A stretch of 64,000 bases of DNA from a virus. The notes under the pieces were generated by a model that saw nothing but the letters and a program-made list of their open reading frames with translations, was not told where the DNA came from and made no database searches. A program made the translations under genes and the position numbers. Position 1 is the first letter of the stretch, and the number at the start of each line of letters is the position of its first letter. Positions 1-64,000 of the stretch are shown piece after piece. The DNA lies in IMG/VR virus record IMGVR_UViG_3300021181_000006, positions 96,001 through 160,000 of that record. One strand, 5' to 3'.

Positions 1-15
1 TGTGTTAGTATAATA

Positions 16-48
16 GCGCTCTCAGGGACTCAAACTGAGAGCGTTTTT
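16..48 (+). terminator. intrinsic terminator-like hairpin
   Basis: gcgctctcag...ctgagagcgt followed by a T-run. Confidence 0.6.
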
Positions 49-51
49 TAT

Positions 52-137
52 TGGTGGATGCGGCGAATGGTAAGCCAGCACGCTGTTAACGTGCCGTTAG
101 AAATAACATGTAGGTTCGACTCCTACTCCACCAGCCA
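52..137 (+). tRNA. tRNA-Asn(GUU) with long variable arm
   Basis: acceptor tggtgga/tccacca, anticodon loop ctGTTaa, variable stem gtta-gaaa-taac, G73, encoded CCA. Confidence 0.9.
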
Positions 138-140
138 CTT

Positions 141-497
141 ATGTTTACACCACAATCCGTCTCTGACACAGAAATAGAGGCCTGGTTTAGATCTCTATTT
201 ACCATACCAGAGGCTATGCATGTTCATTATGAGTTCAGATTTCTTGTAGCAGAAAATATATATTGTAAATTATTGTATATTTATGCACCTGTTTTTGGCA
301 CGCAGAAGAATACTATGGGATATTATAAAATCTGCTTTGGAGATCGTGGATCAAACGACTACCAAGAGGCAGTCTATCAGTATATCGATAAAGCTATCAT
401 GAAGTTTATATATTATATACGTACTTTATCATCACTAGACCGCTCATTCGTCAGGATGTTATGGCAGCACAATCCAGCGTCACAGACGCAGAATTAG
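141..497 (+). CDS. hypothetical protein, paralog 1 of a 3-gene family
   Basis: N-terminal VSDTEIEAWF motif shared with the next two ORFs. Confidence 0.7.
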   Translation: MFTPQSVSDTEIEAWFRSLFTIPEAMHVHYEFRFLVAENIYCKLLYIYAPVFGTQKNTMGYYKICFGDRGSNDYQEAVYQYIDKAIMKFIYYIRTLSSLDRSFVRMLWQHNPASQTQN

Positions 498-781
498 AGA
501 ACTGGTTTAAGACTGAGTTCTCTATACCACTGGCTATGGATGTAACTCACAGCGTGAGACCATTCCGCGTGTCAGAATCGCGTATAATGTCTTTATATTA
601 TAAAGAAGATTTTTTTGGTTATTTACATTTTGAGATTTTTGCAGCATGTGCGTCGAAGTATAAGGTATCAGTGAGTGCATATAATCTGCAAGATGCATTA
701 CGTCTGTTTATAGAGACGGTACGATCTTATCATATGCTGAATCCAACATTCATTTCTATGATTAAAAATGTTGCAGTTTAA
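461..781 (+). CDS. hypothetical protein, paralog 2
   Basis: VTDAELENWF...IPLAMDV. Confidence 0.7.
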   Translation: MAAQSSVTDAELENWFKTEFSIPLAMDVTHSVRPFRVSESRIMSLYYKEDFFGYLHFEIFAACASKYKVSVSAYNLQDALRLFIETVRSYHMLNPTFISMIKNVAV

Positions 782-1088
782 TCATAAAGATATAGAACGT
801 TGGTTCCTTTGGAAAGCACAGATCTATATTGATCTTCATGTAGATTATGAACTATTCTTTCATATGAATGACAGTATTGGATGTTATGTAAATTATCGAG
901 AAAGATATAGCGAGGGATATTGGTATGAGGTAGCTTTGCCTAATAAAGTACCATATTATCGTAATAACATCAATAATCTTGCATCTTGTCTCTTCATGAA
1001 TATAAACTGGGATATCGCACTTGATAAAACTTTTGCTAGAGAACTCCACTATGTTAATAAATCTCCCGCTGCTCGGAAGCCGATTTAA
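768..1088 (+). CDS. hypothetical protein, paralog 3
   Basis: KDIERWF...IDLHVDY. Confidence 0.65.
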   Translation: MLQFNHKDIERWFLWKAQIYIDLHVDYELFFHMNDSIGCYVNYRERYSEGYWYEVALPNKVPYYRNNINNLASCLFMNINWDIALDKTFARELHYVNKSPAARKPI

Positions 1089-1377
1089 GATTCTTGAACC
1101 ATGGTCTGTCGTTATTCCATATGACAATAGCGCTCTTATTAAACTACTTACTACAGAAAATGAGGTTGGATCAGCATTAAACGTTCATATAGATGTTCCT
1201 ATGATATGGAGAACAGATACTATATTCTTAATAAAACGGTTTGAAATGAGTAGATTTAGTTCATGGGTCTTCCTATCTGTACAGAAAAGTCCAGATCATC
1301 GCTTTGTGAGCAAAATACCATTTCATCTTGATATGTTACAGACACCAGATATACCGTATCAGCTAGTCGTCAAATAA
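1051..1377 (+). CDS. hypothetical protein
   Basis: ORF in operon-like tiling; ATG at 1051 chosen as start. Confidence 0.55.
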   Translation: MLINLPLLGSRFKILEPWSVVIPYDNSALIKLLTTENEVGSALNVHIDVPMIWRTDTIFLIKRFEMSRFSSWVFLSVQKSPDHRFVSKIPFHLDMLQTPDIPYQLVVK

Positions 1378-1455
1378 CAGTCCGTAGCTCAGCTTAGTTA
1401 GAGCACTTGGTTTGGAACCAAGGGGTCAAAAGTGCGAATCTTTTCGGACTGACCA
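1378..1455 (+). tRNA. tRNA-Pro(UGG), A18/G55 variant
   Basis: cagtccg/cggactg acceptor, loop ttTGGaa, T-loop tgcgaat, CCA. Confidence 0.9.
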
Positions 1456-1582
1456 TTATTATGAACATCCCACTCGTCATAACTTACGCGGAACTCTGCA
1501 TGCGCCTTGATAGTCAGCATCTTGCTGATTTGGATCGTGTAGAGCGTTTATGGCTTGAAATGACATCGGAAGAAGAAGATAT

Positions 1583-1783
1583 ATGCATCAGCATCATGAG
1601 ATCAATCGAGAAGAAATTATCCAAGCGCTTGAAGCTGGATGGACTTTTATTGTCAAATACAATAAATCTGGTTATACTATGTCAGCTACCAAAGAGACAG
1701 AGTCATCCCCTGAAGTGGTTGGGAAGAACGTCGATCTCTTAATGATAGATACTTTAAAATATTTAAATAGATCGGTTATATGA
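1583..1783 (+). CDS. hypothetical protein
   Basis: ALEAGWTF motif shared with the next ORF; stop overlaps next start. Confidence 0.6.
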   Translation: MHQHHEINREEIIQALEAGWTFIVKYNKSGYTMSATKETESSPEVVGKNVDLLMIDTLKYLNRSVI

Positions 1784-2037
1784 TTAATTCTCCGAGAGTC
1801 TGTGGTCTTATTAAGAGTGGTTGGACATTTCATCATTGCATCAAGTGGAATAACTTCAATGAAGCGTATATTCATGCAGTATGGGCTACAAAAGAGATTT
1901 TTAGCACTACTGTCTATGAATCTCTACACTATGACCATCATGCGCTTTCGATGACACTGCATGAGGCTGAGAAGCAAGAGGCGAATGAAGAGACGCGTGT
2001 CTTAGTTACTATTGGCTCTCGTAATGACGAATTGTGA
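1780..2037 (+). CDS. hypothetical protein
   Basis: LIKSGWTF motif. Confidence 0.6.
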   Translation: MINSPRVCGLIKSGWTFHHCIKWNNFNEAYIHAVWATKEIFSTTVYESLHYDHHALSMTLHEAEKQEANEETRVLVTIGSRNDEL

Positions 2038-2040
2038 GTA

Positions 2041-2065
2041 TATTGAACCTAAAAAAGGTTCAATA
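2041..2065. terminator. perfect hairpin, terminator-like
   Basis: tattgaacct-aaaaa-aggttcaata. Confidence 0.5.
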
Positions 2066-2078
2066 TACTCACATATAT

Positions 2079-2152
2079 GACTCGGTACATCAGTCCGGTA
2101 GATGACTTCCCTCCAAAGGAAGCAGGCGGTGGTTCGAATCCATCCTGGGTCG
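2079..2152 (+). tRNA. tRNA-Trp(CCA), no encoded CCA end
   Basis: gactcgg/ctgggtc acceptor, loop ctCCAaa, T-loop ttcgaat. Confidence 0.9.
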
Positions 2153-2430
2153 TTGCATTGGCGTGTAATCCTGGTATAAGTCCTTCGTATCTCCTGCGGT
2201 GCTCGGACAACCGTAATGAAACACTCATAGACGTCGTCCCGTAAGACTAGGAGAGTGTAGGTGGTTCGTAGGTACAGCTAAAAACATAATAAGGTGAACC
2301 CGACTCCATTGGCCATTGGCGTTAGTAGTGAAAGGTGTTCTTATGCACTGCCATAAAAATAAGAGGCGAGCCTTCAGGTCTTATGAAGGGGGTTTGGCAA
2401 CGTTTCCCGTTATAAACGTCTACTTTTTCT
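2153..2430 (+). ncRNA. candidate structured RNA following tRNA-Trp
   Basis: ORF-free; hairpins acactc/gagtgt, ccttca/tgaagg, acgttt/aaacgt. Confidence 0.35.
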
Positions 2431-2522
2431 CACTTTGTGTGTATATGAAATACAAAGTGATCGCTGGTTGAATAATCTACAGCGTGCTGGCGGGTAAGCC
2501 GCACCTATTCAGAAAGGAACCC

Positions 2523-2780
2523 ATGGCAACATATGCGGCTGGTCGTAAATACAACATAGCTCTTTCTATACTATTCTGTGGGCATCAAACACCCATCCAA
2601 TATATCTTTGGCGGATGCGAAACCGATGATATTGCTAATAAAGCAATGCGTGAAGCCTATAAGAAAGCCAAGGCTGATATCGCAAAAGGCGATAAGGCTA
2701 TTGAGCTATCAGACTTTGATACGTTATTGCCAGTAGAGAATATCTGTTATATTAAGATCATTTGTCAGCTTCGTGATTGA
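2523..2780 (+). CDS. hypothetical protein
   Basis: ATG preceded by aaagga SD. Confidence 0.7.
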   Translation: MATYAAGRKYNIALSILFCGHQTPIQYIFGGCETDDIANKAMREAYKKAKADIAKGDKAIELSDFDTLLPVENICYIKIICQLRD

Positions 2781-2815
2781 CATTACAACTTATAAAGTCA
2801 TGATGTCAATCTTAC

Positions 2816-2889
2816 GTGGGTATAGGTCAGTGGTAGATCAACTTCCTTCCAAGTAGAAGACGCGTGTTCGATTCACGCTACCCGCTCCA
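2816..2889 (+). tRNA. tRNA-Gly(UCC), weak anticodon stem
   Basis: gtgggta/tacccgc acceptor, loop ctTCCaa, U73, CCA. Confidence 0.85.
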
Positions 2890-2892
2890 ATT

Positions 2893-3120
2893 ATGATAAT
2901 CGATCATTCAGAAGCGCATGGTATTTTTGCTCCTCTTACTGAGGAGGAAACCATGAGTATTGCATTAAAAATGACTATGAATATTAAATTAACAAATCGT
3001 GAATCATACCACCAGTATGGTAGATATGATACTCCTGATTTTATATTTATACACATACCAGGACCAGCACTTTGTAATGCGAGTGCTATAGCTAAGGTTC
3101 TTATCGATGACTCAGGATGA
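2893..3120 (+). CDS. small motif-bearing protein (LKMTMNIKL)
   Basis: ORF with recurrent motif. Confidence 0.65.
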   Translation: MIIDHSEAHGIFAPLTEEETMSIALKMTMNIKLTNRESYHQYGRYDTPDFIFIHIPGPALCNASAIAKVLIDDSG

Positions 3121-3352
3121 AGAAGACCATATCTTTGCAGCTATACATCTAAAACTAGAGATGGGTATAGCATTAAGTACTGATGAGATCGTGACTCAAT
3201 TCTGTTCCGTCTATTCCGATAACGGTGAACCTCAACCACTTCAGAATTACCTTTATGTCCAAATACAAGACATTAATCGCAAAAAGCGTGGAAGAACATT
3301 CCTCACCCATGATGATGGCAGCGTCACGTGCTTCTCGTCGCCTCAAAGTTGA
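3107..3352 (+). CDS. small motif-bearing protein (LKLEMGIALSTDE)
   Basis: ORF with recurrent motif. Confidence 0.65.
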   Translation: MTQDEEDHIFAAIHLKLEMGIALSTDEIVTQFCSVYSDNGEPQPLQNYLYVQIQDINRKKRGRTFLTHDDGSVTCFSSPQS

Positions 3353-3452
3353 GATGGGTATACCGCTCACATCGGATGAATATGTTGAATATGTTCAAGA
3401 TCTCAGAAAAAATAATATGTTAACTATTAATAATATTCTGGATGCCATCTAG
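3309..3452 (+). CDS. small motif-bearing protein (LKVEMGIPLTSDE)
   Basis: internal ATG of track ORF 3225..3452. Confidence 0.6.
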   Translation: MMMAASRASRRLKVEMGIPLTSDEYVEYVQDLRKNNMLTINNILDAI

Positions 3453-3479
3453 TATATAAACCTATTTTAGGTTAAAATT

Positions 3480-4058
3480 ATGCCAATCATCGTACCAGTT
3501 ACTCCACGCCTAAAAGCATTGGCCGTGAAGCTAGCTCATATCCGTAATGGTCCAAAAGTAGCGGCTGGACTAAGAAATGGATTTTCCTCGCACTGTTATG
3601 GAGCGCTAGGAGAACTGGTATTTAGTGAGGAATTTGGATGCGATATAGACTGGAAATCATATGGTGGACTAGATGGAGATGGTGGTCATCCTGATTGCCA
3701 TCATAACGGTATTCATAAGTCATTTGAGATTAAGTTTTCTACTCATTTAACTAGTCCTGATCTTAAATTTGATCATGTAAATGAGTTCATCGCAGATTAT
3801 GCTGTTTTATTGTCATTAGGCGATATACGAGCAGACAAAGTATATATTATTGGCTATATAGATCGTTTATCATTTTTAAGTAAAACAAATGGTATTAGGA
3901 CACAGCAAAATTATGGTAATAGGCCACCACGAGAAGTAGTTAAATATGGTAAATTGTTTGATATACAAGATATATTAAATATGATCGGATCACAATGGAT
4001 ATTGAGCTGGAAAAGAAAGATACACCTGCAGCGTTTGATAGTACAGGGAATTCTTTAG
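3480..4058 (+). CDS. putative PD-(D/E)XK-type nuclease
   Basis: GALGE...PD...EIK arrangement typical of the restriction-endonuclease-like fold; AT-rich. Confidence 0.5.
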   Translation: MPIIVPVTPRLKALAVKLAHIRNGPKVAAGLRNGFSSHCYGALGELVFSEEFGCDIDWKSYGGLDGDGGHPDCHHNGIHKSFEIKFSTHLTSPDLKFDHVNEFIADYAVLLSLGDIRADKVYIIGYIDRLSFLSKTNGIRTQQNYGNRPPREVVKYGKLFDIQDILNMIGSQWILSWKRKIHLQRLIVQGIL

Positions 4059-4273
4059 ATGACTATGCATATGGCAGTACTTTTGATCGTGTCGTACATG
4101 ATCTCGCTAAATGCCAAGAATATGAACGAGCTAAACCACTCAAGCACGATCTCGGAATATGGACTATCTATGATGAAATGTGGTTAACCATATATCGTAA
4201 TCGTCAATTAGAGGCCATGGCACACTATAGTCTCTATTCCTTAGCTCAAGAACATGCGTGTTGTGATCCATGA
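3995..4273 (+). CDS. small motif-bearing protein (LKHDLGIW)
   Basis: ORF with recurrent motif. Confidence 0.65.
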   Translation: MDIELEKKDTPAAFDSTGNSLDDYAYGSTFDRVVHDLAKCQEYERAKPLKHDLGIWTIYDEMWLTIYRNRQLEAMAHYSLYSLAQEHACCDP

Positions 4274-4494
4274 CACCAGAAGAAAAACAATTACGTATAG
4301 ATCTTGGGCTTTGGACAGTATGGGATGCTTCCGAGGATAAGGTTACACAAGATATCAATCGTGAGATAGATAAACTATTTTTACATGAACTGGGGACGAT
4401 GATTTATGATCAATCTCTACGAGAGCGAAAAACAGCTCCGCAAAGAACTCGGCCTGTACGGAATAAAAGACATCATAGAGGAAATACTCAATGA
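4270..4494 (+). CDS. small motif-bearing protein (EKQLRIDLGLW)
   Basis: ATGA coupling on both sides. Confidence 0.65.
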   Translation: MTPEEKQLRIDLGLWTVWDASEDKVTQDINREIDKLFLHELGTMIYDQSLRERKTAPQRTRPVRNKRHHRGNTQ

Positions 4495-4642
4495 GCAAGC
4501 AAGTTATCGTTATGCGCAAGGATCTCAACATGCGCAAAGGCAAGCTTGTGGCCCAAGGGTCACACGCAACCATGAAGGATTTACTATCCAAATTTCAATC
4601 CCTAGACCAATCGATCATATCGAGATTAAACTTCTTATTTAG
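4406..4642 (+). CDS. overlapped motif-bearing ORF (EKQLRKELGLY)
   Basis: entirely overlapped by its neighbours in other frames but carries the motif. Confidence 0.4.
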   Translation: MINLYESEKQLRKELGLYGIKDIIEEILNEQASYRYAQGSQHAQRQACGPRVTRNHEGFTIQISIPRPIDHIEIKLLI

Positions 4643-4898
4643 ACCCCGTAGTATCTTCAGCGAAGATGAAAAGAAATACTACTTTGGTACCTTTAAAAAG
4701 ATTTGTGTCTATGTGCAGTCTGAGCAGCAGCTCGATGCTGTACATGAATTGGCTCTTAAGAAGGGACTCGTTAGCCATTTGATCATCGATAGTGGCCTCA
4801 CTGAGTTTAAGAATGTAGCTACAAAGACCTGTTGCTGTATTGGGCCAGATGATGAAGATTTAATCGATTTCATTACTGGTGATCTACCATTGCTATGA
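4491..4898 (+). CDS. pth2: peptidyl-tRNA hydrolase, PTH2 family
   Basis: KQVIVMRKDLNMRKGKLVAQGSHA...KKICV...IIDSGLTEF...TCCCIGP...ITGDLPLL. Confidence 0.93.
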   Translation: MSKQVIVMRKDLNMRKGKLVAQGSHATMKDLLSKFQSLDQSIISRLNFLFRPRSIFSEDEKKYYFGTFKKICVYVQSEQQLDAVHELALKKGLVSHLIIDSGLTEFKNVATKTCCCIGPDDEDLIDFITGDLPLL

Positions 4899-5083
4899 TA
4901 GTACCTGAACACGATAAAACTGGCTTCATATCTTATGTAGCTGAAGGCATTGATGAAGCGCTCTTTCGCAAAGAAATGGGATTGCCGCTCTACATGCAGG
5001 ACGTTGACATTATGAAGCTGGCTGAGGTCTATAAAGTTCGTGTCAATCGATATCGTTTATTACAAGGAAAACCACTCTTATGA
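4895..5083 (+). CDS. small motif-bearing protein (FRKEMGLPL)
   Basis: tandem array member. Confidence 0.65.
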   Translation: MIVPEHDKTGFISYVAEGIDEALFRKEMGLPLYMQDVDIMKLAEVYKVRVNRYRLLQGKPLL

Positions 5084-5268
5084 GAATGTTCGAAGAACTC
5101 AACTGGTCACCAGAAGAGATAGAAATGATTCTCCATAGAGGTGAACTGAAGGCTGATCTCGGTTTAGAGTTATCTCAGATCGAAGCAGGTATGATGAACT
5201 GGAGACATCGCGTGTACTTAGAACAGTTACGTGAAGCTGATAGACAGGCTCCGAAGCATTATGATTGA
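5080..5268 (+). CDS. small motif-bearing protein (LKADLGLEL)
   Basis: tandem array member. Confidence 0.65.
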   Translation: MRMFEELNWSPEEIEMILHRGELKADLGLELSQIEAGMMNWRHRVYLEQLREADRQAPKHYD

Positions 5269-5455
5269 CGAGATCTATGTAAAACAGCTGATGAATATAC
5301 CATTATCATACAATGAAAAAAAAGAGTTATTTGTATATGAGAAGATGCTCCCGCTCAGGCGATATGATCGGCGATATGATCCATTAGGATTCCTGGATGC
5401 AAATCAGGTATCCTATTATGGGTGGCTCTTTGATATGTATAGGAACGAAGCATGA
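5261..5455 (+). CDS. small motif-bearing protein (VKQLMNIPLSYNE)
   Basis: tandem array member; ATG at 5261. Confidence 0.65.
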   Translation: MIDEIYVKQLMNIPLSYNEKKELFVYEKMLPLRRYDRRYDPLGFLDANQVSYYGWLFDMYRNEA

Positions 5456-5715
5456 TAGATCGTATTGAGTTGAAGAGAATGCTTCGGGTACGGCTCGATG
5501 ATGAAGAAGCTTCATTTATTATGAATCAATCGAAGAATATCCTCGGATGGATTAACCAATATAATATGGGCAGCCACATGATAGAAGGCGAAGAATGGGC
5601 AATACATATGATATCACATGTATTTACAGAAAATCTCACATGTCATGTCAGCGCTCCTTGGTGGTATAGAGAAGTTAATAAGGTACTAGGTTATGATCGA
5701 ATCCATAAAACTTAA
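5452..5715 (+). CDS. small motif-bearing protein (LKRMLRVRLDDEE)
   Basis: tandem array member. Confidence 0.65.
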   Translation: MIDRIELKRMLRVRLDDEEASFIMNQSKNILGWINQYNMGSHMIEGEEWAIHMISHVFTENLTCHVSAPWWYREVNKVLGYDRIHKT

Positions 5716-5944
5716 GAAACAGATGGGGATTAAACTCTCCTATGATGAAGCCCATTTTATACTACAAAAGTCTATCGATATACGTAAAGACCTGATTAGT
5801 AGATGCGGTAATGATCTAGTCCATAAAGAAAAAATTATGGGTATATATATTAATCATATGATGGATGTATTTCCAATGCGTGACGTAGGCCAAGCTCCTG
5901 TGACTCAGTGGATGTATAGAGTTCTAGATAGACTTGGTATATGA
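5693..5944 (+). CDS. small motif-bearing protein (LKKQMGIKLSYDE)
   Basis: tandem array member. Confidence 0.65.
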   Translation: MIESIKLKKQMGIKLSYDEAHFILQKSIDIRKDLISRCGNDLVHKEKIMGIYINHMMDVFPMRDVGQAPVTQWMYRVLDRLGI

Positions 5945-5956
5945 ACTGTAAACGAA

Positions 5957-6163
5957 GTGATGGAAATAAGAATGGAAGAAAAACGTGTGGGACAAAATAT
6001 ATACGAAGAGTCTATTAGACTCAAACAAATCATGAATATACCACTGGAAGCTGATGAGGTACTCCATATGTGTTATCGTGGTCTCGGATCGAAGCCATTA
6101 ACATCAGAATCTAGGCGCTCCCTGATGAACAATGTGAAAAAGTATGGACATAAATACCATTAA
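5957..6163 (+). CDS. small motif-bearing protein (LKQIMNIPLEADE)
   Basis: tandem array member. Confidence 0.65.
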   Translation: MMEIRMEEKRVGQNIYEESIRLKQIMNIPLEADEVLHMCYRGLGSKPLTSESRRSLMNNVKKYGHKYH

Positions 6164-6350
6164 CATGAAACGTCAGTTACATATTGATCTTGATATCAAT
6201 GAAACCATTTGTCTTATGCAGTCTATCAACACTGATCCGCGCATCATAGCATTTTTAGAAAGAGCCCGTGACAAATACTCAAAAACAGAGCCTAGCGATC
6301 AAGAAGCTCATGAATATCCCAGTCCATCTCCTGGATATACTGGAAGCTGA
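6144..6350 (+). CDS. small motif-bearing protein (MKRQLHIDLDINE)
   Basis: tandem array member. Confidence 0.6.
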   Translation: MDINTINMKRQLHIDLDINETICLMQSINTDPRIIAFLERARDKYSKTEPSDQEAHEYPSPSPGYTGS

Positions 6351-6474
6351 TGATACTATTGAGAAAATTATAGCAGAAGCAGATAGACATGGAATCGAAT
6401 GCCGAAGGCGTGTACTTACACCTACCATCCATACAGATGAAGGAGCATCTAGGCATTCCTCTCACTCTGGATGA
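6268..6474 (+). CDS. small motif-bearing protein (IKKLMNIPV)
   Basis: tandem array member; long overlaps with neighbours. Confidence 0.55.
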   Translation: MTNTQKQSLAIKKLMNIPVHLLDILEADDTIEKIIAEADRHGIECRRRVLTPTIHTDEGASRHSSHSG

Positions 6475-6577
6475 ATGGTCTTTATTAAGGCATAATTCGC
6501 TTGTAAAAGATCTCATCATCAAGTACGCTCCTGATGAGATCTTAAATATTGATGATATATATTGGGGGAATACGTAG
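6389..6577 (+). CDS. small motif-bearing protein (MKEHLGIPLTLDE)
   Basis: tandem array member. Confidence 0.6.
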   Translation: MESNAEGVYLHLPSIQMKEHLGIPLTLDEWSLLRHNSLVKDLIIKYAPDEILNIDDIYWGNT

Positions 6578-6654
6578 TCACCTTTAGCTCAGTTGGTTAG
6601 AGCAATGCCCTGATAAGGCATAGGTCCCTAGTTCGAGTCTAGGAAGGTGAACCA
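6578..6654 (+). tRNA. tRNA-Ile(GAU)
   Basis: tcacctt/aaggtga, loop ctGATaa, CCA. Confidence 0.95.
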
Positions 6655-6657
6655 TAT

Positions 6658-6734
6658 GGGCCTGTAGCTTAATTGGCTAAAGCGTCTGCCTTGCACGCAG
6701 AAGAGTTTCGGTTCGATTCCGAACAGGTCCACCA
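6658..6734 (+). tRNA. tRNA-Ala(UGC)
   Basis: gggcctg/caggtcc with G3.U70, loop ctTGCac, CCA. Confidence 0.95.
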
Positions 6735-6860
6735 TAGAAATGATTTATGCAGTTAATCACAAAACTTGCCTGGAGCCCAACGTCTATAACGTTGAGCGTG
6801 GCAGTTATCTTAGTCATTATCCTCATTAAGTTAGATCAAAGTAGATAAGACTAAACCCAC

Positions 6861-7145
6861 TCAAGGAGTGGGTTTAGTCTTTATAAAGGCGATTAACTCG
6901 TCTATCTTTTTATTTAGCTTAACGTATTCTTCAGAATGCTCATTCTCTATCGATTCGATAGCGGTCTGAGTATTCCCTAATGCAAGTTTAAAGCGTTCAT
7001 TCTCTTCACTAATCTCATCGCCACGTTTAATAATTGCGTCATTAAGCTTCTTTATTTTCTTCAGGTCGCTTTGAGCGGCATGCAGAGAATCAACCAGCTC
7101 CTTTTTGGAGACAGACGGTTTACGTTTGGACTTAGCTTTGACCAT
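6861..7145 (-). CDS. coiled-coil hypothetical protein
   Basis: GGAGGG SD before MVKAKSK; heptad-like K/E-rich sequence. Confidence 0.75.
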   Translation of the reverse strand: MVKAKSKRKPSVSKKELVDSLHAAQSDLKKIKKLNDAIIKRGDEISEENERFKLALGNTQTAIESIENEHSEEYVKLNKKIDELIAFIKTKPTP

Positions 7146-8179
7146 TATTCCCTCCAGCTGACCCACTTCACTTTCTCAGAGACTGACTGTTGCGACTCAA
7201 GTTTAATGGGCATCCAGTAATTAATGCCGATCTCACGATGCGTCGTCCACAGTGCCTGCTGAGGAAGCTCGAAGTCAAAGTTGTTATCAGCAGCATACTC
7301 ATCATAGCCCTTAATGGAACCATTAACTATGATGCCTTTAAATTGCGCTAATTGATGCCAATGGCCCATTAACATGAAATCATAGCTTTGGTTGACAGCC
7401 GTCTGACGCTTACGCTTCTTGAAATCACCAGTCATGAGAGGTGATAGTAAGCCAGCGATACCTCCACCTCCACGGAACTGATTGCCATGGGTCAGCAGGT
7501 ACCGCGTACCATAGATATTATACTGACAGTCGGTTGACTCGCTGACCTTGAAGACCACGCGCTTGTCTCCTTCGTAGATAGTCTCCAACATGGTATAGAT
7601 AAGCCAGTCATAGTTCTTGAAAACGTAGTTTTTCGACTCGGGTTTAAATGTAGTACGACCATGGTTACCAACGACACATGGTATAAAGAGTCTAGGAAAG
7701 TGCTTCAGGAGTTCATCGATAGCCCACTTGATCTTCCCTACCAGTTCCTTGCACGACTTCAGAGCCGGGTCAGTATTGGTGGCGGTGAGTTCATGGTGGA
7801 TCTCTCCAGAGATCATGTCGCCACCAAGAGCGAGCACGAGGCCATCATACTTCGGGTTCACCATATGCTTGGTCAGCATGAGAATCGTCTTCTCAACGAG
7901 ACGCTGCAGACGGCGGTTAAAAATTTCTTTGTTGAAGGCATTCACATGCCCGATAGCGGTTGGATTTACGACTTCAGAGTAATGCCAATCTGACCAAAAA
8001 GCTGTAGGAATCCCTGGTGAATTGATGTTACTAGGGGTCTTGGTAGTCCACTCAGGTGTCACGATATTGGCCGATGATAGGCCGAAGATTTTCTCACGGA
8101 TATAGTCAGTCTCTAGGTTATTCTCTTTCGCATCTTTCAGTTCGGATTTCAATGCCTTGACCTGTTCTTTAAGATCCAT
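7145..8179 (-). CDS. calcineurin-like metallophosphoesterase
   Basis: SDWH...GGDM...GNHG...THG...GHWH motifs; AAGGA SD before MDLKEQ. Confidence 0.88.
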   Translation of the reverse strand: MDLKEQVKALKSELKDAKENNLETDYIREKIFGLSSANIVTPEWTTKTPSNINSPGIPTAFWSDWHYSEVVNPTAIGHVNAFNKEIFNRRLQRLVEKTILMLTKHMVNPKYDGLVLALGGDMISGEIHHELTATNTDPALKSCKELVGKIKWAIDELLKHFPRLFIPCVVGNHGRTTFKPESKNYVFKNYDWLIYTMLETIYEGDKRVVFKVSESTDCQYNIYGTRYLLTHGNQFRGGGGIAGLLSPLMTGDFKKRKRQTAVNQSYDFMLMGHWHQLAQFKGIIVNGSIKGYDEYAADNNFDFELPQQALWTTHREIGINYWMPIKLESQQSVSEKVKWVSWRE

Positions 8180-8288
8180 CTTGCGTATCCTTTTTTCTTG
8201 GGTATGAGTGGGGCAATGCCACGCCACTCGATTATCCCAAAGGATACTGCCCAGAGTGGTGGTCTGCAAGTAGAATCTCGATATACAT

Positions 8289-8365
8289 GCCCGGCTAGCT
8301 CAATTGGCTAGAGCGCTTGCTTTACATGCAAGAGGTTTCAGGATCGTCCCCTGAGCTGGGTACCA
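8289..8365 (+). tRNA. tRNA-Val(UAC), A54/U58 variant
   Basis: gcccggc/gctgggt, loop ttTACat, T-loop atcgtcc, CCA. Confidence 0.9.
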
Positions 8366-8407
8366 TTTTCGGTATAAGATCAGTACACCAAACCAAGGAA
8401 ACATCCC

Positions 8408-8824
8408 ATGAGCGCTGATAATACCGTTGCTGTTTTTTCTACACCAGATGGCAAATCCTATGTCATCGAAGTACAGTGTATTGAGAGTCGGTTCTTACTC
8501 GAAACAGATCAGCTCGATCCTCTCTGGCATGTTGACATGCTGTCGAAGGCCGAGGTCTATACTTCTGAAGATGCGGCAATATGTGCTGCATTCGCACAAG
8601 CTGAGGATCACTATGTTGAGTACGGAGTATGTCGCGTGAAACTACCTCACACTCTCGCAGAATTCATCGAACAGATCGAACCAGTCTATCACAAGCTCCT
8701 GTTAGGAGTGATAGACATCAATGGAACCAAGACTAATACTGCTAAACGTAGGAAGTCGATCTACTTAGAAAACATTCTAAGAAGCTTGACAAGCCTTCAA
8801 GAGCAGTTATTATTGAAATCATGA
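8408..8824 (+). CDS. hypothetical protein
   Basis: aagga SD, 138 aa ORF. Confidence 0.75.
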   Translation: MSADNTVAVFSTPDGKSYVIEVQCIESRFLLETDQLDPLWHVDMLSKAEVYTSEDAAICAAFAQAEDHYVEYGVCRVKLPHTLAEFIEQIEPVYHKLLLGVIDINGTKTNTAKRRKSIYLENILRSLTSLQEQLLLKS

Positions 8825-8903
8825 AATGTATATCGTTCCATCAGACGTATCAAACCACATCAGGTAGTGCCTGAGGTTTCTATACTCTTTTGGTGAGTAC
8901 ATG

Positions 8904-8935
8904 AACCCTGGCCCGCAAAGCCAGGGTTTTCTTTT
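8904..8935 (+). terminator. intrinsic terminator
   Basis: aaccctggc-ccgcaaa-gccagggtt followed by a T-rich tail. Confidence 0.75.
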
Positions 8936-9020
8936 ATATTTTTTATACACGTAAGGTTAAGGCCCGATACTGTCGGGAGATAGCGGCAACGAAGGTTGGG
9001 GTTGGCCGCATGGGGAATCG

Positions 9021-9476
9021 ATGAAAACATCACATGATGAGTTTTATGTACAAATTATAACTGATAAGTACGCTGGGAATTTTGAACGGGAGATGTGCGC
9101 TTTCATTACTGGTCAGTATGGTGATTGTGGAGTTGGAGAAGAAGAGGCTCAGCTCGTACCGAGTCAGATACAGAGCTTATTTGAAGGAGCCATCGATCAT
9201 AAATCAGATGAAAGTGGGTGTGCAAGGCCATGTGAAGTAGACTACGGCGAACATAATGCATTTAAGATATTTTTCTTGAAAACCCCAACTCAACAGATGA
9301 TGGATATCATCTGTGAGCGTGCTGAAAGATTTTGTATGTCACGACAGAGCGCAGAACTTCGTGAAATTCTTGGTTTACCTAGTGTAAAAAGTTGTCCTAC
9401 TGTAATTAAGGCTATTACTATTTTCCATCAAAAAACTATCATTACAACGGTGATGGTGCTTGCCGAATCAGAATAA
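9021..9476 (+). CDS. hypothetical protein
   Basis: 151 aa ORF, YAGNFEREMCAFITG. Confidence 0.75.
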   Translation: MKTSHDEFYVQIITDKYAGNFEREMCAFITGQYGDCGVGEEEAQLVPSQIQSLFEGAIDHKSDESGCARPCEVDYGEHNAFKIFFLKTPTQQMMDIICERAERFCMSRQSAELREILGLPSVKSCPTVIKAITIFHQKTIITTVMVLAESE

Positions 9477-9527
9477 TCAGTTAAATATACTACTTGAAAC
9501 GTATAGTATACCTCATAATATCATTAT

Positions 9528-10007
9528 ATGAAAATATGTACTATATGTAAAATTCCGAAGCTAGAATCGGAGTTTGATTTCACTAATAAAGCGACTGGTA
9601 CTTTGCATTATTATTGCAAAGAATGCCAACGCCCTAGGTCAAGACAATCATATTTAAGGAATAAGCATAAATATAAAGATAGATGGAAAGTACGTAAAGA
9701 TATAAGAATTATGGCAGCTAGACACTTTATTTACGAATATAAAAAAACTCATCCATGTGGATGTGGAGAGTCGGATCCTAGGGTATTAGATTTTGATCAT
9801 GATATACAAAATACAAAAGTACGGCCAATTTCTCAGATGATACAAACCGGTGTAATTATCAAAAGACTCCAGTTAGAAGTAGATAAATGCACAGTAAGAT
9901 GTGCTAATTGTCATAGAAAACGAACATCAGAACAATTAAACCATTATGCATGGTTGAAAAGTTCTGAGTATATACAGTTTGCATCTAGACTTAATGAGGA
10001 ATCTTAA
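9528..10007 (+). CDS. free-standing HNH endonuclease
   Basis: N-terminal CxxC...CxxC; CGCGESDPRVLDFDH...VRCANCHRKRT. Confidence 0.85.
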   Translation: MKICTICKIPKLESEFDFTNKATGTLHYYCKECQRPRSRQSYLRNKHKYKDRWKVRKDIRIMAARHFIYEYKKTHPCGCGESDPRVLDFDHDIQNTKVRPISQMIQTGVIIKRLQLEVDKCTVRCANCHRKRTSEQLNHYAWLKSSEYIQFASRLNEES

Positions 10008-10023
10008 TAATATAGTGAGATAT

Positions 10024-10098
10024 AGCGGGATAATTCAGTGGAAGAAAGCGATCCTCATAAGTTCGCAGTCGCTGGTTCGATCCCAGCTCCCGCAACCA
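10024..10098 (+). tRNA. tRNA with CAU anticodon (Met/fMet-like)
   Basis: agcggga/tcccgca with 1-72 mismatch, loop ctCATaa, A73, CCA; lacks the GGG/CCC of initiator anticodon stems. Confidence 0.85.
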
Positions 10099-10109
10099 CT
10101 TATGGCGAT

Positions 10110-10242
10110 GGCGACGGTGATGGAATAGGCAAACATAATCTGGTGAAACGCACAGTTGCCTGGTCTTAGTACACTAGGAGGCGTGATCCAGATGAGGATG
10201 GTACTCATCTCCTGTCAGTTCGAGTCTGACCTGTCGCCTCCA
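10110..10242 (+). ncRNA. tRNA-like RNA, 8-bp acceptor/5-bp T stem, expanded anticodon arm
   Basis: ggcgacgg/ctgtcgcc, Leu-type D arm, atctgg/ccagat enclosing 44 nt, gtcag-ttcgagt-ctgac, U73, CCA. Confidence 0.7.
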
Positions 10243-10255
10243 ATTCAGTTCGTCC

Positions 10256-10324
10256 TGTGCATTAGCTCAGCGTAGAGCACTCGCCTCGTAAGCGATAGGT
10301 CGCAGTGTGATACTGCATGTACTT
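10256..10324 (+). pseudogene. degenerate tRNA-Thr(CGU)
   Basis: good D and anticodon arms (loop ctCGTaa), T-loop reduced to gtgat, no CCA. Confidence 0.6.
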
Positions 10325-10328
10325 TTAT

Positions 10329-10401
10329 GGTTTGGTATATCAGTTGGTAGATTACTCGTTTGAAAAGCGAGAGGGCGGCAGTTCGAGTCTGTCCCAAACC
10401 A
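10329..10401 (+). tRNA. tRNA-Phe(GAA), no encoded CCA
   Basis: ggtttgg/ccaaacc, loop ttGAAaa, ttcgagt. Confidence 0.9.
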
Positions 10402-10436
10402 TTCCTTTTTCTTATTAACGCATTACTAAGGTTTAT

Positions 10437-10769
10437 ATGCAAGTTATAGGTAAGCTGTTGTTCGCATTAGGCAGTATCGACTTCAAAGAAGAAGAGATTA
10501 TTGCTATAGTTAAGTTGGTTCCAGCCAATACCAAAGTATTTATTCATGCTTCAGCCTGTCCAACGCCTGTCTTTAAAGAAGAGACAAAGAAGCGTTTCGG
10601 CAATAACATGATGCTCTCATTGGCTCGTGCTGTGAATGTCACAGACAGACTTATTGCCAATGGTTTAGTCGAAACTCAGATTGTACATGTGCTAGCCGTT
10701 GGAGCTCAGCCGTGTACTCCTGAGCAGTATGAGCAGGCAAGGTCGGTTACGGTGCGTATCCACGATTAA
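10437..10769 (+). CDS. hypothetical protein
   Basis: taagg SD, 110 aa. Confidence 0.7.
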   Translation: MQVIGKLLFALGSIDFKEEEIIAIVKLVPANTKVFIHASACPTPVFKEETKKRFGNNMMLSLARAVNVTDRLIANGLVETQIVHVLAVGAQPCTPEQYEQARSVTVRIHD

Positions 10770-10772
10770 TCG

Positions 10773-10852
10773 GGGCCTGAGGTATGATTGTGGTAGAGTC
10801 ACTCAGCTTATATCTGAGCATCAAGCAGGTTCGACTCCTGCCAGGCCTACCA
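10773..10852 (+). tRNA. tRNA-Ile(UAU)
   Basis: gggcctg/caggcct, ctcag-ctTATat-ctgag, ttcgact, A73, CCA; atypical D region. Confidence 0.8.
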
Positions 10853-10984
10853 TCTATTTATTAGTCCCATCCATATTCTGATAGCCCAATGTAGAGGCTG
10901 TACGCGACCCTTTGAAGTTAGCCTGCAAGTTCTTGGTAGATAATCCAAGTCATGCGAGTACGGGTGGGGCATTTATTATTTCAT

Positions 10985-11059
10985 TCTCCTGTAGTTTAAC
11001 TGATAAAACTAGCGGCTTTGGACCGCTCATTGGTCGTTTGAATCGGCCCGGGAGAACCA
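10985..11059 (+). tRNA. tRNA-Gln(UUG), A19/U56 variant
   Basis: tctcctg/cgggaga, loop ctTTGga, D-loop aactgata, T-loop tttgaat, CCA. Confidence 0.85.
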
Positions 11060-11066
11060 GTTTCAT

Positions 11067-11141
11067 GTCCTGTGTAGCTCAATGGGAGAGCGTAGCTCTG
11101 TGGCAGCTAAGACTTGGGTTCAATTCCCAGCATGGGAACCA
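11067..11141 (+). tRNA. tRNA-His(GUG), G-1 opposite A73
   Basis: g-tcctgtg/catggga-a-cca, loop ctGTGgc. Confidence 0.9.
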
Positions 11142-11182
11142 TTTATGTGGTAAAACAACATTACGAAAGGTTTCATTTACTT

Positions 11183-11527
11183 ATGGCTAAGAATTCCATC
11201 ACCTCATTACGCGTCACCTTGGAAAACGGAATCTGGGCGTTTACAGACCCGAATACCGATTTGGTACGCGAAGCATTTGTTGCCGGTGCAGATTCGCTCT
11301 GCGAGGCTCTGGCTGCCAGCGTTGGCAGTGATAACGCAGTGACCATCCTCTTCTCGGCAGGTAAGTTTCCTGACTACCAAGTCAGACTCGACTGGCTTCG
11401 TCCTGAGATGAGTGGCAACCTGTATACCGTGAAGTCGATGGGTAATCATCATGTCTGGCTCTGCCCAGCATTACTCAAGTATTTTGCACGTGCTCCGAGG
11501 CGCATCTACGTGCAGGCAAAACCATAA
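11183..11527 (+). CDS. conserved hypothetical protein (DUF6717-like)
   Basis: WAFTD...REAFVAGAD...WLCPALLKYF..AP..IYVQ. Confidence 0.65.
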   Translation: MAKNSITSLRVTLENGIWAFTDPNTDLVREAFVAGADSLCEALAASVGSDNAVTILFSAGKFPDYQVRLDWLRPEMSGNLYTVKSMGNHHVWLCPALLKYFARAPRRIYVQAKP

Positions 11528-11538
11528 CATTTTAGCGT

Positions 11539-11627
11539 GGGAAGTGCAAATAAGGTAGGACGGTCCTACGGTTGACTGTAGATCAACTCTCTGAGAGCAT
11601 TCGGTTCAACTCCGCCGCTTCCCACCA
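11539..11627 (+). tRNA. tRNA-Tyr(GUA), non-canonical D arm and weak T stem
   Basis: gggaagt/gcttccc, gttga-ctGTAga-tcaac, long variable arm, A73, CCA. Confidence 0.75.
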
Positions 11628-11642
11628 TCTTATAAGGATAGC

Positions 11643-12032
11643 ATGTCATCATTCATTAAAATCGGCTCATGTCGATATTTAGTTATTTTTCATTATCCAG
11701 CTATTAGTAACGATGTTGAGCCTACCTTCTCTGTCCCAGTCTATGACAGTCATTCAGAAAAATTAATCATAGATGCCGCTCAGGACCATTTCCGACATCA
11801 GAGACTCTTTAAAGTTAATCTTGATACCGAATCTCATTACCTCAATATGTCACATGTTGAGAGGATATCGACACAAACACAATATTGGGTTCCTGTTGAG
11901 CTTGATCCAAAATATGTGACTTTTCATCGTTTACGCTGGCAAGTTATTGGATCCTATAGATCTATCACCGAGTATCTGAAGCCTATCGAAGAAGAAGTCT
12001 TTAAATACAATGAACTTGGATTATCTCAATGA
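11643..12032 (+). CDS. hypothetical protein
   Basis: aagga SD; loosely similar to the next ORF. Confidence 0.7.
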   Translation: MSSFIKIGSCRYLVIFHYPAISNDVEPTFSVPVYDSHSEKLIIDAAQDHFRHQRLFKVNLDTESHYLNMSHVERISTQTQYWVPVELDPKYVTFHRLRWQVIGSYRSITEYLKPIEEEVFKYNELGLSQ

Positions 12033-12493
12033 CCAGTAAATATATCGTCGAAGGCATTCCATGTCTGACGCTCAGATACACATTAAATATTACTGAAAAA
12101 CAGGATAATATCGGCAGCGGACCATCAATAGCCATATCTCTGAGCGATAAAAAAGAAATCAAGGCAAAAGCTGATTGTATTATCGCTGCTATTGATACAG
12201 AACTAAAGATGGTTCAAATTATTGATGATCTTTGGCTTGATCCATTCTGTATTAAAATGATACGTATTACCGAAGAAATCTGGTTGCCGCAGGAACAGGT
12301 TTCCTATTGGGACTTTAACCGAGGTTATTGGTTTTCTAAGATGAGTCACAGTGTTAATGAGGATATTCTCGATGCAGAGTACACCAAATGGCAGTTATTA
12401 TCTGCTGAAAACGATAGCTCTGATAAAAAAATCGGTCTGATGGGAACAGACCAAGCTGCTGGTACACGTTTCGCAGGAACATTACGCGTATGA
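12029..12493 (+). CDS. hypothetical protein
   Basis: ATGA coupled. Confidence 0.7.
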   Translation: MTSKYIVEGIPCLTLRYTLNITEKQDNIGSGPSIAISLSDKKEIKAKADCIIAAIDTELKMVQIIDDLWLDPFCIKMIRITEEIWLPQEQVSYWDFNRGYWFSKMSHSVNEDILDAEYTKWQLLSAENDSSDKKIGLMGTDQAAGTRFAGTLRV

Positions 12494-13026
12494 AAATCTT
12501 ACTCGATATGGATGGAGTCCTTGCTGACTTCGAAAACAAAGTATATGATCTCTTTGGCCATCCAAGAGAAAAATTTGATGGTAATAATATGTGTGATATT
12601 GCTCAGTCCTGCGGTGTGAGCAATGAAGCATTCGATACGGCTATGGCAGTAGAAGGATTCTTTTTGAGTATCGAACCGTTGCCGTGGTGCTTCAATCTCG
12701 TAGAGATTTGCGAGAAGCGTGTTGGTCCAGAAAACGTAGCTATCCTGACCAAGCCTTTTAGTGGACAATGTGCTAAAGAGAAGGTCGAATGGGTAGCAAA
12801 GTATCTCCCAAGTTACGCGAAGCGATTACTGATTGGTAAGGCTAAGCATTTCTGTGCCTCACCTGAATCAATCCTGATTGATGATACCTGGAAGAATCTT
12901 GAATCATTCTTGGAACATGGCGGTCAAGCTATTCTTTTCCCAAACCTCTATAATATCCATAGGACCTATTTAACGGATCCTATAAAATTTGTAGAAAGAT
13001 CACTTGATACGCTTATGGCTGGATGA
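12490..13026 (+). CDS. HAD-superfamily 5'(3')-deoxyribonucleotidase (NT5C-like)
   Basis: ILLDMDGVLADF...ILTKP...EKVEWV...ILIDD. Confidence 0.88.
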   Translation: MKILLDMDGVLADFENKVYDLFGHPREKFDGNNMCDIAQSCGVSNEAFDTAMAVEGFFLSIEPLPWCFNLVEICEKRVGPENVAILTKPFSGQCAKEKVEWVAKYLPSYAKRLLIGKAKHFCASPESILIDDTWKNLESFLEHGGQAILFPNLYNIHRTYLTDPIKFVERSLDTLMAG

Positions 13027-13357
13027 CAAACGACCAATGCCATGGAATTATAACTATTGGGCGAAGACATCTTCTGATGCGATAAGTGTTATCGCCGGTG
13101 GTCAAGTGGAGGCAATATCACTTGACCACGATCTTGGAGACAAGACGATAACTGGTGATGGCTATGAGGTTGCCAGTTATATCGAAAAGTGTGCCTTTCT
13201 TGAATTGATTCCACGCATACAATGGATATGTCATAGCGCTAATCCAGTTGGCGTACAACGTATGGTTGCAGCACTGAAGAATGCTGATACATTTTGGAGC
13301 GAACATGAACGAAAAAACGGTCTTTGTCTTGTGGTTAAAAATAGCCCAGCTTCCTGA
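13004..13357 (+). CDS. cyclic-phosphate-processing receiver-like domain protein
   Basis: LWLDDKRP...ISLDHDLG...GY.V..YIE...HSANPVGVQRM. Confidence 0.75.
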   Translation: MIRLWLDDKRPMPWNYNYWAKTSSDAISVIAGGQVEAISLDHDLGDKTITGDGYEVASYIEKCAFLELIPRIQWICHSANPVGVQRMVAALKNADTFWSEHERKNGLCLVVKNSPAS

Positions 13358-13628
13358 TGCTCATCCCTATGCCGTATTCTCTATGGCACCGGATATCGAT
13401 GAAGTGCGGATAGCCTTCGAAGCCGTATGCCTGCAGATTACTGACGCTGAATCAGCTCAGTATAATGCAGAGCATATGGGCTTCGATGGTTTTCCAACTA
13501 TCCCTGAGCTCAATGCATTTGATATCGATCAGGCTATTTTCTTTGCTAATCAAGAGCAGACGTTTATTGTTGGGTTCGGTAAATTCAAAGAAGATGACCT
13601 ACCAGAAGAGATACCAGATAGCCAGTGA
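13281..13628 (+). CDS. acidic hypothetical protein
   Basis: ORF; true start probably MNEKTV. Confidence 0.65.
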   Translation: MLIHFGANMNEKTVFVLWLKIAQLPDAHPYAVFSMAPDIDEVRIAFEAVCLQITDAESAQYNAEHMGFDGFPTIPELNAFDIDQAIFFANQEQTFIVGFGKFKEDDLPEEIPDSQ

Positions 13629-14002
13629 GTATTACCGGTCAAGCTCAGAATAAAGTCTGGGCGCATGCACTCCTCAAACGAGGAGGATCTATTTGGATCG
13701 TTGGCGATATCCTCCGTGATATGGTCGATGAATGTCAAAGTTTCTTGTTGAAGAAAGAGATGAATATCGATCAGGTCACGCCGAGTGCTCATTTCTATTT
13801 TTTAGGTAATGATCACGGTGTGGTCTATATCATGGTACAAGATGCTGATAATATCATTATCTCTTATTCAGACTTTAGTGACAACGCAACCCTGGAGACA
13901 GAAATCTCAGTAAGTTTTACGCTACTAGAGAGATCTGCAGTGTGTGGTGAGATGTTGTTGAGGTCGCCAGAGGTAATAATAGGATCGATATCGGTAGGAT
14001 AG
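13625..14002 (+). CDS. hypothetical protein
   Basis: GTGA coupled. Confidence 0.65.
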   Translation: MSITGQAQNKVWAHALLKRGGSIWIVGDILRDMVDECQSFLLKKEMNIDQVTPSAHFYFLGNDHGVVYIMVQDADNIIISYSDFSDNATLETEISVSFTLLERSAVCGEMLLRSPEVIIGSISVG

Positions 14003-14006
14003 AATC

Positions 14007-14393
14007 ATGTCTGATGCTATATGTTTAGAATGTTCTGAATCATTTACTTACAGTGGCTCAGTTAAATATAAATATTGTTCCAATAAATGTCAGCAGTGGT
14101 TCCAAACTAAGAAAAAAATAGAGTCTGGCAATTATACTGCTCCAATGGCTAAGAGATATCTTTTAAAGATACGAGGCATTAAATGTGAAATATGTGGAAT
14201 AACTGAATGGTGCGGACAGCCAGTACCACTAGTATTAGATCATATCAATGGTAATTCTGATAATAATGCATTAGATAATTTAAGATTAGTATGTGGGAAC
14301 TGTGATATGCAATTACCGACATATAAAAGTAAAAATCGTGGCAATGGTCGTCATTCTAGGCGTATACGTTATGAGGCAGGCCAGTCATATTAA
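14007..14393 (+). CDS. free-standing HNH endonuclease
   Basis: CEICG...LVLDHINGNSDNNALDNLRLVCGNCD. Confidence 0.9.
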   Translation: MSDAICLECSESFTYSGSVKYKYCSNKCQQWFQTKKKIESGNYTAPMAKRYLLKIRGIKCEICGITEWCGQPVPLVLDHINGNSDNNALDNLRLVCGNCDMQLPTYKSKNRGNGRHSRRIRYEAGQSY

Positions 14394-14396
14394 CAT

Positions 14397-14472
14397 GCCC
14401 CTAAAGACTTAGATAGCGAAGTTTCGCACTTGTAATGCGAGGAGGTCCGTGCAAGTCGGGCTGGGGGCACCA
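14397..14472 (+). tRNA. tRNA-Thr(UGU), A18/G55 variant
   Basis: gccccta/tgggggc, tcgca-ctTGTaa-tgcga, T-loop tgcaagt, CCA. Confidence 0.88.
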
Positions 14473-14491
14473 TTTATAAATAAGAAGTTCT

Positions 14492-14980
14492 ATGTTACTC
14501 GATGATATTAAAGACTGGTTTAAAGACCGGTATGCACTGCATCATATGATGCGGATTAATGTAGATGAAACATTCCATATTGGTAAGAAACAAATATTGA
14601 CGGTACGTATTACCTATCAGTGGCCTTTATTCGTAGATGAGCATAAGCAATCGGACCATCAATTCATAATACATATGACGCAAAAAGACTGGCATCATCG
14701 TGTTGCGGAGTATGTGTCAGGGATCAAACTGGATCTCATCAACGGAAAACTAGCTATCTACGATCCAAACGGTCATATTCGTTTATCTGGAACTACTGCG
14801 AACAAAATATTTTATTCGCATCAGCAGCCATTAATCTACCAACAACTTGGATGGCAATATTATAAGTTTAGAAATATGCATCGCCTCTGCACACTTGCGC
14901 CAGAAAAGATAGAGTATAAACTCCGTCTCATGCAGATGACTGCTTGGAATCCAGAACCTATCGAGATCTGTTTACACTGA
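14492..14980 (+). CDS. hypothetical protein
   Basis: 162 aa ORF. Confidence 0.7.
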   Translation: MLLDDIKDWFKDRYALHHMMRINVDETFHIGKKQILTVRITYQWPLFVDEHKQSDHQFIIHMTQKDWHHRVAEYVSGIKLDLINGKLAIYDPNGHIRLSGTTANKIFYSHQQPLIYQQLGWQYYKFRNMHRLCTLAPEKIEYKLRLMQMTAWNPEPIEICLH

Positions 14981-15246
14981 ATTTTCGGTATAAGAATCAT
15001 AGAGATCTACTATCTCTCATCTATAAAAAGGCATACATGTTAGCTGATACCATTTTGAGTGAACAAGAGTTTGCTCAACTCCGTAAACTCCTCCGTAAGA
15101 TGGACATCCCAGACCATCGCAGAGGCAATCTCGAAATTCAGGGAGCGCGATGGTTGTATAAACATCTTGCGCTCATGAATGCGAATAAGCCGGAATATCC
15201 TCAGGTCATGGCGTTATTAAAACGTATATCTCTCATAGATGATTGA
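14944..15246 (+). CDS. hypothetical protein
   Basis: 100 aa ORF followed by a hairpin. Confidence 0.6.
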   Translation: MESRTYRDLFTLNFRYKNHRDLLSLIYKKAYMLADTILSEQEFAQLRKLLRKMDIPDHRRGNLEIQGARWLYKHLALMNANKPEYPQVMALLKRISLIDD

Positions 15247-15316
15247 AAGTTCCGCTTTCAATCATCTATGACCCATAAACTGTTTTAACAACCCATACAG
15301 GGGAGAGGACTATATC

Positions 15317-15847
15317 GTGTTAAACGAATTAATCGTCTACTCTGATGGTGGGTATCATGAAGAGATCATCTTGACTGATAGTACTGAGCGCTTCTTGAAA
15401 AAGACGCGTGGATACTATTATTCTGACATTTATGAAATCTATATGACGTGTGCGCGCATCAAGCGTGACATGGTTGTAGACTTCATAAAACGATGCAAGG
15501 AACATGAGTTTCCCGTCTCTACCCCCCAGAGAAGATTCTTGCAGATTTACTACATTGGCGGTTACCCAGAATATGTTGAGAAAATAGGTCATCCAGGTGA
15601 GTACGAACTTCTTGATATGACAGATATCAATGACGAACTCAGAGACCTGGAGAATAAACTGGCCAATATGGGAATCAAGCACACCTACGTTTCCATGATT
15701 CGGAAAATGAATGGCATTGAAGAAATATGGAATCACAAGTTCCAAGATGAGCGATCTGAAGCAGCTAAGATGTCGAAAGAAGAACTCCAGTACCAACAAC
15801 AACAGTTGCGAGTTTGGAGAAGTGTGGTAAACCAATACAGAAGATAA
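15317..15847 (+). CDS. hypothetical protein
   Basis: GGAGAGGA SD, GTG start. Confidence 0.75.
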   Translation: MLNELIVYSDGGYHEEIILTDSTERFLKKTRGYYYSDIYEIYMTCARIKRDMVVDFIKRCKEHEFPVSTPQRRFLQIYYIGGYPEYVEKIGHPGEYELLDMTDINDELRDLENKLANMGIKHTYVSMIRKMNGIEEIWNHKFQDERSEAAKMSKEELQYQQQQLRVWRSVVNQYRR

Positions 15848-15869
15848 CCGATGAAAATCGGTTATCTTT
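15841..15869 (+). terminator. hairpin/terminator
   Basis: aagataaccgat-gaaa-atcggttatctt. Confidence 0.6.
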
Positions 15870-15932
15870 AGATAAAAGTAATATCTTTATAAAACATGGC
15901 TTTGTGGGGGAATAGGCAGACCCGTCAGACTT

Positions 15933-16679
15933 CGTGCTTGACATGAGCGGCAGACTCATATCATGAAAGATATGAGTCAACTTACTTGTGCCAAGTGTGG
16001 TCAACCTAGGGATAAAGGACGTAGGATATGCCGAAGCTGTTATCTTTCTGAAAAGAAAATAACAGCCAAAGCACGTCATGCAGTCCAGGGTAGATATATG
16101 TATCACTTAGTGTGTAAGGCTTGTAATGCCAAATACACTGTAGCGAGAAAAAGCTCTCAGTTTTGTCCTGTGTGTAGAGATTTAAGGAATGTTAAACCGA
16201 TTCATATTAATGAATATGTTTATAATTCTGAAATGAGTAAAAAAACAGGTCATACTTGGGAGCATAGATGTATAGCTGAATCAGTAGTTGGAAGAAAGCT
16301 TCATACCAATGAAGTAGTCCATCATATGGATCATAATCCTAAAAATAATCAGCTAGAAAATCTCCTCGTCATATCAAGAGTGATGCATATAAAACTACAT
16401 CGTTATCTAGATGATCATAGAGTCATTATGGAGCAATCCATACATGAGAATTTCGAGAATTGCTGGAATAGCCTCATAACTCCTATAACTACAGCATGGT
16501 TGGAAACAACGGGTGCGAAAGTCATAAAAATATGGGAGATTGGCCAATCAGCAGCCGAGCCTCAAACTATACGAGTAGATGAGGAAGGTTCAGAGACTAT
16601 GCACGAAACATCCCACGTGGATGAAGATATAGTCCAGACTACAACAGCCGTGCTGGCTAGCGAAAGCTAGAGTAGTAAG
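15933..16679 (+). mobile_element. group I intron in tRNA-Leu(UAA), after U34
   Basis: 5' exon ends in U, intron ends in G; P aattgctggaa, Q caatcagcagcc, R tcagagacta, S aagatatagtcc. Confidence 0.92.
15963..16670 (+). CDS. intron-encoded HNH homing endonuclease
   Basis: CxxC motifs; EHR.IAE..VGR.L...EVVHHMDHNPKNNQLENL; C-terminus reads through the intron core. Confidence 0.88.
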   Translation: MKDMSQLTCAKCGQPRDKGRRICRSCYLSEKKITAKARHAVQGRYMYHLVCKACNAKYTVARKSSQFCPVCRDLRNVKPIHINEYVYNSEMSKKTGHTWEHRCIAESVVGRKLHTNEVVHHMDHNPKNNQLENLLVISRVMHIKLHRYLDDHRVIMEQSIHENFENCWNSLITPITTAWLETTGAKVIKIWEIGQSAAEPQTIRVDEEGSETMHETSHVDEDIVQTTTAVLASES

Positions 16680-16735
16680 AAAATCTGATGTCCGCAAGGA
16701 CGTGTCGGTTCGAGTCCGACCAGAGCTACCAATAA

Positions 16736-16981
16736 ATGGGTATTATCCTCAGCATCACTCTTGCAGTGATGCTTTTTATCTTAAATATTTTCTTTGCTGA
16801 GTATCTCTCTACGAAACATACCTTGAGAAACTTAAAGCTATACAAACAGCTGAATATAGAAACCATTTACACAACAGATGAGATACGTAAGCTCATCGTG
16901 AAATTCCGATGGATTATGGCAGTCATCATCCTGAATATCTTACTTATCATTACTGGAATGGTATTAGATCTCTATGTCTGA
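16736..16981 (+). CDS. small two-TM membrane protein
   Basis: two hydrophobic segments; YKQLNI motif between them. Confidence 0.65.
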   Translation: MGIILSITLAVMLFILNIFFAEYLSTKHTLRNLKLYKQLNIETIYTTDEIRKLIVKFRWIMAVIILNILLIITGMVLDLYV

Positions 16982-17267
16982 AAAACGCCCACTCATCGAC
17001 TCGGAAGTCGCAACACTTATTATTTGGATATTAGGAGTAATACTGATAGTAGGTATTATATGCGATACATTCTGTTTCTTTCGTAAAAAAAGAGCAGAAC
17101 AGTATAATAATTTGGTACAGGCTATCGCTAACGCTAAAACACCAGAAGAACGCGCTACATTTTCACGAGAATTAGAGATTCTTGATATCGATAAGGCTGC
17201 AAGTGATATCACTGAAGAAGCTCTGCTATTGGATCACGCAATTCAGAAAACAGCTACAAAAGAGTAA
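16974..17267 (+). CDS. single-TM membrane protein
   Basis: hydrophobic N-terminal segment. Confidence 0.65.
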   Translation: MSEKRPLIDSEVATLIIWILGVILIVGIICDTFCFFRKKRAEQYNNLVQAIANAKTPEERATFSRELEILDIDKAASDITEEALLLDHAIQKTATKE

Positions 17268-17269
17268 CT

Positions 17270-17593
17270 ATGAACGTATTCGACATCGGAGTCCTGATTC
17301 GGCAAACCTTTGTCGAATATGATCTTCTTTTAGACTTTAACTTTTATATATCTGATGAATATGCGATGATGTGCTATCCTGAAACAAATAGTTACATGAT
17401 ATTTAGACTCGGTGGCACTCTGCCATGGATGAACCTGCGTCCTTGTGCTTATGGACGTTTACTGCAGTTTGATTTCGACTTTCCTCAGACACTCATGACC
17501 CTTGGCCTCCAGACTGACGAAGTCTATCAATATCTCTTGAGAACTGGCAGGAGTAAACCGATCACCGAACAATACCTTTCAGATTTTTTGTAA
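17270..17593 (+). CDS. hypothetical protein
   Basis: 107 aa ORF. Confidence 0.7.
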   Translation: MNVFDIGVLIRQTFVEYDLLLDFNFYISDEYAMMCYPETNSYMIFRLGGTLPWMNLRPCAYGRLLQFDFDFPQTLMTLGLQTDEVYQYLLRTGRSKPITEQYLSDFL

Positions 17594-17594
17594 G

Positions 17595-17964
17595 TACCTA
17601 GGTAGTAGCATTAAAAGTGTGCATCGTAAGAGTGAGAGTCATGACTTTGTTTGAGCGATAAAGGTGCCTAGAAGATAGGGAACGCCCTCAACCCGCAAGG
17701 GAGTCGCTACAGCCTTCTTTCTGGACTGATATCAGCATGCCATATGCCCCTCACCAGGGCTCAGTATACCTTGCAAGGGACAACGCCTGAACAGCGACAG
17801 TCCAAACTGTGGCAGCAGAAAGAATGACCCAACAGATGATGACTGATATGACGTTATGTTTGTTTATCTTTATGATCTCGTTCAGGACCAGATCCACATA
17901 ATAACGTTATATGAGTAGAGTAAGATAATCGAGACTCTCTTTGGTTTAATAACACACCTAGGTA
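17595..17964 (+). ncRNA. candidate ~370-nt structured ncRNA
   Basis: ORF-free; closing stem tacctaggt/acctaggta, long-range gagagtc/gactctc and ttctttctg/cagaaagaa, GCAA tetraloop hairpin. Confidence 0.55.
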
Positions 17965-18034
17965 TTTATATCATTTTTTAGGATATAAGAGATTTGATAC
18001 GCGTCTGTAGCTCAATGGTAGAGCAGTGGACTTT

Positions 18035-18705
18035 TGTAATGGAAGCTTCATGTAGTAATACATGAATGAACATTTCGCTATATGCGGGAACACCCTCAGA
18101 GCCTGAAGTACCGAAAGGTAACAATCTTCAGGATTGGGCAATCCGCAGGAAACTTATAGACCTTATGATTAGTAATCATATACTCTCATTAAAAGGGGAG
18201 TATTATGCATGCAAAATCAAAAGGATTATTAGGAGAGCTAATGATAGCTAAGGATCTGGTTGAGTTCGGTTTTGAAGTTTTCACCGAATTAGGCGATAAC
18301 TCTAAAGTCGATCTTATTGGTTTATATGACTATAAACCATATAAGTTTCAAGTAAAAGCAGCAACTACCACTCAGCATGGAGTTGTTATGCTTGATTCAA
18401 GAAAATCAGGACCTAACTATCATTTCAGGTACGAAGCAAAACATGCAGATATATTCGCAATATATGTCCTAGATAGGAATATTATTGCTTATGTATCTGC
18501 AGAAATGCTATTATCTGGCATCTCTGTGACATTGAGAATCGATCCGGCTGCAAATAACCAAACAGCAAATGTTAGGTATATTGCAGACTATCGAGATCCT
18601 ATGAGGCTCCTCAGAGACTATACGCGAAACACCCAAACTCTGGGTGATGATATAGTCCAGACTACAACAGCAGCAACGCTGGTTCGTGAAAACGAAAGTA
18701 GTAGG
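18035..18705 (+). mobile_element. group I intron in tRNA-Lys(UUU), after U35
   Basis: P tatgcgggaa, Q caatccgcagg, R tcagagacta, S gatgatatagtcc, terminal G. Confidence 0.9.
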
Positions 18706-18708
18706 TAA
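18205..18708 (+). CDS. intron-encoded PD-(D/E)XK homing endonuclease (I-Ssp6803I-like)
   Basis: KGLLGEL.I..DL...G.EVF.....S.VDLI......KFQVK...DIFAIY. Confidence 0.85.
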   Translation: MHAKSKGLLGELMIAKDLVEFGFEVFTELGDNSKVDLIGLYDYKPYKFQVKAATTTQHGVVMLDSRKSGPNYHFRYEAKHADIFAIYVLDRNIIAYVSAEMLLSGISVTLRIDPAANNQTANVRYIADYRDPMRLLRDYTRNTQTLGDDIVQTTTAATLVRENESSR

Positions 18709-18769
18709 TCCACGGGTTGGCAGTTCAAATCTGCCCAGACGCACCACCCTTATTTCATGAAAGCCATCT

Positions 18770-19093
18770 ATGCCACCTAGAAAACCCATGGGTCTTGGCA
18801 CAATATATACACCTAAGAAAATATCATGGCAAACTATTCTACAACCATTGCTAGATGCACATGAAGCACGCCTTACTGATATAGAGAGAAATCTTGGTCT
18901 TGGTTATCCCTTTACGATAAAACACGAGCATAATGTGATTTTTATCTGTTATAGAGATAGGCTGCACGCTGTGAGGCCTGGACACTCTCCAGACCCAACT
19001 ACGTATTATAGTGAGTCTATTACCTCGTATACGTTGGTCACGGAACAAGGCTTAATGAATAAACATCATGAGTTTACATTACTACCATGGTAA
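18770..19093 (+). CDS. paralog family B member (LTDIERNLGLGYP)
   Basis: shared motif. Confidence 0.7.
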   Translation: MPPRKPMGLGTIYTPKKISWQTILQPLLDAHEARLTDIERNLGLGYPFTIKHEHNVIFICYRDRLHAVRPGHSPDPTTYYSESITSYTLVTEQGLMNKHHEFTLLPW

Positions 19094-19389
19094 ATGGTGG
19101 ACCTATGCTCTATACCTATCAATGGATAGAAATCCATCGACCATTCTTAATGGCTCATATGGCACGTCTTACTGATATAGAAAGACAGCTCGATATTGGA
19201 TTTCCATTCAAGCTTATACATAAGCCATTCGGAAGAATGGAATATAGGCATGAACTCTATAAGAATTACTTTCATATTAAAGGGATTCAGAACTTTATAT
19301 CCTATCATGCTCATGGATCATTCTTATCTGAAGAAGATGGAGATATACTGGATAACATCCGTAAGCAATTTGTAGTCGAGCCATGTTAA
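19087..19389 (+). CDS. paralog family B member (LTDIERQLDIGFP)
   Basis: shared motif. Confidence 0.7.
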   Translation: MVNGGPMLYTYQWIEIHRPFLMAHMARLTDIERQLDIGFPFKLIHKPFGRMEYRHELYKNYFHIKGIQNFISYHAHGSFLSEEDGDILDNIRKQFVVEPC

Positions 19390-19646
19390 ATTGGCATGTC
19401 GTTTTTTCTAATACTCTCAGAGTACATGAAGATGGTCTCACTCCCATGGAGAAACAGCTCAATATTGGATACCCTATACTTATCTCTATGATGAACCCTA
19501 AGAACGGATTGCAATATAAGATGCATCTCTATAAGACCTATTTCATCGAAGATATTCGTCTTCACCAAAAGATTTTCTATACCGATAGCTGTCCTTGGGA
19601 CGGATGGGTGATATCCAGTATACGTGAAAGTATTAGGCTATTATGA
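19383..19646 (+). CDS. paralog family B member (LTPMEKQLNIGYP)
   Basis: shared motif. Confidence 0.7.
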   Translation: MLNWHVVFSNTLRVHEDGLTPMEKQLNIGYPILISMMNPKNGLQYKMHLYKTYFIEDIRLHQKIFYTDSCPWDGWVISSIRESIRLL

Positions 19647-19912
19647 AAATATTGAAAACAATAAGCTTTGGTGAGGCATTAGCGCCTATTATTAATCAAT
19701 ACCGTGATAAACTCACTGATATAGAGCGAGATCTCAATATTCTCTTTCCTATACGTCTAAAAAACGCCTTCATTTATGAAGATCGTATTACTATATTCTA
19801 TGGACCTCAGTCAGATACGGTGATGTTTCATCAAATCATTATGTATGACACTATGGAGGTTGAAGTACATGATGATGAACTTACATTCCAGCTGCGACAG
19901 AAAAGATCATAA
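19643..19912 (+). CDS. paralog family B member (LTDIERDLNILFP)
   Basis: shared motif. Confidence 0.7.
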   Translation: MKILKTISFGEALAPIINQYRDKLTDIERDLNILFPIRLKNAFIYEDRITIFYGPQSDTVMFHQIIMYDTMEVEVHDDELTFQLRQKRS

Positions 19913-20188
19913 ATGGAAAATAGATTGACGTGGGGAGATCTCTTCCATGATGTCATGGAAGAGCGGCTATCGCGGGTGACAGAGATAGAACGGTGTATGA
20001 ATCTTACGTATCCTATTATAGTGAGGCTCCATCATCATATGAAAGTATATCTCTATAAAGATTATTTTACTTCACACTTTCCAGAAGATATTATCTCATA
20101 TCGAGTGTCGTATGCCATTATTCCTCAAATAGATAACGATGATCACTTTCTGGAAGAACTAAAAAAGACACTGACACTCATTACATAA
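19913..20188 (+). CDS. paralog family B member (VTEIERCMNLTYP)
   Basis: shared motif. Confidence 0.7.
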   Translation: MENRLTWGDLFHDVMEERLSRVTEIERCMNLTYPIIVRLHHHMKVYLYKDYFTSHFPEDIISYRVSYAIIPQIDNDDHFLEELKKTLTLIT

Positions 20189-20300
20189 GCAACCCAGTCT
20201 CAGGTGGTTGAACATCCCAGGTTTGGGATACCTTTCGCGTTTAAACTGAAGCCTAAAGAACGTTAAAACAGAGACATGGCTTCGTAATTTCAGGAAACAC

Positions 20301-20693
20301 ATGGAATTCGCTTCTCATATGCTTACTGGTAGTATACAAACTACTGCATTATTATTTGTATGGCGTAGCTATCGTCAGCAACGGAATAAAGTATTAGATG
20401 GAGAGTTAAAGATCGATCTTGGTATTATTAAACCACCTCCTACGGAAGAGACCAAGCACGCAGATAAGACACTTGATGAAGAAATGTCTGATTATCTCGA
20501 CAGTACTCCTATCACAGACCGTATTGACTGGGAGCTACACTTATTCAGAAAAAAGTGGATGAAGCGTGAAAAACTCTTCGCGTTCACTATGTCATTGCTC
20601 TATATCGTTATTAACATCTTTTCTATTTCCTATACGATACATGAACATCAGCCTATACCGCATCATCCGGTAGTGACTCTTCATAAGAAATAA
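20301..20693 (+). CDS. membrane protein (LKIDLGII motif)
   Basis: hydrophobic N- and C-terminal segments; cagga SD. Confidence 0.65.
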   Translation: MEFASHMLTGSIQTTALLFVWRSYRQQRNKVLDGELKIDLGIIKPPPTEETKHADKTLDEEMSDYLDSTPITDRIDWELHLFRKKWMKREKLFAFTMSLLYIVINIFSISYTIHEHQPIPHHPVVTLHKK

Positions 20694-20703
20694 TCTTTAA
20701 AAA

Positions 20704-20780
20704 GCTCCCATGGTGTAATCGGCTAACATACCTGATTTTCAATCAGGTGACTGACGGATCGTACCCGTCTGGGAGTACCA
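20704..20780 (+). tRNA. tRNA-Glu(UUC), A54/U58 variant
   Basis: gctccca/tgggagt, cctga-ttTTCaa-tcagg, T-loop atcgtac, CCA. Confidence 0.9.
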
Positions 20781-20795
20781 CTTCAAAGGATATCT

Positions 20796-21077
20796 ATGTT
20801 AAAATGCCTCGCTTGTGGCGTTGAAAAAGACATGCAAGAAAAAGAACTCTATACCTTCTGCGAACATAGGTTTATAGATGCTCCCATAGATCCATTATTA
20901 GAGTTAGATTGTCAAGGTGGACCATTGAATGATGGTTCTGGATATTGTGATTTCAGACGTGTGCTCGTATGCCATGCATGCTTTAATAAATTAGAGCCTG
21001 ATATGTGGATAGGCCAAGAATGCTGGGAACGCCTCTCTCCTATTACCCCATTTAACGAATTACCACATCTAGAATAG
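20796..21077 (+). CDS. Cys-rich hypothetical protein
   Basis: CxxC...CxxC. Confidence 0.7.
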   Translation: MLKCLACGVEKDMQEKELYTFCEHRFIDAPIDPLLELDCQGGPLNDGSGYCDFRRVLVCHACFNKLEPDMWIGQECWERLSPITPFNELPHLE

Positions 21078-21133
21078 GGTATAATAGCCATAGATTCAAA
21101 CAACCATAAGCCCTAATACGGCAAGGAGGATCT

Positions 21134-22114
21134 ATGCGTTATATCATGCTATTCTCAATACTTGCCGTGTTGGCAGGTTGTGGAGGGGGAGGGGGGTCCT
21201 CATCCAGCCAGACTTCTGGCGTTACACCACCCCCAACATCTGGTCCGACGCCTCCCACCGGAGTGACGTACCAGTTGTCAGACATCAACAGTGAGTGGAA
21301 TATCAAGGATTCCACTGGTGCCGTGACCGAGACGGTATTCTTCAACTCTCAGGGCCTAGAGACGGGTAATACGAATACCCTGTATATCTGGGAGCAGCAA
21401 GGCGTTCCTCAGGTCACGCAAGTGGTCTTGAATGCTTCGAATCAGTATGTGTGGTCTGAAATGATACATACCAAGTATGATCAATTCACTACCACCTATA
21501 CTGGTGTTCTCGATGCAGGTAAGGACCATATTACCGGAACTACGAGCATCGTGGATTTGCATCAGTCATCCACGAGCCCTACGATTACTACGATCACCAC
21601 GAGTAGTACATTCAGTGCTGATATCAATGGCGCAGTGATTGTAGCGCCTCCCCTGAGTGGATTTGTGAATACAGCTACGTCTACCTGGCAGATACCTGTT
21701 CCAATCGATAGCGCTACTGGTGGACCAATTTGGACGGCTACTATCCAATTTGGAGCAACAGTTGGGAATGAAGATCCCATGATTTCTGCGGTGTTGCCAC
21801 CGCTCATGGCTGGTGGTCAGTCGAATGGTACATTCACCTGGCTTTCGAATCAGTCGGAAGAAGGTGTTATGGTAGATGTCTGTGGAACAGTGCATATCAA
21901 GCTGTACTACTCATACACGAATGGAATTAGCCAACCGGCCTGGGATATCATCTATATCACCGGTACGTTATCAGCGAATGGTCAGCTCATTGTGGGTAAC
22001 TGCTATCGTGAGCAGTACAACAATGGCACTGGTCCAGGAACTGGTACTTGGAGTGGTACCACGCAATTCGGCGTCACTACGACCAGTGAACTGCTGTCTT
22101 CAAGCAACGGCTGA
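21134..22114 (+). CDS. predicted lipoprotein, Ser/Thr/Gly-rich beta protein
   Basis: AAGGAGG SD; signal peptide with lipobox LAGC then GGGGGSSSS linker. Confidence 0.8.
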   Translation: MRYIMLFSILAVLAGCGGGGGSSSSQTSGVTPPPTSGPTPPTGVTYQLSDINSEWNIKDSTGAVTETVFFNSQGLETGNTNTLYIWEQQGVPQVTQVVLNASNQYVWSEMIHTKYDQFTTTYTGVLDAGKDHITGTTSIVDLHQSSTSPTITTITTSSTFSADINGAVIVAPPLSGFVNTATSTWQIPVPIDSATGGPIWTATIQFGATVGNEDPMISAVLPPLMAGGQSNGTFTWLSNQSEEGVMVDVCGTVHIKLYYSYTNGISQPAWDIIYITGTLSANGQLIVGNCYREQYNNGTGPGTGTWSGTTQFGVTTTSELLSSSNG

Positions 22115-22176
22115 TACCAGCCACCAACGTCCTTTGTGGACGTTGTCTTACATAACCCTTTTTTTAGAAAGAATAT

Positions 22177-22461
22177 ATGAATAATATTATCGTCGTAACA
22201 ATCTTTGTCCTATTATTTTGTGCTGCTATTATGGTCGGTATTGCCAAATGTTCTAGGACTATCGTCCACGAATATGGTGGCAAGCAAACCATTATCCTCC
22301 CTCCGAACAAGCATCTCATCAATATCTCTTGGAAAGATGGAAATCTCTGGTATCTTACTCGTGACATGGCTATTGGTGAGATTGTACAGACCTATACCTT
22401 CCAGGAAAACTCAGCAGCTGGTATCTTCCAAGGTACCATCATCATTATTGAAACGCATTAA
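22177..22461 (+). CDS. membrane-anchored hypothetical protein
   Basis: N-terminal hydrophobic helix. Confidence 0.7.
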   Translation: MNNIIVVTIFVLLFCAAIMVGIAKCSRTIVHEYGGKQTIILPPNKHLINISWKDGNLWYLTRDMAIGEIVQTYTFQENSAAGIFQGTIIIIETH

Positions 22462-22769
22462 TGCCTGTAAAACAAACCATTAAGACCATTCAAATAGCAG
22501 GCGTTAATAAAAAATGCTGGAAGATGGGCGATCCAGTAGTGGTCGCTCTTTTAGGAGAAAACGAAAATGAAGGACGTTCAGCACGCTGCTGCTGTAGCTG
22601 CAAATACCATAAAGTACTCAAGTCACACCCATGGGTGAATGGTATGTCTATTAAACATACGCTTGGGTATGTCTGTACACAGGATATCTGGTCAGATGGC
22701 AAGGAAGCTGGTATGAACGTCATGGCCAGTGGACCACACGGACTCTGTGAGAGTTGGGAACAAAAATGA
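22461..22769 (+). CDS. Cys-rich hypothetical protein
   Basis: CCCSC...C...CESW. Confidence 0.65.
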   Translation: MPVKQTIKTIQIAGVNKKCWKMGDPVVVALLGENENEGRSARCCCSCKYHKVLKSHPWVNGMSIKHTLGYVCTQDIWSDGKEAGMNVMASGPHGLCESWEQK

Positions 22770-22948
22770 ATAAGCTATTTATCAACATGGATACATGGAC
22801 CAATGATGTTGTGGCAGGAACCGCTACGCATCTAGAACTATTTAAATTACTAGGGTGTATTTTTGCAATATGTCTCGTATGCGTCACCGTACTGTATATC
22901 TTTGGATACTTCTGGCTCAAAATCTGTGACGAATTGGGAGCACCGTAA
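22754..22948 (+). CDS. small membrane protein
   Basis: long hydrophobic segment. Confidence 0.55.
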   Translation: MGTKMNKLFINMDTWTNDVVAGTATHLELFKLLGCIFAICLVCVTVLYIFGYFWLKICDELGAP

Positions 22949-23214
22949 TGGAACGAGATCAACTGACTAAGAAACAGATCAATGAAGGTGTAGAAGCATT
23001 TCTTGATAAGTTTCATGCTATACGCAAGAAAAAGGGTGTTGGTGCTTGGGTTACTACCCATGAGGCTTTAGGTTTCGTCACTGAAGAGTATCACGAGTTA
23101 AGCGATGCGGTGAGATCGAACAGGCTGAATGATGTAGAGGCTGAACTCATGGATGTTGCTATATGCTCATTGTGGGCAATAGTATCGATTCGAGCAGGAA
23201 GTATTACTAAATAA
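22948..23214 (+). CDS. MazG-like NTP pyrophosphohydrolase
   Basis: EEYHEL..AV......VEAELMDVA (ExxE...ExxD). Confidence 0.75.
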   Translation: MERDQLTKKQINEGVEAFLDKFHAIRKKKGVGAWVTTHEALGFVTEEYHELSDAVRSNRLNDVEAELMDVAICSLWAIVSIRAGSITK

Positions 23215-23216
23215 CA

Positions 23217-23306
23217 GGAGAGATGGCAGAGCGGTTTATCGCGCTAGTTTTGAAAACTAGAAGGCCTGAAAGGGCTTCGGGGGTTCGAATCCCTCTCTCT
23301 CCGCCA
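23217..23306 (+). tRNA. tRNA-Ser(UGA)
   Basis: ggagaga/tctctcc, loop ttTGAaa, long variable arm, G73, CCA. Confidence 0.95.
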
Positions 23307-23509
23307 ATTTAATAGGAATAACATGGATTTCGATTACTACACAGAAGAAGAGCTTAAGCGCGGTGATGATATCAAAGTGTATAAAGCCATTATGCGTCAG
23401 ATAAAGAAAGCATCGCAAGAAGTTAAGAACTGGCCTAAGTCGATGCGAGATAACATTGTTAAAAGAACTACTACCATTGATAGTAATTAATCAAAGATAA
23501 GAATTATAT

Positions 23510-24538
23510 ATGACCACACACCACGAATTTCCTTGTCAGTCTCCTATACGCCGTGTTCTTTTCATCTGCAAGAAGCGCACTACAGAATACGGCGAGCTTA
23601 AAAGCTCGGGATTGCTTAATTCAGCACGCATGACTGCTCAAGCATTAGCTCATCACGGATGTCATACCAGATTGGTTGATGTCTTCGATGGAAATAGTGT
23701 TGATCGTGAAGTCTATGCATTTAAACCTACGCATGTTATTATTGAAGCGTTCTGGCTCACGCCATCTAAGCTCGAAGAGCTTATTAAGCTGCATCCAACC
23801 GTGCAGTGGCAAGTACGTAATCACTCAAAAATTCCTTTTTTAGCAGGCGAAGGAATCGCCATCGACTGGTGTTATCAGTACGCACAGCTACCGCGTTACA
23901 CCTTGTCTTCAAACTCTATTGAAGCGATGACCAACTTTAATAACGTAGGTATTCCCTGTGTCTATGCTCCCAATATCTATGAAGCTCGTATCCAAACTCC
24001 TCCAAAGAGAGTGCATGGACCTGACTTGCATATTGGGTGTTTTGGGGCTATACGACTGCTTAAAAATCATTTACTCCAGGCAGTGGCAGCCATTATGGTG
24101 GCAAATCAAACTGGTAAAAATCTTCGGTTTCATATAAATATTGCTCGGCAAGAGATGCAGGGCAGAGAGCCATTAAAGAATTTAAGGGCTCTCTTTGCTC
24201 ATCAATCAAATCATATTCTTGTAGAACATGATTGGCTTGACCACGATCAGTTCCTGAAGCTGATTGCTACTATGGATATTGGCACTCAAGTTTCTTATAC
24301 AGAAACCTTCAACATCGTCTCAGCTGACTTCGTCTCTATGGGTATTCCCATCATTGTGTCAGACGACATCAACTGGATGCCAGACGCAGCGATTGCTGAC
24401 TGTAACTCAGCTGAGAGTATCTCGAATCATGTGATGCGAGAACTGTCCCGTGATAGAGATCGCATTCAACACGAAAATGTTATTAGCTTAAAGAAATACA
24501 ACGCAAAGGCCATACAGGCATGGATATCGGATCTGTAG
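23510..24538 (+). CDS. glycosyltransferase, GT-B fold (GT4-like)
   Basis: IGCFGAIRLLKNHL.Q.VA...S..ETFNIV..D.V..GIPIIVS. Confidence 0.8.
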   Translation: MTTHHEFPCQSPIRRVLFICKKRTTEYGELKSSGLLNSARMTAQALAHHGCHTRLVDVFDGNSVDREVYAFKPTHVIIEAFWLTPSKLEELIKLHPTVQWQVRNHSKIPFLAGEGIAIDWCYQYAQLPRYTLSSNSIEAMTNFNNVGIPCVYAPNIYEARIQTPPKRVHGPDLHIGCFGAIRLLKNHLLQAVAAIMVANQTGKNLRFHINIARQEMQGREPLKNLRALFAHQSNHILVEHDWLDHDQFLKLIATMDIGTQVSYTETFNIVSADFVSMGIPIIVSDDINWMPDAAIADCNSAESISNHVMRELSRDRDRIQHENVISLKKYNAKAIQAWISDL

Positions 24539-24840
24539 ACATAGATAAGAAATATGTCACCAATAGATCATTGAGCGAACTGATTTTCGATAATCTTGAA
24601 CAGCGCACTAAGGATCAATGGAGCCTGAATCGTGATCTTGGATTACCCTATGAGGTACTCGTAGGTGATGGTATATTCTTTGGAATCAATGCCAATGGAT
24701 GGGTGTTAGGCGTGTCACATCCATGGGAATACAAAGGTTATTACGTGAATAATTGTCCATCAAAGAATGCGTTTATAACACAGCTTTCTGTGAGCAATGT
24801 TCGCTCTATCTATAGAAATTTATTCCCACAATTCCGGTAG
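24520..24840 (+). CDS. hypothetical protein (LNRDLGLPY motif)
   Basis: 106 aa ORF. Confidence 0.65.
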   Translation: MDIGSVDIDKKYVTNRSLSELIFDNLEQRTKDQWSLNRDLGLPYEVLVGDGIFFGINANGWVLGVSHPWEYKGYYVNNCPSKNAFITQLSVSNVRSIYRNLFPQFR

Positions 24841-25500
24841 AAGGTTAATGCCCTGGGAAGTGGAGCTTAAGAATCTGAAGGTTTCCAGTCCAGCCAGAAC
24901 GATAATTGATATAAGTATATATCTATATGCACTAGCAATGCATATATATCTATATGAAGGTCATCCCATCTTTCGCAGCTGGTGGTAGTGATGCTAACAT
25001 ATTTTGACGCTTATGCTTTACCTTTAAATATTCTGCCGAGAGATTCAGATGGGCGAGAACACTCGTAAAGAGTTGCACTCTTTCAGTATTGGTATATATA
25101 AAATCATGTATATACACGATCAAACTGATAGTAGCTTTTCATTGCTACACTCGTGTAGCAATGGTTTTCTAGAGTTAGTTTCTGGCTTGTCTCATACATC
25201 CAGAAGTCACTAGAATAACAATAGACATTAAATTCTATACCCGCAAGGGAGAGCCACGAGAACGTCGCATCGTGGTTAGTATGAGCGTGGCTCGGTTCAG
25301 TGGGGTCATGGTTTATCAAAGCTTTCCATACGGTTTAACTGAGATCGTATGGCGCAAACTTACCTTCCTGTCGGTGGTGAGCGATAGAGTCCCTTGGTGG
25401 TGATCCCATTAAGAATTCTCACAGTTGCAGGGTATATGGATGTCTAGGCTCCTTGGAGTTCCGACCACACACATATATCTGAGTGACCAGACAGGAATTT
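24841..25500. ncRNA. hairpin-dense non-coding segment (ncRNA or origin candidate)
   Basis: no convincing ORF; cattgctaca/tgtagcaatg, gagccacg/cgtggctc, ccatacg/cgtatgg, cccgcaaggg. Confidence 0.4.
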
Positions 25501-25944
25501 TTTCCCGCTGCTTTCCGTAGGCAGGCTCAACGGGTTGTGGGGAGTATCTCGGTGAGCGAGATACTCCCCAATACGGAGTTTTTTAGGTATAAAATAATGA
25601 GAACGATCACGCAGTTTGTTAATATCCTTTGGGATGAATTTTACGTTCCATATACTATGGGAATATCGAGTGTTACTATTTTTCCTCATTACGTGCATCA
25701 ACCATTGATGTGTGGGTTTGCATTCAATAACTCATTACTTCCTCATAAAAGTATAAAATCATATGTCACTCGTTGTGAGATTCGATTTGGACACAATGGG
25801 TGGGGATCTATCTGCTATGACTTTCAAACATTTATCCATAGTGTAGAAAATCACGAATACATCAACTCACACCTAGCACGGATGAGAGCCTATGTTAAAA
25901 AACACCATGCCGAGCTATGTTCCAACCAAGGAAAGGATAGCTAA
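25483..25944 (+). CDS. hypothetical protein
   Basis: true start probably internal (MRTITQF). Confidence 0.55.
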   Translation: MTRQEFFPAAFRRQAQRVVGSISVSEILPNTEFFRYKIMRTITQFVNILWDEFYVPYTMGISSVTIFPHYVHQPLMCGFAFNNSLLPHKSIKSYVTRCEIRFGHNGWGSICYDFQTFIHSVENHEYINSHLARMRAYVKKHHAELCSNQGKDS

Positions 25945-26311
25945 AAATATACTCGATCAGTTATTCCGAGAGTTCGGAGTGCAGATTGTTATGCGCATTG
26001 CCTTTGAGTGTATGCTCAAACCAGGAGTGAGATTTTACTATGAAAGTTATCCATACGATGATCGTAACGAATTCTGTTATCGGTTAGACTTTCAACTGGA
26101 TGGTCGAGCTGGTATCGTAAAGCATCGATGGATGCCTATTGGCATGACGAAGAAAGCACTGCTGAAATCAATGGTCGGCTTTCTCAACACACGCCATGGC
26201 GATGAGTTCTTCATGGACATGCTCTCATTACCAGAGATATATACACAGTTGGATAAATATGGTTACAACTGGTTCACTATCACGGATCGGATACGTGATG
26301 AAAGACTTTAA
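25892..26311 (+). CDS. hypothetical protein
   Basis: 139 aa ORF. Confidence 0.7.
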   Translation: MLKNTMPSYVPTKERIAKNILDQLFREFGVQIVMRIAFECMLKPGVRFYYESYPYDDRNEFCYRLDFQLDGRAGIVKHRWMPIGMTKKALLKSMVGFLNTRHGDEFFMDMLSLPEIYTQLDKYGYNWFTITDRIRDERL

Positions 26312-26642
26312 TGCTAGCGAAAAACGAGATATCCATACGATAAACACTATCGTTGATTCATTTTGTAATGAATATGCGATACAAATAAATATGAATATTC
26401 CGTGTGATCGGGAGATGATCGGCAATGTGATATTTGGTTATGATGGCCTCGTACTCTATTGCAGCAGCCCATCTGATATACGTCTCTGCAGCGCAGAGTA
26501 TAAAGAAGTATTTAAGACACAGATTTTTTTTATGAAAAAATATGAAACCATTAGACATATGATAAATATATACAGGATGCTGTACACACTCAACCTAGAA
26601 AGACCTTATGACATCCGACGACCATCTGAAACAATGCATTGA
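26298..26642 (+). CDS. hypothetical protein (IQINMNIPC motif)
   Basis: ATG at 26298. Confidence 0.65.
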   Translation: MKDFNASEKRDIHTINTIVDSFCNEYAIQINMNIPCDREMIGNVIFGYDGLVLYCSSPSDIRLCSAEYKEVFKTQIFFMKKYETIRHMINIYRMLYTLNLERPYDIRRPSETMH

Positions 26643-26967
26643 TGATTTAATCGAGGATATCAAGAATAATCCTAATGGATGGCAGATGATCAGCAATAAT
26701 ACCACCTTATATAATGTTCACGAAAGTATAACAATATCCTGGAACTCTCATTGGTTCAGAAAGTTCTATAATCAACGTATTGAGATTGAGGATACGCATC
26801 TGAACGCAACATCATATACCATACCAAAATCCATATTCATACCGATGTATGCAGCTATCCAGTCATGGAAAATACAGGAGGAAGATAAACAGCGTATAAG
26901 AAATATGAATATGTTAATAGATCGTACTGCGGGATTAAAAATCAAGTCTGAGATGAACATTACATGA
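26608..26967 (+). CDS. paralog family C member, ends KSEMNIT
   Basis: tandem paralog. Confidence 0.8.
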   Translation: MTSDDHLKQCIDDLIEDIKNNPNGWQMISNNTTLYNVHESITISWNSHWFRKFYNQRIEIEDTHLNATSYTIPKSIFIPMYAAIQSWKIQEEDKQRIRNMNMLIDRTAGLKIKSEMNIT

Positions 26968-27362
26968 CGAGCATACGTACCACATCAGATGAACATATAA
27001 AACGATGCATTGAACAGATTATAGAGAATATAAATCATTTTCCAAATAACTGGAAACAAAAGGTAGATAGTGATGATGAACATCATCTGAAAACATTAGA
27101 TGATATGTTAGGCCTTCGTTGGTATCCACGTAAAGCAGGATGGTTTAATAAGAGTACCACAGAACGATGGAGACTCTCTTATAGAGATCATGATTTTAAT
27201 CATCATAGCTATGATCTGAAGAGTATCTATTGGAAGGATCTTGAAGCCATTATAAAGAAATGGATGGAAACACATGAAGACAGTGAACTGGTAAAACGTA
27301 TGGAACATCTCATAGAAACAACTGCAGCACTAAAAATTAAAGCAGAGATGAACATTACATGA
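26964..27362 (+). CDS. paralog family C member, ends KAEMNIT
   Basis: tandem paralog. Confidence 0.8.
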   Translation: MTSIRTTSDEHIKRCIEQIIENINHFPNNWKQKVDSDDEHHLKTLDDMLGLRWYPRKAGWFNKSTTERWRLSYRDHDFNHHSYDLKSIYWKDLEAIIKKWMETHEDSELVKRMEHLIETTAALKIKAEMNIT

Positions 27363-27748
27363 AAAAATGCACTATGACCCCTGATGAACATATCATGCGA
27401 TGCGTAAACCAGATTATCGATAATCTGAATCAATTTCCAAAATACTGGGACATACGTATTGATAATGATAAAGAACATCACCTCAAGTCTAAAGATGGTA
27501 AAATGCGTTTGCACTGGTATCCATCTTGGTTCAGAAAATCAAAAACCTGTAAGTGGAGGCTATCCTATATAGGTCGTGGGATGGATGAGCACACGTATAT
27601 ACTAACGAAGAGGTTCTGGAAACCATTAGCGGATGCATCTAAGGCTTGGATGAAAAATCATGAGGATGAGTTCCTTATTGCACATATGGAAGAACTCATT
27701 GATCATACGGCAGGATTAAAAATAAAAGCAGAAATGAATATTACATGA
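27359..27748 (+). CDS. paralog family C member, ends KAEMNIT
   Basis: tandem paralog. Confidence 0.8.
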   Translation: MKKCTMTPDEHIMRCVNQIIDNLNQFPKYWDIRIDNDKEHHLKSKDGKMRLHWYPSWFRKSKTCKWRLSYIGRGMDEHTYILTKRFWKPLADASKAWMKNHEDEFLIAHMEELIDHTAGLKIKAEMNIT

Positions 27749-28101
27749 AGCATGTCTGTGGTGTTGAGACGATCATGAATATAGCTAATAATATGAGATC
27801 ACATCCAGATCATTGGAAGTACAATGAGCGTGATGATGATATTACTGTATATAATAAAAATGAGCAGTTTACTATCAGGTATGAGAAGCATTGGTATGGA
27901 TATATCGATAAAAGATTAGAATTTAGAGATAATTCAGGCCAGTATAGGGTTATGCTCGGTAGAGTTGCATTTAAACCATTAATTTCTGCGATACGCTTTA
28001 TGCAGGATTGGCATGAGAATAAGCAGAGTCGTGATATAGCAGAAAGGGTGTTATTAGCTACTCGTGATCTCACGATCAAATCTGATATGAATATCACATG
28101 A
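27745..28101 (+). CDS. paralog family C member, ends KSDMNIT
   Basis: tandem paralog. Confidence 0.8.
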   Translation: MKHVCGVETIMNIANNMRSHPDHWKYNERDDDITVYNKNEQFTIRYEKHWYGYIDKRLEFRDNSGQYRVMLGRVAFKPLISAIRFMQDWHENKQSRDIAERVLLATRDLTIKSDMNIT

Positions 28102-28481
28102 GAAAACTCCCTCAGATAGATAACTATACCTATCTTCTTCCTATTCGTGAGAAAACTCTCATGGAGTATCGTGATAAGCTCGCCATAGCTGTATTTGCTG
28201 ATAATATCATCGAGATCGAGATGGGTATAGATTTAGATTACTATATTAATAAGAAACTCTTGTTTTCTAAACGCGGCGATAAAGGTATGCTCAGCACTCC
28301 ACATGGAGGAATTGAGTTTAACTTTGATATCAACGAGTTTAAGAAAGCATTGATGATCTATTATGTATTCAGTAAAGATTATCCAGGATGCCGTATCAAA
28401 CGTCAAAGAACACGCAGGTTTCGCATCTTTCTACGAAAAATACGAAACCTATTCTTTGGGTATAAGAGGAATACTCACTAA
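28098..28481 (+). CDS. hypothetical protein (IEIEMGIDL motif)
   Basis: ATGA coupled. Confidence 0.7.
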   Translation: MRKLPQIDNYTYLLPIREKTLMEYRDKLAIAVFADNIIEIEMGIDLDYYINKKLLFSKRGDKGMLSTPHGGIEFNFDINEFKKALMIYYVFSKDYPGCRIKRQRTRRFRIFLRKIRNLFFGYKRNTH

Positions 28482-28495
28482 CAAGGATTCTTCTT

Positions 28496-28759
28496 ATGCC
28501 AACGACGGATAGGATTCGTAAGTCTCTGCTCGCTGAAAAGCAGCCTCCTCGTGTCTATTATGAACCAACAAAAGAGAAGGCGAATCAAAAATCAACTCAG
28601 TTTTTTAAAAATGCCAAGAAGGTTCCTACGGTTGAAACAGCTGCAGAAGCGATGGCTATCTTACGTACAGGATCTTCGGTGATTCTCTGTAACCAAGATA
28701 TATACGATCTCTTCTCAGGTGAAGACCGTGAGCACCATTTGAACCGATGGGATTTATAA
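28496..28759 (+). CDS. hypothetical protein
   Basis: aagga SD. Confidence 0.7.
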   Translation: MPTTDRIRKSLLAEKQPPRVYYEPTKEKANQKSTQFFKNAKKVPTVETAAEAMAILRTGSSVILCNQDIYDLFSGEDREHHLNRWDL

Positions 28760-28769
28760 TCTATACACG

Positions 28770-28790
28770 AAAGTAGGCTCGGCCTACTTT
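28770..28790. terminator. hairpin/terminator
   Basis: aaagtaggc-tcg-gcctacttt. Confidence 0.6.
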
Positions 28791-28804
28791 ATTAGCTAGG
28801 ATAT

Positions 28805-29080
28805 ATGGATATCAAAGACATCGATACCTTAATCGATTATATTGTCGGTAAAGAAATACGTTTACTGATGAATCTTGAACAAAAAGCTACTGTTACTATT
28901 AAAGATAGTACCTATTCATTACTGGAAGATACGGGTAGATTTACACTCTATATGACGTGTAATAGTCGTACTCATTGTCTGTATAGCGGAGGTACATTCA
29001 ATCAGATGATTGATACGCTCAAAACAGAGTCATTCAGACAATCTATTATTACCAATACTAAGATCTATTCCAGAAAATGA
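28805..29080 (+). CDS. hypothetical protein (IRLLMNL motif)
   Basis: agga SD. Confidence 0.7.
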   Translation: MDIKDIDTLIDYIVGKEIRLLMNLEQKATVTIKDSTYSLLEDTGRFTLYMTCNSRTHCLYSGGTFNQMIDTLKTESFRQSIITNTKIYSRK

Positions 29081-29544
29081 GCACTATCTATGATCTCGTC
29101 CAAAATCATATGCAAATCCAGCACTATCTTGGGCTAAAAGTATCTCTCTATATTCAACTCGGGTGTGATTATTTTCTTATACGTAATGAAAGCGCAGATC
29201 TATTCGCGTTTATAAAAATTACGTATTCGATAAGAAAATATGAAGGCCATAAAATATTACTGTTGACCGGTAAATATGCATGGTATACCAGTCATCTCAA
29301 GAACATCGATCTCTATATCAAAGGTCATGCACCATGCAGTATTGTGCATCAAAACGATATGTGCTTAGATTTTGTACATCGTGTAATACCGAACATACAA
29401 AAGGTATCGCATCTCCACTCTGCTGTCCCATTTAATTTCTATGGATATCCATGTGAATCTCTATTTGTGGCAGTCCACGCCGATAGTGGATATACAGCTA
29501 TACATATGGTAGATATGACCAATGACATACCTGCAAAACCGTGA
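29077..29544 (+). CDS. hypothetical protein (IQHYLGLKV motif)
   Basis: ATGA coupled. Confidence 0.7.
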   Translation: MSTIYDLVQNHMQIQHYLGLKVSLYIQLGCDYFLIRNESADLFAFIKITYSIRKYEGHKILLLTGKYAWYTSHLKNIDLYIKGHAPCSIVHQNDMCLDFVHRVIPNIQKVSHLHSAVPFNFYGYPCESLFVAVHADSGYTAIHMVDMTNDIPAKP

Positions 29545-29962
29545 TGTATTTGAGATGCATAAACATCTCAATTTACCATATAAAGTATATATTATCGACA
29601 ATTCTTCAGTACATAGCGTCGAAATACGCGGTGACTTATATGTACTGAGTGTCTATAGCCATGAAATCAACAAAACGGTAGATGGCCAGATTGAGATCAT
29701 CGTTCATCAAATATTTCATAGTAGTCATCATGAACTCGCTCAGTATTGCCATATTTTTATTGGCAGCCATGCTACTGATAATATACATGATATCTATACC
29801 TTCTTCGTGAGGAAACATATACCAGAAGCGGTCTGTATATGGCATGATTTTTACAAAAAGGACTGTAATCCTTCTAACTTCCAACATACGTCTAGAACGA
29901 GGTGTGTTCTCAACATACCAGGTTATCGTATGAATATACTAGTCATAGGGCATATAACATGA
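29522..29962 (+). CDS. hypothetical protein (MHKHLNLPY motif)
   Basis: 146 aa ORF. Confidence 0.7.
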   Translation: MTYLQNRDVFEMHKHLNLPYKVYIIDNSSVHSVEIRGDLYVLSVYSHEINKTVDGQIEIIVHQIFHSSHHELAQYCHIFIGSHATDNIHDIYTFFVRKHIPEAVCIWHDFYKKDCNPSNFQHTSRTRCVLNIPGYRMNILVIGHIT

Positions 29963-30162
29963 GCATTAAACGCGATATGAACATCCCATTGGTATGGGTC
30001 TGTGTTGAATGTGGCAAGAAAGCACGCGCTACATCGGAGCACGGACCCATGACATTTACCTCTACTTTCCATAATGGCATCTGTGATTGCTGTAGTAAGC
30101 CAAAAGCAGTATGCCCAGTACGTGATTTTGGATATCCAAGCTTCGATAAAGTTCAGGTATAA
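29959..30162 (+). CDS. small zinc-finger protein (IKRDMNIPL motif)
   Basis: CVEC...CDCC...C; ATGA coupled. Confidence 0.7.
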   Translation: MSIKRDMNIPLVWVCVECGKKARATSEHGPMTFTSTFHNGICDCCSKPKAVCPVRDFGYPSFDKVQV

Positions 30163-30171
30163 TATCTATAC

Positions 30172-30594
30172 ATGAACGTAATCGATCTACCATCTCCTTT
30201 TACGAAAAAAGAAGATGATCTGTATACCTGCCTCGGTATAGAGCGGGAAAGATTTTTCCTAGTGTGGCCGTATGGATATCTGATATCACGAGCTACGAGT
30301 TTTGATCCGATCCTCCAGACTGATACGCTAGAATATACCATCACTCGTATTCTAGGAATTAGAGACTATAAGTCTTATTTCAACTTAGTGATGAATAGAG
30401 TTTTGGATAGCGAACAGAAACTCTTGTCAGAACAGTTCCTGCATCCAACGGAAAGATTCAGAGAGTTCATTGACAGTTCTGAATTTTATAATTATTGCAT
30501 AATATATCCACGTAAATCATACCTCGATGTCTACTCTGACGATATGAGCGATAAAGATGTAGGCATGACACTTAAAATAAGATTTCCAACATGA
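30172..30594 (+). CDS. hypothetical protein
   Basis: 140 aa ORF. Confidence 0.7.
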   Translation: MNVIDLPSPFTKKEDDLYTCLGIERERFFLVWPYGYLISRATSFDPILQTDTLEYTITRILGIRDYKSYFNLVMNRVLDSEQKLLSEQFLHPTERFREFIDSSEFYNYCIIYPRKSYLDVYSDDMSDKDVGMTLKIRFPT

Positions 30595-31292
30595 AAACCA
30601 TTCACGAAGTCAGTACGGAACTCCATATGGAGATCAGCGATCTTGGATCGTTGATCTCCAATGGTCGTATAGCTCGACCTACCAGAGCCAATAACCAATG
30701 GTTGTTCTCTGAAGACAATATTAAAGAAATCAGAAGCATCGCTCCAGATCTTCTTCCTTCCTATCAACGTTTATTCCGTCAGAAAGCCTTCTGGGCTCAT
30801 AAAGTGGATGGCGTGACCATCCATCCCACAGTGATTGCTCTGGCACGAGCAGCCTGTGAAAATAGTACTCTCTTTGAGAATAATAAAACTATTCTTGTCA
30901 GGGACTATCCAGACCAGTTCGTTGCTTACGCGAGAAGCGTGAATCCTGCTGACATCAGCGTCGAAGAGCGACGTGTCTTTAGGGCTATCCAGCTTGCCTG
31001 TGAAGGAGCTGTTGAATTTAATAACGCTTTAGGGCTTGTTCATGAAGATAAGCTCATTTCTACCCATCAACTCGCTGTACTCTGTGGCACGCATGATAGT
31101 ACCATCCGTAATTTGTGGAAAGAGCGTCGCGTAGCCCCTACTACCATGTCTCAATCCAATGCTCTGCTCTGGCGTGTTGACAACACACTTATTACTGCTA
31201 TAAAGCGATTCCTTGCACGCGAAGGAGATCTACCTCCCCAGCAATTTAGTGCACGGAAGGATATCGTTCATTTTCACATCGAATCAACCTGA
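30591..31292 (+). CDS. DNA-binding protein with two MerR/excisionase-like HTH domains
   Basis: KTIHEVSTEL.M...L..LI..GRI..P......WLFSEDNI and ISTHQLAVLCG...STIRNLW. Confidence 0.6.
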   Translation: MKTIHEVSTELHMEISDLGSLISNGRIARPTRANNQWLFSEDNIKEIRSIAPDLLPSYQRLFRQKAFWAHKVDGVTIHPTVIALARAACENSTLFENNKTILVRDYPDQFVAYARSVNPADISVEERRVFRAIQLACEGAVEFNNALGLVHEDKLISTHQLAVLCGTHDSTIRNLWKERRVAPTTMSQSNALLWRVDNTLITAIKRFLAREGDLPPQQFSARKDIVHFHIEST

Positions 31293-31303
31293 AGGAGTCA
31301 ACT

Positions 31304-31807
31304 ATGACCACCCCACTCGTTAAGTATGTTTATCATAATATGATCACTGGCCATAATCTGGCCTATGGCTTTACCGTTCCAGACGACAAGTCTAAAGGCG
31401 GAACAATCGCTGTTGGTTTCGCTTTTGGTTCGCCAAAAGACTCTTTCAGCCGTAAAAAGGCGAGAGCTATTATCGCTTCTTTCATGGTATCTCGTCCTAT
31501 TGTCCTGGTGCAGCAACCTGGCCGTCACATCCTGGATGTTATTGGTGACTACATCAATAGCATTGATTTCCACCAGATCATGCCTCCATCATGGCAGGGT
31601 AAGTTCAAGGGCGGATTACGTCAGCGCAAGGTCATTGTTCTGACTGAGGTCAGTGAGGGTTATCCCCGTGTCGATGGATCGGCACAGCGTCTCATGGAAT
31701 GGCCTATTACCGATGTTCCTATCCGTATCCATCGTGATGACTGGGTAGCTGCTACCAAGGTAGACGCTGCTGGCAATGTCATTCCAGAGGCGGTAGCATC
31801 GCAATGA
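31304..31807 (+). CDS. hypothetical protein
   Basis: AAGGAG SD; GFAF.SPKDSFSRKKAR. Confidence 0.75.
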   Translation: MTTPLVKYVYHNMITGHNLAYGFTVPDDKSKGGTIAVGFAFGSPKDSFSRKKARAIIASFMVSRPIVLVQQPGRHILDVIGDYINSIDFHQIMPPSWQGKFKGGLRQRKVIVLTEVSEGYPRVDGSAQRLMEWPITDVPIRIHRDDWVAATKVDAAGNVIPEAVASQ

Positions 31808-32379
31808 TATACCCACGCCTAATGGCGGTGGTTATACTCATTTTGGTTTATTTGCCACCAGCAACTTCGTTTTCTAATGAAGATGAGTTCATATCGGTAA
31901 CACCACGTGCTCAACATGTGGCGTTACCGGTACAGATTCAGATTCCTAAGATTACACCTATTATATATACAGTTTTTGATGGAGAAACATTTGCAGTCTT
32001 ACCAAACGGTATACTCAGTGATGCCAACGGATACCACTGGAAGCTATTGGAAGTCATTACCACCGCTTATACCTATCGCAGTGGCATTGAAAATGAAACA
32101 ACGGCAACTCTTCAAGATGCTATTGCCAGCTACGGGATCGCTTCTTGCCCTGGAGCCCTACCTTATGGCACATTGGTACACGTACCCAATTACGGTACCT
32201 ATATCGTCGATGATTGTGGGCGTATTCCTAACGAGCAATTTGCTCGCGGAAATATTCTCCTAGATCTCAGAATACCACATCGTCGTTATGATGGCGTATG
32301 GCGTTCTGAAGCAGAATGTGTCAATATCTGTAATAAGCATGGTGTACAACATACTGTTGTGTTAGTTCAAGTTAATTGA
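31804..32379 (+). CDS. 3D-domain (lytic transglycosylase-like) exported protein
   Basis: signal-like N-terminus; TAYT...IA.CP..LPYGT.V.VP.YG.YIVDDCG...LDL. Confidence 0.75.
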   Translation: MIYPRLMAVVILILVYLPPATSFSNEDEFISVTPRAQHVALPVQIQIPKITPIIYTVFDGETFAVLPNGILSDANGYHWKLLEVITTAYTYRSGIENETTATLQDAIASYGIASCPGALPYGTLVHVPNYGTYIVDDCGRIPNEQFARGNILLDLRIPHRRYDGVWRSEAECVNICNKHGVQHTVVLVQVN

Positions 32380-33080
32380 GGATATGCATGGCGTTTAGGT
32401 AAAACAATACCTAAACGCTTAGCATATTTCTTAATTGCATTATCACTTACTCCAAGTATTTTTCCTATAGATACATAGGATTTATGAGCAATAAGTATTT
32501 CTAAATCTTCTTTCGATATATGTATCTTGCGTTTTAATCTACGAATAGCTAAAAAATCATCTGAATTATTATAACAAGATCTACATAAACCTGACTTTGT
32601 ATCTTGCGATAGAATATTTTTGCAATTGATACAATGTATTACTTTTTTTGTCTTAATATAATAAGAATAGTCTACTTTAGACAGATTGTAATCAGACTTT
32701 ATCTTTTCTATTAATAACTTTATAAAATGCTCATCATACATTAGTGAATAATGATATTCATATAAAGACCATCCATGTGATAAAATTAAATTTCTTCTGT
32801 TTTGATAATAATCTTTCAATGTACCATCAGAGTTATAATGTTGATTGCCATTGATTTCGATACCAACCTTTTTATCAGGGAAAGCAATATCTATAGAAAA
32901 AAATCTTTCTGGAAAGAGCGGCTGAAACTCAGGAACGTATGATATATTATTATCGATTAGTATATTTTTCAGTATTTCACATGGAACAGATGTAAATTTT
33001 TTGCTAGATTTCCATGGATGCTTTTCAGGGTTATTACGAAGATACATCCTACGAGCTTGTGATTTTAACGGATATTTCAT
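32367..33080 (-). CDS. free-standing DUF559/Vsr-like endonuclease with C-terminal HTH
   Basis: F.IDIAFPDKKVGIEINGNQHY...GW..Y; CxxC; IGKILGVSDNAIKKYAKRLG; very AT-rich. Confidence 0.75.
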   Translation of the reverse strand: MKYPLKSQARRMYLRNNPEKHPWKSSKKFTSVPCEILKNILIDNNISYVPEFQPLFPERFFSIDIAFPDKKVGIEINGNQHYNSDGTLKDYYQNRRNLILSHGWSLYEYHYSLMYDEHFIKLLIEKIKSDYNLSKVDYSYYIKTKKVIHCINCKNILSQDTKSGLCRSCYNNSDDFLAIRRLKRKIHISKEDLEILIAHKSYVSIGKILGVSDNAIKKYAKRLGIVLPKRHAYPQLT

Positions 33081-33147
33081 AAGCGAACCTAATAAATATT
33101 GTTATATTGGTATAATATTATTGTTGGTTCGATTGAGAAGTCAACTT

Positions 33148-33226
33148 GCCATTGTATCGGAACCGCCTTCTAAGCGGTAGCCCCGTAACTGGATCAATGT
33201 AGGTTCAACTCCTACCGATGGCGCCA
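33148..33226 (+). tRNA. tRNA-Arg(UCU)-like lacking a D arm
   Basis: gccattg/cgatggc, 7-nt linker tatcgga, accgc-ctTCTaa-gcggt, 20-nt variable region, ttcaact, G73, CCA. Confidence 0.75.
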
Positions 33227-33494
33227 AACGATGAAACTTATCATACAGATCATCATTATACTTTTGATCGCTCAGGCTTCTGAGCAGAATAAAGATGTTA
33301 CTATGCTCGTGATATTACTTATAGCCACATTCATCATAAACGATAGAGACGATCACCGATGACCATTTTCTGGTCTGTAGCCGCGCATATCTTCTATGCC
33401 ATCATTATCATGTATATTGTGATGTGCGCATTTATTATTCTTATTGCCTGTATCGCTACAGGCTTTTATATCCATGACACTATAAAGGGTTTTT

Positions 33495-33896
33495 ATGAGT
33501 CCAGAAAAAACAAAGTATCTACTTGAATCGTTTCCTAAGCTCTATGCTAGCCATATGCTGCCCATGAGTGAAAGTCTTATGTGTTTTGGTTTTGAGCACA
33601 GTGATGGTTGGTACGATATTATTCATACGCTCTCTTCGGAGCTAGAGACGCTCAATAACAATGGCGCTACGATTACCGCTGAACAGGTGAAAGAAAAGTA
33701 TGGTACGCTACGTTTCTATATCAGCTATAATGATGAGACTACTAAAGAGCAAGTAAATCAGGCCAATATTTTTATTGGAGAGGCTGAATTCAGATCAGCA
33801 AAAACCTGTGAGGGATGCGGCAAACCTGGAAAGATACAAGGTACAGGTTGGATCTATACCGCATGCGATGAGTGTTTTAAACCGAAAAGAGTGTAG
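33495..33896 (+). CDS. conserved phage hypothetical protein
   Basis: GFEHSDGWY.II..L...QVKEKYGTLRFY...CEGCG...C..C. Confidence 0.8.
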   Translation: MSPEKTKYLLESFPKLYASHMLPMSESLMCFGFEHSDGWYDIIHTLSSELETLNNNGATITAEQVKEKYGTLRFYISYNDETTKEQVNQANIFIGEAEFRSAKTCEGCGKPGKIQGTGWIYTACDECFKPKRV

Positions 33897-34122
33897 CTCT
33901 TTTCTTCTGAGGCTCAGTGCACTATACTACCAGGAGTATCCATGGACGATGACACTAAATTCAGAATACAAATTGCTTCAACCATCTTAAGTGGGAAAAT
34001 TGGACATATTAATCTACACCCCGATGACCCAGCTATTGAGAATTATGCACTGGTAGCCTTACATATAGCTGATCGACTCATAGCTTTATCAACATCAAAT
34101 AAGAATCAAGAACACGCATAAT

Positions 34123-35154
34123 ATGACACAATACATCAAGCCACATCCTCCTGGAATGACTGATAACGCAGCTATTGGCTTTGTTATTGGGGATACGTGG
34201 CTTGATGTATCGGTGCAGCCATCTGATCTTTATGTTTTAGTTAATATATCTCGTATTGATGCAGTATGGCGTAAGACATCATTCTCTGATAGCGGTGGTG
34301 GTGGAGGCGGCGGCTCGACTAACGTTCCTATTGGCGCTCTTGCCTTTGGTGACGGATTAGAGCCAGCTGGTGTTACTGGTGATCCTGATGGTATCATCTA
34401 CGATGACGAAGATCAGGCCCTCGTATTTCCTAACTTATGGTCTATCGACTTTACTGATTCTATTGGTGGTTCTGCAGGGTTTATAGCTGATGTTGATGAG
34501 TTAACGTTTGTTACTACAAATACCGCTAGCGAGCCTGTACTTGCCATTCAGATTGATATGAATAATGCTTCACCAGCGGTGAATGTATTAATACCATTGG
34601 ATATGACAGCCGCATTTGGAGATAGTGCATTTATTTACTTCCCAGCTCCAGATGGCACTACTGGTGGATTTAACTTCGAATACGATGCAGACGCTCAGGG
34701 AACGCTCACGCTCAATGATGATCTTGGCAATACATATTTTAGATTCAATACATTAGATACGACTATTACGCCAAATGGTCCAACTATTTCGATGGGTGTG
34801 CCGCTGAATTGTCTTCTTGGAGATCCTATTTTTGGATTAACAACAGAAGATAATCGATATTTTCCAACAGTAACAACGCAAACGTATACTATTATACAAT
34901 TTGCCAATACGACACGACAGTTCTCTGAACTGGTAATTCAGCTTGCCTCAGGTACCTGTACCGTGACATTCAAGATTAATAGTGTTTCTATTACTGGTAT
35001 GACCAATATAGCAGTTACTAGCGTTCAAGGATTCCATGCAGGAGTCAACGGAGTAGATAATGTTTTATCTGCTGGTGATAAACTGACCATGGTAGTTACT
35101 GCGGCTTCAACTCCAGTGGACCTGAGCTTTTCTCTGCCTGGTTTAACTCAGTAA
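34123..35154 (+). CDS. virion fibre/appendage protein, paralog 1
   Basis: MTQYIKPHPPG N-terminal module, poly-Gly hinge, beta-rich. Confidence 0.65.
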   Translation: MTQYIKPHPPGMTDNAAIGFVIGDTWLDVSVQPSDLYVLVNISRIDAVWRKTSFSDSGGGGGGGSTNVPIGALAFGDGLEPAGVTGDPDGIIYDDEDQALVFPNLWSIDFTDSIGGSAGFIADVDELTFVTTNTASEPVLAIQIDMNNASPAVNVLIPLDMTAAFGDSAFIYFPAPDGTTGGFNFEYDADAQGTLTLNDDLGNTYFRFNTLDTTITPNGPTISMGVPLNCLLGDPIFGLTTEDNRYFPTVTTQTYTIIQFANTTRQFSELVIQLASGTCTVTFKINSVSITGMTNIAVTSVQGFHAGVNGVDNVLSAGDKLTMVVTAASTPVDLSFSLPGLTQ

Positions 35155-35162
35155 GGTGACAT

Positions 35163-35438
35163 ATGAAACATAAGAAAATTCAATTACCTACGCCTAAGGA
35201 AGCACCTACACCTGCAGTAGTAGCAGCTCGGCGTACTCAATGGCTCATGGAACATCAGACTAAAACCAATACAAAGCTAGCCAGTAATAATGCTCCTGTA
35301 GTCTGTGTCGTGCATACCGAGCCAGACCTTGGACAAATGAATATCGATGGCACTATCATGAATTTCACCAAAGGCGCACAAATAACTTTAAAGCGTAAGT
35401 ATGCATCCAGACTCCATCGCTTTGTGACTATTAAGTAA
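35163..35438 (+). CDS. hypothetical protein
   Basis: taaggtg SD. Confidence 0.7.
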   Translation: MKHKKIQLPTPKEAPTPAVVAARRTQWLMEHQTKTNTKLASNNAPVVCVVHTEPDLGQMNIDGTIMNFTKGAQITLKRKYASRLHRFVTIK

Positions 35439-35448
35439 AGAAATACCA

Positions 35449-36729
35449 ATGACACAATACGTTAAACCGCATCCTCCTGGTAAAACAGATAACACCGTTC
35501 TCGGCTTTATTGTTGGAGATGAATGGCTTGACGTATCCGTACAGCCAGCTGACCAGTATGTCCTGGTGAATACCTCACGGGTCGATGGGGTATGGCGTAA
35601 AGTGTCATTTACTGATGGCGTTTCTGGCGTTGCATCGCTGAATGCATTAACTGGCGCTCTTACATTAGTAGCCGGTAGTAATATTACTATTACTCCATCT
35701 GGAACTAATATCACTATTGCTTCTTCTGGTGGAGGAAGTGGTGGTAGTACCAATGTTCCTGCCAATGCTTTAGCATTTGGCGATGGATTAAGTACTCCGG
35801 GAGTCACAGGTGATCCTAATATCGCCTATACCGGTGAAGGCTTTAGTTTAGCTAACGGATATACGATTGGTTTCGATGATACCGTAGGTGGTGTTTCTGG
35901 TATCGGAACTAGTAGTGATGCATTAATTCTTTATACGACAAACACAACACAAGTAGCCTCAGCAGCGCTGACTATTGATCTTAATAATGATACGCCTAAC
36001 GCTACATTCTCTATTCCAGTAAAATCTTCGCTTATCACACTGAATGGTGGCTCCGCTACGGTGGTGTGGAATGATATCGATGGTAGAGATCCATCGTATA
36101 CAGCATTTGTATCTGGCGCATGGACGATTTTCTCAACCCAAAGTTCCATGAATGTCATGACTGTTGACTTTGATGGTAGACTAAACCTTTTTGGCCCAAC
36201 TGGACTTCAGGGTCTGTACGCTTCACAAGGAAATTTAATACTGGATGCCTCTGGTGCTAGAGTCAATATTAGTGGTACTGGAAACGTTACTGTCACTGGT
36301 ATTTTACAAGCCTCATCCGATGCCACCTATGATATAGGAACATCTGGGGCTAATAGATTTAATAATCTCTGGCTGGCTGGTAATATTAGCATTGATGGCG
36401 GTGGCATTACTGGCCTTATCGAGCAGATCCCAGGTCTTATTGAGAGTCCTGTCGCTAAAACTTACTTTATTATTCTCTCGAATGTTGTTCCTTTAGCTAT
36501 TAATAATATCACTATTCAAGCGGTTTCTGGCGGAACATGCACAGCATCACTGCAAATTAACAGCACGAGCATTACTGGACTCGATTCTATGGCGGTATCC
36601 GTAACGCCTCAGACCATTACTGCAACAGGCTTAAATACTATGGTAGCTGGCGATATCCTTTCATTAGTAGTAACGTCGCCTTCGAGTCCTCAGGATATGG
36701 CTTTCGTCATTCAGACTACGAGAAGCTAA
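35449..36729 (+). CDS. virion fibre/appendage protein, paralog 2
   Basis: same N module, VASLNALTGALTLVAG repeat, C-terminal domain shared with 34123. Confidence 0.65.
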   Translation: MTQYVKPHPPGKTDNTVLGFIVGDEWLDVSVQPADQYVLVNTSRVDGVWRKVSFTDGVSGVASLNALTGALTLVAGSNITITPSGTNITIASSGGGSGGSTNVPANALAFGDGLSTPGVTGDPNIAYTGEGFSLANGYTIGFDDTVGGVSGIGTSSDALILYTTNTTQVASAALTIDLNNDTPNATFSIPVKSSLITLNGGSATVVWNDIDGRDPSYTAFVSGAWTIFSTQSSMNVMTVDFDGRLNLFGPTGLQGLYASQGNLILDASGARVNISGTGNVTVTGILQASSDATYDIGTSGANRFNNLWLAGNISIDGGGITGLIEQIPGLIESPVAKTYFIILSNVVPLAINNITIQAVSGGTCTASLQINSTSITGLDSMAVSVTPQTITATGLNTMVAGDILSLVVTSPSSPQDMAFVIQTTRS

Positions 36730-39614
36730 TGGCCTGGATTCATCAAAAACCTGATGCGAATGGGCTTCAGCGTGATGCGAGCTTTCACGACTTAGCGCAG
36801 ATGCCTATTACGAATGCACATGGTCGCATGACCTCTGCGTTTGATCCATCCAGTAATACTATTACTCCTTGCGGAACTCTTCGCCAGAGAGTGATGCATA
36901 TTGGCGTTGAATCGCATGAATTATTTCTTATTGAGTCTGTTTCACAGAATATTATGGCTGCTGGATCCAGTGATAGCTGGGTAAATCCTTGCTGGAATAC
37001 TGTCAATAACTGTACCTGCGCTCAGGATGGAACTGATCCGGGTGGTCTGCCTACATTTATTCTGACTCCTACGACCACGAATGGAACGCATTATTACGGA
37101 CAGACTATTCCATTCCCAGCTGGTGCCAATGTTATCTCATTCTACGTAAAAGCGAATGGTTATACAGGTGTAGCCATCGGTATGTGGGATAATAACAATA
37201 GCACTTATCAACAAGGTTTTCTTGATCTGACGACAGGTCAAGATACAGGCGCTGGTACCGCTATGTATGCAGAAAGCCTGGATGGTGGATGGTATCGTGT
37301 CTGGTGCTCACGTACCTGGGCATCTGGGGCAAGTAATGACAGTAATTTTAGTATTAATATAGGACAAAATGCCGGTACATATACGTATGCTGGAGATGGT
37401 ATTTCTGGCATCCTCGTAACACAACCGGCGGTTGAGACCGGGTTAACGAAACCGACATCATGGATTAGTGGGCGCAATGCAGTCATCCATAGTACTGATG
37501 TGAGTGATGCTTCATGGGGTCCGAGTAATCTCACGGTTACGGCTAACCAAGCAGTGGATCCTATCAGTGGATTGATGACAGCAGCATTGTTGACAGAGAA
37601 TACTGCTTCTGCTGCTCATTTTATGACTCAATCTATTACTACTATCAATGGTCTCTATATTTGTCATAGTGCTTATTATAAGCCAACCGGCAGAACATGG
37701 TTACTGCTGAATAATGGTCCAACATCGAATGGATGTTGGTTTAATTGTACTGGGGCAGGTACTGTCGGTAGCCCGAATGGGATTATTAGTTCATCTGGTA
37801 TTGTAGCGCTCACAGGACCATTAGCTGGCTGGTATCGTTGTTGGTTTGTATCACAAGCTGGATCGTCAAATAATGCCCAGGTGTACACTTCCACTGGAGA
37901 TACGGTCTATACCTATCTTGGTACTGGTATATCATGTGGGTATTTAGCGAATATCCAGGTAGAGCCAGTTGGTCTGAATATTACTCCATATCCTGATTCG
38001 GCTAACTTAATCCTTGATGCGGCGAATCTTGCAGATGCGACCCATTGGAATGGTGGAGCTATTATTGGAGTCTCATCATTCGTTACCGATCCACGTGGTG
38101 GAACCGATGCTTTTACGATTACGAATGGTGCTGGTGGTATTTATGATGCTTTATTTCAATCTATTACGACATTACCGAATAATGGTCCAGTTTTAATATC
38201 ATTTTATATTAAGCATGGTAATACGACGGCATCTGCTATACAAATTTATGATACAACAGCGAATACTGGTCGTGGCATATTAGAGGTCGTATGGACAGGC
38301 AATCTTATTACTGCTATTAATACATTAGGCAGTAATCTTGTCCCATTAGGATGTGGATATATTGCGTTGCAAAATGGCTGGTATCGGGTCATGGCGTTGT
38401 CTGCTAATGGGATTATTGCTAGCAATGCCAATGGTATTTATATTTATCCTGGTCAACCTGGCGTACAGAGCGCTGGAAACTTCTGTTACGGTTATGGTCC
38501 TCAGGTTACAGCACTAGCTCCTACTGCCTATTGGGGAGTAAATGGTACGGTAGGCGGTAGGGATACTGAAGATGTATACGCTGATATTAGCTCGATTTCA
38601 GATACACGTGTGAATTATTTAGGATGTTCTGAGCAGTTCGATAATGGTGGTAACTGGATCTATAACAATACGAGTATAAGTGCTAACGCTGGTACGGATC
38701 CTAATGGCAATATGTATGCTGATGATCTGGTCGAAACGGGAACCAGCGTACTCCAATACTATGTGGCAACTTCTGCTCCGGTTGGATCTGCTGGTAACTG
38801 GGTATTTTTGTGTCGTATCAAGCCTACGGGTCGAACATGGTGTACACTACAGATGTATGATACTGGTATTAACCAGACAGTTGGTAACTACTTCGGTTTG
38901 ACTGGTAGTGGAATTGTCGGAGTACCTGCAGGTAATACACCAAATAATGCCACTATTACTGGTCCAGACAGCGAGGGATACTATCGCTGTGCCCTGTTCG
39001 TGACTTTAATCGGCTCCGCTTACGCGCTCATTGTTACTGCCATATCAAACGGTGTGCAAAACGCGACTGGATTAAACGCATCAGCCCTTCGTCTGTTCGG
39101 CGCTCAGCTCGTTCCTGGTACGGTGGATCCTGGTAACGCTGGATACTTACCGACACAAAGTGCAGTGACCTCACCTCAAACGGGCCTGAGTACTACTGGT
39201 GGCAGTATGGTTGCCGTAGGTATTCCATATACAGGATATGCTAATAGTGGCAATTACTATAGTCATGTTGGTAATGCCAATTTCGTCATGGATGGATCTG
39301 GTGGTGGTCAGATGTACCGTAATGTCAACGCCGGTTCTCCTATTAGCCAGACGGTTGATGTCATCAATATGGCTATTCTGACATGGAGCGTGAAAGATGA
39401 TATTGTCATATTATACGCTGGCGGTTTACATATTAATTCAGCAGTAGTAGGACAGGCAAACTGTCCTCTGAGCGCCAATGTTCAGGGAATCCCTATTGGA
39501 TCACTCTTTGGAGCGAGTAATTATAATGGATGGGTATGGCTTGGTTATTTCCATAACCGGGTGCTCTATCCATCCGAATGTATCACCCTTGCCAAAGCCT
39601 TAGAAAACGCGTAA
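36729..39614 (+). CDS. large fibre protein with repeated carbohydrate-binding-like beta-sandwich domains (head-spike-fibre-like)
   Basis: four repeats of N....S....W....DP.G...A..L.E...S.Y.K..G.......GWYR. Confidence 0.65.
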   Translation: MAWIHQKPDANGLQRDASFHDLAQMPITNAHGRMTSAFDPSSNTITPCGTLRQRVMHIGVESHELFLIESVSQNIMAAGSSDSWVNPCWNTVNNCTCAQDGTDPGGLPTFILTPTTTNGTHYYGQTIPFPAGANVISFYVKANGYTGVAIGMWDNNNSTYQQGFLDLTTGQDTGAGTAMYAESLDGGWYRVWCSRTWASGASNDSNFSINIGQNAGTYTYAGDGISGILVTQPAVETGLTKPTSWISGRNAVIHSTDVSDASWGPSNLTVTANQAVDPISGLMTAALLTENTASAAHFMTQSITTINGLYICHSAYYKPTGRTWLLLNNGPTSNGCWFNCTGAGTVGSPNGIISSSGIVALTGPLAGWYRCWFVSQAGSSNNAQVYTSTGDTVYTYLGTGISCGYLANIQVEPVGLNITPYPDSANLILDAANLADATHWNGGAIIGVSSFVTDPRGGTDAFTITNGAGGIYDALFQSITTLPNNGPVLISFYIKHGNTTASAIQIYDTTANTGRGILEVVWTGNLITAINTLGSNLVPLGCGYIALQNGWYRVMALSANGIIASNANGIYIYPGQPGVQSAGNFCYGYGPQVTALAPTAYWGVNGTVGGRDTEDVYADISSISDTRVNYLGCSEQFDNGGNWIYNNTSISANAGTDPNGNMYADDLVETGTSVLQYYVATSAPVGSAGNWVFLCRIKPTGRTWCTLQMYDTGINQTVGNYFGLTGSGIVGVPAGNTPNNATITGPDSEGYYRCALFVTLIGSAYALIVTAISNGVQNATGLNASALRLFGAQLVPGTVDPGNAGYLPTQSAVTSPQTGLSTTGGSMVAVGIPYTGYANSGNYYSHVGNANFVMDGSGGGQMYRNVNAGSPISQTVDVINMAILTWSVKDDIVILYAGGLHINSAVVGQANCPLSANVQGIPIGSLFGASNYNGWVWLGYFHNRVLYPSECITLAKALENA

Positions 39615-39640
39615 TATAATCAACCATCCTAGGAAAATAT

Positions 39641-40225
39641 ATGGCCCAATACATTAAAAATCATCCTCCCGGTGCGGCAGATAATGCGAAGCTTGGCTTC
39701 GTTGCTGGCGACCAGTGGATGGATACATCAGTAACTCCTGCTGATCTGTATCAGCTGAGTAATACTTCACAGAATGCGGCCTCATGGCGCAAAGATTCCT
39801 TTTCTGATAATCTGATCGTTGCCACAGCTGATTCAGCGGTAGTAGGTACTTCAGCTCCAGTGGCTGATGCCATCCTTGTGCTGAATGCTCCTGCTAGTAA
39901 GCATGTTGATATTCAGATTCTGGCATGGTTTAAGGGTTCTGCTGCAGGAAACGTCCTCTTGAACTTTGGCCTGCCTTCAGGCGCTACAGTGCGCTTCAGC
40001 TCAGAGGCAGTTCTGACTGGTAGTACCTATGCTGCTGCACTGTCAACTGGTGGTAATGCGACTCTGACTGTTCCAGCTGCTTCTGCGTATACGCTGTATC
40101 GTATCTTTGCCAGCGTAACGATGTCTACGACATCTGGCACCGTGAGTTTCGAATGGGGTTCTGATGGAAGCTCAGCTACCATTACTCGTGGTGCTGGTTC
40201 GCGTATGACTTACGATATCGCCTAA
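39641..40225 (+). CDS. virion appendage protein, paralog 3 (shares N module only)
   Basis: MAQYIKNHPPG...GFVAGDQW.D.SV.PAD.Y.L.N.S...A.WRKDSFSD. Confidence 0.65.
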   Translation: MAQYIKNHPPGAADNAKLGFVAGDQWMDTSVTPADLYQLSNTSQNAASWRKDSFSDNLIVATADSAVVGTSAPVADAILVLNAPASKHVDIQILAWFKGSAAGNVLLNFGLPSGATVRFSSEAVLTGSTYAAALSTGGNATLTVPAASAYTLYRIFASVTMSTTSGTVSFEWGSDGSSATITRGAGSRMTYDIA

Positions 40226-40243
40226 TAGTAGTAGTAAATAAAT

Positions 40244-40280
40244 AATAACCTGTCATGGTATAAAGCTATGACAGGTTATT
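40244..40280. terminator. long hairpin, bidirectional terminator-like
   Basis: aataacctgtcat...atgacaggttatt. Confidence 0.6.
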
Positions 40281-40300
40281 TCGTATCATAATGGAATTAT

Positions 40301-40546
40301 ATGCCATCTTTGCCTCCTAAGAAAGTTATTAAACTTTCTGGTGATCTTTCCCTACGGACTCCTGATATCACACCAAATACGCTATATGACATGCGTGACG
40401 TGACTCATGTGAGTTCGTTTACTATTGGTAAGTTCGTTCCACACATGGATTCGGTTCGTATCACGAATGTTTCAAGAAACATTCGTGATATCTTTCATGT
40501 TCTGAGAATGGATCACATAATTACTGTTGAACCAAGCGCCTTCTAG
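40301..40546 (+). CDS. STAS-like (anti-sigma antagonist-like) small protein
   Basis: YDMRDVTHVSSFTIG...VRITNVSRNIRDIFHVLRMDHII. Confidence 0.55.
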   Translation: MPSLPPKKVIKLSGDLSLRTPDITPNTLYDMRDVTHVSSFTIGKFVPHMDSVRITNVSRNIRDIFHVLRMDHIITVEPSAF

Positions 40547-40578
40547 CGTATCATTGCGCTCCTCAGCAGGAGCGAATT

Positions 40579-40857
40579 ATGATATGTTTTACGTGCTTAA
40601 AAGCTATTACTAACGGCGAAGTCTACTACACAGCAACGGCACAATGTGCGTTGCCAGAGAGTATTCCCGATAAACATAAAGCCTATTCACAGGGACTCCT
40701 CGTGAATCGCCTGAAAGACTATCGTCCTTTTCATATCTGCCTCGGCTGTAGTAAAGCTACTAAAAAAGAATTTGTGAAGCCGAAGCCTGTAAAACGTTTC
40801 TTAGGTAAAAATGAAGATATCACCGCATGCACGATTGCGACTGCGGCAAAGGTTTAA
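40579..40857 (+). CDS. Cys-rich hypothetical protein
   Basis: CFTC...HICLGC. Confidence 0.65.
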   Translation: MICFTCLKAITNGEVYYTATAQCALPESIPDKHKAYSQGLLVNRLKDYRPFHICLGCSKATKKEFVKPKPVKRFLGKNEDITACTIATAAKV

Positions 40858-41062
40858 TCTCCATGAACATGTAGATCAAACCATTGTCTACAGAGTCGCC
40901 CACTCTCATTTATTAAAAGCTAAAGATCTTTATGAGATAGGCTCACAGTATCGTATGGGATACACCTATCTCGCTTATGAAGACATGATTCTCATATGTA
41001 AAAACGACACCCTAACCAGCGTACTCTATAATAAAAGGATGCCATATGGCTCAAAAGATTAA
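40811..41062 (+). CDS. hypothetical protein, possibly DUF4258/RelE-like fold
   Basis: ISPHARLRLRQR...LTSVL. Confidence 0.45.
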   Translation: MKISPHARLRLRQRFNLHEHVDQTIVYRVAHSHLLKAKDLYEIGSQYRMGYTYLAYEDMILICKNDTLTSVLYNKRMPYGSKD

Positions 41063-41255
41063 GATCTTCACCAAGGAACTCGGAACTCAAGGACAGAGTC
41101 TTGAAGATCAGTTTAACAACTGGACTGAAACCGTAGATATACAAGTATTATCAACGCAATTTCTATCATTTAATAAGCTGAATACAGACAATTCTATCGA
41201 CAAGCAGTACATTTCGCTTACGGTGTTGTATTTTCCCGTTGCTCAACCTGCATGA
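41046..41255 (+). CDS. hypothetical protein
   Basis: aagga SD. Confidence 0.7.
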   Translation: MAQKIKIFTKELGTQGQSLEDQFNNWTETVDIQVLSTQFLSFNKLNTDNSIDKQYISLTVLYFPVAQPA

Positions 41256-41457
41256 GATGATCCAAGATGCTCCAGCATCATGGATCATCTCAGACGCGTT
41301 AATCGAACTTTATGGATTCCCATCACTCGCTAGATGGGGTATTCATACGATAGCCGATCTCAAAAAATATCACCAACATGAGTTGAAAACATTAACTGGC
41401 ATGCCAAAGCAGACCTATCAACAGATCATTGTAGGACTCAAAAGACTCTATGGATGA
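41239..41457 (+). CDS. stand-alone RNA polymerase alpha-CTD-like protein
   Basis: LARWGIHTIADLKKYHQHELKTLTGMPKQTYQQI resembles the alpha-CTD pattern I.YIGDLV......LL..PNLGKKSLTEI. Confidence 0.55.
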   Translation: MLNLHEMIQDAPASWIISDALIELYGFPSLARWGIHTIADLKKYHQHELKTLTGMPKQTYQQIIVGLKRLYG

Positions 41458-41965
41458 GCTACATGTAGCGATTGAAAGCAGCTTTACTATTCCGTCATAT
41501 ATGCGCCAATTGATGGTACAGTATGCTGATGAAATTTTATATAAAGATAACTGGTATTATCTCAAATTCATGAATGCGAGTGTCTATCCAGTAGATGTAA
41601 CGATTATGGAATTTATTAAGATACATAATTATTCATACCAGCTCAAAGCCATACGCGTGAAGCGTACTTATAATAATGTCAATAATACTACGATGACTAT
41701 TGATGAAATAGGTCCATATGGTAGTTTTCCAGTGCCACTGACAGTAAATATGCCGAGTATACAGATGGATGGTGCGAGGTATGATCTTATGACAGGCTCA
41801 TTAGCATCAGAGACCAAAGAACTGATCCATATGAAAGAGAAAATGAATATACCTTTAAAAGATGACGAATATCTTTCATGCCGTATCATGCGAATACAAT
41901 CCATGAAAAATGGATCCTATACTCATTCAGAATCTCCTTGTTATTTCGATTTTATTAACCCATAA
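41450..41965 (+). CDS. hypothetical protein (MKEKMNIPLKDDE motif)
   Basis: 171 aa ORF. Confidence 0.7.
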   Translation: MDELHVAIESSFTIPSYMRQLMVQYADEILYKDNWYYLKFMNASVYPVDVTIMEFIKIHNYSYQLKAIRVKRTYNNVNNTTMTIDEIGPYGSFPVPLTVNMPSIQMDGARYDLMTGSLASETKELIHMKEKMNIPLKDDEYLSCRIMRIQSMKNGSYTHSESPCYFDFINP

Positions 41966-42137
41966 TCGTGTCAACACCACACGATATTATTCTCTCCCAA
42001 TGGCCCAGGCAACGCCTCAGATCGAAAAAGAAATCACGGCCACCACCAAGTATATCAGTACCATTAAATGGTCACCACGAGCCTAGGATTGACATCATTC
42101 CCATTGTGCTCAAGGTATACACACCTAGGAAATAAGT

Positions 42138-42689
42138 ATGTTAAACAATGTAGATATTAATGACTGGATTGAACAGAATGCCTATAAGCAAGAGCACTCT
42201 CTCTCTAGTAATAGTAATGTAGGTGCTCTTAGCTCGTACCAAGTGACTCATACTTGGAGTACTCAGAATAATCCTAATCTTCTTCAGGGTCCGCAACAGC
42301 AGCTCATGACTCTTTTGGGTCAGCCATGGGGTCAGCCAGGACTCGGATTGCCGTATGGTGGAGTATACCCAAGTGGAGTATATCCAACTACTAATTTCCC
42401 AGTTACTACTCAGGAGCATCGTGATCAGTCTCAGGATGAATTCAAAGAGCCTTTAGAAGCTTTCTATCAAGAATCCATCGATGCTATCTTCAAACTTCAG
42501 GATCTTCTGACCAAGATGGAAGATGAGTTACAACTCCATGCAGTCATGAGAACCATACCGAAGTTCGATCTCTTTATTCGTATTGAAGCTATTAAAGCCA
42601 TGATTGAAGATAGGCGCGAGCAGCTCCTATTACATTATAACTCTCAGTTAATCGCCGCTAAAGAATTCTACGAAGGAAAAATTAAGTGA
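42138..42689 (+). CDS. hypothetical protein, Q/P/G low-complexity then coiled coil
   Basis: agga SD. Confidence 0.75.
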
Positions 42690-43525
42690 AGGCGTATAAA
42701 GATCTTTTACAACACATTATTACTCACGGAACCCCATCTGATGATCGTACTGGAACCGGTACGATCTCGGTGTTTGGGTACCAGAATCGCTATAATCTCG
42801 CTGATGGTTTCCCGTTACTCACAACAAAAAAAGTACCGTTTAGACTGGTGATTTCAGAGTTACTCTGGTTCTTGAGTGGTAATACTGACGCTCAATCTCT
42901 TCAAGAACAAGATAATCATATATGGGATGAATGGGCTACTAAAGAACAGTGCGCTAAATTTGGTAGGGAAGCAGGAGATTTAGGCCCTATCTATGGACAC
43001 CAATGGCGTAACTTTGCACAAACCTATGACGAGGAAGGTGTAGATCAGATACAATGGCTCATTCATGAGATTCATAAGAATCCTAATAGCCGTCGTCTTA
43101 TTGTGACGGGATGGAATCCCAAGGAACAAGATCAAGTGGCTCTTCCTCCATGCCATACCATGTTCCAGTTTTATGTTCGTAACGGCAAAATCAGTTGTCA
43201 GCTCTATCAACGTTCTGCAGATAGCTTCTTAGGAGTACCGTTTAATATCGCTAGTTACGCTCTCCTCACGCACATGATCGCTCATGTCTGTAACCTCGAA
43301 GTTGGTGAATTCATCCATAGCTTTGGAGATCTTCACATCTACAATAACCATAGAACACAGGTTGATCTGCTTTTAAGCAGAGAGCCGATGAAGTTACCGA
43401 CTATTGTGCTGAATCATGCTCTCAAAGGCAGCGGATTCGATGGTCTTATGCGATTTAAACCAGAGGATGTGATTCTATGCAACTATCTCAGCCATCCAGC
43501 CATCAAAGCGCCGGTATCAGTATAG
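42686..43525 (+). CDS. thyA: thymidylate synthase
   Basis: [69 protein letters not shown]. Confidence 0.98.
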
Positions 43526-44049
43526 GTAGTAGATTTTTTCTTGATACAAATACTGCACTTGTGGATGATATTTTAGAGTACATTCTAGAAGCCGGTGAAG
43601 AAAACTATCAAGAATTTATGCTGAGTCAGTATAAATCACAACATACTGATATAGTATTACTCATAGAAGAGCATCACTTCTTTAATAATTGTCACCCATA
43701 TCAATCAGCTTTACTGTTACGCGCACAACGTGATCAAGAATATTGTCGCGGTCATAAAAAATTACATATCCACATTCACGATGATAAAGATGAGATATGT
43801 ACTACTCTCAGAAGAAAACCATTAGTAACTTTATTTCCAGCATTCATAGAAATGGTTAAAAGTAATATTTCGCTCAAAAAGACTCTTGGCTTAGATGATA
43901 CTATTAAACTCATACATCGTTTTGAGTATGTGAAGTTTGCAGCCATCGCAGATACCTGTGGAGAATGCTATATCATGTTTAATGCTAATTGCGAACATCC
44001 ATGCAAGGATACTGAGATTATCTATATCAGAGATATATGTCAAATATGA
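43477..44049 (+). CDS. hypothetical protein, paralog of 44037
   Basis: ILEYIL...LIEEHH...FAAIADT.G..YI.F. Confidence 0.7.
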
Positions 44050-44594
44050 TCTCAATAGATTGCTCTCTCGATGCTAAAAGCGATCTTTGCACAGAAATAT
44101 TAGACCACGTCATTGATACTGAACGTCTCAGCTACATAAAATATTTGCATGAAGAACTCCATGTGGAGCCTCAATATGCTGATGATCTCGTCTATCTTGT
44201 AGAAAATCATCATCTTGAAAAGATACGGCATATCTACTTAACGGCATGGCTATGTAAGGCGATGCATCAGCAAGTATTTACTTTAGAAGCTGACTTTAGC
44301 ATCGTCATATGGAATAGCCCAGGTGGTTATGTTCAGGTGAGCGTGAATGACAAAAAGTTCAGGGATTCTCTCTTTATCTTTCTTCGATATATGAAAGAAC
44401 AGATTCAGGTGAAGTATGAGATGCGTATTATGGATACCGTGTCAATAACTATGCATGAACCAATGAGCCAGATCTATTTCGCCGCTATTGTCAATACGTC
44501 TGGTAGAGGGTATATCTTCTTTAGTGGAAGAGTATATACCGCGCAAAGAGACACCCAAGTACTTTATATAGAGAATCTATGCTCACTGGTATAG
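44037..44594 (+). CDS. hypothetical protein, paralog of 43477
   Basis: ILDHVI...LVENHH...FAAIVNT.G..YI.F. Confidence 0.7.
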   Translation: MSNMISIDCSLDAKSDLCTEILDHVIDTERLSYIKYLHEELHVEPQYADDLVYLVENHHLEKIRHIYLTAWLCKAMHQQVFTLEADFSIVIWNSPGGYVQVSVNDKKFRDSLFIFLRYMKEQIQVKYEMRIMDTVSITMHEPMSQIYFAAIVNTSGRGYIFFSGRVYTAQRDTQVLYIENLCSLV

Positions 44595-45058
44595 TAACTA
44601 TATCACAGGATGGCGTGATCGGACACCATGGTAAAATACCATGGCATATACCAGAAGATTTACAATTTTTTAAAGAGACTACCTACGGTTCCGCAGTGAT
44701 TATGGGTCGTAAGACTTACGAATCACTGCGGCATCCATTGGATTATCGTCTGAATGTAGTCCTCTCAAAAGAGGGATCAATTACTGGAGTAGTAACACGT
44801 ATTACAAAGCCAGAAGAAGCAAAGCCCATCATTGACCAAATGAAGTCATTTGTCATTGGTGGGACTGCTGTCTATACCGAGTTTTCTCGTCAGATTACTG
44901 ACTGGATTATTACCAGAGTACCCACTGAGTGTGGATTATCGGATACCTACTTCCCAGAAGTGCTCCTCGATCATTTTTCTTTAGCTCATACTCACGACAT
45001 CCCATGTAAAAATGGCATGACGCTCACGGTTCAACATATGGTTCGGGTGGAAGAATGA
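44579..45058 (+). CDS. folA: dihydrofolate reductase
   Basis: GVIG..GKIPWHIPEDLQFFK..T...VIMGRKTYES...NVVLS...IGG..VY...DTYFP. Confidence 0.96.
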   Translation: MLTGIVTISQDGVIGHHGKIPWHIPEDLQFFKETTYGSAVIMGRKTYESLRHPLDYRLNVVLSKEGSITGVVTRITKPEEAKPIIDQMKSFVIGGTAVYTEFSRQITDWIITRVPTECGLSDTYFPEVLLDHFSLAHTHDIPCKNGMTLTVQHMVRVEE

Positions 45059-45354
45059 TACCTCTCTCAAAGCGTTTTGAGATACTACAACGTACTGGTA
45101 AATATAGCGAGGCTAAGGAGTTAGTAAAAAATTCCCGTTGGTATCAGTGCGGTAAGCTCTACTACCGTCCATTTGATGATATGACGATTGATAAGGGAAG
45201 AGTTTTTAAGCAGATACAGGATATCTCGCAGTGTACAGAGGTGCCATTCGAGCAGATTGACCAACTAGATTCTCTTGCAGGGATCGCACTCGCAGCTACA
45301 GTGACGCATGTCAGTCAACCTCAATTACCTAGAAAACGCTGCTGTGGTGCATGA
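45055..45354 (+). CDS. hypothetical protein
   Basis: ATGA coupled. Confidence 0.7.
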   Translation: MIPLSKRFEILQRTGKYSEAKELVKNSRWYQCGKLYYRPFDDMTIDKGRVFKQIQDISQCTEVPFEQIDQLDSLAGIALAATVTHVSQPQLPRKRCCGA

Positions 45355-45863
45355 ATAAGCTAGAAAAGCATTTATGGCAGATAGTGAGCAGTTCTATTCT
45401 TCAGGACCAGCGTTATAAGTTTCTGAAGATTATTGAGCGCCAATACTCTACATTACTTGGCTTTAGCGAAAACACGATATTTGTTTACCTATTAAAAAAT
45501 AAAATCATCTCTCTCGATCATTTAGAAATTGAATCAGCTTTCGTCAACCCGAATAACGTATCTAAGAATATCTTGATACAATATTTTAGCTTCTCATTAC
45601 TGCAATCACGAGCCTTTAAGTTTCTCTGGAAAGGGAAACTAGAAAACCTCGTAGCGCGTACTGTAGCTAATGAGACGTCGGTGAAGAAGATGCTTGGTAT
45701 GAAAGAGTGGCGTCTCCACTTCACGAGAAGCAATGAATGCTATGCGTTACATACGTCTGGCGATGGGTTTATCATCACTAAAAATGGTTTATTCGCTTTT
45801 TTCTGGGACTTCGAGAAGAACAAATTTAAAGAACCACATCCCGCAGTTGCCAGTACCACATGA
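45351..45863 (+). CDS. hypothetical protein (VKKMLGM motif)
   Basis: ATGA coupled. Confidence 0.7.
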   Translation: MNKLEKHLWQIVSSSILQDQRYKFLKIIERQYSTLLGFSENTIFVYLLKNKIISLDHLEIESAFVNPNNVSKNILIQYFSFSLLQSRAFKFLWKGKLENLVARTVANETSVKKMLGMKEWRLHFTRSNECYALHTSGDGFIITKNGLFAFFWDFEKNKFKEPHPAVASTT

Positions 45864-45879
45864 GTTACTAAAGTGACGC

Positions 45880-46119
45880 ATGCTCTACTTATATGAATAC
45901 GAAATTCTTGGTGGTTTCTTTGCTCCCAGTAAGTTATTTGTCTCTCATAGAATCCTGACTGAAGCTGAAGTAGTTCAGGGCATCAATCGTGTTGCTTCCA
46001 GCCATAAAGTGGTTATGACTAGCGTTCCATTCGAGTTTGTACTCAATGGCCGTAAAGTCAGAATCACCTGTAAGGAAGTACCAAGTGCCGACATTAACAG
46101 TAGGAAACGCCAACATTGA
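45880..46119 (+). CDS. hypothetical protein
   Basis: 79 aa ORF. Confidence 0.55.
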   Translation: MLYLYEYEILGGFFAPSKLFVSHRILTEAEVVQGINRVASSHKVVMTSVPFEFVLNGRKVRITCKEVPSADINSRKRQH

Positions 46120-46918
46120 GTTAGAGGATTGGCAGTATCAACGAGTCATTGCTCATCAGCTCAGCCCATATCTCATATTTTTAATTCAGTATAAACTCTC
46201 TCAAGTTGATGATACTGAACTATTAGCTGCATTACTTTATGCTGAGTATCGCGGTCCAGCCATGCTCTCGATTGCGGCTGAGATGCATTGGCTCAGACTC
46301 CATATGCTCGTAGGTCTTCCTTTGGAAGACGCTATCAAATACGCAGGTTCTTTAGCTCCTACTGCGGCTGAGCTTGAAGATTATAAGATTAAACTGGTTC
46401 ATAAGTTGGACTTCGATGCCAGCCGTACTTGGATGGGTATCACTGTCTTAGATGAAATAGGTCCAAATGGTCTCTATTTATATACGCTCTTTGCTATGGG
46501 AGCCCCAAGAGTCTGTGTAAAAGATATAAGAGATCCGTTGTTCGCGGCCATACATTTAAATCCAAGACATATTTCGACTGGTTTCGATGACCTTGATATC
46601 GTAAAGCTGACTGGGAATATTGCTTTTACTTACTACATACCCGATCATCTGTATCAGAAGATATTCCGTATGCGTAAGTTTTTATTAGCAGAAGCTGGCT
46701 TAGTGAAGCCTCGTGATATTCGTCACTGGCATCCAAAGATTCAATTTGGCTTCACTAAAGTGCAGTTAGATGCGCTGAGACAGCTCAATGATTTCTATCA
46801 GAATGTGCTAGATGATACGAATGATCATTTTATTGTGGACGTACCTGACCACGTAAAGCATGCGAGATGTGTCATGATCGTAGATAAGGATGGCGTCGAG
46901 AGGATTATAACATCCTAG
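46037..46918 (+). CDS. hypothetical protein
   Basis: 293 aa ORF; start uncertain. Confidence 0.75.
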   Translation: MYSMAVKSESPVRKYQVPTLTVGNANIELEDWQYQRVIAHQLSPYLIFLIQYKLSQVDDTELLAALLYAEYRGPAMLSIAAEMHWLRLHMLVGLPLEDAIKYAGSLAPTAAELEDYKIKLVHKLDFDASRTWMGITVLDEIGPNGLYLYTLFAMGAPRVCVKDIRDPLFAAIHLNPRHISTGFDDLDIVKLTGNIAFTYYIPDHLYQKIFRMRKFLLAEAGLVKPRDIRHWHPKIQFGFTKVQLDALRQLNDFYQNVLDDTNDHFIVDVPDHVKHARCVMIVDKDGVERIITS

Positions 46919-46926
46919 CCAATAGA

Positions 46927-46952
46927 AAGACCTAGGCTTTGGCCTAGGTCTT
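46927..46952. terminator. bidirectional terminator at the convergence of the + and - blocks
   Basis: aagacctagg...cctaggtctt. Confidence 0.75.
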
Positions 46953-46975
46953 AGTTTTGGTAGCTTTATTAGCTA

Positions 46976-47731
46976 TCAAGCACCATCTATGCTCACGGGC
47001 ACGAGCTGATCGTATTGACAAGAGATTCCCTCGGCAACAAGCACAGAACTAGCATTTACATTCAGCGAATGACTCTGGATGAATACGTCTTCCAGATAGA
47101 ATGCTGAGTAAACCTGGTCTCTTACGTCCTTCATGTACACCAACAGGCCAAGAGGCTGGTTAAACAGATCTGAAGCCAGATTCATGTAGAACGCACCCTT
47201 TTGGTCAGCAGGCAATCCAGCGCCAGCTGAAGTACCAGGAGCTACCTCAATGAATGGCAGGCTAGGATCAGCAGTACCAGACAGTTGAATGGCGTCATCA
47301 TTGCTTGAGTCGCTCATCAGAGCGCCGTTAGCCATGGTGATAAGGCTTTCAGGGTAGTAAGCGTACATCACGCGCATGAGTGATGGACCCCAGAAAAGTA
47401 CACGCCCCATAGAGAACGAACCGATGTTACGTCCTGGGATGAAGTAGGAACGCTTCGAACCGATTTCGAATAAGCGCTGGAGCTGCTTATTTTGGCTCAG
47501 ACCGAAGTTTTCCACCATTCCGATAGGATACACTGCGCCAGATTGAGTTCCTGTAGGAATATCTGCACCTGATGCGGCTGAACTAGCCACATTCTGGAAC
47601 GATACATCGCTAAAGCTGGGAGGACCAGCTGCGATCAGTACCGACTCTGCTGAGACATACTCACCCTGTTGGAGACGAGACTCCACATGTTGAGTCTGCC
47701 ATGCCCAGTTGCTGAAATTAGTCGTAGCCAT
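46976..47731 (-). CDS. tail tube protein (probable)
   Basis: directly downstream of sheath; IG.VENF..SQ.K.LQRLFEIGS.R.Y.IPG pattern. Confidence 0.7.
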   Translation of the reverse strand: MATTNFSNWAWQTQHVESRLQQGEYVSAESVLIAAGPPSFSDVSFQNVASSAASGADIPTGTQSGAVYPIGMVENFGLSQNKQLQRLFEIGSKRSYFIPGRNIGSFSMGRVLFWGPSLMRVMYAYYPESLITMANGALMSDSSNDDAIQLSGTADPSLPFIEVAPGTSAGAGLPADQKGAFYMNLASDLFNQPLGLLVYMKDVRDQVYSAFYLEDVFIQSHSLNVNASSVLVAEGISCQYDQLVPVSIDGA

Positions 47732-47740
47732 TCATTATCC

Positions 47741-50695
47741 TTAGATGAGGAGAGTAACACGGATGTAGTTAGCTGGGAAGGGCACTTTAACATTTACATC
47801 GAGAATCACCTGGTCAGGAGTCGTTGGATCCTGAATCAGCGAAGCAATCGTAGTGCCAGATACGCACTGTCCTGCTGCTAACAGATTCTTGATGATCGAC
47901 TGAGCTGCGGTACGAACCTGGCTCAGGTAATTACCAGTGATGTTAAAGCGGCCAATGTAAGGACGGAGATTATTGCGGAAGTATTTCGCAATATAGTCTA
48001 CATCTTTCACGATGCTCAGCTCTTGGCTCTCAATCGTTGTAGGATCGGTAGTCAGCTGATGACGTGTATAAGGTAAGCTGTCCACAGTAGCCTGGACGCA
48101 GATATACACTCCACCAGCGGCCATGACATCAAGCTGAGATCCACGGAAGTAGCGGTTGCTATCAAACAACTGCGTAATGCCCTGGATAGGCAGATTGGTG
48201 AATGGTTGCTGAGGATCCTGCTGGTTAATCATGCCACCGATGGCGCATGAGAGGTAATAACCAGGAACCGTAGCTGTCACATTCGCACCAGTACCTGGCG
48301 AAAACAAGTCAGCGTAGGTCAGCGAGATCTGATCAGGCCATACCAGAACAGCACGGCGATTCAGGATCGACTCTGCGTAGGTGGCGATATAAGCCGCTTG
48401 CGCATCTTTGCTCAGAGCATGAGTCTGGACCAAGAATTTCACGGCTGAAGCACTCGCAGGTGCCGCAGACAGCAAGACTAAGGTCGTCTGGTTGGTTACT
48501 GATGCCACACGATATGTAGCAAGAACATGATTGCCAGAATCAAGATATACCAGGTCATCACCTTGAGATACACCGACAGTCTGAAACTGTGCTGATGCCG
48601 AGGTAAAGATAAGTCCGGTGACATCCGTCGCGCCATCCACAGGGTAGCTGGTGCTGTTATTTTCAGGCCATTCCTGGCTCTGAATGAATAACTGACGATT
48701 CAGTAAGCAGATACGCTCTTTCTTCTCAACTGGTGTTGAAAGAGCAGTCACATGAGCAGGATACAGTGAGAGATTGGTCAGATCCTGAGTCAGAGGCACT
48801 AAGGTATAGACCTCCTCGGATTCGAGGAACTCAAGAGCATTTTGATGCTCTACCACGCTATCGGCATTTAATCCGATAACGAAGATGCTGTTTACTGTGG
48901 TATTCAGTGCTACTGAAGCAGCTAATGCCAGAGGATTCTGAGGCACTGGGAACCCAAGCAGAGTGGTCACATCAGTGATGCTGTCAATCTGCGTCAGAAC
49001 ACCAGTCAGATCCTGTCGCAGGGCCTGGTAGGTAATAAGCACGGTGGCTGAGTACGGTCCAGAGTTCGTTTGCTGAATCTGATAGCTATTGCTGATGCTA
49101 TTGAAAGGCAGACCTCTGAGATACGAATAGGTATCGCTATTAGCGGTAGCCCCTAAGAGGGGCGTCAGGAGGGTTAACAGATCAGGAGTCGCAGAAGCAA
49201 CCTGGTAATTCCCAACTGCAGCACCAGAGGTAACAACGAGGTAATCGCCAGCAGTATTCAGGAACGTATTCGCTCCACGAGCAACGCGATCAACCTTGAA
49301 GGTATCTACGGTGGTTGAATTTACATCTTGCAGAGTCGCTAAAGAAGGTCCGCTAGTTTCGCTGGTAGTCAGAGTCTTTGTCAGCCACAGAGTAGAACCT
49401 GAGAGAGCAGGACTTGCAGCAATGGTATACGTTCCATCGTTAGCTGGATTCGTAGCATTTGAGATGATAATGAAATCACCAGCGACGATTGAGCCGGGAA
49501 TCGCGGTAGAAAGAATGATCTTTGCCTGTGTTGGATGTCCACCACCAACGTCTGATGCTAAGATAGATGAAATCGAGGCATTGATGAGTACATAGTCCGT
49601 ACCATCGACCTTACCCAGTAATCCAGGGCTAGCGATCTGAATGGTATTTGCATTTAATACAGCAGTGATGAGATAATCACCAGCGGCAGCAGGATCGCCA
49701 TCGCCACCAGCGTTCACATCTTGGACATTCGCTGTACCGGCTGCTGAACCCTGATTAGCACCACCAAGTAATCCAGATACGTCTACATTCGCACCAGAAA
49801 CTGCAATAATGGTATAGGTTCCATCATTACCGCTATCAGTAGCGCCAACAATAGTAATTTTATCACCAGCGATGATGCCAACAGGTGCTGATGCCGAAAG
49901 AACGATACGACCATTACCGGAAGAGCCTTGGTTCTTAGTTAACGAAGCAATAGACAGACCCTGCCAAGGAGTTGGCATAACTGGAGCAGAATGAGTGACA
50001 CGCAGGTAATCGCCAACTTGAACATTAGTACCAATCCCAGCCTGAGTAATCGACTGCGAACCAGTCGCATAGTCATTATCGAGATTGGTGACTGTAGTCA
50101 CGTGAGCAATAACGCCGATATCATCCTCTGCGATCACTGATCCAGTGAAAGTTCCACCGAATGATCCAGTAGCCAGGGCACCAGAAACTTCCTCATGGAC
50201 TCTGAGAGTATTAGGATCAATCAGTTGATCGATAATGTAGGTAGCAACGTTACCTGCAGGAGAAGTAACAAGCAGTTTCGAAGATCCACCACTTGTAACG
50301 CCTAAATCAAGGAAATCGACATTAGGATCTGAGAAGATAATGCCGTTAGAGGCTCCGGTCACCGAGTTATTGTCATTCAGCTGAACAGTCAGATCTACAT
50401 CACCAGGAATAGATACTGTCGAAGATCCAGCTGTAACTAAGTTGGTAATTTCGAATAAACCGAGAGAATTCTGTAAGAAGGTCCGCACTGTAGCCTGATT
50501 CACTACCGCACCCTGAATCAATTCAGGATAAGGAATGGTAGCAGGTGTTCCACGTGAGTAAGAACCAGCGTTGCCTTGAGCGACCAGCTGGTTACAGACA
50601 CCAATGATGCACAATGGGAGGTCAGGAGCATTTAAGACAGGACTTGTCGTAGTAAAGTCTTGCTCAACTGTCACATCTGGTACTTCGTAAGCCAT
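47741..50695 (-). CDS. tail sheath protein with multiple inserted beta domains
   Basis: MAYEVPDVTVEQ start; C-terminal ELSI.K..DY.A...R..L..YIG..N...L....IQDPTTPDQVIL...VPFPANYI. Confidence 0.85.
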   Translation of the reverse strand: MAYEVPDVTVEQDFTTTSPVLNAPDLPLCIIGVCNQLVAQGNAGSYSRGTPATIPYPELIQGAVVNQATVRTFLQNSLGLFEITNLVTAGSSTVSIPGDVDLTVQLNDNNSVTGASNGIIFSDPNVDFLDLGVTSGGSSKLLVTSPAGNVATYIIDQLIDPNTLRVHEEVSGALATGSFGGTFTGSVIAEDDIGVIAHVTTVTNLDNDYATGSQSITQAGIGTNVQVGDYLRVTHSAPVMPTPWQGLSIASLTKNQGSSGNGRIVLSASAPVGIIAGDKITIVGATDSGNDGTYTIIAVSGANVDVSGLLGGANQGSAAGTANVQDVNAGGDGDPAAAGDYLITAVLNANTIQIASPGLLGKVDGTDYVLINASISSILASDVGGGHPTQAKIILSTAIPGSIVAGDFIIISNATNPANDGTYTIAASPALSGSTLWLTKTLTTSETSGPSLATLQDVNSTTVDTFKVDRVARGANTFLNTAGDYLVVTSGAAVGNYQVASATPDLLTLLTPLLGATANSDTYSYLRGLPFNSISNSYQIQQTNSGPYSATVLITYQALRQDLTGVLTQIDSITDVTTLLGFPVPQNPLALAASVALNTTVNSIFVIGLNADSVVEHQNALEFLESEEVYTLVPLTQDLTNLSLYPAHVTALSTPVEKKERICLLNRQLFIQSQEWPENNSTSYPVDGATDVTGLIFTSASAQFQTVGVSQGDDLVYLDSGNHVLATYRVASVTNQTTLVLLSAAPASASAVKFLVQTHALSKDAQAAYIATYAESILNRRAVLVWPDQISLTYADLFSPGTGANVTATVPGYYLSCAIGGMINQQDPQQPFTNLPIQGITQLFDSNRYFRGSQLDVMAAGGVYICVQATVDSLPYTRHQLTTDPTTIESQELSIVKDVDYIAKYFRNNLRPYIGRFNITGNYLSQVRTAAQSIIKNLLAAGQCVSGTTIASLIQDPTTPDQVILDVNVKVPFPANYIRVTLLI

Positions 50696-51637
50696 TTAAT
50701 TCCCCGTAATATCTGGTCGTTGCTGAGGTGGTGTGCTATCGTTAGTCAGTATATCTTGGACTTGGTCGTTGCCCACTGTCAATCCGCCTGGAACGGTTAT
50801 TTGAACATGTGCGCCTGATCCAGATTCATTAGCAGAGCCGTTTAATGGTGATAAGAGAAGGATAACATCACCAGTTATTGTTGCTATGCGATAGATCCCG
50901 TCGTTTCCGTTTACTGATCCTACTATACTAAACTGACTTGCTTGTTTCAAGTTAGGGTTCGTAGAAGCACCAGTTACCGTAATAGTGCCATTAGCAACAT
51001 TTATCGAAGCAATGGCATACATAATAAATGTATCCGGCAATGTAGCATGTGTTGGAGATAGAGTTTCAGAAATACTCAGTTTATTGAGCTGGAGATACTC
51101 TTGGCTAAACTTCCATTCTTCCTTCCATGCTAACTTTAAGAAGACTGGCACCACGGTGAGTTCTATCTTAGAATCGGCTGAAACAATCGTCTCCGCACCA
51201 ATACCTGCGATATCGAGTTTATGGATGCCATAAATGGTACGAATAGACTGTTTGAAGAATGTAAATAACTGGAATACGAGACTTGCCAAGAATTCAGCTT
51301 CGAGACCTTCTCTAGAAAAGCAGTTAATCGTCATATCAACTTGAATAAGATCTTGATAAGTCTTATTCTCAGCGAAACGACTATTAGTCTTAAAGTTATC
51401 ATTCGAAGTATTCATCCACTGGATCTGTCCACGAGAGATAACTAACGAAGGACGGGTCTCTACTGTTTGCAGATTCTCTACATTCGTATCTATGATCTGT
51501 ATCTTGGACACCTTTTCATCTGGTGACCATATGAAATCATTCTTATCGGAATACAGTTTCTGACGAGAAAAAACATCTTTAAGGAAGTGTAATAACACAT
51601 CCTTAGCTTTAGATGGATAATTTGTCTCAGAGATCAT
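50696..51637 (-). CDS. tail completion/terminator-like protein with a C-terminal inserted module
   Basis: position upstream of sheath; INCFSREGLEAEFLA. Confidence 0.5.
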   Translation of the reverse strand: MISETNYPSKAKDVLLHFLKDVFSRQKLYSDKNDFIWSPDEKVSKIQIIDTNVENLQTVETRPSLVISRGQIQWMNTSNDNFKTNSRFAENKTYQDLIQVDMTINCFSREGLEAEFLASLVFQLFTFFKQSIRTIYGIHKLDIAGIGAETIVSADSKIELTVVPVFLKLAWKEEWKFSQEYLQLNKLSISETLSPTHATLPDTFIMYAIASINVANGTITVTGASTNPNLKQASQFSIVGSVNGNDGIYRIATITGDVILLLSPLNGSANESGSGAHVQITVPGGLTVGNDQVQDILTNDSTPPQQRPDITGN

Positions 51638-51885
51638 GCATCTCTTGGGACGTAATGATCACGACGAGTGAGTACTGGCTCGAACTCTGGTACATGATCA
51701 TTGGTTACATCACGATTAATATGCTTATAGTAAGCTAAAGCACCCATAGCTAAGAGTCCACCTAAGATAGCACGGTTTACTGGATCTTTCGATTTCAATA
51801 CTTTTTCACTGGATAAACTACCAACTAAAGCACCTAAAGTGCCAGTAGCAATGTATTCCATCTCAGCTGTCTTAGTAATCTGCAT
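51634..51885 (-). CDS. small hydrophobic virion protein
   Basis: KTA motif then two Gly-rich hydrophobic helices. Confidence 0.6.
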   Translation of the reverse strand: MQITKTAEMEYIATGTLGALVGSLSSEKVLKSKDPVNRAILGGLLAMGALAYYKHINRDVTNDHVPEFEPVLTRRDHYVPRDA

Positions 51886-51898
51886 GGTCTATAGTACC

Positions 51899-52303
51899 TT
51901 ACTGGCGACTAAATCTCAACATGGGATACGATTCGTTCATAGCTCGTAAGGCAACATCGATATAATGCACACCTTCATAGCCTTTATAGTGCCACTTACC
52001 TTCGTTGATAGATTTTATGGTGCATCGACGGAAGACACCGTTAATTGGGATAGTTTTTCCTAAAAGGTACCACATAATATGTGGTTTACGACCTGTATCG
52101 ATGAATTGAGCGTAGTCTTTATCTGAATAAATAAAGATGATATTATCGATGACATACCCACGCATGCTTGCAGCTAATTGGCCAGTCGGATGCTTTAAAA
52201 CACCTGAATACAAATATTCTTTGATCGAAGTAACCATGTCCTCTTTAATGCGAGACATGCCTTCAAAATCAACATCGCCATCAACAGCGATTTTGGTGAT
52301 CAC
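51899..52303 (-). CDS. neck/virion morphogenesis protein (putative)
   Basis: TGQL..S...YA.FID.G.KPH...W...G. Confidence 0.5.
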   Translation of the reverse strand: MITKIAVDGDVDFEGMSRIKEDMVTSIKEYLYSGVLKHPTGQLAASMRGYVIDNIIFIYSDKDYAQFIDTGRKPHIMWYLLGKTIPINGVFRRCTIKSINEGKWHYKGYEGVHYIDVALRAMNESYPMLRFSRQ

Positions 52304-53061
52304 TTGTGTCTACCTACCATATACTCAATGTCATTGGGATTAATCTGAGTAGACTGAATAATCTGTGAAATAGTCGCACCCATACGAGTGGTCTGAGTCA
52401 CTTTAATAATACGATAACGCTTTCCAGTCTGTGGATAGAGAAAGAAATCTCCATCCTTCAGCTGTGGATAGTTAGATGTCTCTACAATGAAGTTATCTGG
52501 ATTACGTGCAGGACCTAAAGTAGCTACGATATCATTCGGCACATTGGTATTCAAGAATCCTGAAATAGGATTCCAATACCCACCAGCAAAGTTTGTTCCA
52601 TAACAGACTTCGCAGTTTGCTTTGCTTTTGCGCTGTTTCAGCGCATCCCAGCAATTAGGGCAATACTGACCAAAGGTCTTTTTACTGTAGAAAATGGCAG
52701 GAATACCCGTATAGCGCTGAAGATAGACATTCTTTTTACGTATTAACTCTAATGCCACAGCATCTGGTTGCCAAAGATTGTAGTAGACTCCGTAGTCCTT
52801 AAAGTCCTTGGTTACGATATTTGTGATACGAATCGTATAGAAGTACTTACGGCTATTCGAGAAATTATTAACTGTCGTATCAATATACTCGAATGGCGTC
52901 ACATTCTCAGCTATAAGAGCAAAGGGACCTTCCTCTGCACCTGAACGCAGGATACTGAAAGCATAGTCACTCAGTAACTCAGCAGTGGGCTCAATGGTCC
53001 AAAAGAGGCGTAGAGCCTCAATTTCGATCATCATGACACGAACTTCATTCATCACTAACAT
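52300..53061 (-). CDS. head-tail connector/neck protein (putative)
   Basis: CPNCWD...C.VCYGT.F.GGY motif; context. Confidence 0.55.
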   Translation of the reverse strand: MLVMNEVRVMMIEIEALRLFWTIEPTAELLSDYAFSILRSGAEEGPFALIAENVTPFEYIDTTVNNFSNSRKYFYTIRITNIVTKDFKDYGVYYNLWQPDAVALELIRKKNVYLQRYTGIPAIFYSKKTFGQYCPNCWDALKQRKSKANCEVCYGTNFAGGYWNPISGFLNTNVPNDIVATLGPARNPDNFIVETSNYPQLKDGDFFLYPQTGKRYRIIKVTQTTRMGATISQIIQSTQINPNDIEYMVGRHK

Positions 53062-53945
53062 TATGATCTACCTAGATTTGCGGATGAGACGTATTTCTCA
53101 TCCTTCCCTGCTATCAGTTTATGATAGAGATCAGAATTTTCAGTAACAGCATCTAGCGTCAGAGTCTTAAAGGTAACAAATGCATTTTCAGCAGAGTTAT
53201 TCAGCTTATCAATGGCTTTATCTATACGTTCTTCTAAGTTGAATTGATCACCTGTATAAAAAGGTACGAGATCCTGCCAGAGCTTACGAGCTAAGTTTGA
53301 TGAGCCATCAGTATCTTTAGCAAAAAGCATAGAGATATCGAGTGTCAACTTGTAGTTATGAGCTAATGATGTCTCGATAGAGATGAGCGACTCTGTCAGT
53401 TGCGATATGACTTTAGCCCGAATCTTATTAGGCGTCTTGCTATAGTGATTCTCAGTGAGACTCTTCGTTACAATATTAATAATGGCTGAGTGAAACACGT
53501 ACTTAATCTTATCCTCTAAGATTACTAATGATTGATCCGTGCTAATAAATCCACGTTGTTCAGCGGCTAATATGAGAAGACGATTACCGATAGTATTTCC
53601 CATATTATTCACTGAGCTAGTAATCTGCTTAGTCTGCTCAGTAATAGCATTCTTGAGATTTTCACTATCTTCATGGATAGCTTCAGTGTGTTCAGAAATG
53701 ACCATAGACTGCTGATGAAGCATCTCCTTCATACCAGTCATAGCGTCCACAAACTTGGCAGTACGTTCATTCTTAGAGGCGAGTTCTTTTTCCTTGAACT
53801 CAAGCTCTTTTACTTTGAGCCTATTTTTCTCTTTCAGAGTGCGAGCCTGCCAAATAAAGTATGCTAAAATACCTAAAAATAATAATACTACTGAGTACCA
53901 CTTGAAGCTTACTAACGCATGCAAAATATCAGCGATATATTCCAT
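53061..53945 (-). CDS. single-TM coiled-coil protein (holin-like candidate)
   Basis: N-terminal TM followed by a basic stretch. Confidence 0.5.
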   Translation of the reverse strand: MEYIADILHALVSFKWYSVVLLFLGILAYFIWQARTLKEKNRLKVKELEFKEKELASKNERTAKFVDAMTGMKEMLHQQSMVISEHTEAIHEDSENLKNAITEQTKQITSSVNNMGNTIGNRLLILAAEQRGFISTDQSLVILEDKIKYVFHSAIINIVTKSLTENHYSKTPNKIRAKVISQLTESLISIETSLAHNYKLTLDISMLFAKDTDGSSNLARKLWQDLVPFYTGDQFNLEERIDKAIDKLNNSAENAFVTFKTLTLDAVTENSDLYHKLIAGKDEKYVSSANLGRS

Positions 53946-53998
53946 TTAAGATACTCTCCAACTGATACCCAGTATACCGAATAAACAAACACGAACCA

Positions 53999-54451
53999 TT
54001 ACTTCTTCGTAGGTAAGGCTGCCTCTAAAGCATCGATAATACGAGAGTATAGAATGGATTCCTGTTGAGTCAGTTCAGTCTGACATTCATCATCGAGCAT
54101 GATTTCGAGAACAGCCTGTAATGATTGGCTCTTGGCAGCATCTGCAGAAGCGTCAATAATGACAGTGACTTCTTTTTGTAAATCTGCAAATGCGCTATTA
54201 AATCCGTCTTGATCTTTAAATACAAATGAATTACCTTTAGTCTTTCGCGCACCCTGATCATCAAACTCCACAAACTTATCTACCAGCTGCAGACGAGCCT
54301 TCTCGAAATCACTCATCTGTTCACTGAGATATCGCAATACACGACTCTTTTGTACGTTTCTTCCACCACCTTTGACGACAGTCTTCAGGAGGATATCGTA
54401 AAAAGTTTTAGCTACAGCAAAAGTAACTGAAAAAATACCAGCATCGGTCAT
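53999..54451 (-). CDS. hypothetical protein
   Basis: aagga SD; in the structural operon. Confidence 0.75.
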   Translation of the reverse strand: MTDAGIFSVTFAVAKTFYDILLKTVVKGGGRNVQKSRVLRYLSEQMSDFEKARLQLVDKFVEFDDQGARKTKGNSFVFKDQDGFNSAFADLQKEVTVIIDASADAAKSQSLQAVLEIMLDDECQTELTQQESILYSRIIDALEAALPTKK

Positions 54452-54509
54452 AGAGTTTCCTTCTAAGGTTTGAATGATAGAATATCACCCAAACCTTAGA
54501 GTCAAGTCT

Positions 54510-54782
54510 TTACCAGAGTGCAATTAAGAGCGTTGCTGTAGTATTTGTGCTATAAACTTGCTGTGCACGAACATACAGCACAGTTCCAACTGGTACTGCA
54601 GTAAATAATACAGGAGCCTTATCATTAACGAGCTGCATACTGATATTACCAGCGCCACCTACATAGATAGCACGAGTGACAAATGGCAGTGCTACTGTAT
54701 CACTTTTGGTGATAAGAGCACTATTGCCAGCTGGTGAATTGAGTTGAGGCTGCTGAGAAGAGAAGATATCAGTCATAATCAT
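54510..54782 (-). CDS. head spike base protein (RcGTA Rcc01079-like)
   Basis: SPA....IT.SD...LP..TRAIYVGGAGNI...L......V.F..VPVGTVL.VR..QV..T.TTA..LIALW. Confidence 0.75.
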   Translation of the reverse strand: MIMTDIFSSQQPQLNSPAGNSALITKSDTVALPFVTRAIYVGGAGNISMQLVNDKAPVLFTAVPVGTVLYVRAQQVYSTNTTATLLIALW

Positions 54783-54785
54783 TCC

Positions 54786-55682
54786 TTAGGTAGGGACACC
54801 GTATGAGATAACGATACTACCGCTACCTTGTGTGGATCCATCAGATGTGAGATAAGCAAAGACAAGAGTTTGTGCTGATACATTTGCATCAAGATTCGTA
54901 ATATAATTACCTGCAACTTTAAGATTCGCTGCTCCAGTACCTAAGAATGCAGCAGTATCAGATACATCGCCGATGCTTAAGGTTGGAGCCGATCCATTTA
55001 ATGGTGTAGTCACGAGTACACGAATCTCAAAGATCAGGTTACCACCGGCTACAATGAGAATAGGGCGAGACGATGGATCTGAGTAAGAAAATGGAATAAT
55101 AAACTGTTGTACTGGATCCTGTGGATTACCACCGTCTCCACCAATACCACCTATAGATGGAACATCTGCGATAGTATCTTCTTCTGGAGCAGGCGCAGTA
55201 ATAGGTAAATCAGAGTTAAAGATACCCCAGCCGGAGTCATAATCGTATTCTGATCCAACGCCGCCATAAGAGTCTTGGATGTTAATAGAAACCTTTAAAT
55301 CAGTTTTCTTACGCTCATAATCAGCATCTAAGTATTGGAGCCATTGCGAATATTCACCAATTTTAGCATGATCGTCAGCAGAAGTACCACCATCTTGGCT
55401 TGGTAAATGCTCACGTGAATGCCAGATACCGGCGCTCTTCAGCAACTCAATAGCTGCTTTTCTGATTAATAGATGAGGAGCAGGATGCGTTTGAAGTAGT
55501 ACAGAAGCAATCGGCGGATTACTAATATTCCAATCCCAGAGAGCATCCATAATCGCCTGGCGCACAGACTGATCATCGCTTTCATATTTACCACCAAGTA
55601 GCTTATTCAGCTCCTTCGTATCACGAATATAGAGTCTCGTTCTACGGACAGCTATTTCCATGATCTTTGGGTTATTTTGCAT
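54786..55682 (-). CDS. head completion/adaptor protein (putative) with C-terminal extension
   Basis: context downstream of capsid genes; SD..V.QAI.DAL..WN. Confidence 0.5.
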   Translation of the reverse strand: MQNNPKIMEIAVRRTRLYIRDTKELNKLLGGKYESDDQSVRQAIMDALWDWNISNPPIASVLLQTHPAPHLLIRKAAIELLKSAGIWHSREHLPSQDGGTSADDHAKIGEYSQWLQYLDADYERKKTDLKVSINIQDSYGGVGSEYDYDSGWGIFNSDLPITAPAPEEDTIADVPSIGGIGGDGGNPQDPVQQFIIPFSYSDPSSRPILIVAGGNLIFEIRVLVTTPLNGSAPTLSIGDVSDTAAFLGTGAANLKVAGNYITNLDANVSAQTLVFAYLTSDGSTQGSGSIVISYGVPT

Positions 55683-55721
55683 GAGCGATTTCCCTGCTAC
55701 ATTCTAGCACAAAGCTGAGCT

Positions 55722-55770
55722 AAAAAAAGACCCTTGTAGACTACCCGTCTCTTGGACGGACCTACAAGGG
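55722..55770 (-). terminator. intrinsic terminator
   Basis: cccttgtag/ctacaaggg stem with a T7 run on the minus strand. Confidence 0.7.
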
Positions 55771-55799
55771 CATCAATCTAAAACCAATTATCAATGAAA

Positions 55800-56321
55800 T
55801 CAAACAGTAACGGTTGATTCCGTTGTCTTCGTCGCAGGTGGTGCTGCAGGAGCAGTAACTTTTGGAGTCTTTGGAGTCTTTGGAGTCTTCACTTCAGGAG
55901 TTGGCTTCTCTACAAGAGTAGCCGCATCAACATGATGATGCTCAGGAGCATGCGCTACAGGATGCTTCTCAGCATCAGTGACAGTCGTAGCAACAACATC
56001 CTTAACTTCTGGTGCTGGTGTTGGTTTAGGCGCAGGAACCGTAGAGGGTGCTGACTTAGGCTTTGTTACATCACCAAGTAGTACTGACTGATTCTGAACA
56101 ATAATTTTATCGACCAAAGGAGGCTTCACAAAGGTAGGGGTACGGAGTGCTGGATTAGAGTTATTATCAACTGTAAAAATATCTGGCTTACCATTAAAAT
56201 AGGTTAAAAGCTTCGCAAGATCCTTACCAATAGCATGATAAGATTTTACGGCATTAGGACTGAATTGACCGAAAGGTGACGAAAAGGAACTATTAGTCTT
56301 GTTTGTTACGATTAATGTCAT
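55800..56321 (-). CDS. virion protein with P/T/A/K-rich tail
   Basis: GGAG SD before MTLIVTNK; KTPKTPKTPK repeat. Confidence 0.7.
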   Translation of the reverse strand: MTLIVTNKTNSSFSSPFGQFSPNAVKSYHAIGKDLAKLLTYFNGKPDIFTVDNNSNPALRTPTFVKPPLVDKIIVQNQSVLLGDVTKPKSAPSTVPAPKPTPAPEVKDVVATTVTDAEKHPVAHAPEHHHVDAATLVEKPTPEVKTPKTPKTPKVTAPAAPPATKTTESTVTV

Positions 56322-56368
56322 TATATTCTCCGAAGAGTAGTTTATATAGTTATGGTCAGAGTCAATGG

Positions 56369-56396
56369 AAAAGCCCAGGAATTTCTTCCTGGGCTT
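56369..56396 (-). terminator. terminator after the major capsid gene
   Basis: aagcccagga/tcctgggctt then TT on the minus strand. Confidence 0.6.
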
Positions 56397-56420
56397 CCCT
56401 CCGACTACCAAAAGGACTTA

Positions 56421-57578
56421 TTAGGTCCCAAGGGTAACGGCTGCGGCAGCGTTCAGATTGCCGATTCCGATTGCAATATCTTCCCATGCACGCCATGAGA
56501 TGATATTGAAGTCCTTCTTGATCACAAACTTCGTCTGATTCAGGATGTAGAACTGTCCCAGGAAGCGAGGAGCGGTGAAGGCGTACACAACCTTCAGGCT
56601 TGCTGCTGTGACAGTGAACGTCTCTGCGAGAGATGAGTTTGAGATGGCTTCATTTACCACGATGGAGTTGGCACCAACCGACGCAACCGTCACAGTCAGT
56701 CCGTTATTCTCATGTCCACCTGAGATCACAATCGAGTCACCGCGACCAATTGGCACCAGGTTTGCACCTGAGAAGCTAAAGGTCTTGGTGCTGGCTACTG
56801 CGCCAGTGGTTGTGAGCGTGGTGACTGTTCCGCCTGGAACGTATGCAGCATTCTTGAAGAACATCGAGGTCTTAATCGAGGTGATAACCTTGCGACCCAG
56901 GAAGGTAGCGTAGGTGTATCCGTCGATAGTGACCTTCTCGATCAGATCGTCACCGAGGACGGTATGATCGAATTCCAGGATATCATTCCAGGTTGTGGTT
57001 GACATCAGGAATGTCTCAGCCTTGAGGCGCTGATTCTCAATCAGATTGATAAGGACCTTCAGGGCGCCCTTGCTCAGATCTGGAGTGCTTCCGATGTAGT
57101 TAACCCACATATCGTTGCTCAGAATACCTGCATCGACGTTGGCCAGGAAGCCTGCGTCTTCGATACCCTGAATATCCTTGACCGAGTTCTCTTCAATCAC
57201 CTTGGTGATAGGATAGTCGTAGGCCAGGAGTTCGGTCTCATCCTTCGAGAAGTCCTCGGAGGCGATACGATAGAAAGGCACTGCGTATCTCTTGCCCACA
57301 ACGTAACGACCATCGGGCTCGCCTTGGAAGTTCATTGCCATAGCCTTCGAATCAGGCTCGATGTCAACGATCTTGACGAAACCGTCATTGGTCACGCTGC
57401 GTGTAACGTCAGAACGAGTGACATTCACTGGAGGAAGGATCTGACGAGCAAACGATGTCTCGCGCAGGATCTTTTGGATGTAGGCGCCGCCTACTTCGGC
57501 CAACTTCTCCAGACCTTCGTTGTTGCTAAGAGCATCAACGAATAATCCGTTTAAGATGGAGGCATTATTATCACTCAT
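56421..57578 (-). CDS. major capsid protein (HK97-type, probable) with ~80-aa insertion
   Basis: follows protease/scaffold/decoration genes; strongly biased codons; LRE.SFAR.ILPP...EEN..KDIQ..ED..FL. Confidence 0.8.
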   Translation of the reverse strand: MSDNNASILNGLFVDALSNNEGLEKLAEVGGAYIQKILRETSFARQILPPVNVTRSDVTRSVTNDGFVKIVDIEPDSKAMAMNFQGEPDGRYVVGKRYAVPFYRIASEDFSKDETELLAYDYPITKVIEENSVKDIQGIEDAGFLANVDAGILSNDMWVNYIGSTPDLSKGALKVLINLIENQRLKAETFLMSTTTWNDILEFDHTVLGDDLIEKVTIDGYTYATFLGRKVITSIKTSMFFKNAAYVPGGTVTTLTTTGAVASTKTFSFSGANLVPIGRGDSIVISGGHENNGLTVTVASVGANSIVVNEAISNSSLAETFTVTAASLKVVYAFTAPRFLGQFYILNQTKFVIKKDFNIISWRAWEDIAIGIGNLNAAAAVTLGT

Positions 57579-57620
57579 TTGATGTTATCCTTGTTTAAGT
57601 TTTTGTAGGTAGGTTAGTTA

Positions 57621-58034
57621 TTACTGTAAGGTACGGAACTGAAGGCGTCCAGCAACAAACTGCTCACAGATAGCGACATTGATATCACTACCGGAAGCAA
57701 CGCGAAGACGGAAGCCAACTTGGCCAGCTGCGGCTGAGTCTACTGCGAGGTAATTACCTACTACAGGAGTTCCAACGTAGCCTTCGGTTCCAACGGCGAA
57801 ACGATTCTGTCCGTACTGAACGGTGATAGTCTCTGAACCAACGCTATCAGGACGAGCATTCTCATTACCGAGAACGATGAGCTGAACGGGGCCTACGCCA
57901 CCAGCAGAAGGGGCAATCGCGTTGCCATTAGCATCGCGTGAAACCCAGGTTCCAGATTGTGCGATTGAGGTGCCAGAATATCCAAGGACATTGCGGCGGA
58001 TCTCGTCATAACGTGTTAATACTTCTAAAGCCAT
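57621..58034 (-). CDS. capsid decoration/stabilising protein (putative)
   Basis: 137 aa beta-rich protein immediately upstream of the MCP. Confidence 0.55.
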   Translation of the reverse strand: MALEVLTRYDEIRRNVLGYSGTSIAQSGTWVSRDANGNAIAPSAGGVGPVQLIVLGNENARPDSVGSETITVQYGQNRFAVGTEGYVGTPVVGNYLAVDSAAAGQVGFRLRVASGSDINVAICEQFVAGRLQFRTLQ

Positions 58035-58038
58035 GTGA

Positions 58039-58914
58039 TTAAACTCCTCTACTGAGTAGATATTCTTCTATTAGGTTTGTGGATTCGACTGATGCAGTCT
58101 TGATTGTTCCAAAAGATGTGTAAGTAGCTGGTTCCAAGAGAGATTGACCACGTTCAGGGCTTGTTTTAAGTTCGGCTATCTTTTCGTCTAATTGGTCGAT
58201 ATCGATGATACCTTCCTTTAAGAGTTGGATGGCTAAGTCTTGTGCGTGTGCGGTCTTTTCCTGGTCTTCTAACTTGATTTGAAGTGCTATCTTATCTTGT
58301 TCTAGATTACGGATGAAGCTTGCGGTTTTCAAGAGGACATTTTTATCAACAGCCACTTTAGTCTGCTGCTTATCATGTTCCGTCATTTTCTTATCTCCCG
58401 CTAAAGCTTGCGCCCCTTGATTTAATGCTACTGTAGCAGCAATGGGCACCACAATCTTACCAGCCTTGCGGATGGGTTCAGTAGCTCTATGAGTATCGTG
58501 TCCTTTAGTTGCGAATTCAACCCTGTGTTTATCTTCTTCAGTTAAAGGATGGTTATTCTTGATTTTATCAAGAACTTTATCATCTACAGCGTGTGCATGC
58601 TGTTCGTTTACTTTAAAAGCTTTCCCAACTCCTGGGACCTTACCAAGATGCTTACCAAGATATTCATCGGCTTTATCGATATGCTTGCCAACGTGGTTGT
58701 ATACAGCCCCGCGAACTGTATCAGAGACTACTTTTTTATTCTCTGCATACGTTCTCGCATCTTTCTTACCAGTAGCTTTATGAAAAATCTTCCTAGCTCC
58801 AGCAGCTAAACGACTACCTACACCAATAGCTGCATCAGCAACTAAAGATCCAGTGCCAGCATCTACTGACTGCGCTCTACGGAGCTTATGAAGAAGTTCA
58901 ATCTTAGACGACAT
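58039..58914 (-). CDS. scaffold/internal head protein (putative)
   Basis: C-terminal coiled coil with KTA/KIA motifs. Confidence 0.55.
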   Translation of the reverse strand: MSSKIELLHKLRRAQSVDAGTGSLVADAAIGVGSRLAAGARKIFHKATGKKDARTYAENKKVVSDTVRGAVYNHVGKHIDKADEYLGKHLGKVPGVGKAFKVNEQHAHAVDDKVLDKIKNNHPLTEEDKHRVEFATKGHDTHRATEPIRKAGKIVVPIAATVALNQGAQALAGDKKMTEHDKQQTKVAVDKNVLLKTASFIRNLEQDKIALQIKLEDQEKTAHAQDLAIQLLKEGIIDIDQLDEKIAELKTSPERGQSLLEPATYTSFGTIKTASVESTNLIEEYLLSRGV

Positions 58915-59161
58915 GAGTAATAGCGTCCAGTAATGCCTTCATTTCGGCAATCTTGGCTTGTTTGCTATCACCAGCGGATTTGAACTGCTCCGCTTCTTTA
59001 TCAGCATTACCATTGAAGGCCAATGCTTCTAATAAAGATGCGATCTTACCTGATTCAGTCTCTTCTTTTACTGGAGTAGCTACAGTAGCTACCTTTTCCA
59101 TATCAAGCTTGTGAGACTGCTTCAGAATGGACTCTACGATATCATCGGGAGTTAATTGCAT
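58904..59161 (-). CDS. small head protein (putative)
   Basis: EKVA, GKIA motifs. Confidence 0.6.
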   Translation of the reverse strand: MQLTPDDIVESILKQSHKLDMEKVATVATPVKEETESGKIASLLEALAFNGNADKEAEQFKSAGDSKQAKIAEMKALLDAITHVV

Positions 59162-59211
59162 GGGAACCTCTATCAGATTTTAATCTGTCTATGAGTTATT
59201 ACAAGGTCAAG

Positions 59212-59243
59212 AAAAAAGGGATGTACATAGCGTACATCCCTTT
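59212..59243 (-). terminator. intrinsic terminator
   Basis: aaagggatgtac/gtacatcccttt with a T-run on the minus strand. Confidence 0.75.
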
Positions 59244-59269
59244 CGGACAGTCAGGTCCCTGTAAGAAGA

Positions 59270-59758
59270 TTACTTCTTATTTTTCTTCATCTTGTATGCT
59301 GCGAGTCCACCGACTACTGCTCCAGCACCAGCGGCTGCAGCTGCGGTTGACTTAGGATGAGTCTTAGCAAATTCCTTAGCCTTCTCAGCCCCAGAACGTG
59401 CATGAGCCATACCAGCCGAAGCGCCCTTTGAGGCCTTAGCTTTAGCAGCCATTGCCATCTCTCTGACTCTCTTCAGTCCAGCGCCAGTCTTTTCCTTAAG
59501 TCCAGCCTGCTTCTCCACGGCTTCCTCATAACCTTCAACGATCATGAGAGCAGCAGCAATCTTCTCGTCTTCTGAATCAAATGCGATCTCATCGGCATCG
59601 AATTGGTCAGCGACAGCAGAGATGGCCTCAGCCTTTTCATCAGAGATCTCGACTTCAGCCTCTGAAGTAGTCTCTTCAGCTTCTGCAGTCTTCTCGGTTA
59701 ATCCGGCAGTCTTGACTACTTCAGCGTAGTAAGAAGCTAAATTGAGTTCTTCAGTCAT
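59270..59758 (-). CDS. acidic internal head protein (putative)
   Basis: VKTA, EKTA, EKIA, EKQA; C-terminal Ala/Gly helix and basic tail. Confidence 0.6.
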   Translation of the reverse strand: MTEELNLASYYAEVVKTAGLTEKTAEAEETTSEAEVEISDEKAEAISAVADQFDADEIAFDSEDEKIAAALMIVEGYEEAVEKQAGLKEKTGAGLKRVREMAMAAKAKASKGASAGMAHARSGAEKAKEFAKTHPKSTAAAAAGAGAVVGGLAAYKMKKNKK

Positions 59759-59787
59759 TTTAGTAGTTCCTTGTATAAGTTGTTAAA

Positions 59788-60423
59788 TTAGCCGTTAGTA
59801 GGAAGGTCGGTCTTATTAGTACGGACTTTCTTAAGAGCATTGGCAACAGCTGACATGCCCTTCAGCTCAGTAGTAGCAGGTCCACCCGCATGGGTAGCAT
59901 TGAGCGCTACATCGCGCTTACCAGCACCTGAGTTGTTCTTAGCCTCAGTATAAGCTGCATCCTGAGCGTCAGCGATCTTCTCGCCCATCAGCTCATCAAG
60001 AGTCATACCAAGAGCGGCGGCAGTCTTCTCGACAGCAGCTTCATCGATCTGATCAGCCAGATAAGCGATCTTGGTCTGCTCGGCCACGAGGCCACGTGCA
60101 AACAGACGACCTTGGAATTCGAGTTCCTCAGCGAGCTTCTCAGCCTCTGCGGTCTTCTCTTCCTGCTCACTCATATCCATCAGAGCCTTGAGGGCTTCTG
60201 GATTAGCGGTAAGAGCCTCGGCAACCTTCATCGCCTCAGGCGAGAACTTAGGAGCTTCGGATGTCTTAGCTGCAGCTTCAGCGGCAGTCTTCTCAGCTTC
60301 GGCTTTCTTATCAGCCTCTGCTTTAGCGGCAACAGCGACAGCTGTGGCAGCAGTCTTCTCTGACTCGGCAGGTGTAGTACCAGCAGCGAGCTGAGCGAGA
60401 ACTTGTTCGATAGTCATGGTCAT
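59788..60423 (-). CDS. Ala/Glu-rich scaffold-like head protein (putative)
   Basis: at least seven KTA/KLA/KIA motifs. Confidence 0.6.
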   Translation of the reverse strand: MTMTIEQVLAQLAAGTTPAESEKTAATAVAVAAKAEADKKAEAEKTAAEAAAKTSEAPKFSPEAMKVAEALTANPEALKALMDMSEQEEKTAEAEKLAEELEFQGRLFARGLVAEQTKIAYLADQIDEAAVEKTAAALGMTLDELMGEKIADAQDAAYTEAKNNSGAGKRDVALNATHAGGPATTELKGMSAVANALKKVRTNKTDLPTNG

Positions 60424-62228
60424 TTGTTTTCTCCGTGTTTATTAGAGTTAATTTTTTTTAGGGCTTTATTGATGGCCCACGAGTCGAGAGCGCCACCAAC
60501 GATTGAATGAGGAATGCTGCCTGATAGCGATGTCATAGGTCCAATAACAAAGTTATTTATCAAATCCATCTTACCAAGCTCGGCAGTTTTTTTCAAGCCC
60601 AAGACTGCGGCATTCGCTGCTAACGCCAAAGCACCAGGGTGATCCTTGATCACCTTCTCGATTCCATTGAGATCACGATGTTTTTCTCGCTCAGTAGCGT
60701 AACCGTGTCCAATATAGGGAATAGCAGTTGCTAATAGCATCTTATTTACCATAGACGCATTCGCATGTTTTTCAAATGCTGATTGTGCTACTGATGCCAT
60801 AGCCGTACCGCCTGCAATCGCTGCAGGCAGTGCAATAGGATTTTTATCGATCAGCTTAAAGAATTGATCGATAGTTCCATTGCGAATCGAGGTGCGATAC
60901 TTAGCATACAAGATCGCTAAGAGAGCGCCTAAGGTAATGCCAGCAGGCAACATCTTATTAAATTTTTCATACGAAGAAGCTGCCAGAGATTTCTTGGCCT
61001 TAGCCTGTAACTCATCTGATGGTAAGGCAGCAAGCTTCTCCATACGATTAATGGCGTACAATCCATAGTAAGCGCGCTTCTCAGCATATTTACGTAAATC
61101 ACGTGAAATATCCATATCAATAGAAGCATCCCAGTTAATATCTGAGGCTTCCTTATGGAAATCAGGTGAACGACCCATACGTAATATAATGAGCTTACCC
61201 ATTTCATGGGGCTTAGCGAGAATACCAGATGCTAAAAGATTACTGAGTGCGTTATGTAGAGGTAAATTACCAAGATTATCAAGAGTACTATCTGACAGAT
61301 CATCCTCAAAGCATTCCATCTCTGGACACCCAATAGAATCAGATACTTCTCCGATGGATTTACCACCGGGTATGACTTTCTTGATCTCCGACTTCTTAGC
61401 AAGATCTGCTTCTTTCTCATTATCAATCATGCCATATTCTGCGGCTTTTTCAGCAGAAAACAAGGCTATAACTGAAGCGACTTTCTGGATGCTCCAGCCA
61501 AGAGGATCGGCAGGAATAGTTACCTTTGAGATATCGAAGAAACGAGGCTTTTTATTGATAGCATAGACGCGTCTTCCATCAGGAAGAATCTTACCCATCA
61601 TATTCTTGAGATAGAATCCGTACTCGTTTACAGTTTTATTGAACTTGCCAGTAATCGAGCAGTAGTCGCCAGGAACCTTACATCCCATGCTAAAAGCAAT
61701 AGGAAGTCCTTTTTCAGCACGCATACAGGTATCTGGATCTCCCAGATACTGGATACCATTGATGGTCTCATTAGTGCGATAGACCTCAATAATGAGTTCT
61801 ACACGATGCATAATGAAGTTATATTCAGCTATAATTACTTTACCGAAACGAGGATGACCTTGATCAGGCTTATTCTTATGATGATGATAGAATGAAGCGT
61901 ATAAGAATGTCTTATAACGCTGCATAGCAGGTACACCACCAGGATTCTTAGCGGCCTCTTCCTGATCCTGCATTCCTAAGAGATCTTGCTCTGAGAAATA
62001 ATCTCCATTACGGTTGGGACCATAATAGTCACCAGCCGTCATAGCGATCATATGCAGATATACACAATTCTTATTGAGCTTCGCTGTCTTAGCAAAGTTC
62101 AGAATCGATTCAGGTACATACTTTCCTAAACAAGCAGCGACCTTTTCATTGCTATCTTGGCTCGTTAACTGCCGAATAGCAACTTCACCTTCCGGGGTAA
62201 ATGACTCAATATCTATGACTTTAAACAT
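60420..62228 (-). CDS. prohead maturation protease with long C-terminal extension (probable)
   Basis: YGPNRNGDYF...HHHKN...G.VI...YN..M.RVELII...FSMGCKV..D.CSI. Confidence 0.7.
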   Translation of the reverse strand: MFKVIDIESFTPEGEVAIRQLTSQDSNEKVAACLGKYVPESILNFAKTAKLNKNCVYLHMIAMTAGDYYGPNRNGDYFSEQDLLGMQDQEEAAKNPGGVPAMQRYKTFLYASFYHHHKNKPDQGHPRFGKVIIAEYNFIMHRVELIIEVYRTNETINGIQYLGDPDTCMRAEKGLPIAFSMGCKVPGDYCSITGKFNKTVNEYGFYLKNMMGKILPDGRRVYAINKKPRFFDISKVTIPADPLGWSIQKVASVIALFSAEKAAEYGMIDNEKEADLAKKSEIKKVIPGGKSIGEVSDSIGCPEMECFEDDLSDSTLDNLGNLPLHNALSNLLASGILAKPHEMGKLIILRMGRSPDFHKEASDINWDASIDMDISRDLRKYAEKRAYYGLYAINRMEKLAALPSDELQAKAKKSLAASSYEKFNKMLPAGITLGALLAILYAKYRTSIRNGTIDQFFKLIDKNPIALPAAIAGGTAMASVAQSAFEKHANASMVNKMLLATAIPYIGHGYATEREKHRDLNGIEKVIKDHPGALALAANAAVLGLKKTAELGKMDLINNFVIGPMTSLSGSIPHSIVGGALDSWAINKALKKINSNKHGENK

Positions 62229-62568
62229 TATCGCCCTTTAAAGTCAGTTTCTTACCCTTACGCACCATCTCATGACGGCGAGCCTCTTCACGATCCTGCA
62301 CATCGCCATTGATCTCAACTCGATCTGGTTGATCTTGAAAATCCATACTACCGGCTTGTTTCATGGTTTCGTTGACTTGACCCTTAAGAAATCCTGGTTC
62401 TTTGACAGAACCTGGCTTCTTTTTCGGAACGAAAGCATGAGTTGGAACATCGATAGCATTAATCTTATCATAATCTAAAGTCGTGTCATCTTTTTCGTCT
62501 CTGGTATAACCAGGAGCGCCATCTGCTAACTTCACGATAGCCTGCTCAATAAGTGACATTATCGACAT
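62221..62568 (-). CDS. head-region hypothetical protein
   Basis: VKLA, MKQA motifs. Confidence 0.65.
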   Translation of the reverse strand: MSIMSLIEQAIVKLADGAPGYTRDEKDDTTLDYDKINAIDVPTHAFVPKKKPGSVKEPGFLKGQVNETMKQAGSMDFQDQPDRVEINGDVQDREEARRHEMVRKGKKLTLKGDNV

Positions 62569-62821
62569 ATTTAAATGATTGATCCGTATGGCCGATCTTA
62601 AGATAGTATGGGGAATGTATCTTATTCTTCAAGCGTACCAATACCGCTTCGTCACCAGAGACTGGTAATTTATGATCACCAGCACGTAACTTAATATCGC
62701 ATTGTAATGCAATATTAACCATCTTTATGAGAACAGGATCATTGGATTCAATGTTACCATTGTAATATCCAACTACACGCTCTTCAGTACCTTTTCGCTT
62801 ATAAAAGACGATCATGGACAA
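62546..62821 (-). CDS. hypothetical protein
   Basis: 91 aa ORF in operon. Confidence 0.65.
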   Translation of the reverse strand: MSMIVFYKRKGTEERVVGYYNGNIESNDPVLIKMVNIALQCDIKLRAGDHKLPVSGDEAVLVRLKNKIHSPYYLKIGHTDQSFKYVDNVTY

Positions 62822-63257
62822 TACTGCCTAAAATGAGATGGGCTTTCTTCTCATTTGGCATTAGCTTATCTGTGGCATGGAATGCTGCAAGACCAATAGC
62901 AGATCCAGCAATAGTGCCTAAAATAGTGGAGTTACGTTTATCCACGATATACTTTTTAACCATGTCAGCAAATTTAGCATTCGGTATCGATGCTGTAGCG
63001 AATGCCTCTCCATTCGATAATTTAGCCTTTTGATATGCCTCAGCATATTCCTTGATAACCTCTGGATGTTCTTTTAATAACTTTGAGGTAACCTTTCCAC
63101 TAGCAAACTGACTACCAGCAGCTATTCCACCTATAATGGAACCTTTTAAAAAACCCTTTGATCGTCCTTTTAATGAACGATCACTGGTAGTAGAAGCACC
63201 AACAGCGCCACCAATACCCATAAATGGAAAGAGTTTATTAACGAAAAACGTATGCAT
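62799..63257 (-). CDS. Gly-zipper virion protein (putative)
   Basis: GIGGAVG, GSIIGGIAAG, GTIAGSAIG. Confidence 0.6.
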   Translation of the reverse strand: MHTFFVNKLFPFMGIGGAVGASTTSDRSLKGRSKGFLKGSIIGGIAAGSQFASGKVTSKLLKEHPEVIKEYAEAYQKAKLSNGEAFATASIPNAKFADMVKKYIVDKRNSTILGTIAGSAIGLAAFHATDKLMPNEKKAHLILGSIVHDRLL

Positions 63258-63859
63258 TAGACATTCATCATATCTAAGATACTATTCGTCGCTTTAGCCG
63301 TATCTCCAATAGACTTAATCGCGGTATTACCCACTGACTTCAGACGAGAATCATTCATATTTTTGTCCGCTTCGATCAGTTTAGCCAACATGGTATGATC
63401 GATCATATCGTATTGCGACAACTGCTCTAAAATAGAACCAGCAATGATATGATTCGTCATCAGATTAGGCGCAATATGAAATAACATATTAAAGTGCTCA
63501 GTAGTACGCTTCAGATTCGACTTCAGATCAGGCTTATCTTTCAGAACCTGTTCTAATGACTGCTTTTTCTGTACATGCTTGAGCAGGTATCCACCAACAA
63601 TAACGCTAGGGATAACTCCTAATGCAGCTGCGCCAATCATATTACGCATATTCGTAACATGCGGTAGCGATACTTTGGGAGTAGCGGCTTCCTTCTCCAT
63701 CTCATCGGCTTTTTCTTCTACGAGATTGCAGAACGTAGTAAAATCATCAATAGTTTCGATACCAAGAGCAGCGATCTTCTCCTGAAGAACATCAGCTAAT
63801 GAGTTATCTGCTTTCGCTTCAATCAGTTCATTAATAAGATCAAGATTGTCCGTGCTCAT
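63257..63859 (-). CDS. head-region hypothetical protein
   Basis: EKIA, EKEA then hydrophobic GAAALGVIP..IVGG. Confidence 0.7.
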   Translation of the reverse strand: MSTDNLDLINELIEAKADNSLADVLQEKIAALGIETIDDFTTFCNLVEEKADEMEKEAATPKVSLPHVTNMRNMIGAAALGVIPSVIVGGYLLKHVQKKQSLEQVLKDKPDLKSNLKRTTEHFNMLFHIAPNLMTNHIIAGSILEQLSQYDMIDHTMLAKLIEADKNMNDSRLKSVGNTAIKSIGDTAKATNSILDMMNV

Positions 63860-63999
63860 TTGCCTGCTCCGAAAGTGGGATTCATGCCTGTTGGATGTCG
63901 ATTTTCGCCGTAATTTCTTGAAAGTTTACCCTGATAGTCAGAGTTTGCTTTGATAGCTCGTACACCTAAGTAACCAGCTGCTCCAACGCCTGCAGCTCT
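63856..63999 (-). CDS. 3' end of a CDS running off the window
   Basis: ...AAGVGAAGYLGVRAIK...GAGK-stop, ATGA coupled to 63859. Confidence 0.6.
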   Translation of the reverse strand, partial: RAAGVGAAGYLGVRAIKANSDYQGKLSRNYGENRHPTGMNPTFGAGK

Positions 64000-64000
64000 C

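Follow-up and report, generated by a model that had tools for sequence, protein, structure and literature searches.

The contacts U54·A58, G18·Ψ55 and G19-C56 are taught as near-invariant features of the tRNA elbow. RNase P, T-box RNAs and the L1 stalk of the ribosome recognise them, as do TrmA, TruB and at least one immune nuclease. In the 184-kb genome of an uncultured soil phage, within the stretch of 64,000 nucleotides analysed here (the window), five tRNA genes have near-universal elbow nucleotides swapped for matched alternatives. Judged from sequence, these genes are probably (we estimate about 0.7) working phage tRNAs with alternative, mutually matched elbow contacts that would preserve the shape of the molecule. 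The proposed contacts are A54·U58 with a nucleotide other than U at position 60 in tRNA-Val and tRNA-Glu, A18·G55 in tRNA-Pro and tRNA-Thr, A19-U56 in tRNA-Gln and, in addition, A8·U14 in tRNA-Thr.

The genes for Pro, Val, Gln and Glu exceed the curated gathering threshold of RF00005 (29 bits) by a margin of 20-34 bits, each covering model positions 1-71, and all four (49-63 bits in Rfam) have a complete cloverleaf, U33, a purine at position 37 and an encoded CCA. The original prediction had listed elbow changes in five tRNAs, and numbering by Infernal and ARAGORN puts every one of them at a partner position (by ARAGORN alone in the case of Thr(UGU)); the A8/U14 swap in Thr(UGU) is an additional change that had been overlooked. 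None of the five has a canonical elbow (U54/A58, U55/G18 and C56/G19), each breaking one pair on both sides. The T-loops of Val(UAC) and Glu(UUC) read AUCGUCC and AUCGUAC (A54, U58 and C60 in both) and their D-loops retain GG. Both share the features of other phage tRNAs with A54/U58, namely G53-C61, D-loop GG, U55, C56, a purine at 57 and a nucleotide other than U at 60, with C60 being a minority state of this class (21%, A60 accounting for 75%, among 57 independent tRNAs). Pro(UGG) combines the T-loop UGCGAAU (G55) with the D-loop AGCUUAGUUA (A18 G19) and retains G19-C56 and U54-A58, while Thr(UGU) combines UGCAAGU (G55) with UAGAUAGCGA (A18 G19) and has no nucleotide 26; both agree with the profile of the A18/G55 class (n = 23), in which C56 and A58 are kept and AG stands in the GG register. 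Gln(UUG), with the T-loop UUUGAAU (U56) and the D-loop AACUGAUAA (G18 A19), belongs by its U56 and its GA in the GG register to the A19-U56 class. In canonical tRNAs whose D-loops are equally long, GG occupies the register in which AG or GA stands here: the D-loops of Pro and Thr(UGU) have 10 nt with AG at offset 5, a canonical register of GG, and that of Gln has 9 nt with GA at offset 4, the commonest canonical register. The minimum-energy fold is the cloverleaf in Pro (z -2.1), Val, Gln (z -2.35) and Glu (z -3.6).

Table 1. Elbow-variant tRNA genes and a related tRNA-like element, with positions in the window.
Feature	Position	Strand	Elbow or distinguishing feature	Support
tRNA-Pro(UGG)	1378..1455	+	A18/G55 replacing G18/U55	RF00005 62.8 bits with alignment; ARAGORN cloverleaf
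tRNA-Val(UAC)	8289..8365	+	A54/U58	RF00005 54.5 bits with alignment; ARAGORN
Thr(CGU)-like element	10256..10324	+	T-loop gapped; outside the five	RF00005 40.8 bits
tRNA-Gln(UUG)	10985..11059	+	A19-U56 Watson-Crick pair replacing G19-C56	RF00005 49.3 bits with alignment; ARAGORN
tRNA-Thr(UGU)	14397..14472	+	A18/G55 plus A8/U14 replacing U8/A14	ARAGORN only, at -ps90
tRNA-Glu(UUC)	20704..20780	+	A54/U58	RF00005 58.8 bits with alignment; ARAGORN

All five variant genes encode an ACCA 3' end, lie in gaps between ORFs and share the strand of the other tRNAs, and each is the only gene of the phage for its anticodon. Their cognate codons are well used (GTA 31%, GAA 58%, CCA 41%). C1-G72 and A73 in Pro(UGG) agree with the E. 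coli proline identity set, as do G1-C72 and C2-G71 in Thr(UGU) with that for threonine. The tRNA-Ala of the same set retains G3·U70, which indicates that the tRNA set is under identity selection. With regard to gene arrangement, an ORF starts no more than 3 nt behind the tRNA 3' end at Asn and Gly only, and ORFs beginning directly after tRNA 3' ends were therefore dropped as a general pattern.

Thr(UGU) is the least certain call of the five. It is overlooked by ARAGORN at default settings and appears at a lowered threshold, and RF00005 matched nothing in a 301-nt stretch at a cut-off as loose as E ≤ 10, so that its numbering is that of the ARAGORN cloverleaf alone. This cloverleaf (-23.6 kcal/mol) lies 3.2 kcal/mol above the minimum-energy fold (-26.8 kcal/mol). 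The gene exactly occupies the gap between the ORFs at 14007-14393 and 14492-14980. Standard finders under-call such genes, which implies that phage tRNA inventories are incomplete. The Thr(CGU)-like element is probably a decayed copy: G55 and U56 occur together in it, its T stem has only 4 bp and its D-loop only 6 nt, U1 and U72 are mismatched, CCA is missing, and it folds no better than shuffled sequences (z -0.17). The window has other aberrant tRNA-like elements: one of 133 nt at 10110-10242, one without a D arm at 33148-33226, and an Ile(UAU) whose D arm is odd.

Among 1,317 other, independent phage tRNAs, A54 and U58 occurred together in 62, A54 alone in 15 and U58 alone in one (Fisher p = 1e-90). 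G55 was accompanied by D-loop AG in 23 of 23 tRNAs and never by GG (p = 5e-31 for G55 versus loss of GG), U56 by GA in 20 of 21 (p = 1e-25 for U56 versus loss of GG) and A8 by U14 in 28 of 33. Half of the pooled loci had been picked through an A54/U58 anchor and, although the anchors were removed, those phages may be atypical. ARAGORN seeds on T-arm similarity, so strongly deviant tRNAs are under-sampled in the pooled set; such a bias would favour single over double changes, and the reverse was seen. Each variant class makes up about 1-4% of the phage tRNAs, and its members are well formed, with 0.76-1.39 stem mismatches as compared to 1.33 in canonical tRNAs and CCA encoded equally often. Position 60 shifts as well, U60 being found in 0 of 57 A54/U58 loops versus 82% of canonical loops. 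The changes are thus compensatory in the statistical sense, and so strict a pattern, with uncompensated intermediates rare, shows, at the level of sequence, that selection maintains the pairs and thereby the fold, as originally proposed. The recurrence and covariation of the alternatives make the five genes look like functional tRNAs of a variant type that has been little described. A19-U56, alone among these swaps, is a textbook isosteric replacement; to our knowledge, no solved structure shows A54·U58 or A18·G55 reproducing the canonical geometry.

The variant classes recur in phages and were not seen in the bacterial tRNAs sampled: none of 97 unique tRNAs from five bacteria was variant, versus 23 of 408 in phage loci (Fisher p = 0.012). 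Matches to a 14-letter T-arm pattern for A54/U58 fell inside tRNAs in 83 of 123 cases in viral contigs and in 2 of 120 in bacterial and archaeal genomes, the remaining 40 and 118, respectively, being chance matches outside tRNAs, which is why the raw match counts are not used as frequencies. In the window about 5 of 17 tRNAs are variant, versus a base rate of 5.6% in other phage loci, with a binomial p of 0.002 that is inflated because the window had been picked for this very feature. Clustering of variants within loci was modest in the variant-anchored set (p = 0.003) and not detected in the canonical-anchored one (p = 0.14), and variants are scattered across many isoacceptors and phages. A 9.9-kb megablast query had no match among phages, the capsid protein had no match in viral contigs, and the neighbouring NT5C-like protein had none in metagenome contigs, its protein matches being only 33-38% identical. 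The sole kin are the distant Salmonella phage Arash and Vibrio phage D69 (capsid identity 32-36%), whose tRNAs are non-orthologous to those of the window at the nucleotide level and show A54/U58 in 1 of 25 (Met) and 0 of 22 tRNAs, respectively. BLAST of the window tRNAs against 1,544 pooled phage tRNAs also returned no close orthologue. In the literature searched, which covered few subscription journals, we found no description of A54/U58, A18/G55 or elbow or T-loop variants in phage tRNAs.

What the swaps would change is the surface of the elbow. Each T-loop class alters exactly one letter of U54-U55-C56, giving AUC, UGC or UUU, with compensation. TrmA and TruB need U54-U55-C56, and A54 cannot be a substrate for m5U54 nor G55 for Ψ55. 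Loss of these letters would preclude m5U54 in Val and Glu and Ψ55 in Pro and Thr, and nucleases that recognise UUC in the T-loop should cut these tRNAs poorly, while aminoacylation, EF-Tu binding and use by the ribosome should continue if the L-shape is preserved. CbCash, a cA4-activated CRISPR-associated Schlafen, cuts tRNA in the T-loop 5' of U55, and single mutations of U54 or U55 abolish cutting; whether phage tRNAs are targets of Cash was left open by its authors (PMC13462974). The changed surface suggested originally therefore holds at the level of sequence, in that U54, U55 or C56 is removed. The two purposes offered for it fared less well. Profile searches of the 184-kb record for TruB_N, tRNA_U5-meth_tr, PolyA_pol (CCA-adding) and RtcB gave no match, so that recognition by phage-encoded processing factors is unsupported. 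Evasion as the reason for the changes is plausible but likewise unsupported here: most tRNAs of this phage keep UUC, and variants occur sporadically across phage loci.

Why the swaps arose can be explained in several ways. The leading candidate, which we place a little short of even odds, is neutral compensated drift in auxiliary, fast-evolving phage tRNAs: an initial harmful change, such as A54 opposite A58, could persist until a second one restores the pair, leaving a state that is equivalent and not advantageous. The plausible intermediate A54/A58 does exist (14 of 1,317), several independent pairs (54/58, 18/55, 19/56, 8/14) swap at similar low rates, and the spread over isoacceptors and phages fits, as does the lack of variants in bacteria, where constraint is stronger. 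Against drift, the variant tRNAs are otherwise undegraded, the loss of U60 in the A54/U58 class implies a defined alternative architecture and not a loose one, and drift by itself gives no reason to expect a lost UUC letter in every T-loop class. That last regularity would fit adaptive escape, in which elbows would be selected for removing the UUC site of host T-loop nucleases (Cash-type Schlafens or T-loop-cutting CDI toxins are candidates) or of TrmA/TruB, so that phage tRNAs would survive while host tRNAs are cut. The strong enrichment in phages over cells, the modest clustering in the variant-anchored set and the dependence of CbCash on U54 and U55 (PMC13462974) agree with escape, and phage tRNAs whose loop substitutions let them evade anticodon nucleases are a precedent (PMC10264068; PMC11555353). 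However, about 12 of the 17-19 or so tRNAs of this phage keep UUC (UUCRA), and these, like all host tRNAs, would still be inactivated by a T-loop nuclease of broad specificity; variants are sporadic in most phage loci and unclustered in the canonical-anchored set; and the A8/U14 swap, which lies outside the T-loop, occurs at a similar rate (2.6%), which suggests that tertiary pairs are prone to swapping in general. We consider escape unlikely. A bolder version ('stealth elbows'), in which the three T-loop/D-loop rewirings evolved repeatedly and spare selected tRNAs from UUC-reading immune nucleases or hide them from TrmA/TruB, strikes us as slightly more doubtful again; if true, this phage would carry all three solutions, escape at the elbow would stand beside that in the anticodon loop, and the question raised by the Cash study as to whether phage tRNAs are targeted would be answered.

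A further reading, which we consider very improbable, sees in at least some of the five genes decaying pseudogenes or tRNA-like elements that serve outside translation, for instance as processing signals, decoys or remnants of integration sites. Clearly aberrant tRNA-like elements do occur in the window and Thr(UGU) has no Rfam tRNA match, but decay would leave uncompensated changes whereas all five are compensated, Pro, Val, Gln and Glu are complete by every feature listed above, and the well-used codon family of each of the five has no other gene in the phage. Whichever origin applies to what we take to be working tRNAs, recurrent and strictly compensated natural alternatives reveal which parts of the elbow are truly required, and their sequences could be used for work on T-loop geometry, for orthogonal tRNA design and for testing whether T-loop-cutting defences select on phage tRNAs.

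With the canonical elbow of bacterial and phage elongator tRNAs the variants share the cloverleaf, the 7-nt T-loop, G53-C61, a purine at 57, the D-loop register, the encoded CCA and the same tRNA cluster, but they replace one or two tertiary pairs and lack the T-Ψ-C sequence. A natural, functional T-loop without U54 is known from eukaryotic initiator tRNA-Met (A54 with A58 and A60; m1A58). It resembles the phage A54/U58 class in the absence of U54 and in A60, which that class favours too; however, the initiator keeps A58, while the phage class has U58 (with C60 in the window) in elongator-type tRNAs of a bacterial virus. Anticodon-loop escape tRNAs (van den Berg et al., 2023, PMC10264068; Azam et al., 2024, PMC11555353) likewise carry substitutions at otherwise conserved loop positions and remain functional phage-encoded tRNAs, but their substitutions lie in the anticodon loop and have been connected with known nucleases (PrrC, PtuAB and others), whereas the elbow variants are linked to no nuclease and each change requires a matching one at its partner position; the eLife paper among the two mentions neither T- nor D-loop. 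CbCash reads exactly the UUC letters that the variant classes alter; it is a host enzyme of a Chloroflexi bacterium and was assayed in E. coli (PMC13462974). The present phage combines three T-loop/D-loop classes with an 8/14 swap; the variants are a minority of its tRNAs, each in a single-copy isoacceptor.

Five tRNAs of the window, specific for Pro(UGG), Val(UAC), Gln(UUG), Thr(UGU) and Glu(UUC), depart from the canonical tertiary contacts between D-loop and T-loop (U54/A58, G18/U55 and G19-C56). The numbering was set by covariance-model alignments for Pro, Val, Gln and Glu. Val(UAC) and Glu(UUC), with A54 and U58, retain U55, C56, G57, the G53-C61 pair and an ordinary GG in the D-loop. Position 18 of Pro(UGG) is A, since the sole guanine beyond position 15 is the one in register to pair with C56, and a comparison with canonical tRNAs of equal D-loop length places the AG and GA dinucleotides where GG is canonically found. 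The elbow changes that the original prediction had described are therefore correct for all five. Thr(UGU) additionally carries a fourth tertiary-pair swap that had gone unnoticed, A8/U14 for U8/A14, and nucleotide 26 is missing.

Positions (in the window) and characteristics of the tRNA genes and associated elements
Feature	Position	Strand	Characteristics
tRNA-Asn(GUU)	52-137	+	86 nt; 48.9 bits; elbow canonical; GCCA encoded
tRNA-Pro(UGG)	1378-1455	+	T-loop UGCGAAU (G55); D-loop AGCUUAGUUA
tRNA-Val(UAC)	8289-8365	+	T-loop AUCGUCC (A54, U58)
tRNA-like element	10110-10242	+	133 nt; acceptor stem 7-8 bp; T arm canonical (GUCAG UUCGAGU CUGAC); variable region long; TCCA end
Thr(CGU)-like element	10256-10324	+	G55, U56; 4-bp T stem; U1.U72 mismatch; CCA absent
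tRNA-Ile(UAU)	10773-10852	+	T-loop canonical; ACCA encoded
tRNA-Gln(UUG)	10985-11059	+	T-loop UUUGAAU (U56); D-loop AACUGAUAA (G18, A19)
tRNA-Thr(UGU)	14397-14472	+	T-loop UGCAAGU (G55); D-loop UAGAUAGCGA (A18, G19)
tRNA-Leu(UAA)	15898-16731	+	747-nt group I intron
HNH endonuclease ORF	15963-16670		235 aa; within tRNA-Leu intron
Group I core	16403-16657		61.6 bits (Rfam)
tRNA-Glu(UUC)	20704-20780	+	T-loop AUCGUAC (A54, U58)
tRNA-like element	33148-33226	+	39.2 bits; variable region long; T arm normal; GCCA encoded

The window covers positions 96,001-160,000 of a single IMG/VR virus record (184,466 bp, 41.9% G+C, 94% complete as estimated by CheckV). A nucleotide search of the phage collection brought up no near relative, and the capsid protein reaches only 32-36% identity to its counterparts in three Vibrio phages (181-188 kb) and in Salmonella phage Arash. 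With default settings ARAGORN identified 13 tRNA genes in the window, all on the + strand and spanning 52-23,306; Thr(CGU), Ile(UAU) and Thr(UGU) were added once its threshold was lowered, and an Rfam search returned 15 tRNA matches and one group I intron. The variable arm of tRNA-Asn(GUU) forms a type II-like stem-loop, which is unusual for asparagine. The gene for tRNA-Leu(UAA), detected by ARAGORN only with introns permitted, is interrupted between U34 and A35, the classic site of the cyanobacterial and plastid tRNA-Leu intron, and the HNH endonuclease ORF crosses the ribozyme core. The D-loop of tRNA-Leu(UAA) is similar to that of the tRNA-like element at 10110, which has an insertion of ∼39 nt in the anticodon loop and is called Phe(GAA) by ARAGORN with introns, its Rfam match (tRNA-Sec) reaching only 20 bits. 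The D arm is essentially missing from the element at 33148 (anticodon loop CUUCUAA; UCU, Arg). The D region is oversized and aberrant in tRNA-Ile(UAU), which at 32 bits lies barely above threshold.

Apart from their elbows the five genes are intact. All have U33, a purine at position 37 and an encoded ACCA terminus, all sit in gaps between + strand ORFs, and each is the single phage gene for its anticodon, the cognate codons making up 31% of Val (GTA), 58% of Glu (GAA) and 41% of Pro (CCA) codons in the phage. The Pro, Val, Gln and Glu tRNAs score 49-63 bits against an Rfam threshold of 29 bits, and their cloverleaf is the minimum-energy structure (z-scores -1.7 to -3.6). Thr(UGU) is the weak member of the five: the Rfam tRNA model did not match it at a cutoff as loose as E<=10, it was missed by default ARAGORN, and its cloverleaf lies 3.2 kcal/mol above the minimum-energy fold. 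Pro carries C1-G72 and A73, and Thr(UGU) carries G1-C72 and C2-G71, which in E. coli are identity elements for those amino acids; a tRNA-Ala from the same cluster retains G3.U70. The Thr(CGU)-like element, located 4 nt upstream of tRNA-Phe and folding no better than its shuffles (z -0.17), is probably a decayed duplicate and was left out of the five.

Since orthologues of the five genes were not found, covariation was tested in an independent set of phage tRNAs. These came from two IMG/VR scans, one anchored on an A54/U58 T-arm pattern and the other on a canonical pattern, which provided 237 loci with 1,536 unique tRNAs (ARAGORN), of which 1,317 were left after exclusion of the anchor tRNAs. 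In these the partners at 54/58, 18/55 and 19/56 co-vary. A54 occurred together with U58 in 62 tRNAs and without it in 15 (mostly A54/A58), while U58 without A54 was seen once (Fisher p = 1e-90). All 23 tRNAs with G55 carried AG in the D-loop and none carried GG, which was present in 1,243 of the 1,294 others (p = 5e-31), and GG was absent from 20 of 21 tRNAs with U56, mostly replaced by GA (p = 1e-25). A8 was accompanied by U14 in 28/33 cases (p = 1e-35). U60, found in 82% of canonical loops, did not occur in any of 57 A54/U58 loops (A 75%, C 21%); Val(UAC) and Glu(UUC) of the window both have C60. ARAGORN relies on resemblance in the T-arm, a bias that would let single changes through more readily than double ones and so opposes the covariation seen. 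Stem mismatches were as few, and CCA was encoded as often, in variant as in canonical phage tRNAs. The pairs are thus maintained by selection, and the earlier reading of selection for fold is supported by their covariation in otherwise intact genes.

Combinations of these changes were also observed in the pooled IMG/VR loci (L040-L276): tRNAs with the A8/U14 swap had G21 in 18/28 cases (∼8% overall) and A54/U58 in 11/28, and four tRNAs combined A54/U58 with A18/G55 (T-loop AGCGU..).

Of 408 non-anchor tRNAs in the less biased sample, that of the canonical-anchored loci, 3.7% were A54/U58, 1.5% G55 and 0.7% U56. When the 14-letter A54/U58 pattern was matched to viral contigs, 83 of 123 hits fell within tRNAs, but only 2 of 120 did so in 185,579 bacterial and archaeal genomes. 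Roughly corrected for base composition, the contrast per base amounts to one to two orders of magnitude, a comparison biased by the requirement for an encoded CCA. All 97 unique tRNAs retrieved from five bacterial genomes had U54, U55, C56, A58 and GG (Fisher p = 0.012 when compared with the base rate in phages). From locus frequencies, pattern scan and bacterial comparison it follows that the variant classes are rare, real and phage-enriched. At ∼5/17 the window has a high share of variants compared with phage loci (p = 0.002), but it was chosen for this feature. The culturable, distantly related Salmonella phage Arash, which infects S. Typhimurium ATCC 14028, encodes a tRNA-Met(CAU) (OQ632216.1, 52,553-52,627, - strand; 7554-7628 of the retrieved locus L038) with the T-loop AUCGUAC, the same as in Glu(UUC) of the window, in a set of 25 tRNAs that is otherwise canonical.

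The variant tRNAs would be expected to fold into a normal L-shape and to work in translation. It follows from their sequence and established enzymology that A54 cannot yield m5U54, nor G55 Psi55, nor U58 m1A58. CbCash, a Schlafen nuclease activated by cA4, targets UUC in the T-loop of tRNAs, which it cleaves on the 5' side of U55, and a single mutation of U54 or U55 blocks it; whether phage tRNAs are targeted was left as an open question by its authors (PMC13462974). Since each of the three T-loop classes alters one letter of UUC, resistance to a T-loop nuclease such as CbCash is a fair prediction.

Evasion of host defences or special processing, both raised in the original prediction, are only weakly favoured as possible causes of the rewired elbows. 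About twelve other tRNAs of the phage keep UUCRA, so that a broad T-loop nuclease would still halt translation. Variants are moreover scattered across phage loci, with modest clustering within loci of the variant-anchored set (p = 0.003) and none in the canonical-anchored set (p = 0.14), the 8/14 swap occurs at a similar rate outside the T-loop, and a plausible intermediate, A54/A58, exists at ∼1%. Together these points agree no less well with compensated replacement in rapidly evolving auxiliary tRNAs than with evasion. The idea of a phage-encoded processing factor found no support, as a profile search of the 184-kb record for enzymes that read or repair the elbow identified none of TruB, TrmA, CCA-adding enzyme and RtcB.

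In vivo selections from T-loop libraries by the Steinberg laboratory in 2003 reportedly recovered U54-A58, G54-A58 and G54-G58 and not A54-U58, and the eukaryotic initiator tRNA carries A54/A58/A60. In the literature searched, mostly outside subscription journals, we found no description of A54/U58, A18/G55 or phage tRNA elbow variants. The closest published concept is that phage tRNAs evade anticodon nucleases through substitutions in the anticodon loop, work that makes no mention of the T- or D-loop (PMC10264068; PMC11555353). The window combines three T-loop/D-loop classes with the 8/14 swap, all in isoacceptors present as single copies, and adds evidence that such variants form a minority of the tRNA set of a phage, and Arash offers a usable laboratory model for an A54/U58 tRNA. 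The five are tRNAs with an alternative, compensated elbow.

Follow-up and report, generated by a model that had tools for sequence, protein, structure and literature searches.

A tandem array of very small genes in an uncultured 184-kb phage encodes a family of proteins united by a conserved peptide of about 17 residues, and on balance we think it probable that this array is an accordion of micro-genes particular to this lineage, with a single new α-hairpin module as its building block. The array occupies positions 2893-6577 of the window, that is, of the whole 64,000-nucleotide stretch analysed, between tRNA-Gly and tRNA-Ile, and its core consists of about 13-16 tiny duplicated genes, interrupted by two unrelated genes, one of which is a PTH2 hydrolase. 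The family, F1, comprises 12 small ORFs of this single array together with the C-terminal part of the protein encoded at 41450. The array and its borders are made up as follows.

2816-2889 (genome 98816-98889), + strand: tRNA-Gly(UCC), left border of the array (ARAGORN)
2893-3120, + strand: F1 micro-gene, motif LKMTMNIKLT centred on codon 2980; recovered at rank 1 by the family HMM built without it (E 0.0034)
3107-3352, + strand: F1 micro-gene, full motif centred at 3164 (motif match, family HMM)
3225-3452, + strand: F1 micro-gene probably starting at 3309, centre of the full motif at 3357, overlapping the preceding ORF (motif match, family HMM)
3995-4642, + strand: three peripheral array ORFs (3995-4273, 4270-4494 and 4406-4642), degenerate motif [KR]xxLG[IL] followed by W/Y..D
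4895-5268, + strand: two F1 micro-genes (4895-5083 and 5080-5268), weaker motif copies, weak in leave-one-out searches (E 3-6)
5231-5944, + strand: three full-length paralogs (5261-5455, 5452-5715 and 5693-5944); BLAST, alignment, model of 5693, leave-one-out E 1e-8 to 0.014
5957-6577, + strand: four F1 micro-genes (5957-6163, 6144-6350, 6268-6474 and 6389-6577); alignment, DNA repeat, leave-one-out
6578-6734, + strand: tRNA-Ile and tRNA-Ala, right border of the array (ARAGORN), followed by a terminator-like hairpin at 6847-6903 (terminator scan)

Motif centres in the array lie 133-241 nt apart, most neighbours being separated by 133-195 nt, and some of the ORFs (4406, and 6144, 6268 and 6389) overlap one another by 83-152 nt. 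The ORF at 4406 overlaps its neighbours on both sides; it was not collected by the F1 HMM, nor were those at 3995 and 4270, which resemble each other at E 0.049. A public gene call, P0006 (47 aa), begins at 3309. The products of 5261, 5452 and 5693 each begin MI[DE]xI and carry the motif at residues 5-19, with Arg in place of the motif Gly in 5452 and a weak second copy of the motif at residue 46 of 5693. The ORFs at 6144, 6268 and 6389 stand in successive +1 frames with overlaps of 83 and 86 nt, leaving as their overlap-free part only the ∼40 codons that hold the module, which in 6268 has a 6-residue insertion in its turn.

The first-pass annotation had described a single motif, hydrophobic-[KRE]-x-x-[ML]-[GN]-[IL]-x-hydrophobic, often followed by [ST]-x-[DN]-E, in more than 30 small proteins. 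The recurrence itself is far above chance: the core [KRE]xx[ML][GN][IL], a pattern defined after the fact, gives 31 matches in 28 of the 97 + strand accessory ORFs, against 4.2 ± 1.9 expected from residue shuffles. The count of more than 30 was nevertheless too high, the ORFs at 5452, 6144, 19087, 24520, 26298, 29077, 29522, 44037, 45351 and 46037 either failing to match the pattern or matching it loosely, and the full motif with its [ST]-x-[DN]-E half is confined to the 12 array ORFs and 41450. In the remaining 181 ORFs of the genome the core is at chance level (11 matches, 13.0 expected). The 9-residue pattern gives 17 matches in + strand frames between 2965 and 41831, with one more at 53490 in a stop-broken frame, and none in the − strand frames of the window; within the ORF set it is found 14 times against 0.6 expected. 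Enrichment persists when each paralog family is counted once. It is thus real, and specific to the accessory gene block.

Could the motif be generic helix C-cap frequency combined with over-counting, so that this phage is not special? It is indeed made of common capping rules, and several of the listed ORFs match it loosely, but this reading, the first part of which the first-pass annotation had itself named beforehand as grounds for abandoning its proposal, is already contradicted and very improbable. The core is found 36 times in the small ORFs of this phage, against 7.0 expected, whereas the small ORFs of the control phages show no excess (5 against 7.9 for Vibrio phage D181, 4 against 7.0 for Salmonella phage Arash and 8 against 7.7 for T4), and it lies at or below chance in the 181 other ORFs as well.

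The conserved residues are conserved as peptide. Synonymous codons vary at every conserved motif residue, and therefore selection acts on the peptide; DNA repeats within the array are limited to the motif, with 63-86% identity. A nucleic-acid or translation signal read in frame (a repeat, a promoter, or a ribosome-binding site with an internal start) might be suspected from the ATG at the [ML] position in 22 of 35 motif sites and from the purine-rich codons of K, R and E. At the other 13 sites, however, this position is CTC, CTT, CTA or TTA, unable to start translation, and a Shine-Dalgarno-like sequence is present at 4 of 35 sites, compared with 8% of random positions and 26% of ORF starts. 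With synonymous positions varying freely and the residues upstream of the M conserved as peptide, a signal of this kind is already contradicted and can be given next to no credence.

The F1 members are mutually detectable by profile beyond the bare motif. Starting from 3 members, iterative HMM searching enlarges the family to 10. When each of 13 members is left out in turn, 10 are recovered at rank 1 and another one at rank 2 (E between 1e-8 and 0.09), aligned over 20-55 residues. Single proteins can also hold the module more than once: it occurs twice in 5693 (spacing 38 residues) and twice in P0009 (spacing 51 residues). This within-protein spacing equals the 133-195 nt of most array neighbours, as would be expected if one or a few longer repeat proteins, with 40-50-residue repeats, had been frameshifted into small ORFs, the products being in part artefacts of ORF calling; the successive +1 frames of 6144, 6268 and 6389, with an A5 run at the first junction, point the same way. 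We regard such decay as improbable, however, since peptide-level selection has preserved the motif in every unit although the codons differ, most units possess an ATG and a stop of their own and overlap by 4 nt or a short stretch, as is usual in phage operons, and gene calls publicly available for a second, nearly identical contig match the same small proteins.

In an AlphaFold2 model of the 5693 product, the single confident model, which rests on an 11-row paralog alignment, helices at residues 2-11 and 17-38 flank a turn at residues 12-16. Confidence is highest over the motif (pLDDT 89-91), whereas the variable tail reaches only 50-70. In this predicted helix-turn-helix geometry the motif forms the end of helix 1, a five-residue turn and the start of helix 2, and does not fall in a disordered segment; compared with the classical HTH pattern the turn has two extra residues, and helix 2 is 22 residues in length. 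Fold searches with this all-α model returned generic helical bundles only (Z at most 6.2). From its sequence, the motif can be read as a Gly C-cap with an S/T-x-x-E N-cap after it, which we take to be a Schellman-type C-cap and a capping box with a hydrophobic staple. Its conserved charges, K at −4 and D/E at +6/+7, could also form an interaction surface, an observation that counts against the reading we prefer.

A helix cap within one shared fold was the other outcome on which the proposal of a portable tag had been staked, and it is what the 5693 model gives for the core of F1. To this extent the finding comes down to paralogy of the usual kind, with a small folded module in place of a disordered linear tag. 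Beyond the array, the motif or its first half recurs at the following places.

41813-41920, + strand: complete module, residues 123-157 of the 171-residue protein encoded at 41450-41965; 47.3 bits to the 36-position profile
18770-20188, + strand: F2, five tandem paralogs of 87-107 aa, half-motif LTDIERxL[GN][IL]x[YF]P at residues 20-45, then predicted strands
26608-28101, + strand: F3, four tandem paralogs of 118-132 aa, C-terminal end [LT]-K/T-I-K-[AS]-[ED]-M-N-I-T-stop
29959-30162, + strand: small Cys-rich protein starting MSIKRDMNIPL, half-motif at the extreme N-terminus
13625-14002, + strand: singleton, LLKKEMNI at residue 43; second-best non-member of the F1 HMM
9021-9476, + strand: singleton, half-motif at residue 114 of 151 (motif match)
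12029-12493, + strand: singleton, half-motif at residue 16 of 154 (motif match)
20301-20693, + strand: singleton, half-motif at residue 37 of 130 (motif match)
28098-29080, + strand: two singletons (28098-28481 and 28805-29080), half-motif near the N-terminus (motif match)
43477-44594, + strand: F4 paralog pair, 43477 with the half-motif at residue 134 and 44037 with a degenerate copy (motif match, BLAST, HMM)

The copy in the 41450 protein lies 35 kb from the array and is 55% identical to 5957 over 20 residues (BLAST); no homologue of this protein was found elsewhere. The first half of the motif alone recurs in F2, F3 and about eight singletons. In each of F1, F2 and F3 the motif is the most conserved window: in F2 the half-motif scores 0.57 over nine columns against a family mean of 0.18, and in F3, where every stop codon overlaps the start of the next gene (ATGA), the C-terminal nine columns score 0.81 against 0.30. 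Two features of these families count against the reading preferred here: a mere helix cap does not explain why the half-motif is the most conserved block of F2 and F3, and in F3 it lies two residues from the chain end, a place at which a structural cap would hardly have to be conserved.

Homology of F1 to F2, F3, F4 or the singletons was not detected. An hhalign comparison of F2 with F1 gave no alignment and iterative HMM searches stay within each of the four families, bearing out the earlier description of flanks unrelated between clusters; only the 29959 protein (ORF 29902), the repeated best non-member match of the F1 HMM, and 13625 come near F1 (E 0.004-0.1). A single paralogous family spanning all the motif ORFs finds no support in these searches.

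These scattered copies bear on the earlier proposal of a portable docking or address handle, in which the motif or hairpin is bound by one common phage or host partner and has been spread by module shuffling. As had been described, it is not tied to one position: its location ranges between residue 8 and the final 7 residues of the chain, being N-terminal in most of F1 and in the 29959 protein, at 123-157 of the 171 residues of 41450, and at the very end of the chain in F3. It is the best-conserved window of three families without detectable kinship, its excess is absent from three other large phages, and with F1-F3 excluded the pattern φ[KRE]xx[ML][GN][IL] is present in 8 further independent units against 1.1 expected, a value reached by 0 of 500 shuffles. 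On the other side, no common partner, compartment or cleavage site for the motif was identified; the F1 motif is predicted to be a well-folded corner whose sequence textbook capping rules fully explain; and the context after the motif Gly varies by family, with a helix in F1, predicted strands in F2 (in a low-confidence model, pLDDT 51) and the chain end in F3. The pattern is moreover post hoc, and in the singletons every component is only ∼1.5-fold enriched, with [KRE] nearly as common at −3 and −6 as at −4. The tag proposal fails for the paralogous F1 core, while the 41450 copy, the conserved half-motif of F2 and F3 and the within-protein repeats still lend a handle some support, and overall we consider a handle possible but unlikely. 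A role of the hairpin, or of its first half alone, as a handle serving one hub throughout the phage, whether a host machine or a phage system, is distinctly doubtful. If true, the hub would act on the micro-protein library and also, through their tails, on several larger accessory proteins, and this would be phage effector addressing with a logic comparable to RxLR/PEXEL or T4 capsid targeting, differing in the peptide and the position rule.

In the accordion of micro-genes that we favour, the 12 array ORFs would encode a two-helix module of about 35-40 residues, with three more carrying a degenerate copy. The motif would be the corner of this module, with helix 1 ending in φ-K-x-x-M-G (Gly C-cap), I-P-L bridging the turn, and [ST]-x-D-E-φ opening helix 2 as a capping box with hydrophobic staple. 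Duplication and fast divergence would have erased all but the corner and the surrounding hydrophobic pattern, and one module copy would have become fused to the C-terminus of the unrelated 41450 protein. The looser half-motif of the other families may be the same helix end, retained since far more ancient duplications, or a helix end reached by convergence. We infer that the array may be an early-expressed library of host-directed micro-proteins, with the hairpin as its functional handle.

How does this module compare with known proteins? An exhaustive search of 1.84 billion representative proteins with the module profile gave 10 hits in all and no counterpart beyond one orphan from a metagenome, one unusual repeat protein and a look-alike of EF-hand linkers; 30 members scanned against Pfam, and comparisons with PHROG, gave no hits. 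Orphans aside, no outside sequence matches better than the helix-linker-helix joint of EF-hand pairs: in an EFCAB13 protein from a marsupial (P0011), the profile picks up recurring joints of the type KDMGITLTDDEY that Pfam reads as EF-hand pairs. EF-hand linkers share with the phage module the pattern φ-x-x-[ML]-G-φ-x-L-[ST]-x-x-E-φ, implying that the motif offers a generally usable way to form a tight corner between two helices. The phage proteins have neither an EF-hand match nor a calcium loop (Pfam), and EF-hand identity is rejected for F1, the inter-helix joint alone being similar; the resemblance is one of structural grammar, not ancestry. UBA/CUE helices, with their M-G-F loop, were also rejected, with no Pfam hit and no UBA or CUE protein among the 10 profile-search hits. 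The N-terminal signature of SUKH/SMI1_KNR4 domains, φ-x-x-φ-E-x-x-L-G-φ-x-L-P, has a spacing similar to the F2 block I-E-R-x-L-G-L-x-Y-P and the F1 motif, but most of the phage proteins are too short for the domain, and PF09346 gave 0 matches at E up to 10 in six frames of the genome, 6 control genomes being positive.

In T4, the capsid targeting sequence of the internal proteins (IPI-III, Alt) always lies at the N-terminus and terminates in a cleavage site for the prohead protease. It may be compared with the phage motif as a short common peptide on diverse small proteins, in a plastic region beside tRNA genes. The analogy drawn in the first-pass annotation fails on position and protease-site linkage, however: the phage motif lies at varying positions, is predicted to be folded, and shows no association with Lys-x-Ala, the proposed code of this phage's head protease (5 of 35 sites against a background of 8%). 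The RxLR motif of oomycetes and the PEXEL motif of Plasmodium likewise recur across many dissimilar small proteins, and for RxLR common folds were later found behind the dissimilar sequences. Those motifs sit within disordered leaders behind a signal peptide and have a role in export, whereas the phage motif is a predicted folded corner with no export context. Gene accordions and small early protein families of large phages and poxviruses also show tandem duplication, fast divergence and an absence of homologues outside the lineage, and likewise lie among tRNA and nucleotide-metabolism genes. The phage array differs from these in that a block of ∼17 residues survives in at least 13 copies, and in that the first half of this block is also the best-kept part of two families that profiles do not link.

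The peptide motif that recurs in this phage is some 17 residues long, with a first half, hydrophobic-[KRE]-x-x-[ML]-[GN]-[IL], followed by [ST]-x-[DN]-E. Its recurrence in small accessory proteins, as claimed in the first-pass annotation, is borne out: the core [KRE]xx[ML][GN][IL] occurs 31 times, in 28 of the 97 accessory ORFs (ORF sets here being our own crude, length-greedy calls), against 4.2 ± 1.9 in residue shuffles, and the nine-residue pattern originally described is found 14 times in these ORFs where 0.6 would be expected. When all frames are read, this pattern gives 17 matches on the + strand between 2965 and 41831, an extra one at 53490 in a frame interrupted by stop codons, and none in the - strand frames of the window; genome-wide, its open-frame matches occur only in the accessory block. 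Could such abundance simply reflect how often helices are capped in this way? The other 181 ORFs of the genome (45,174 residues) contain 11 cores against 13.0 expected, and the ORF sets of phages T4, D181 and Arash, called by the same procedure, are at or below expectation overall. For ORFs of up to 200 residues the observed and expected numbers are 8 and 7.7 (T4), 5 and 7.9 (D181) and 4 and 7.0 (Arash), compared with 36 and 7.0 in the studied phage. With the rest of the genome and the control phages at chance, a generic helix-cap frequency is contradicted as the source of the counts, and the enrichment is specific.

A profile of 20-28 residues spanning the full motif collects 12 micro-ORFs of a tandem array at 2893-6577 and the protein encoded at 41450 (ORFs are named by their start in the window), together termed family F1, and nothing further above decoy level. 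An iterative HMM seeded with the full-length paralogs 5261, 5452 and 5693 gathers 10 members, and in leave-one-out HMM runs 10 of 13 omitted F1 members come back as the top hit, aligned over 20-55 residues, implying that the shared unit is a module of about 35-40 residues rather than nine. BLAST and HMM comparisons define three other paralog families.

Paralog families carrying the first half of the motif
18770-20188, + strand: F2, five genes
26608-28101, + strand: F3, four genes
43477 and 44037, + strand: F4, two genes

None of these is linked to F1, or to one another, by BLAST, HMM or profile comparison. They and about eight singletons carry only the half-motif. When families are counted once and F1-F3 are removed, eight independent half-motif units remain against 1.1 expected, a value reached in none of 500 shuffles, although this residual signal needs caution, the pattern having been defined after inspection of the same sequences. 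Among the singletons [ML][GN][IL] is only 1.6-fold enriched, with K, R or E nearly as frequent at positions -3 and -6 as at -4. The Lys position of the motif is Arg or Glu in many copies.

The sole confident structural model among the motif-bearing proteins is that of 5693, obtained with AlphaFold2 from an alignment of 11 paralogs. It is all-helical (mean pLDDT 74), with a helix at residues 2-11, a turn at 12-16 (G-I-K-L-S) and a second helix at 17-38; pLDDT is 86-91 over the first 30 residues and 50-70 in the variable C-terminal half. We take the F1 motif to be textbook helix grammar, in which a Gly C-cap and the hydrophobic residue after it close helix 1, and L-[ST]-x-D-E-hydrophobic presumably serves as a capping box with hydrophobic staple that opens helix 2. 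The model for F2 is poor (pLDDT 51); in it the half-motif lies where a helix ends and strands follow, not a second helix as in F1, implying that what comes after the Gly differs between families. Complex prediction for two copies of 5693 scored 0.01, a value obtained without control runs that speaks neither for nor against pairing.

An exhaustive search of 1.84 billion representative proteins with the module profile returned ten, seven of which belong to the phage itself or, in near-identical form, to a sister contig of 183,593 bp. The others include P0009, a 93-residue metagenomic orphan (JGI metagenome, 13,012-bp contig) with two motif copies 51 residues apart, which is the module's one clear relative elsewhere; P0010, an odd triple repeat; and a marsupial EF-hand protein, in which the profile aligns to the joint that recurs between EF-hand helices and the EF-hand pairs are confirmed by Pfam. 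Tight helix-helix corners are thus repeatedly solved by this motif, and the module itself is all but confined to this phage lineage. Foldseek with the F1 model against the PDB gave no hits at E up to 0.001, and a wide VIA-align search found only generic helical proteins (best Z 6.2). Homologue searches with 5693, 41450 and P0009 each retrieved the query alone, scans of viral and metagenome contigs found no relatives, and in the ESM Atlas neither 19643 nor 26964 had a usable look-alike. Scanned against Pfam and PHROG, 30 motif-bearing proteins yielded no meaningful match, and neither Pfam nor the exhaustive profile search gave a UBA-like one. A SUKH identity was dropped when the family profile found nothing in the genome.

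Is the motif, then, a portable handle placed on unrelated proteins, as the first-pass annotation proposed? Conservation across families is consistent with this, since the half-motif is the top conserved nine-column window in F1, F2 and F3 (mean pairwise identity 0.36 vs 0.08, 0.57 vs 0.18 and 0.81 vs 0.30, respectively). A complete module is also found at residues 123-157 of the 171-residue 41450 protein, otherwise unrelated and 35 kb from the array, and the small Cys-rich protein 29959, which has the half-motif at its very start, recurs as the top match of the F1 profile outside the family. The strongest individual argument that the motif is recognised comes from the F3 tail: the half-motif forms the last ten residues of these proteins, where a structural cap, two residues short of the end of the chain, would require little conservation. 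Since the codons of the tail vary, overlap with the start of the next gene does not account for it. Against a handle, nothing points to a partner, and the F1 core consists of paralogs sharing a folded module. The cross-family conservation and the 41450 fusion speak for it, the array ORFs of F1 do not fit a tag on unrelated proteins, and overall we consider a handle rather unlikely.

Over 26608-28481, each of the four F3 genes ends ACATGA, its stop overlapping the next start, and the protein that follows opens with a T-[SP]-D-[ED]-H stretch resembling the half that the F3 motif lacks. The gene junction would seem to divide the motif in two, with a spacing that is not constant. Upstream of the window, small + strand ORFs at genome positions 74033-74450 and 82168-82926 (locus L029) carry motif-like strings (KDLNIPLYCD, LKFQMNLNTDEIHL and LKNILGLPTES), and two pairs of small Cys-rich paralogs lie at genome 74.0-74.8 kb.

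The motif is conserved at the level of the peptide. Codons vary among copies at every conserved residue (five Leu, three Ile, three Pro and four Gly codons), and DNA repeats in the array, of 63-86% identity, do not extend past the motif itself, so that a DNA-level element is ruled out. A disguised translation start is likewise excluded, because 13 of 35 motif sites use Leu codons incapable of initiation and a Shine-Dalgarno-like sequence precedes only 4 of 35, compared with 8% of random positions and 26% of ORF starts; a nucleic-acid signal behind the motif is thus contradicted. Three small ORFs do begin like the motif: that at 1461-1742, 3' of tRNA-Pro, which must start at the first ATG past the tRNA and whose protein therefore opens exactly at the motif Met (M-N-I-P-L), and those at 18066 (MNIS) and 16736 (MGII).

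Motif centres in the array lie at 2980, 3164, 3357, 4154, 4306, 4451, 4979, 5161, 5294, 5485, 5726 (with an additional weak copy at about 5840), 6035, 6180, 6313 and 6452, neighbours being mostly 133-195 nt apart; within single proteins, two modules are separated by 38 residues (5693) or by the 51 of P0009. The array has tRNA-Gly as its left border and tRNA-Ile, tRNA-Ala and a strong terminator hairpin as its right one, and is interrupted by two genes, a 192-residue ORF and a PTH2-type peptidyl-tRNA hydrolase (4491-4898, Pfam E 2e-26) that sits mid-array near tRNA genes. A promoter-like TTGACA-16-CATGAT is present at 2777-2804; in a scan of 1-9000, sigma-70-type sites were no commoner than in shuffles. 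Several units run into their successor, in a different frame, for 83-152 nt. From ORF 6144 to 6268 and on to 6389 (6144-6577), the frame shifts by +1 each time; the overlaps measure 83 and 86 nt, an A5 run lies at the first junction (6281-6285), and just the 40 or so codons encoding the module are free of overlap. ORF 4406 overlaps both 4270, whose N-terminal EKQLRxxLGL it repeats, and PTH2, over the first 50 codons of the latter. Both places may reflect true overlaps, frameshifted relics or slippage. The frame pattern matches what a broken repeat-protein gene would leave, but each unit is under peptide-level selection, and we regard such an origin as improbable. The array resembles an accordion of micro-genes, with selection on the module and a tail that is free.

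The source is a single virus contig of 184,466 bp, rated about 94% complete, whose only detectable relatives among deposited phages are very distant (34-39% identity of a structural protein to those of Vibrio phage D181 and Salmonella phage Arash). Positions 1-47000 form a nearly unbroken + strand block of about 100 mostly small ORFs, with late genes on the - strand from about 47000 onward. The block encodes 13 tRNAs, PTH2, a 5'-nucleotidase, a cREC receiver domain, HNH and PD-(D/E)XK nucleases, and two ORFs that we read as thyA and folA.

ORFs resembling nucleotide-metabolism genes thyA and folA, read from sequence
42686-43525, + strand: thyA-like ORF, 279 aa
44579-45058, + strand: folA-like ORF, 159 aa

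ARAGORN places the tRNA genes over 52-23306 (Asn, Pro, Trp, Gly, Ile, Ala, Val, Met, Phe, Gln, His, Glu and Ser) and finds no tmRNA in the entire genome. The cREC_REC cyclic-phosphate-processing domain (13004-13357, E 3e-21) overlaps the end of the 5'-deoxynucleotidase (NT5C) gene at 12490-13026. At 34123-40225, proteins of 343, 426 and 194 aa, flanking one of 961 aa, share near-identical N-terminal stretches of 57-75 residues (63% and 49% identity) and diverge afterwards, a pattern like that of exchangeable tail-fibre or receptor-binding proteins built on one shared adaptor. A tandem family without the motif (ORFs 141, 461 and 768, at 141-1088, each about 106-118 aa) shows that duplication is general in the accessory block.

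We lean towards the view that the motif is the structural corner of a new, lineage-specific alpha-hairpin module. A single hairpin of about 40 residues would have been duplicated repeatedly into a tandem array of micro-genes, one copy being fused to the 41450 protein outside it, and the half-motif of the other families may be an older or convergent form of the same helix end. The likeness first drawn to the capsid targeting of T4 internal proteins breaks down both on position and on the proposed K-x-A protease code, for which no association with motif sites was found. The corner is the only part of the hairpin kept fixed, which marks it as the site for mutation or for use as bait. If it is also a handle on unrelated proteins, one experiment could show what some thirty proteins share; if not, it warns that canonical helix-capping residues can mimic a linear tag. 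Large phages carry hundreds of tiny genes without known relatives, whose origin and action are a standing puzzle, and the array would show such genes arising from one 40-residue hairpin.
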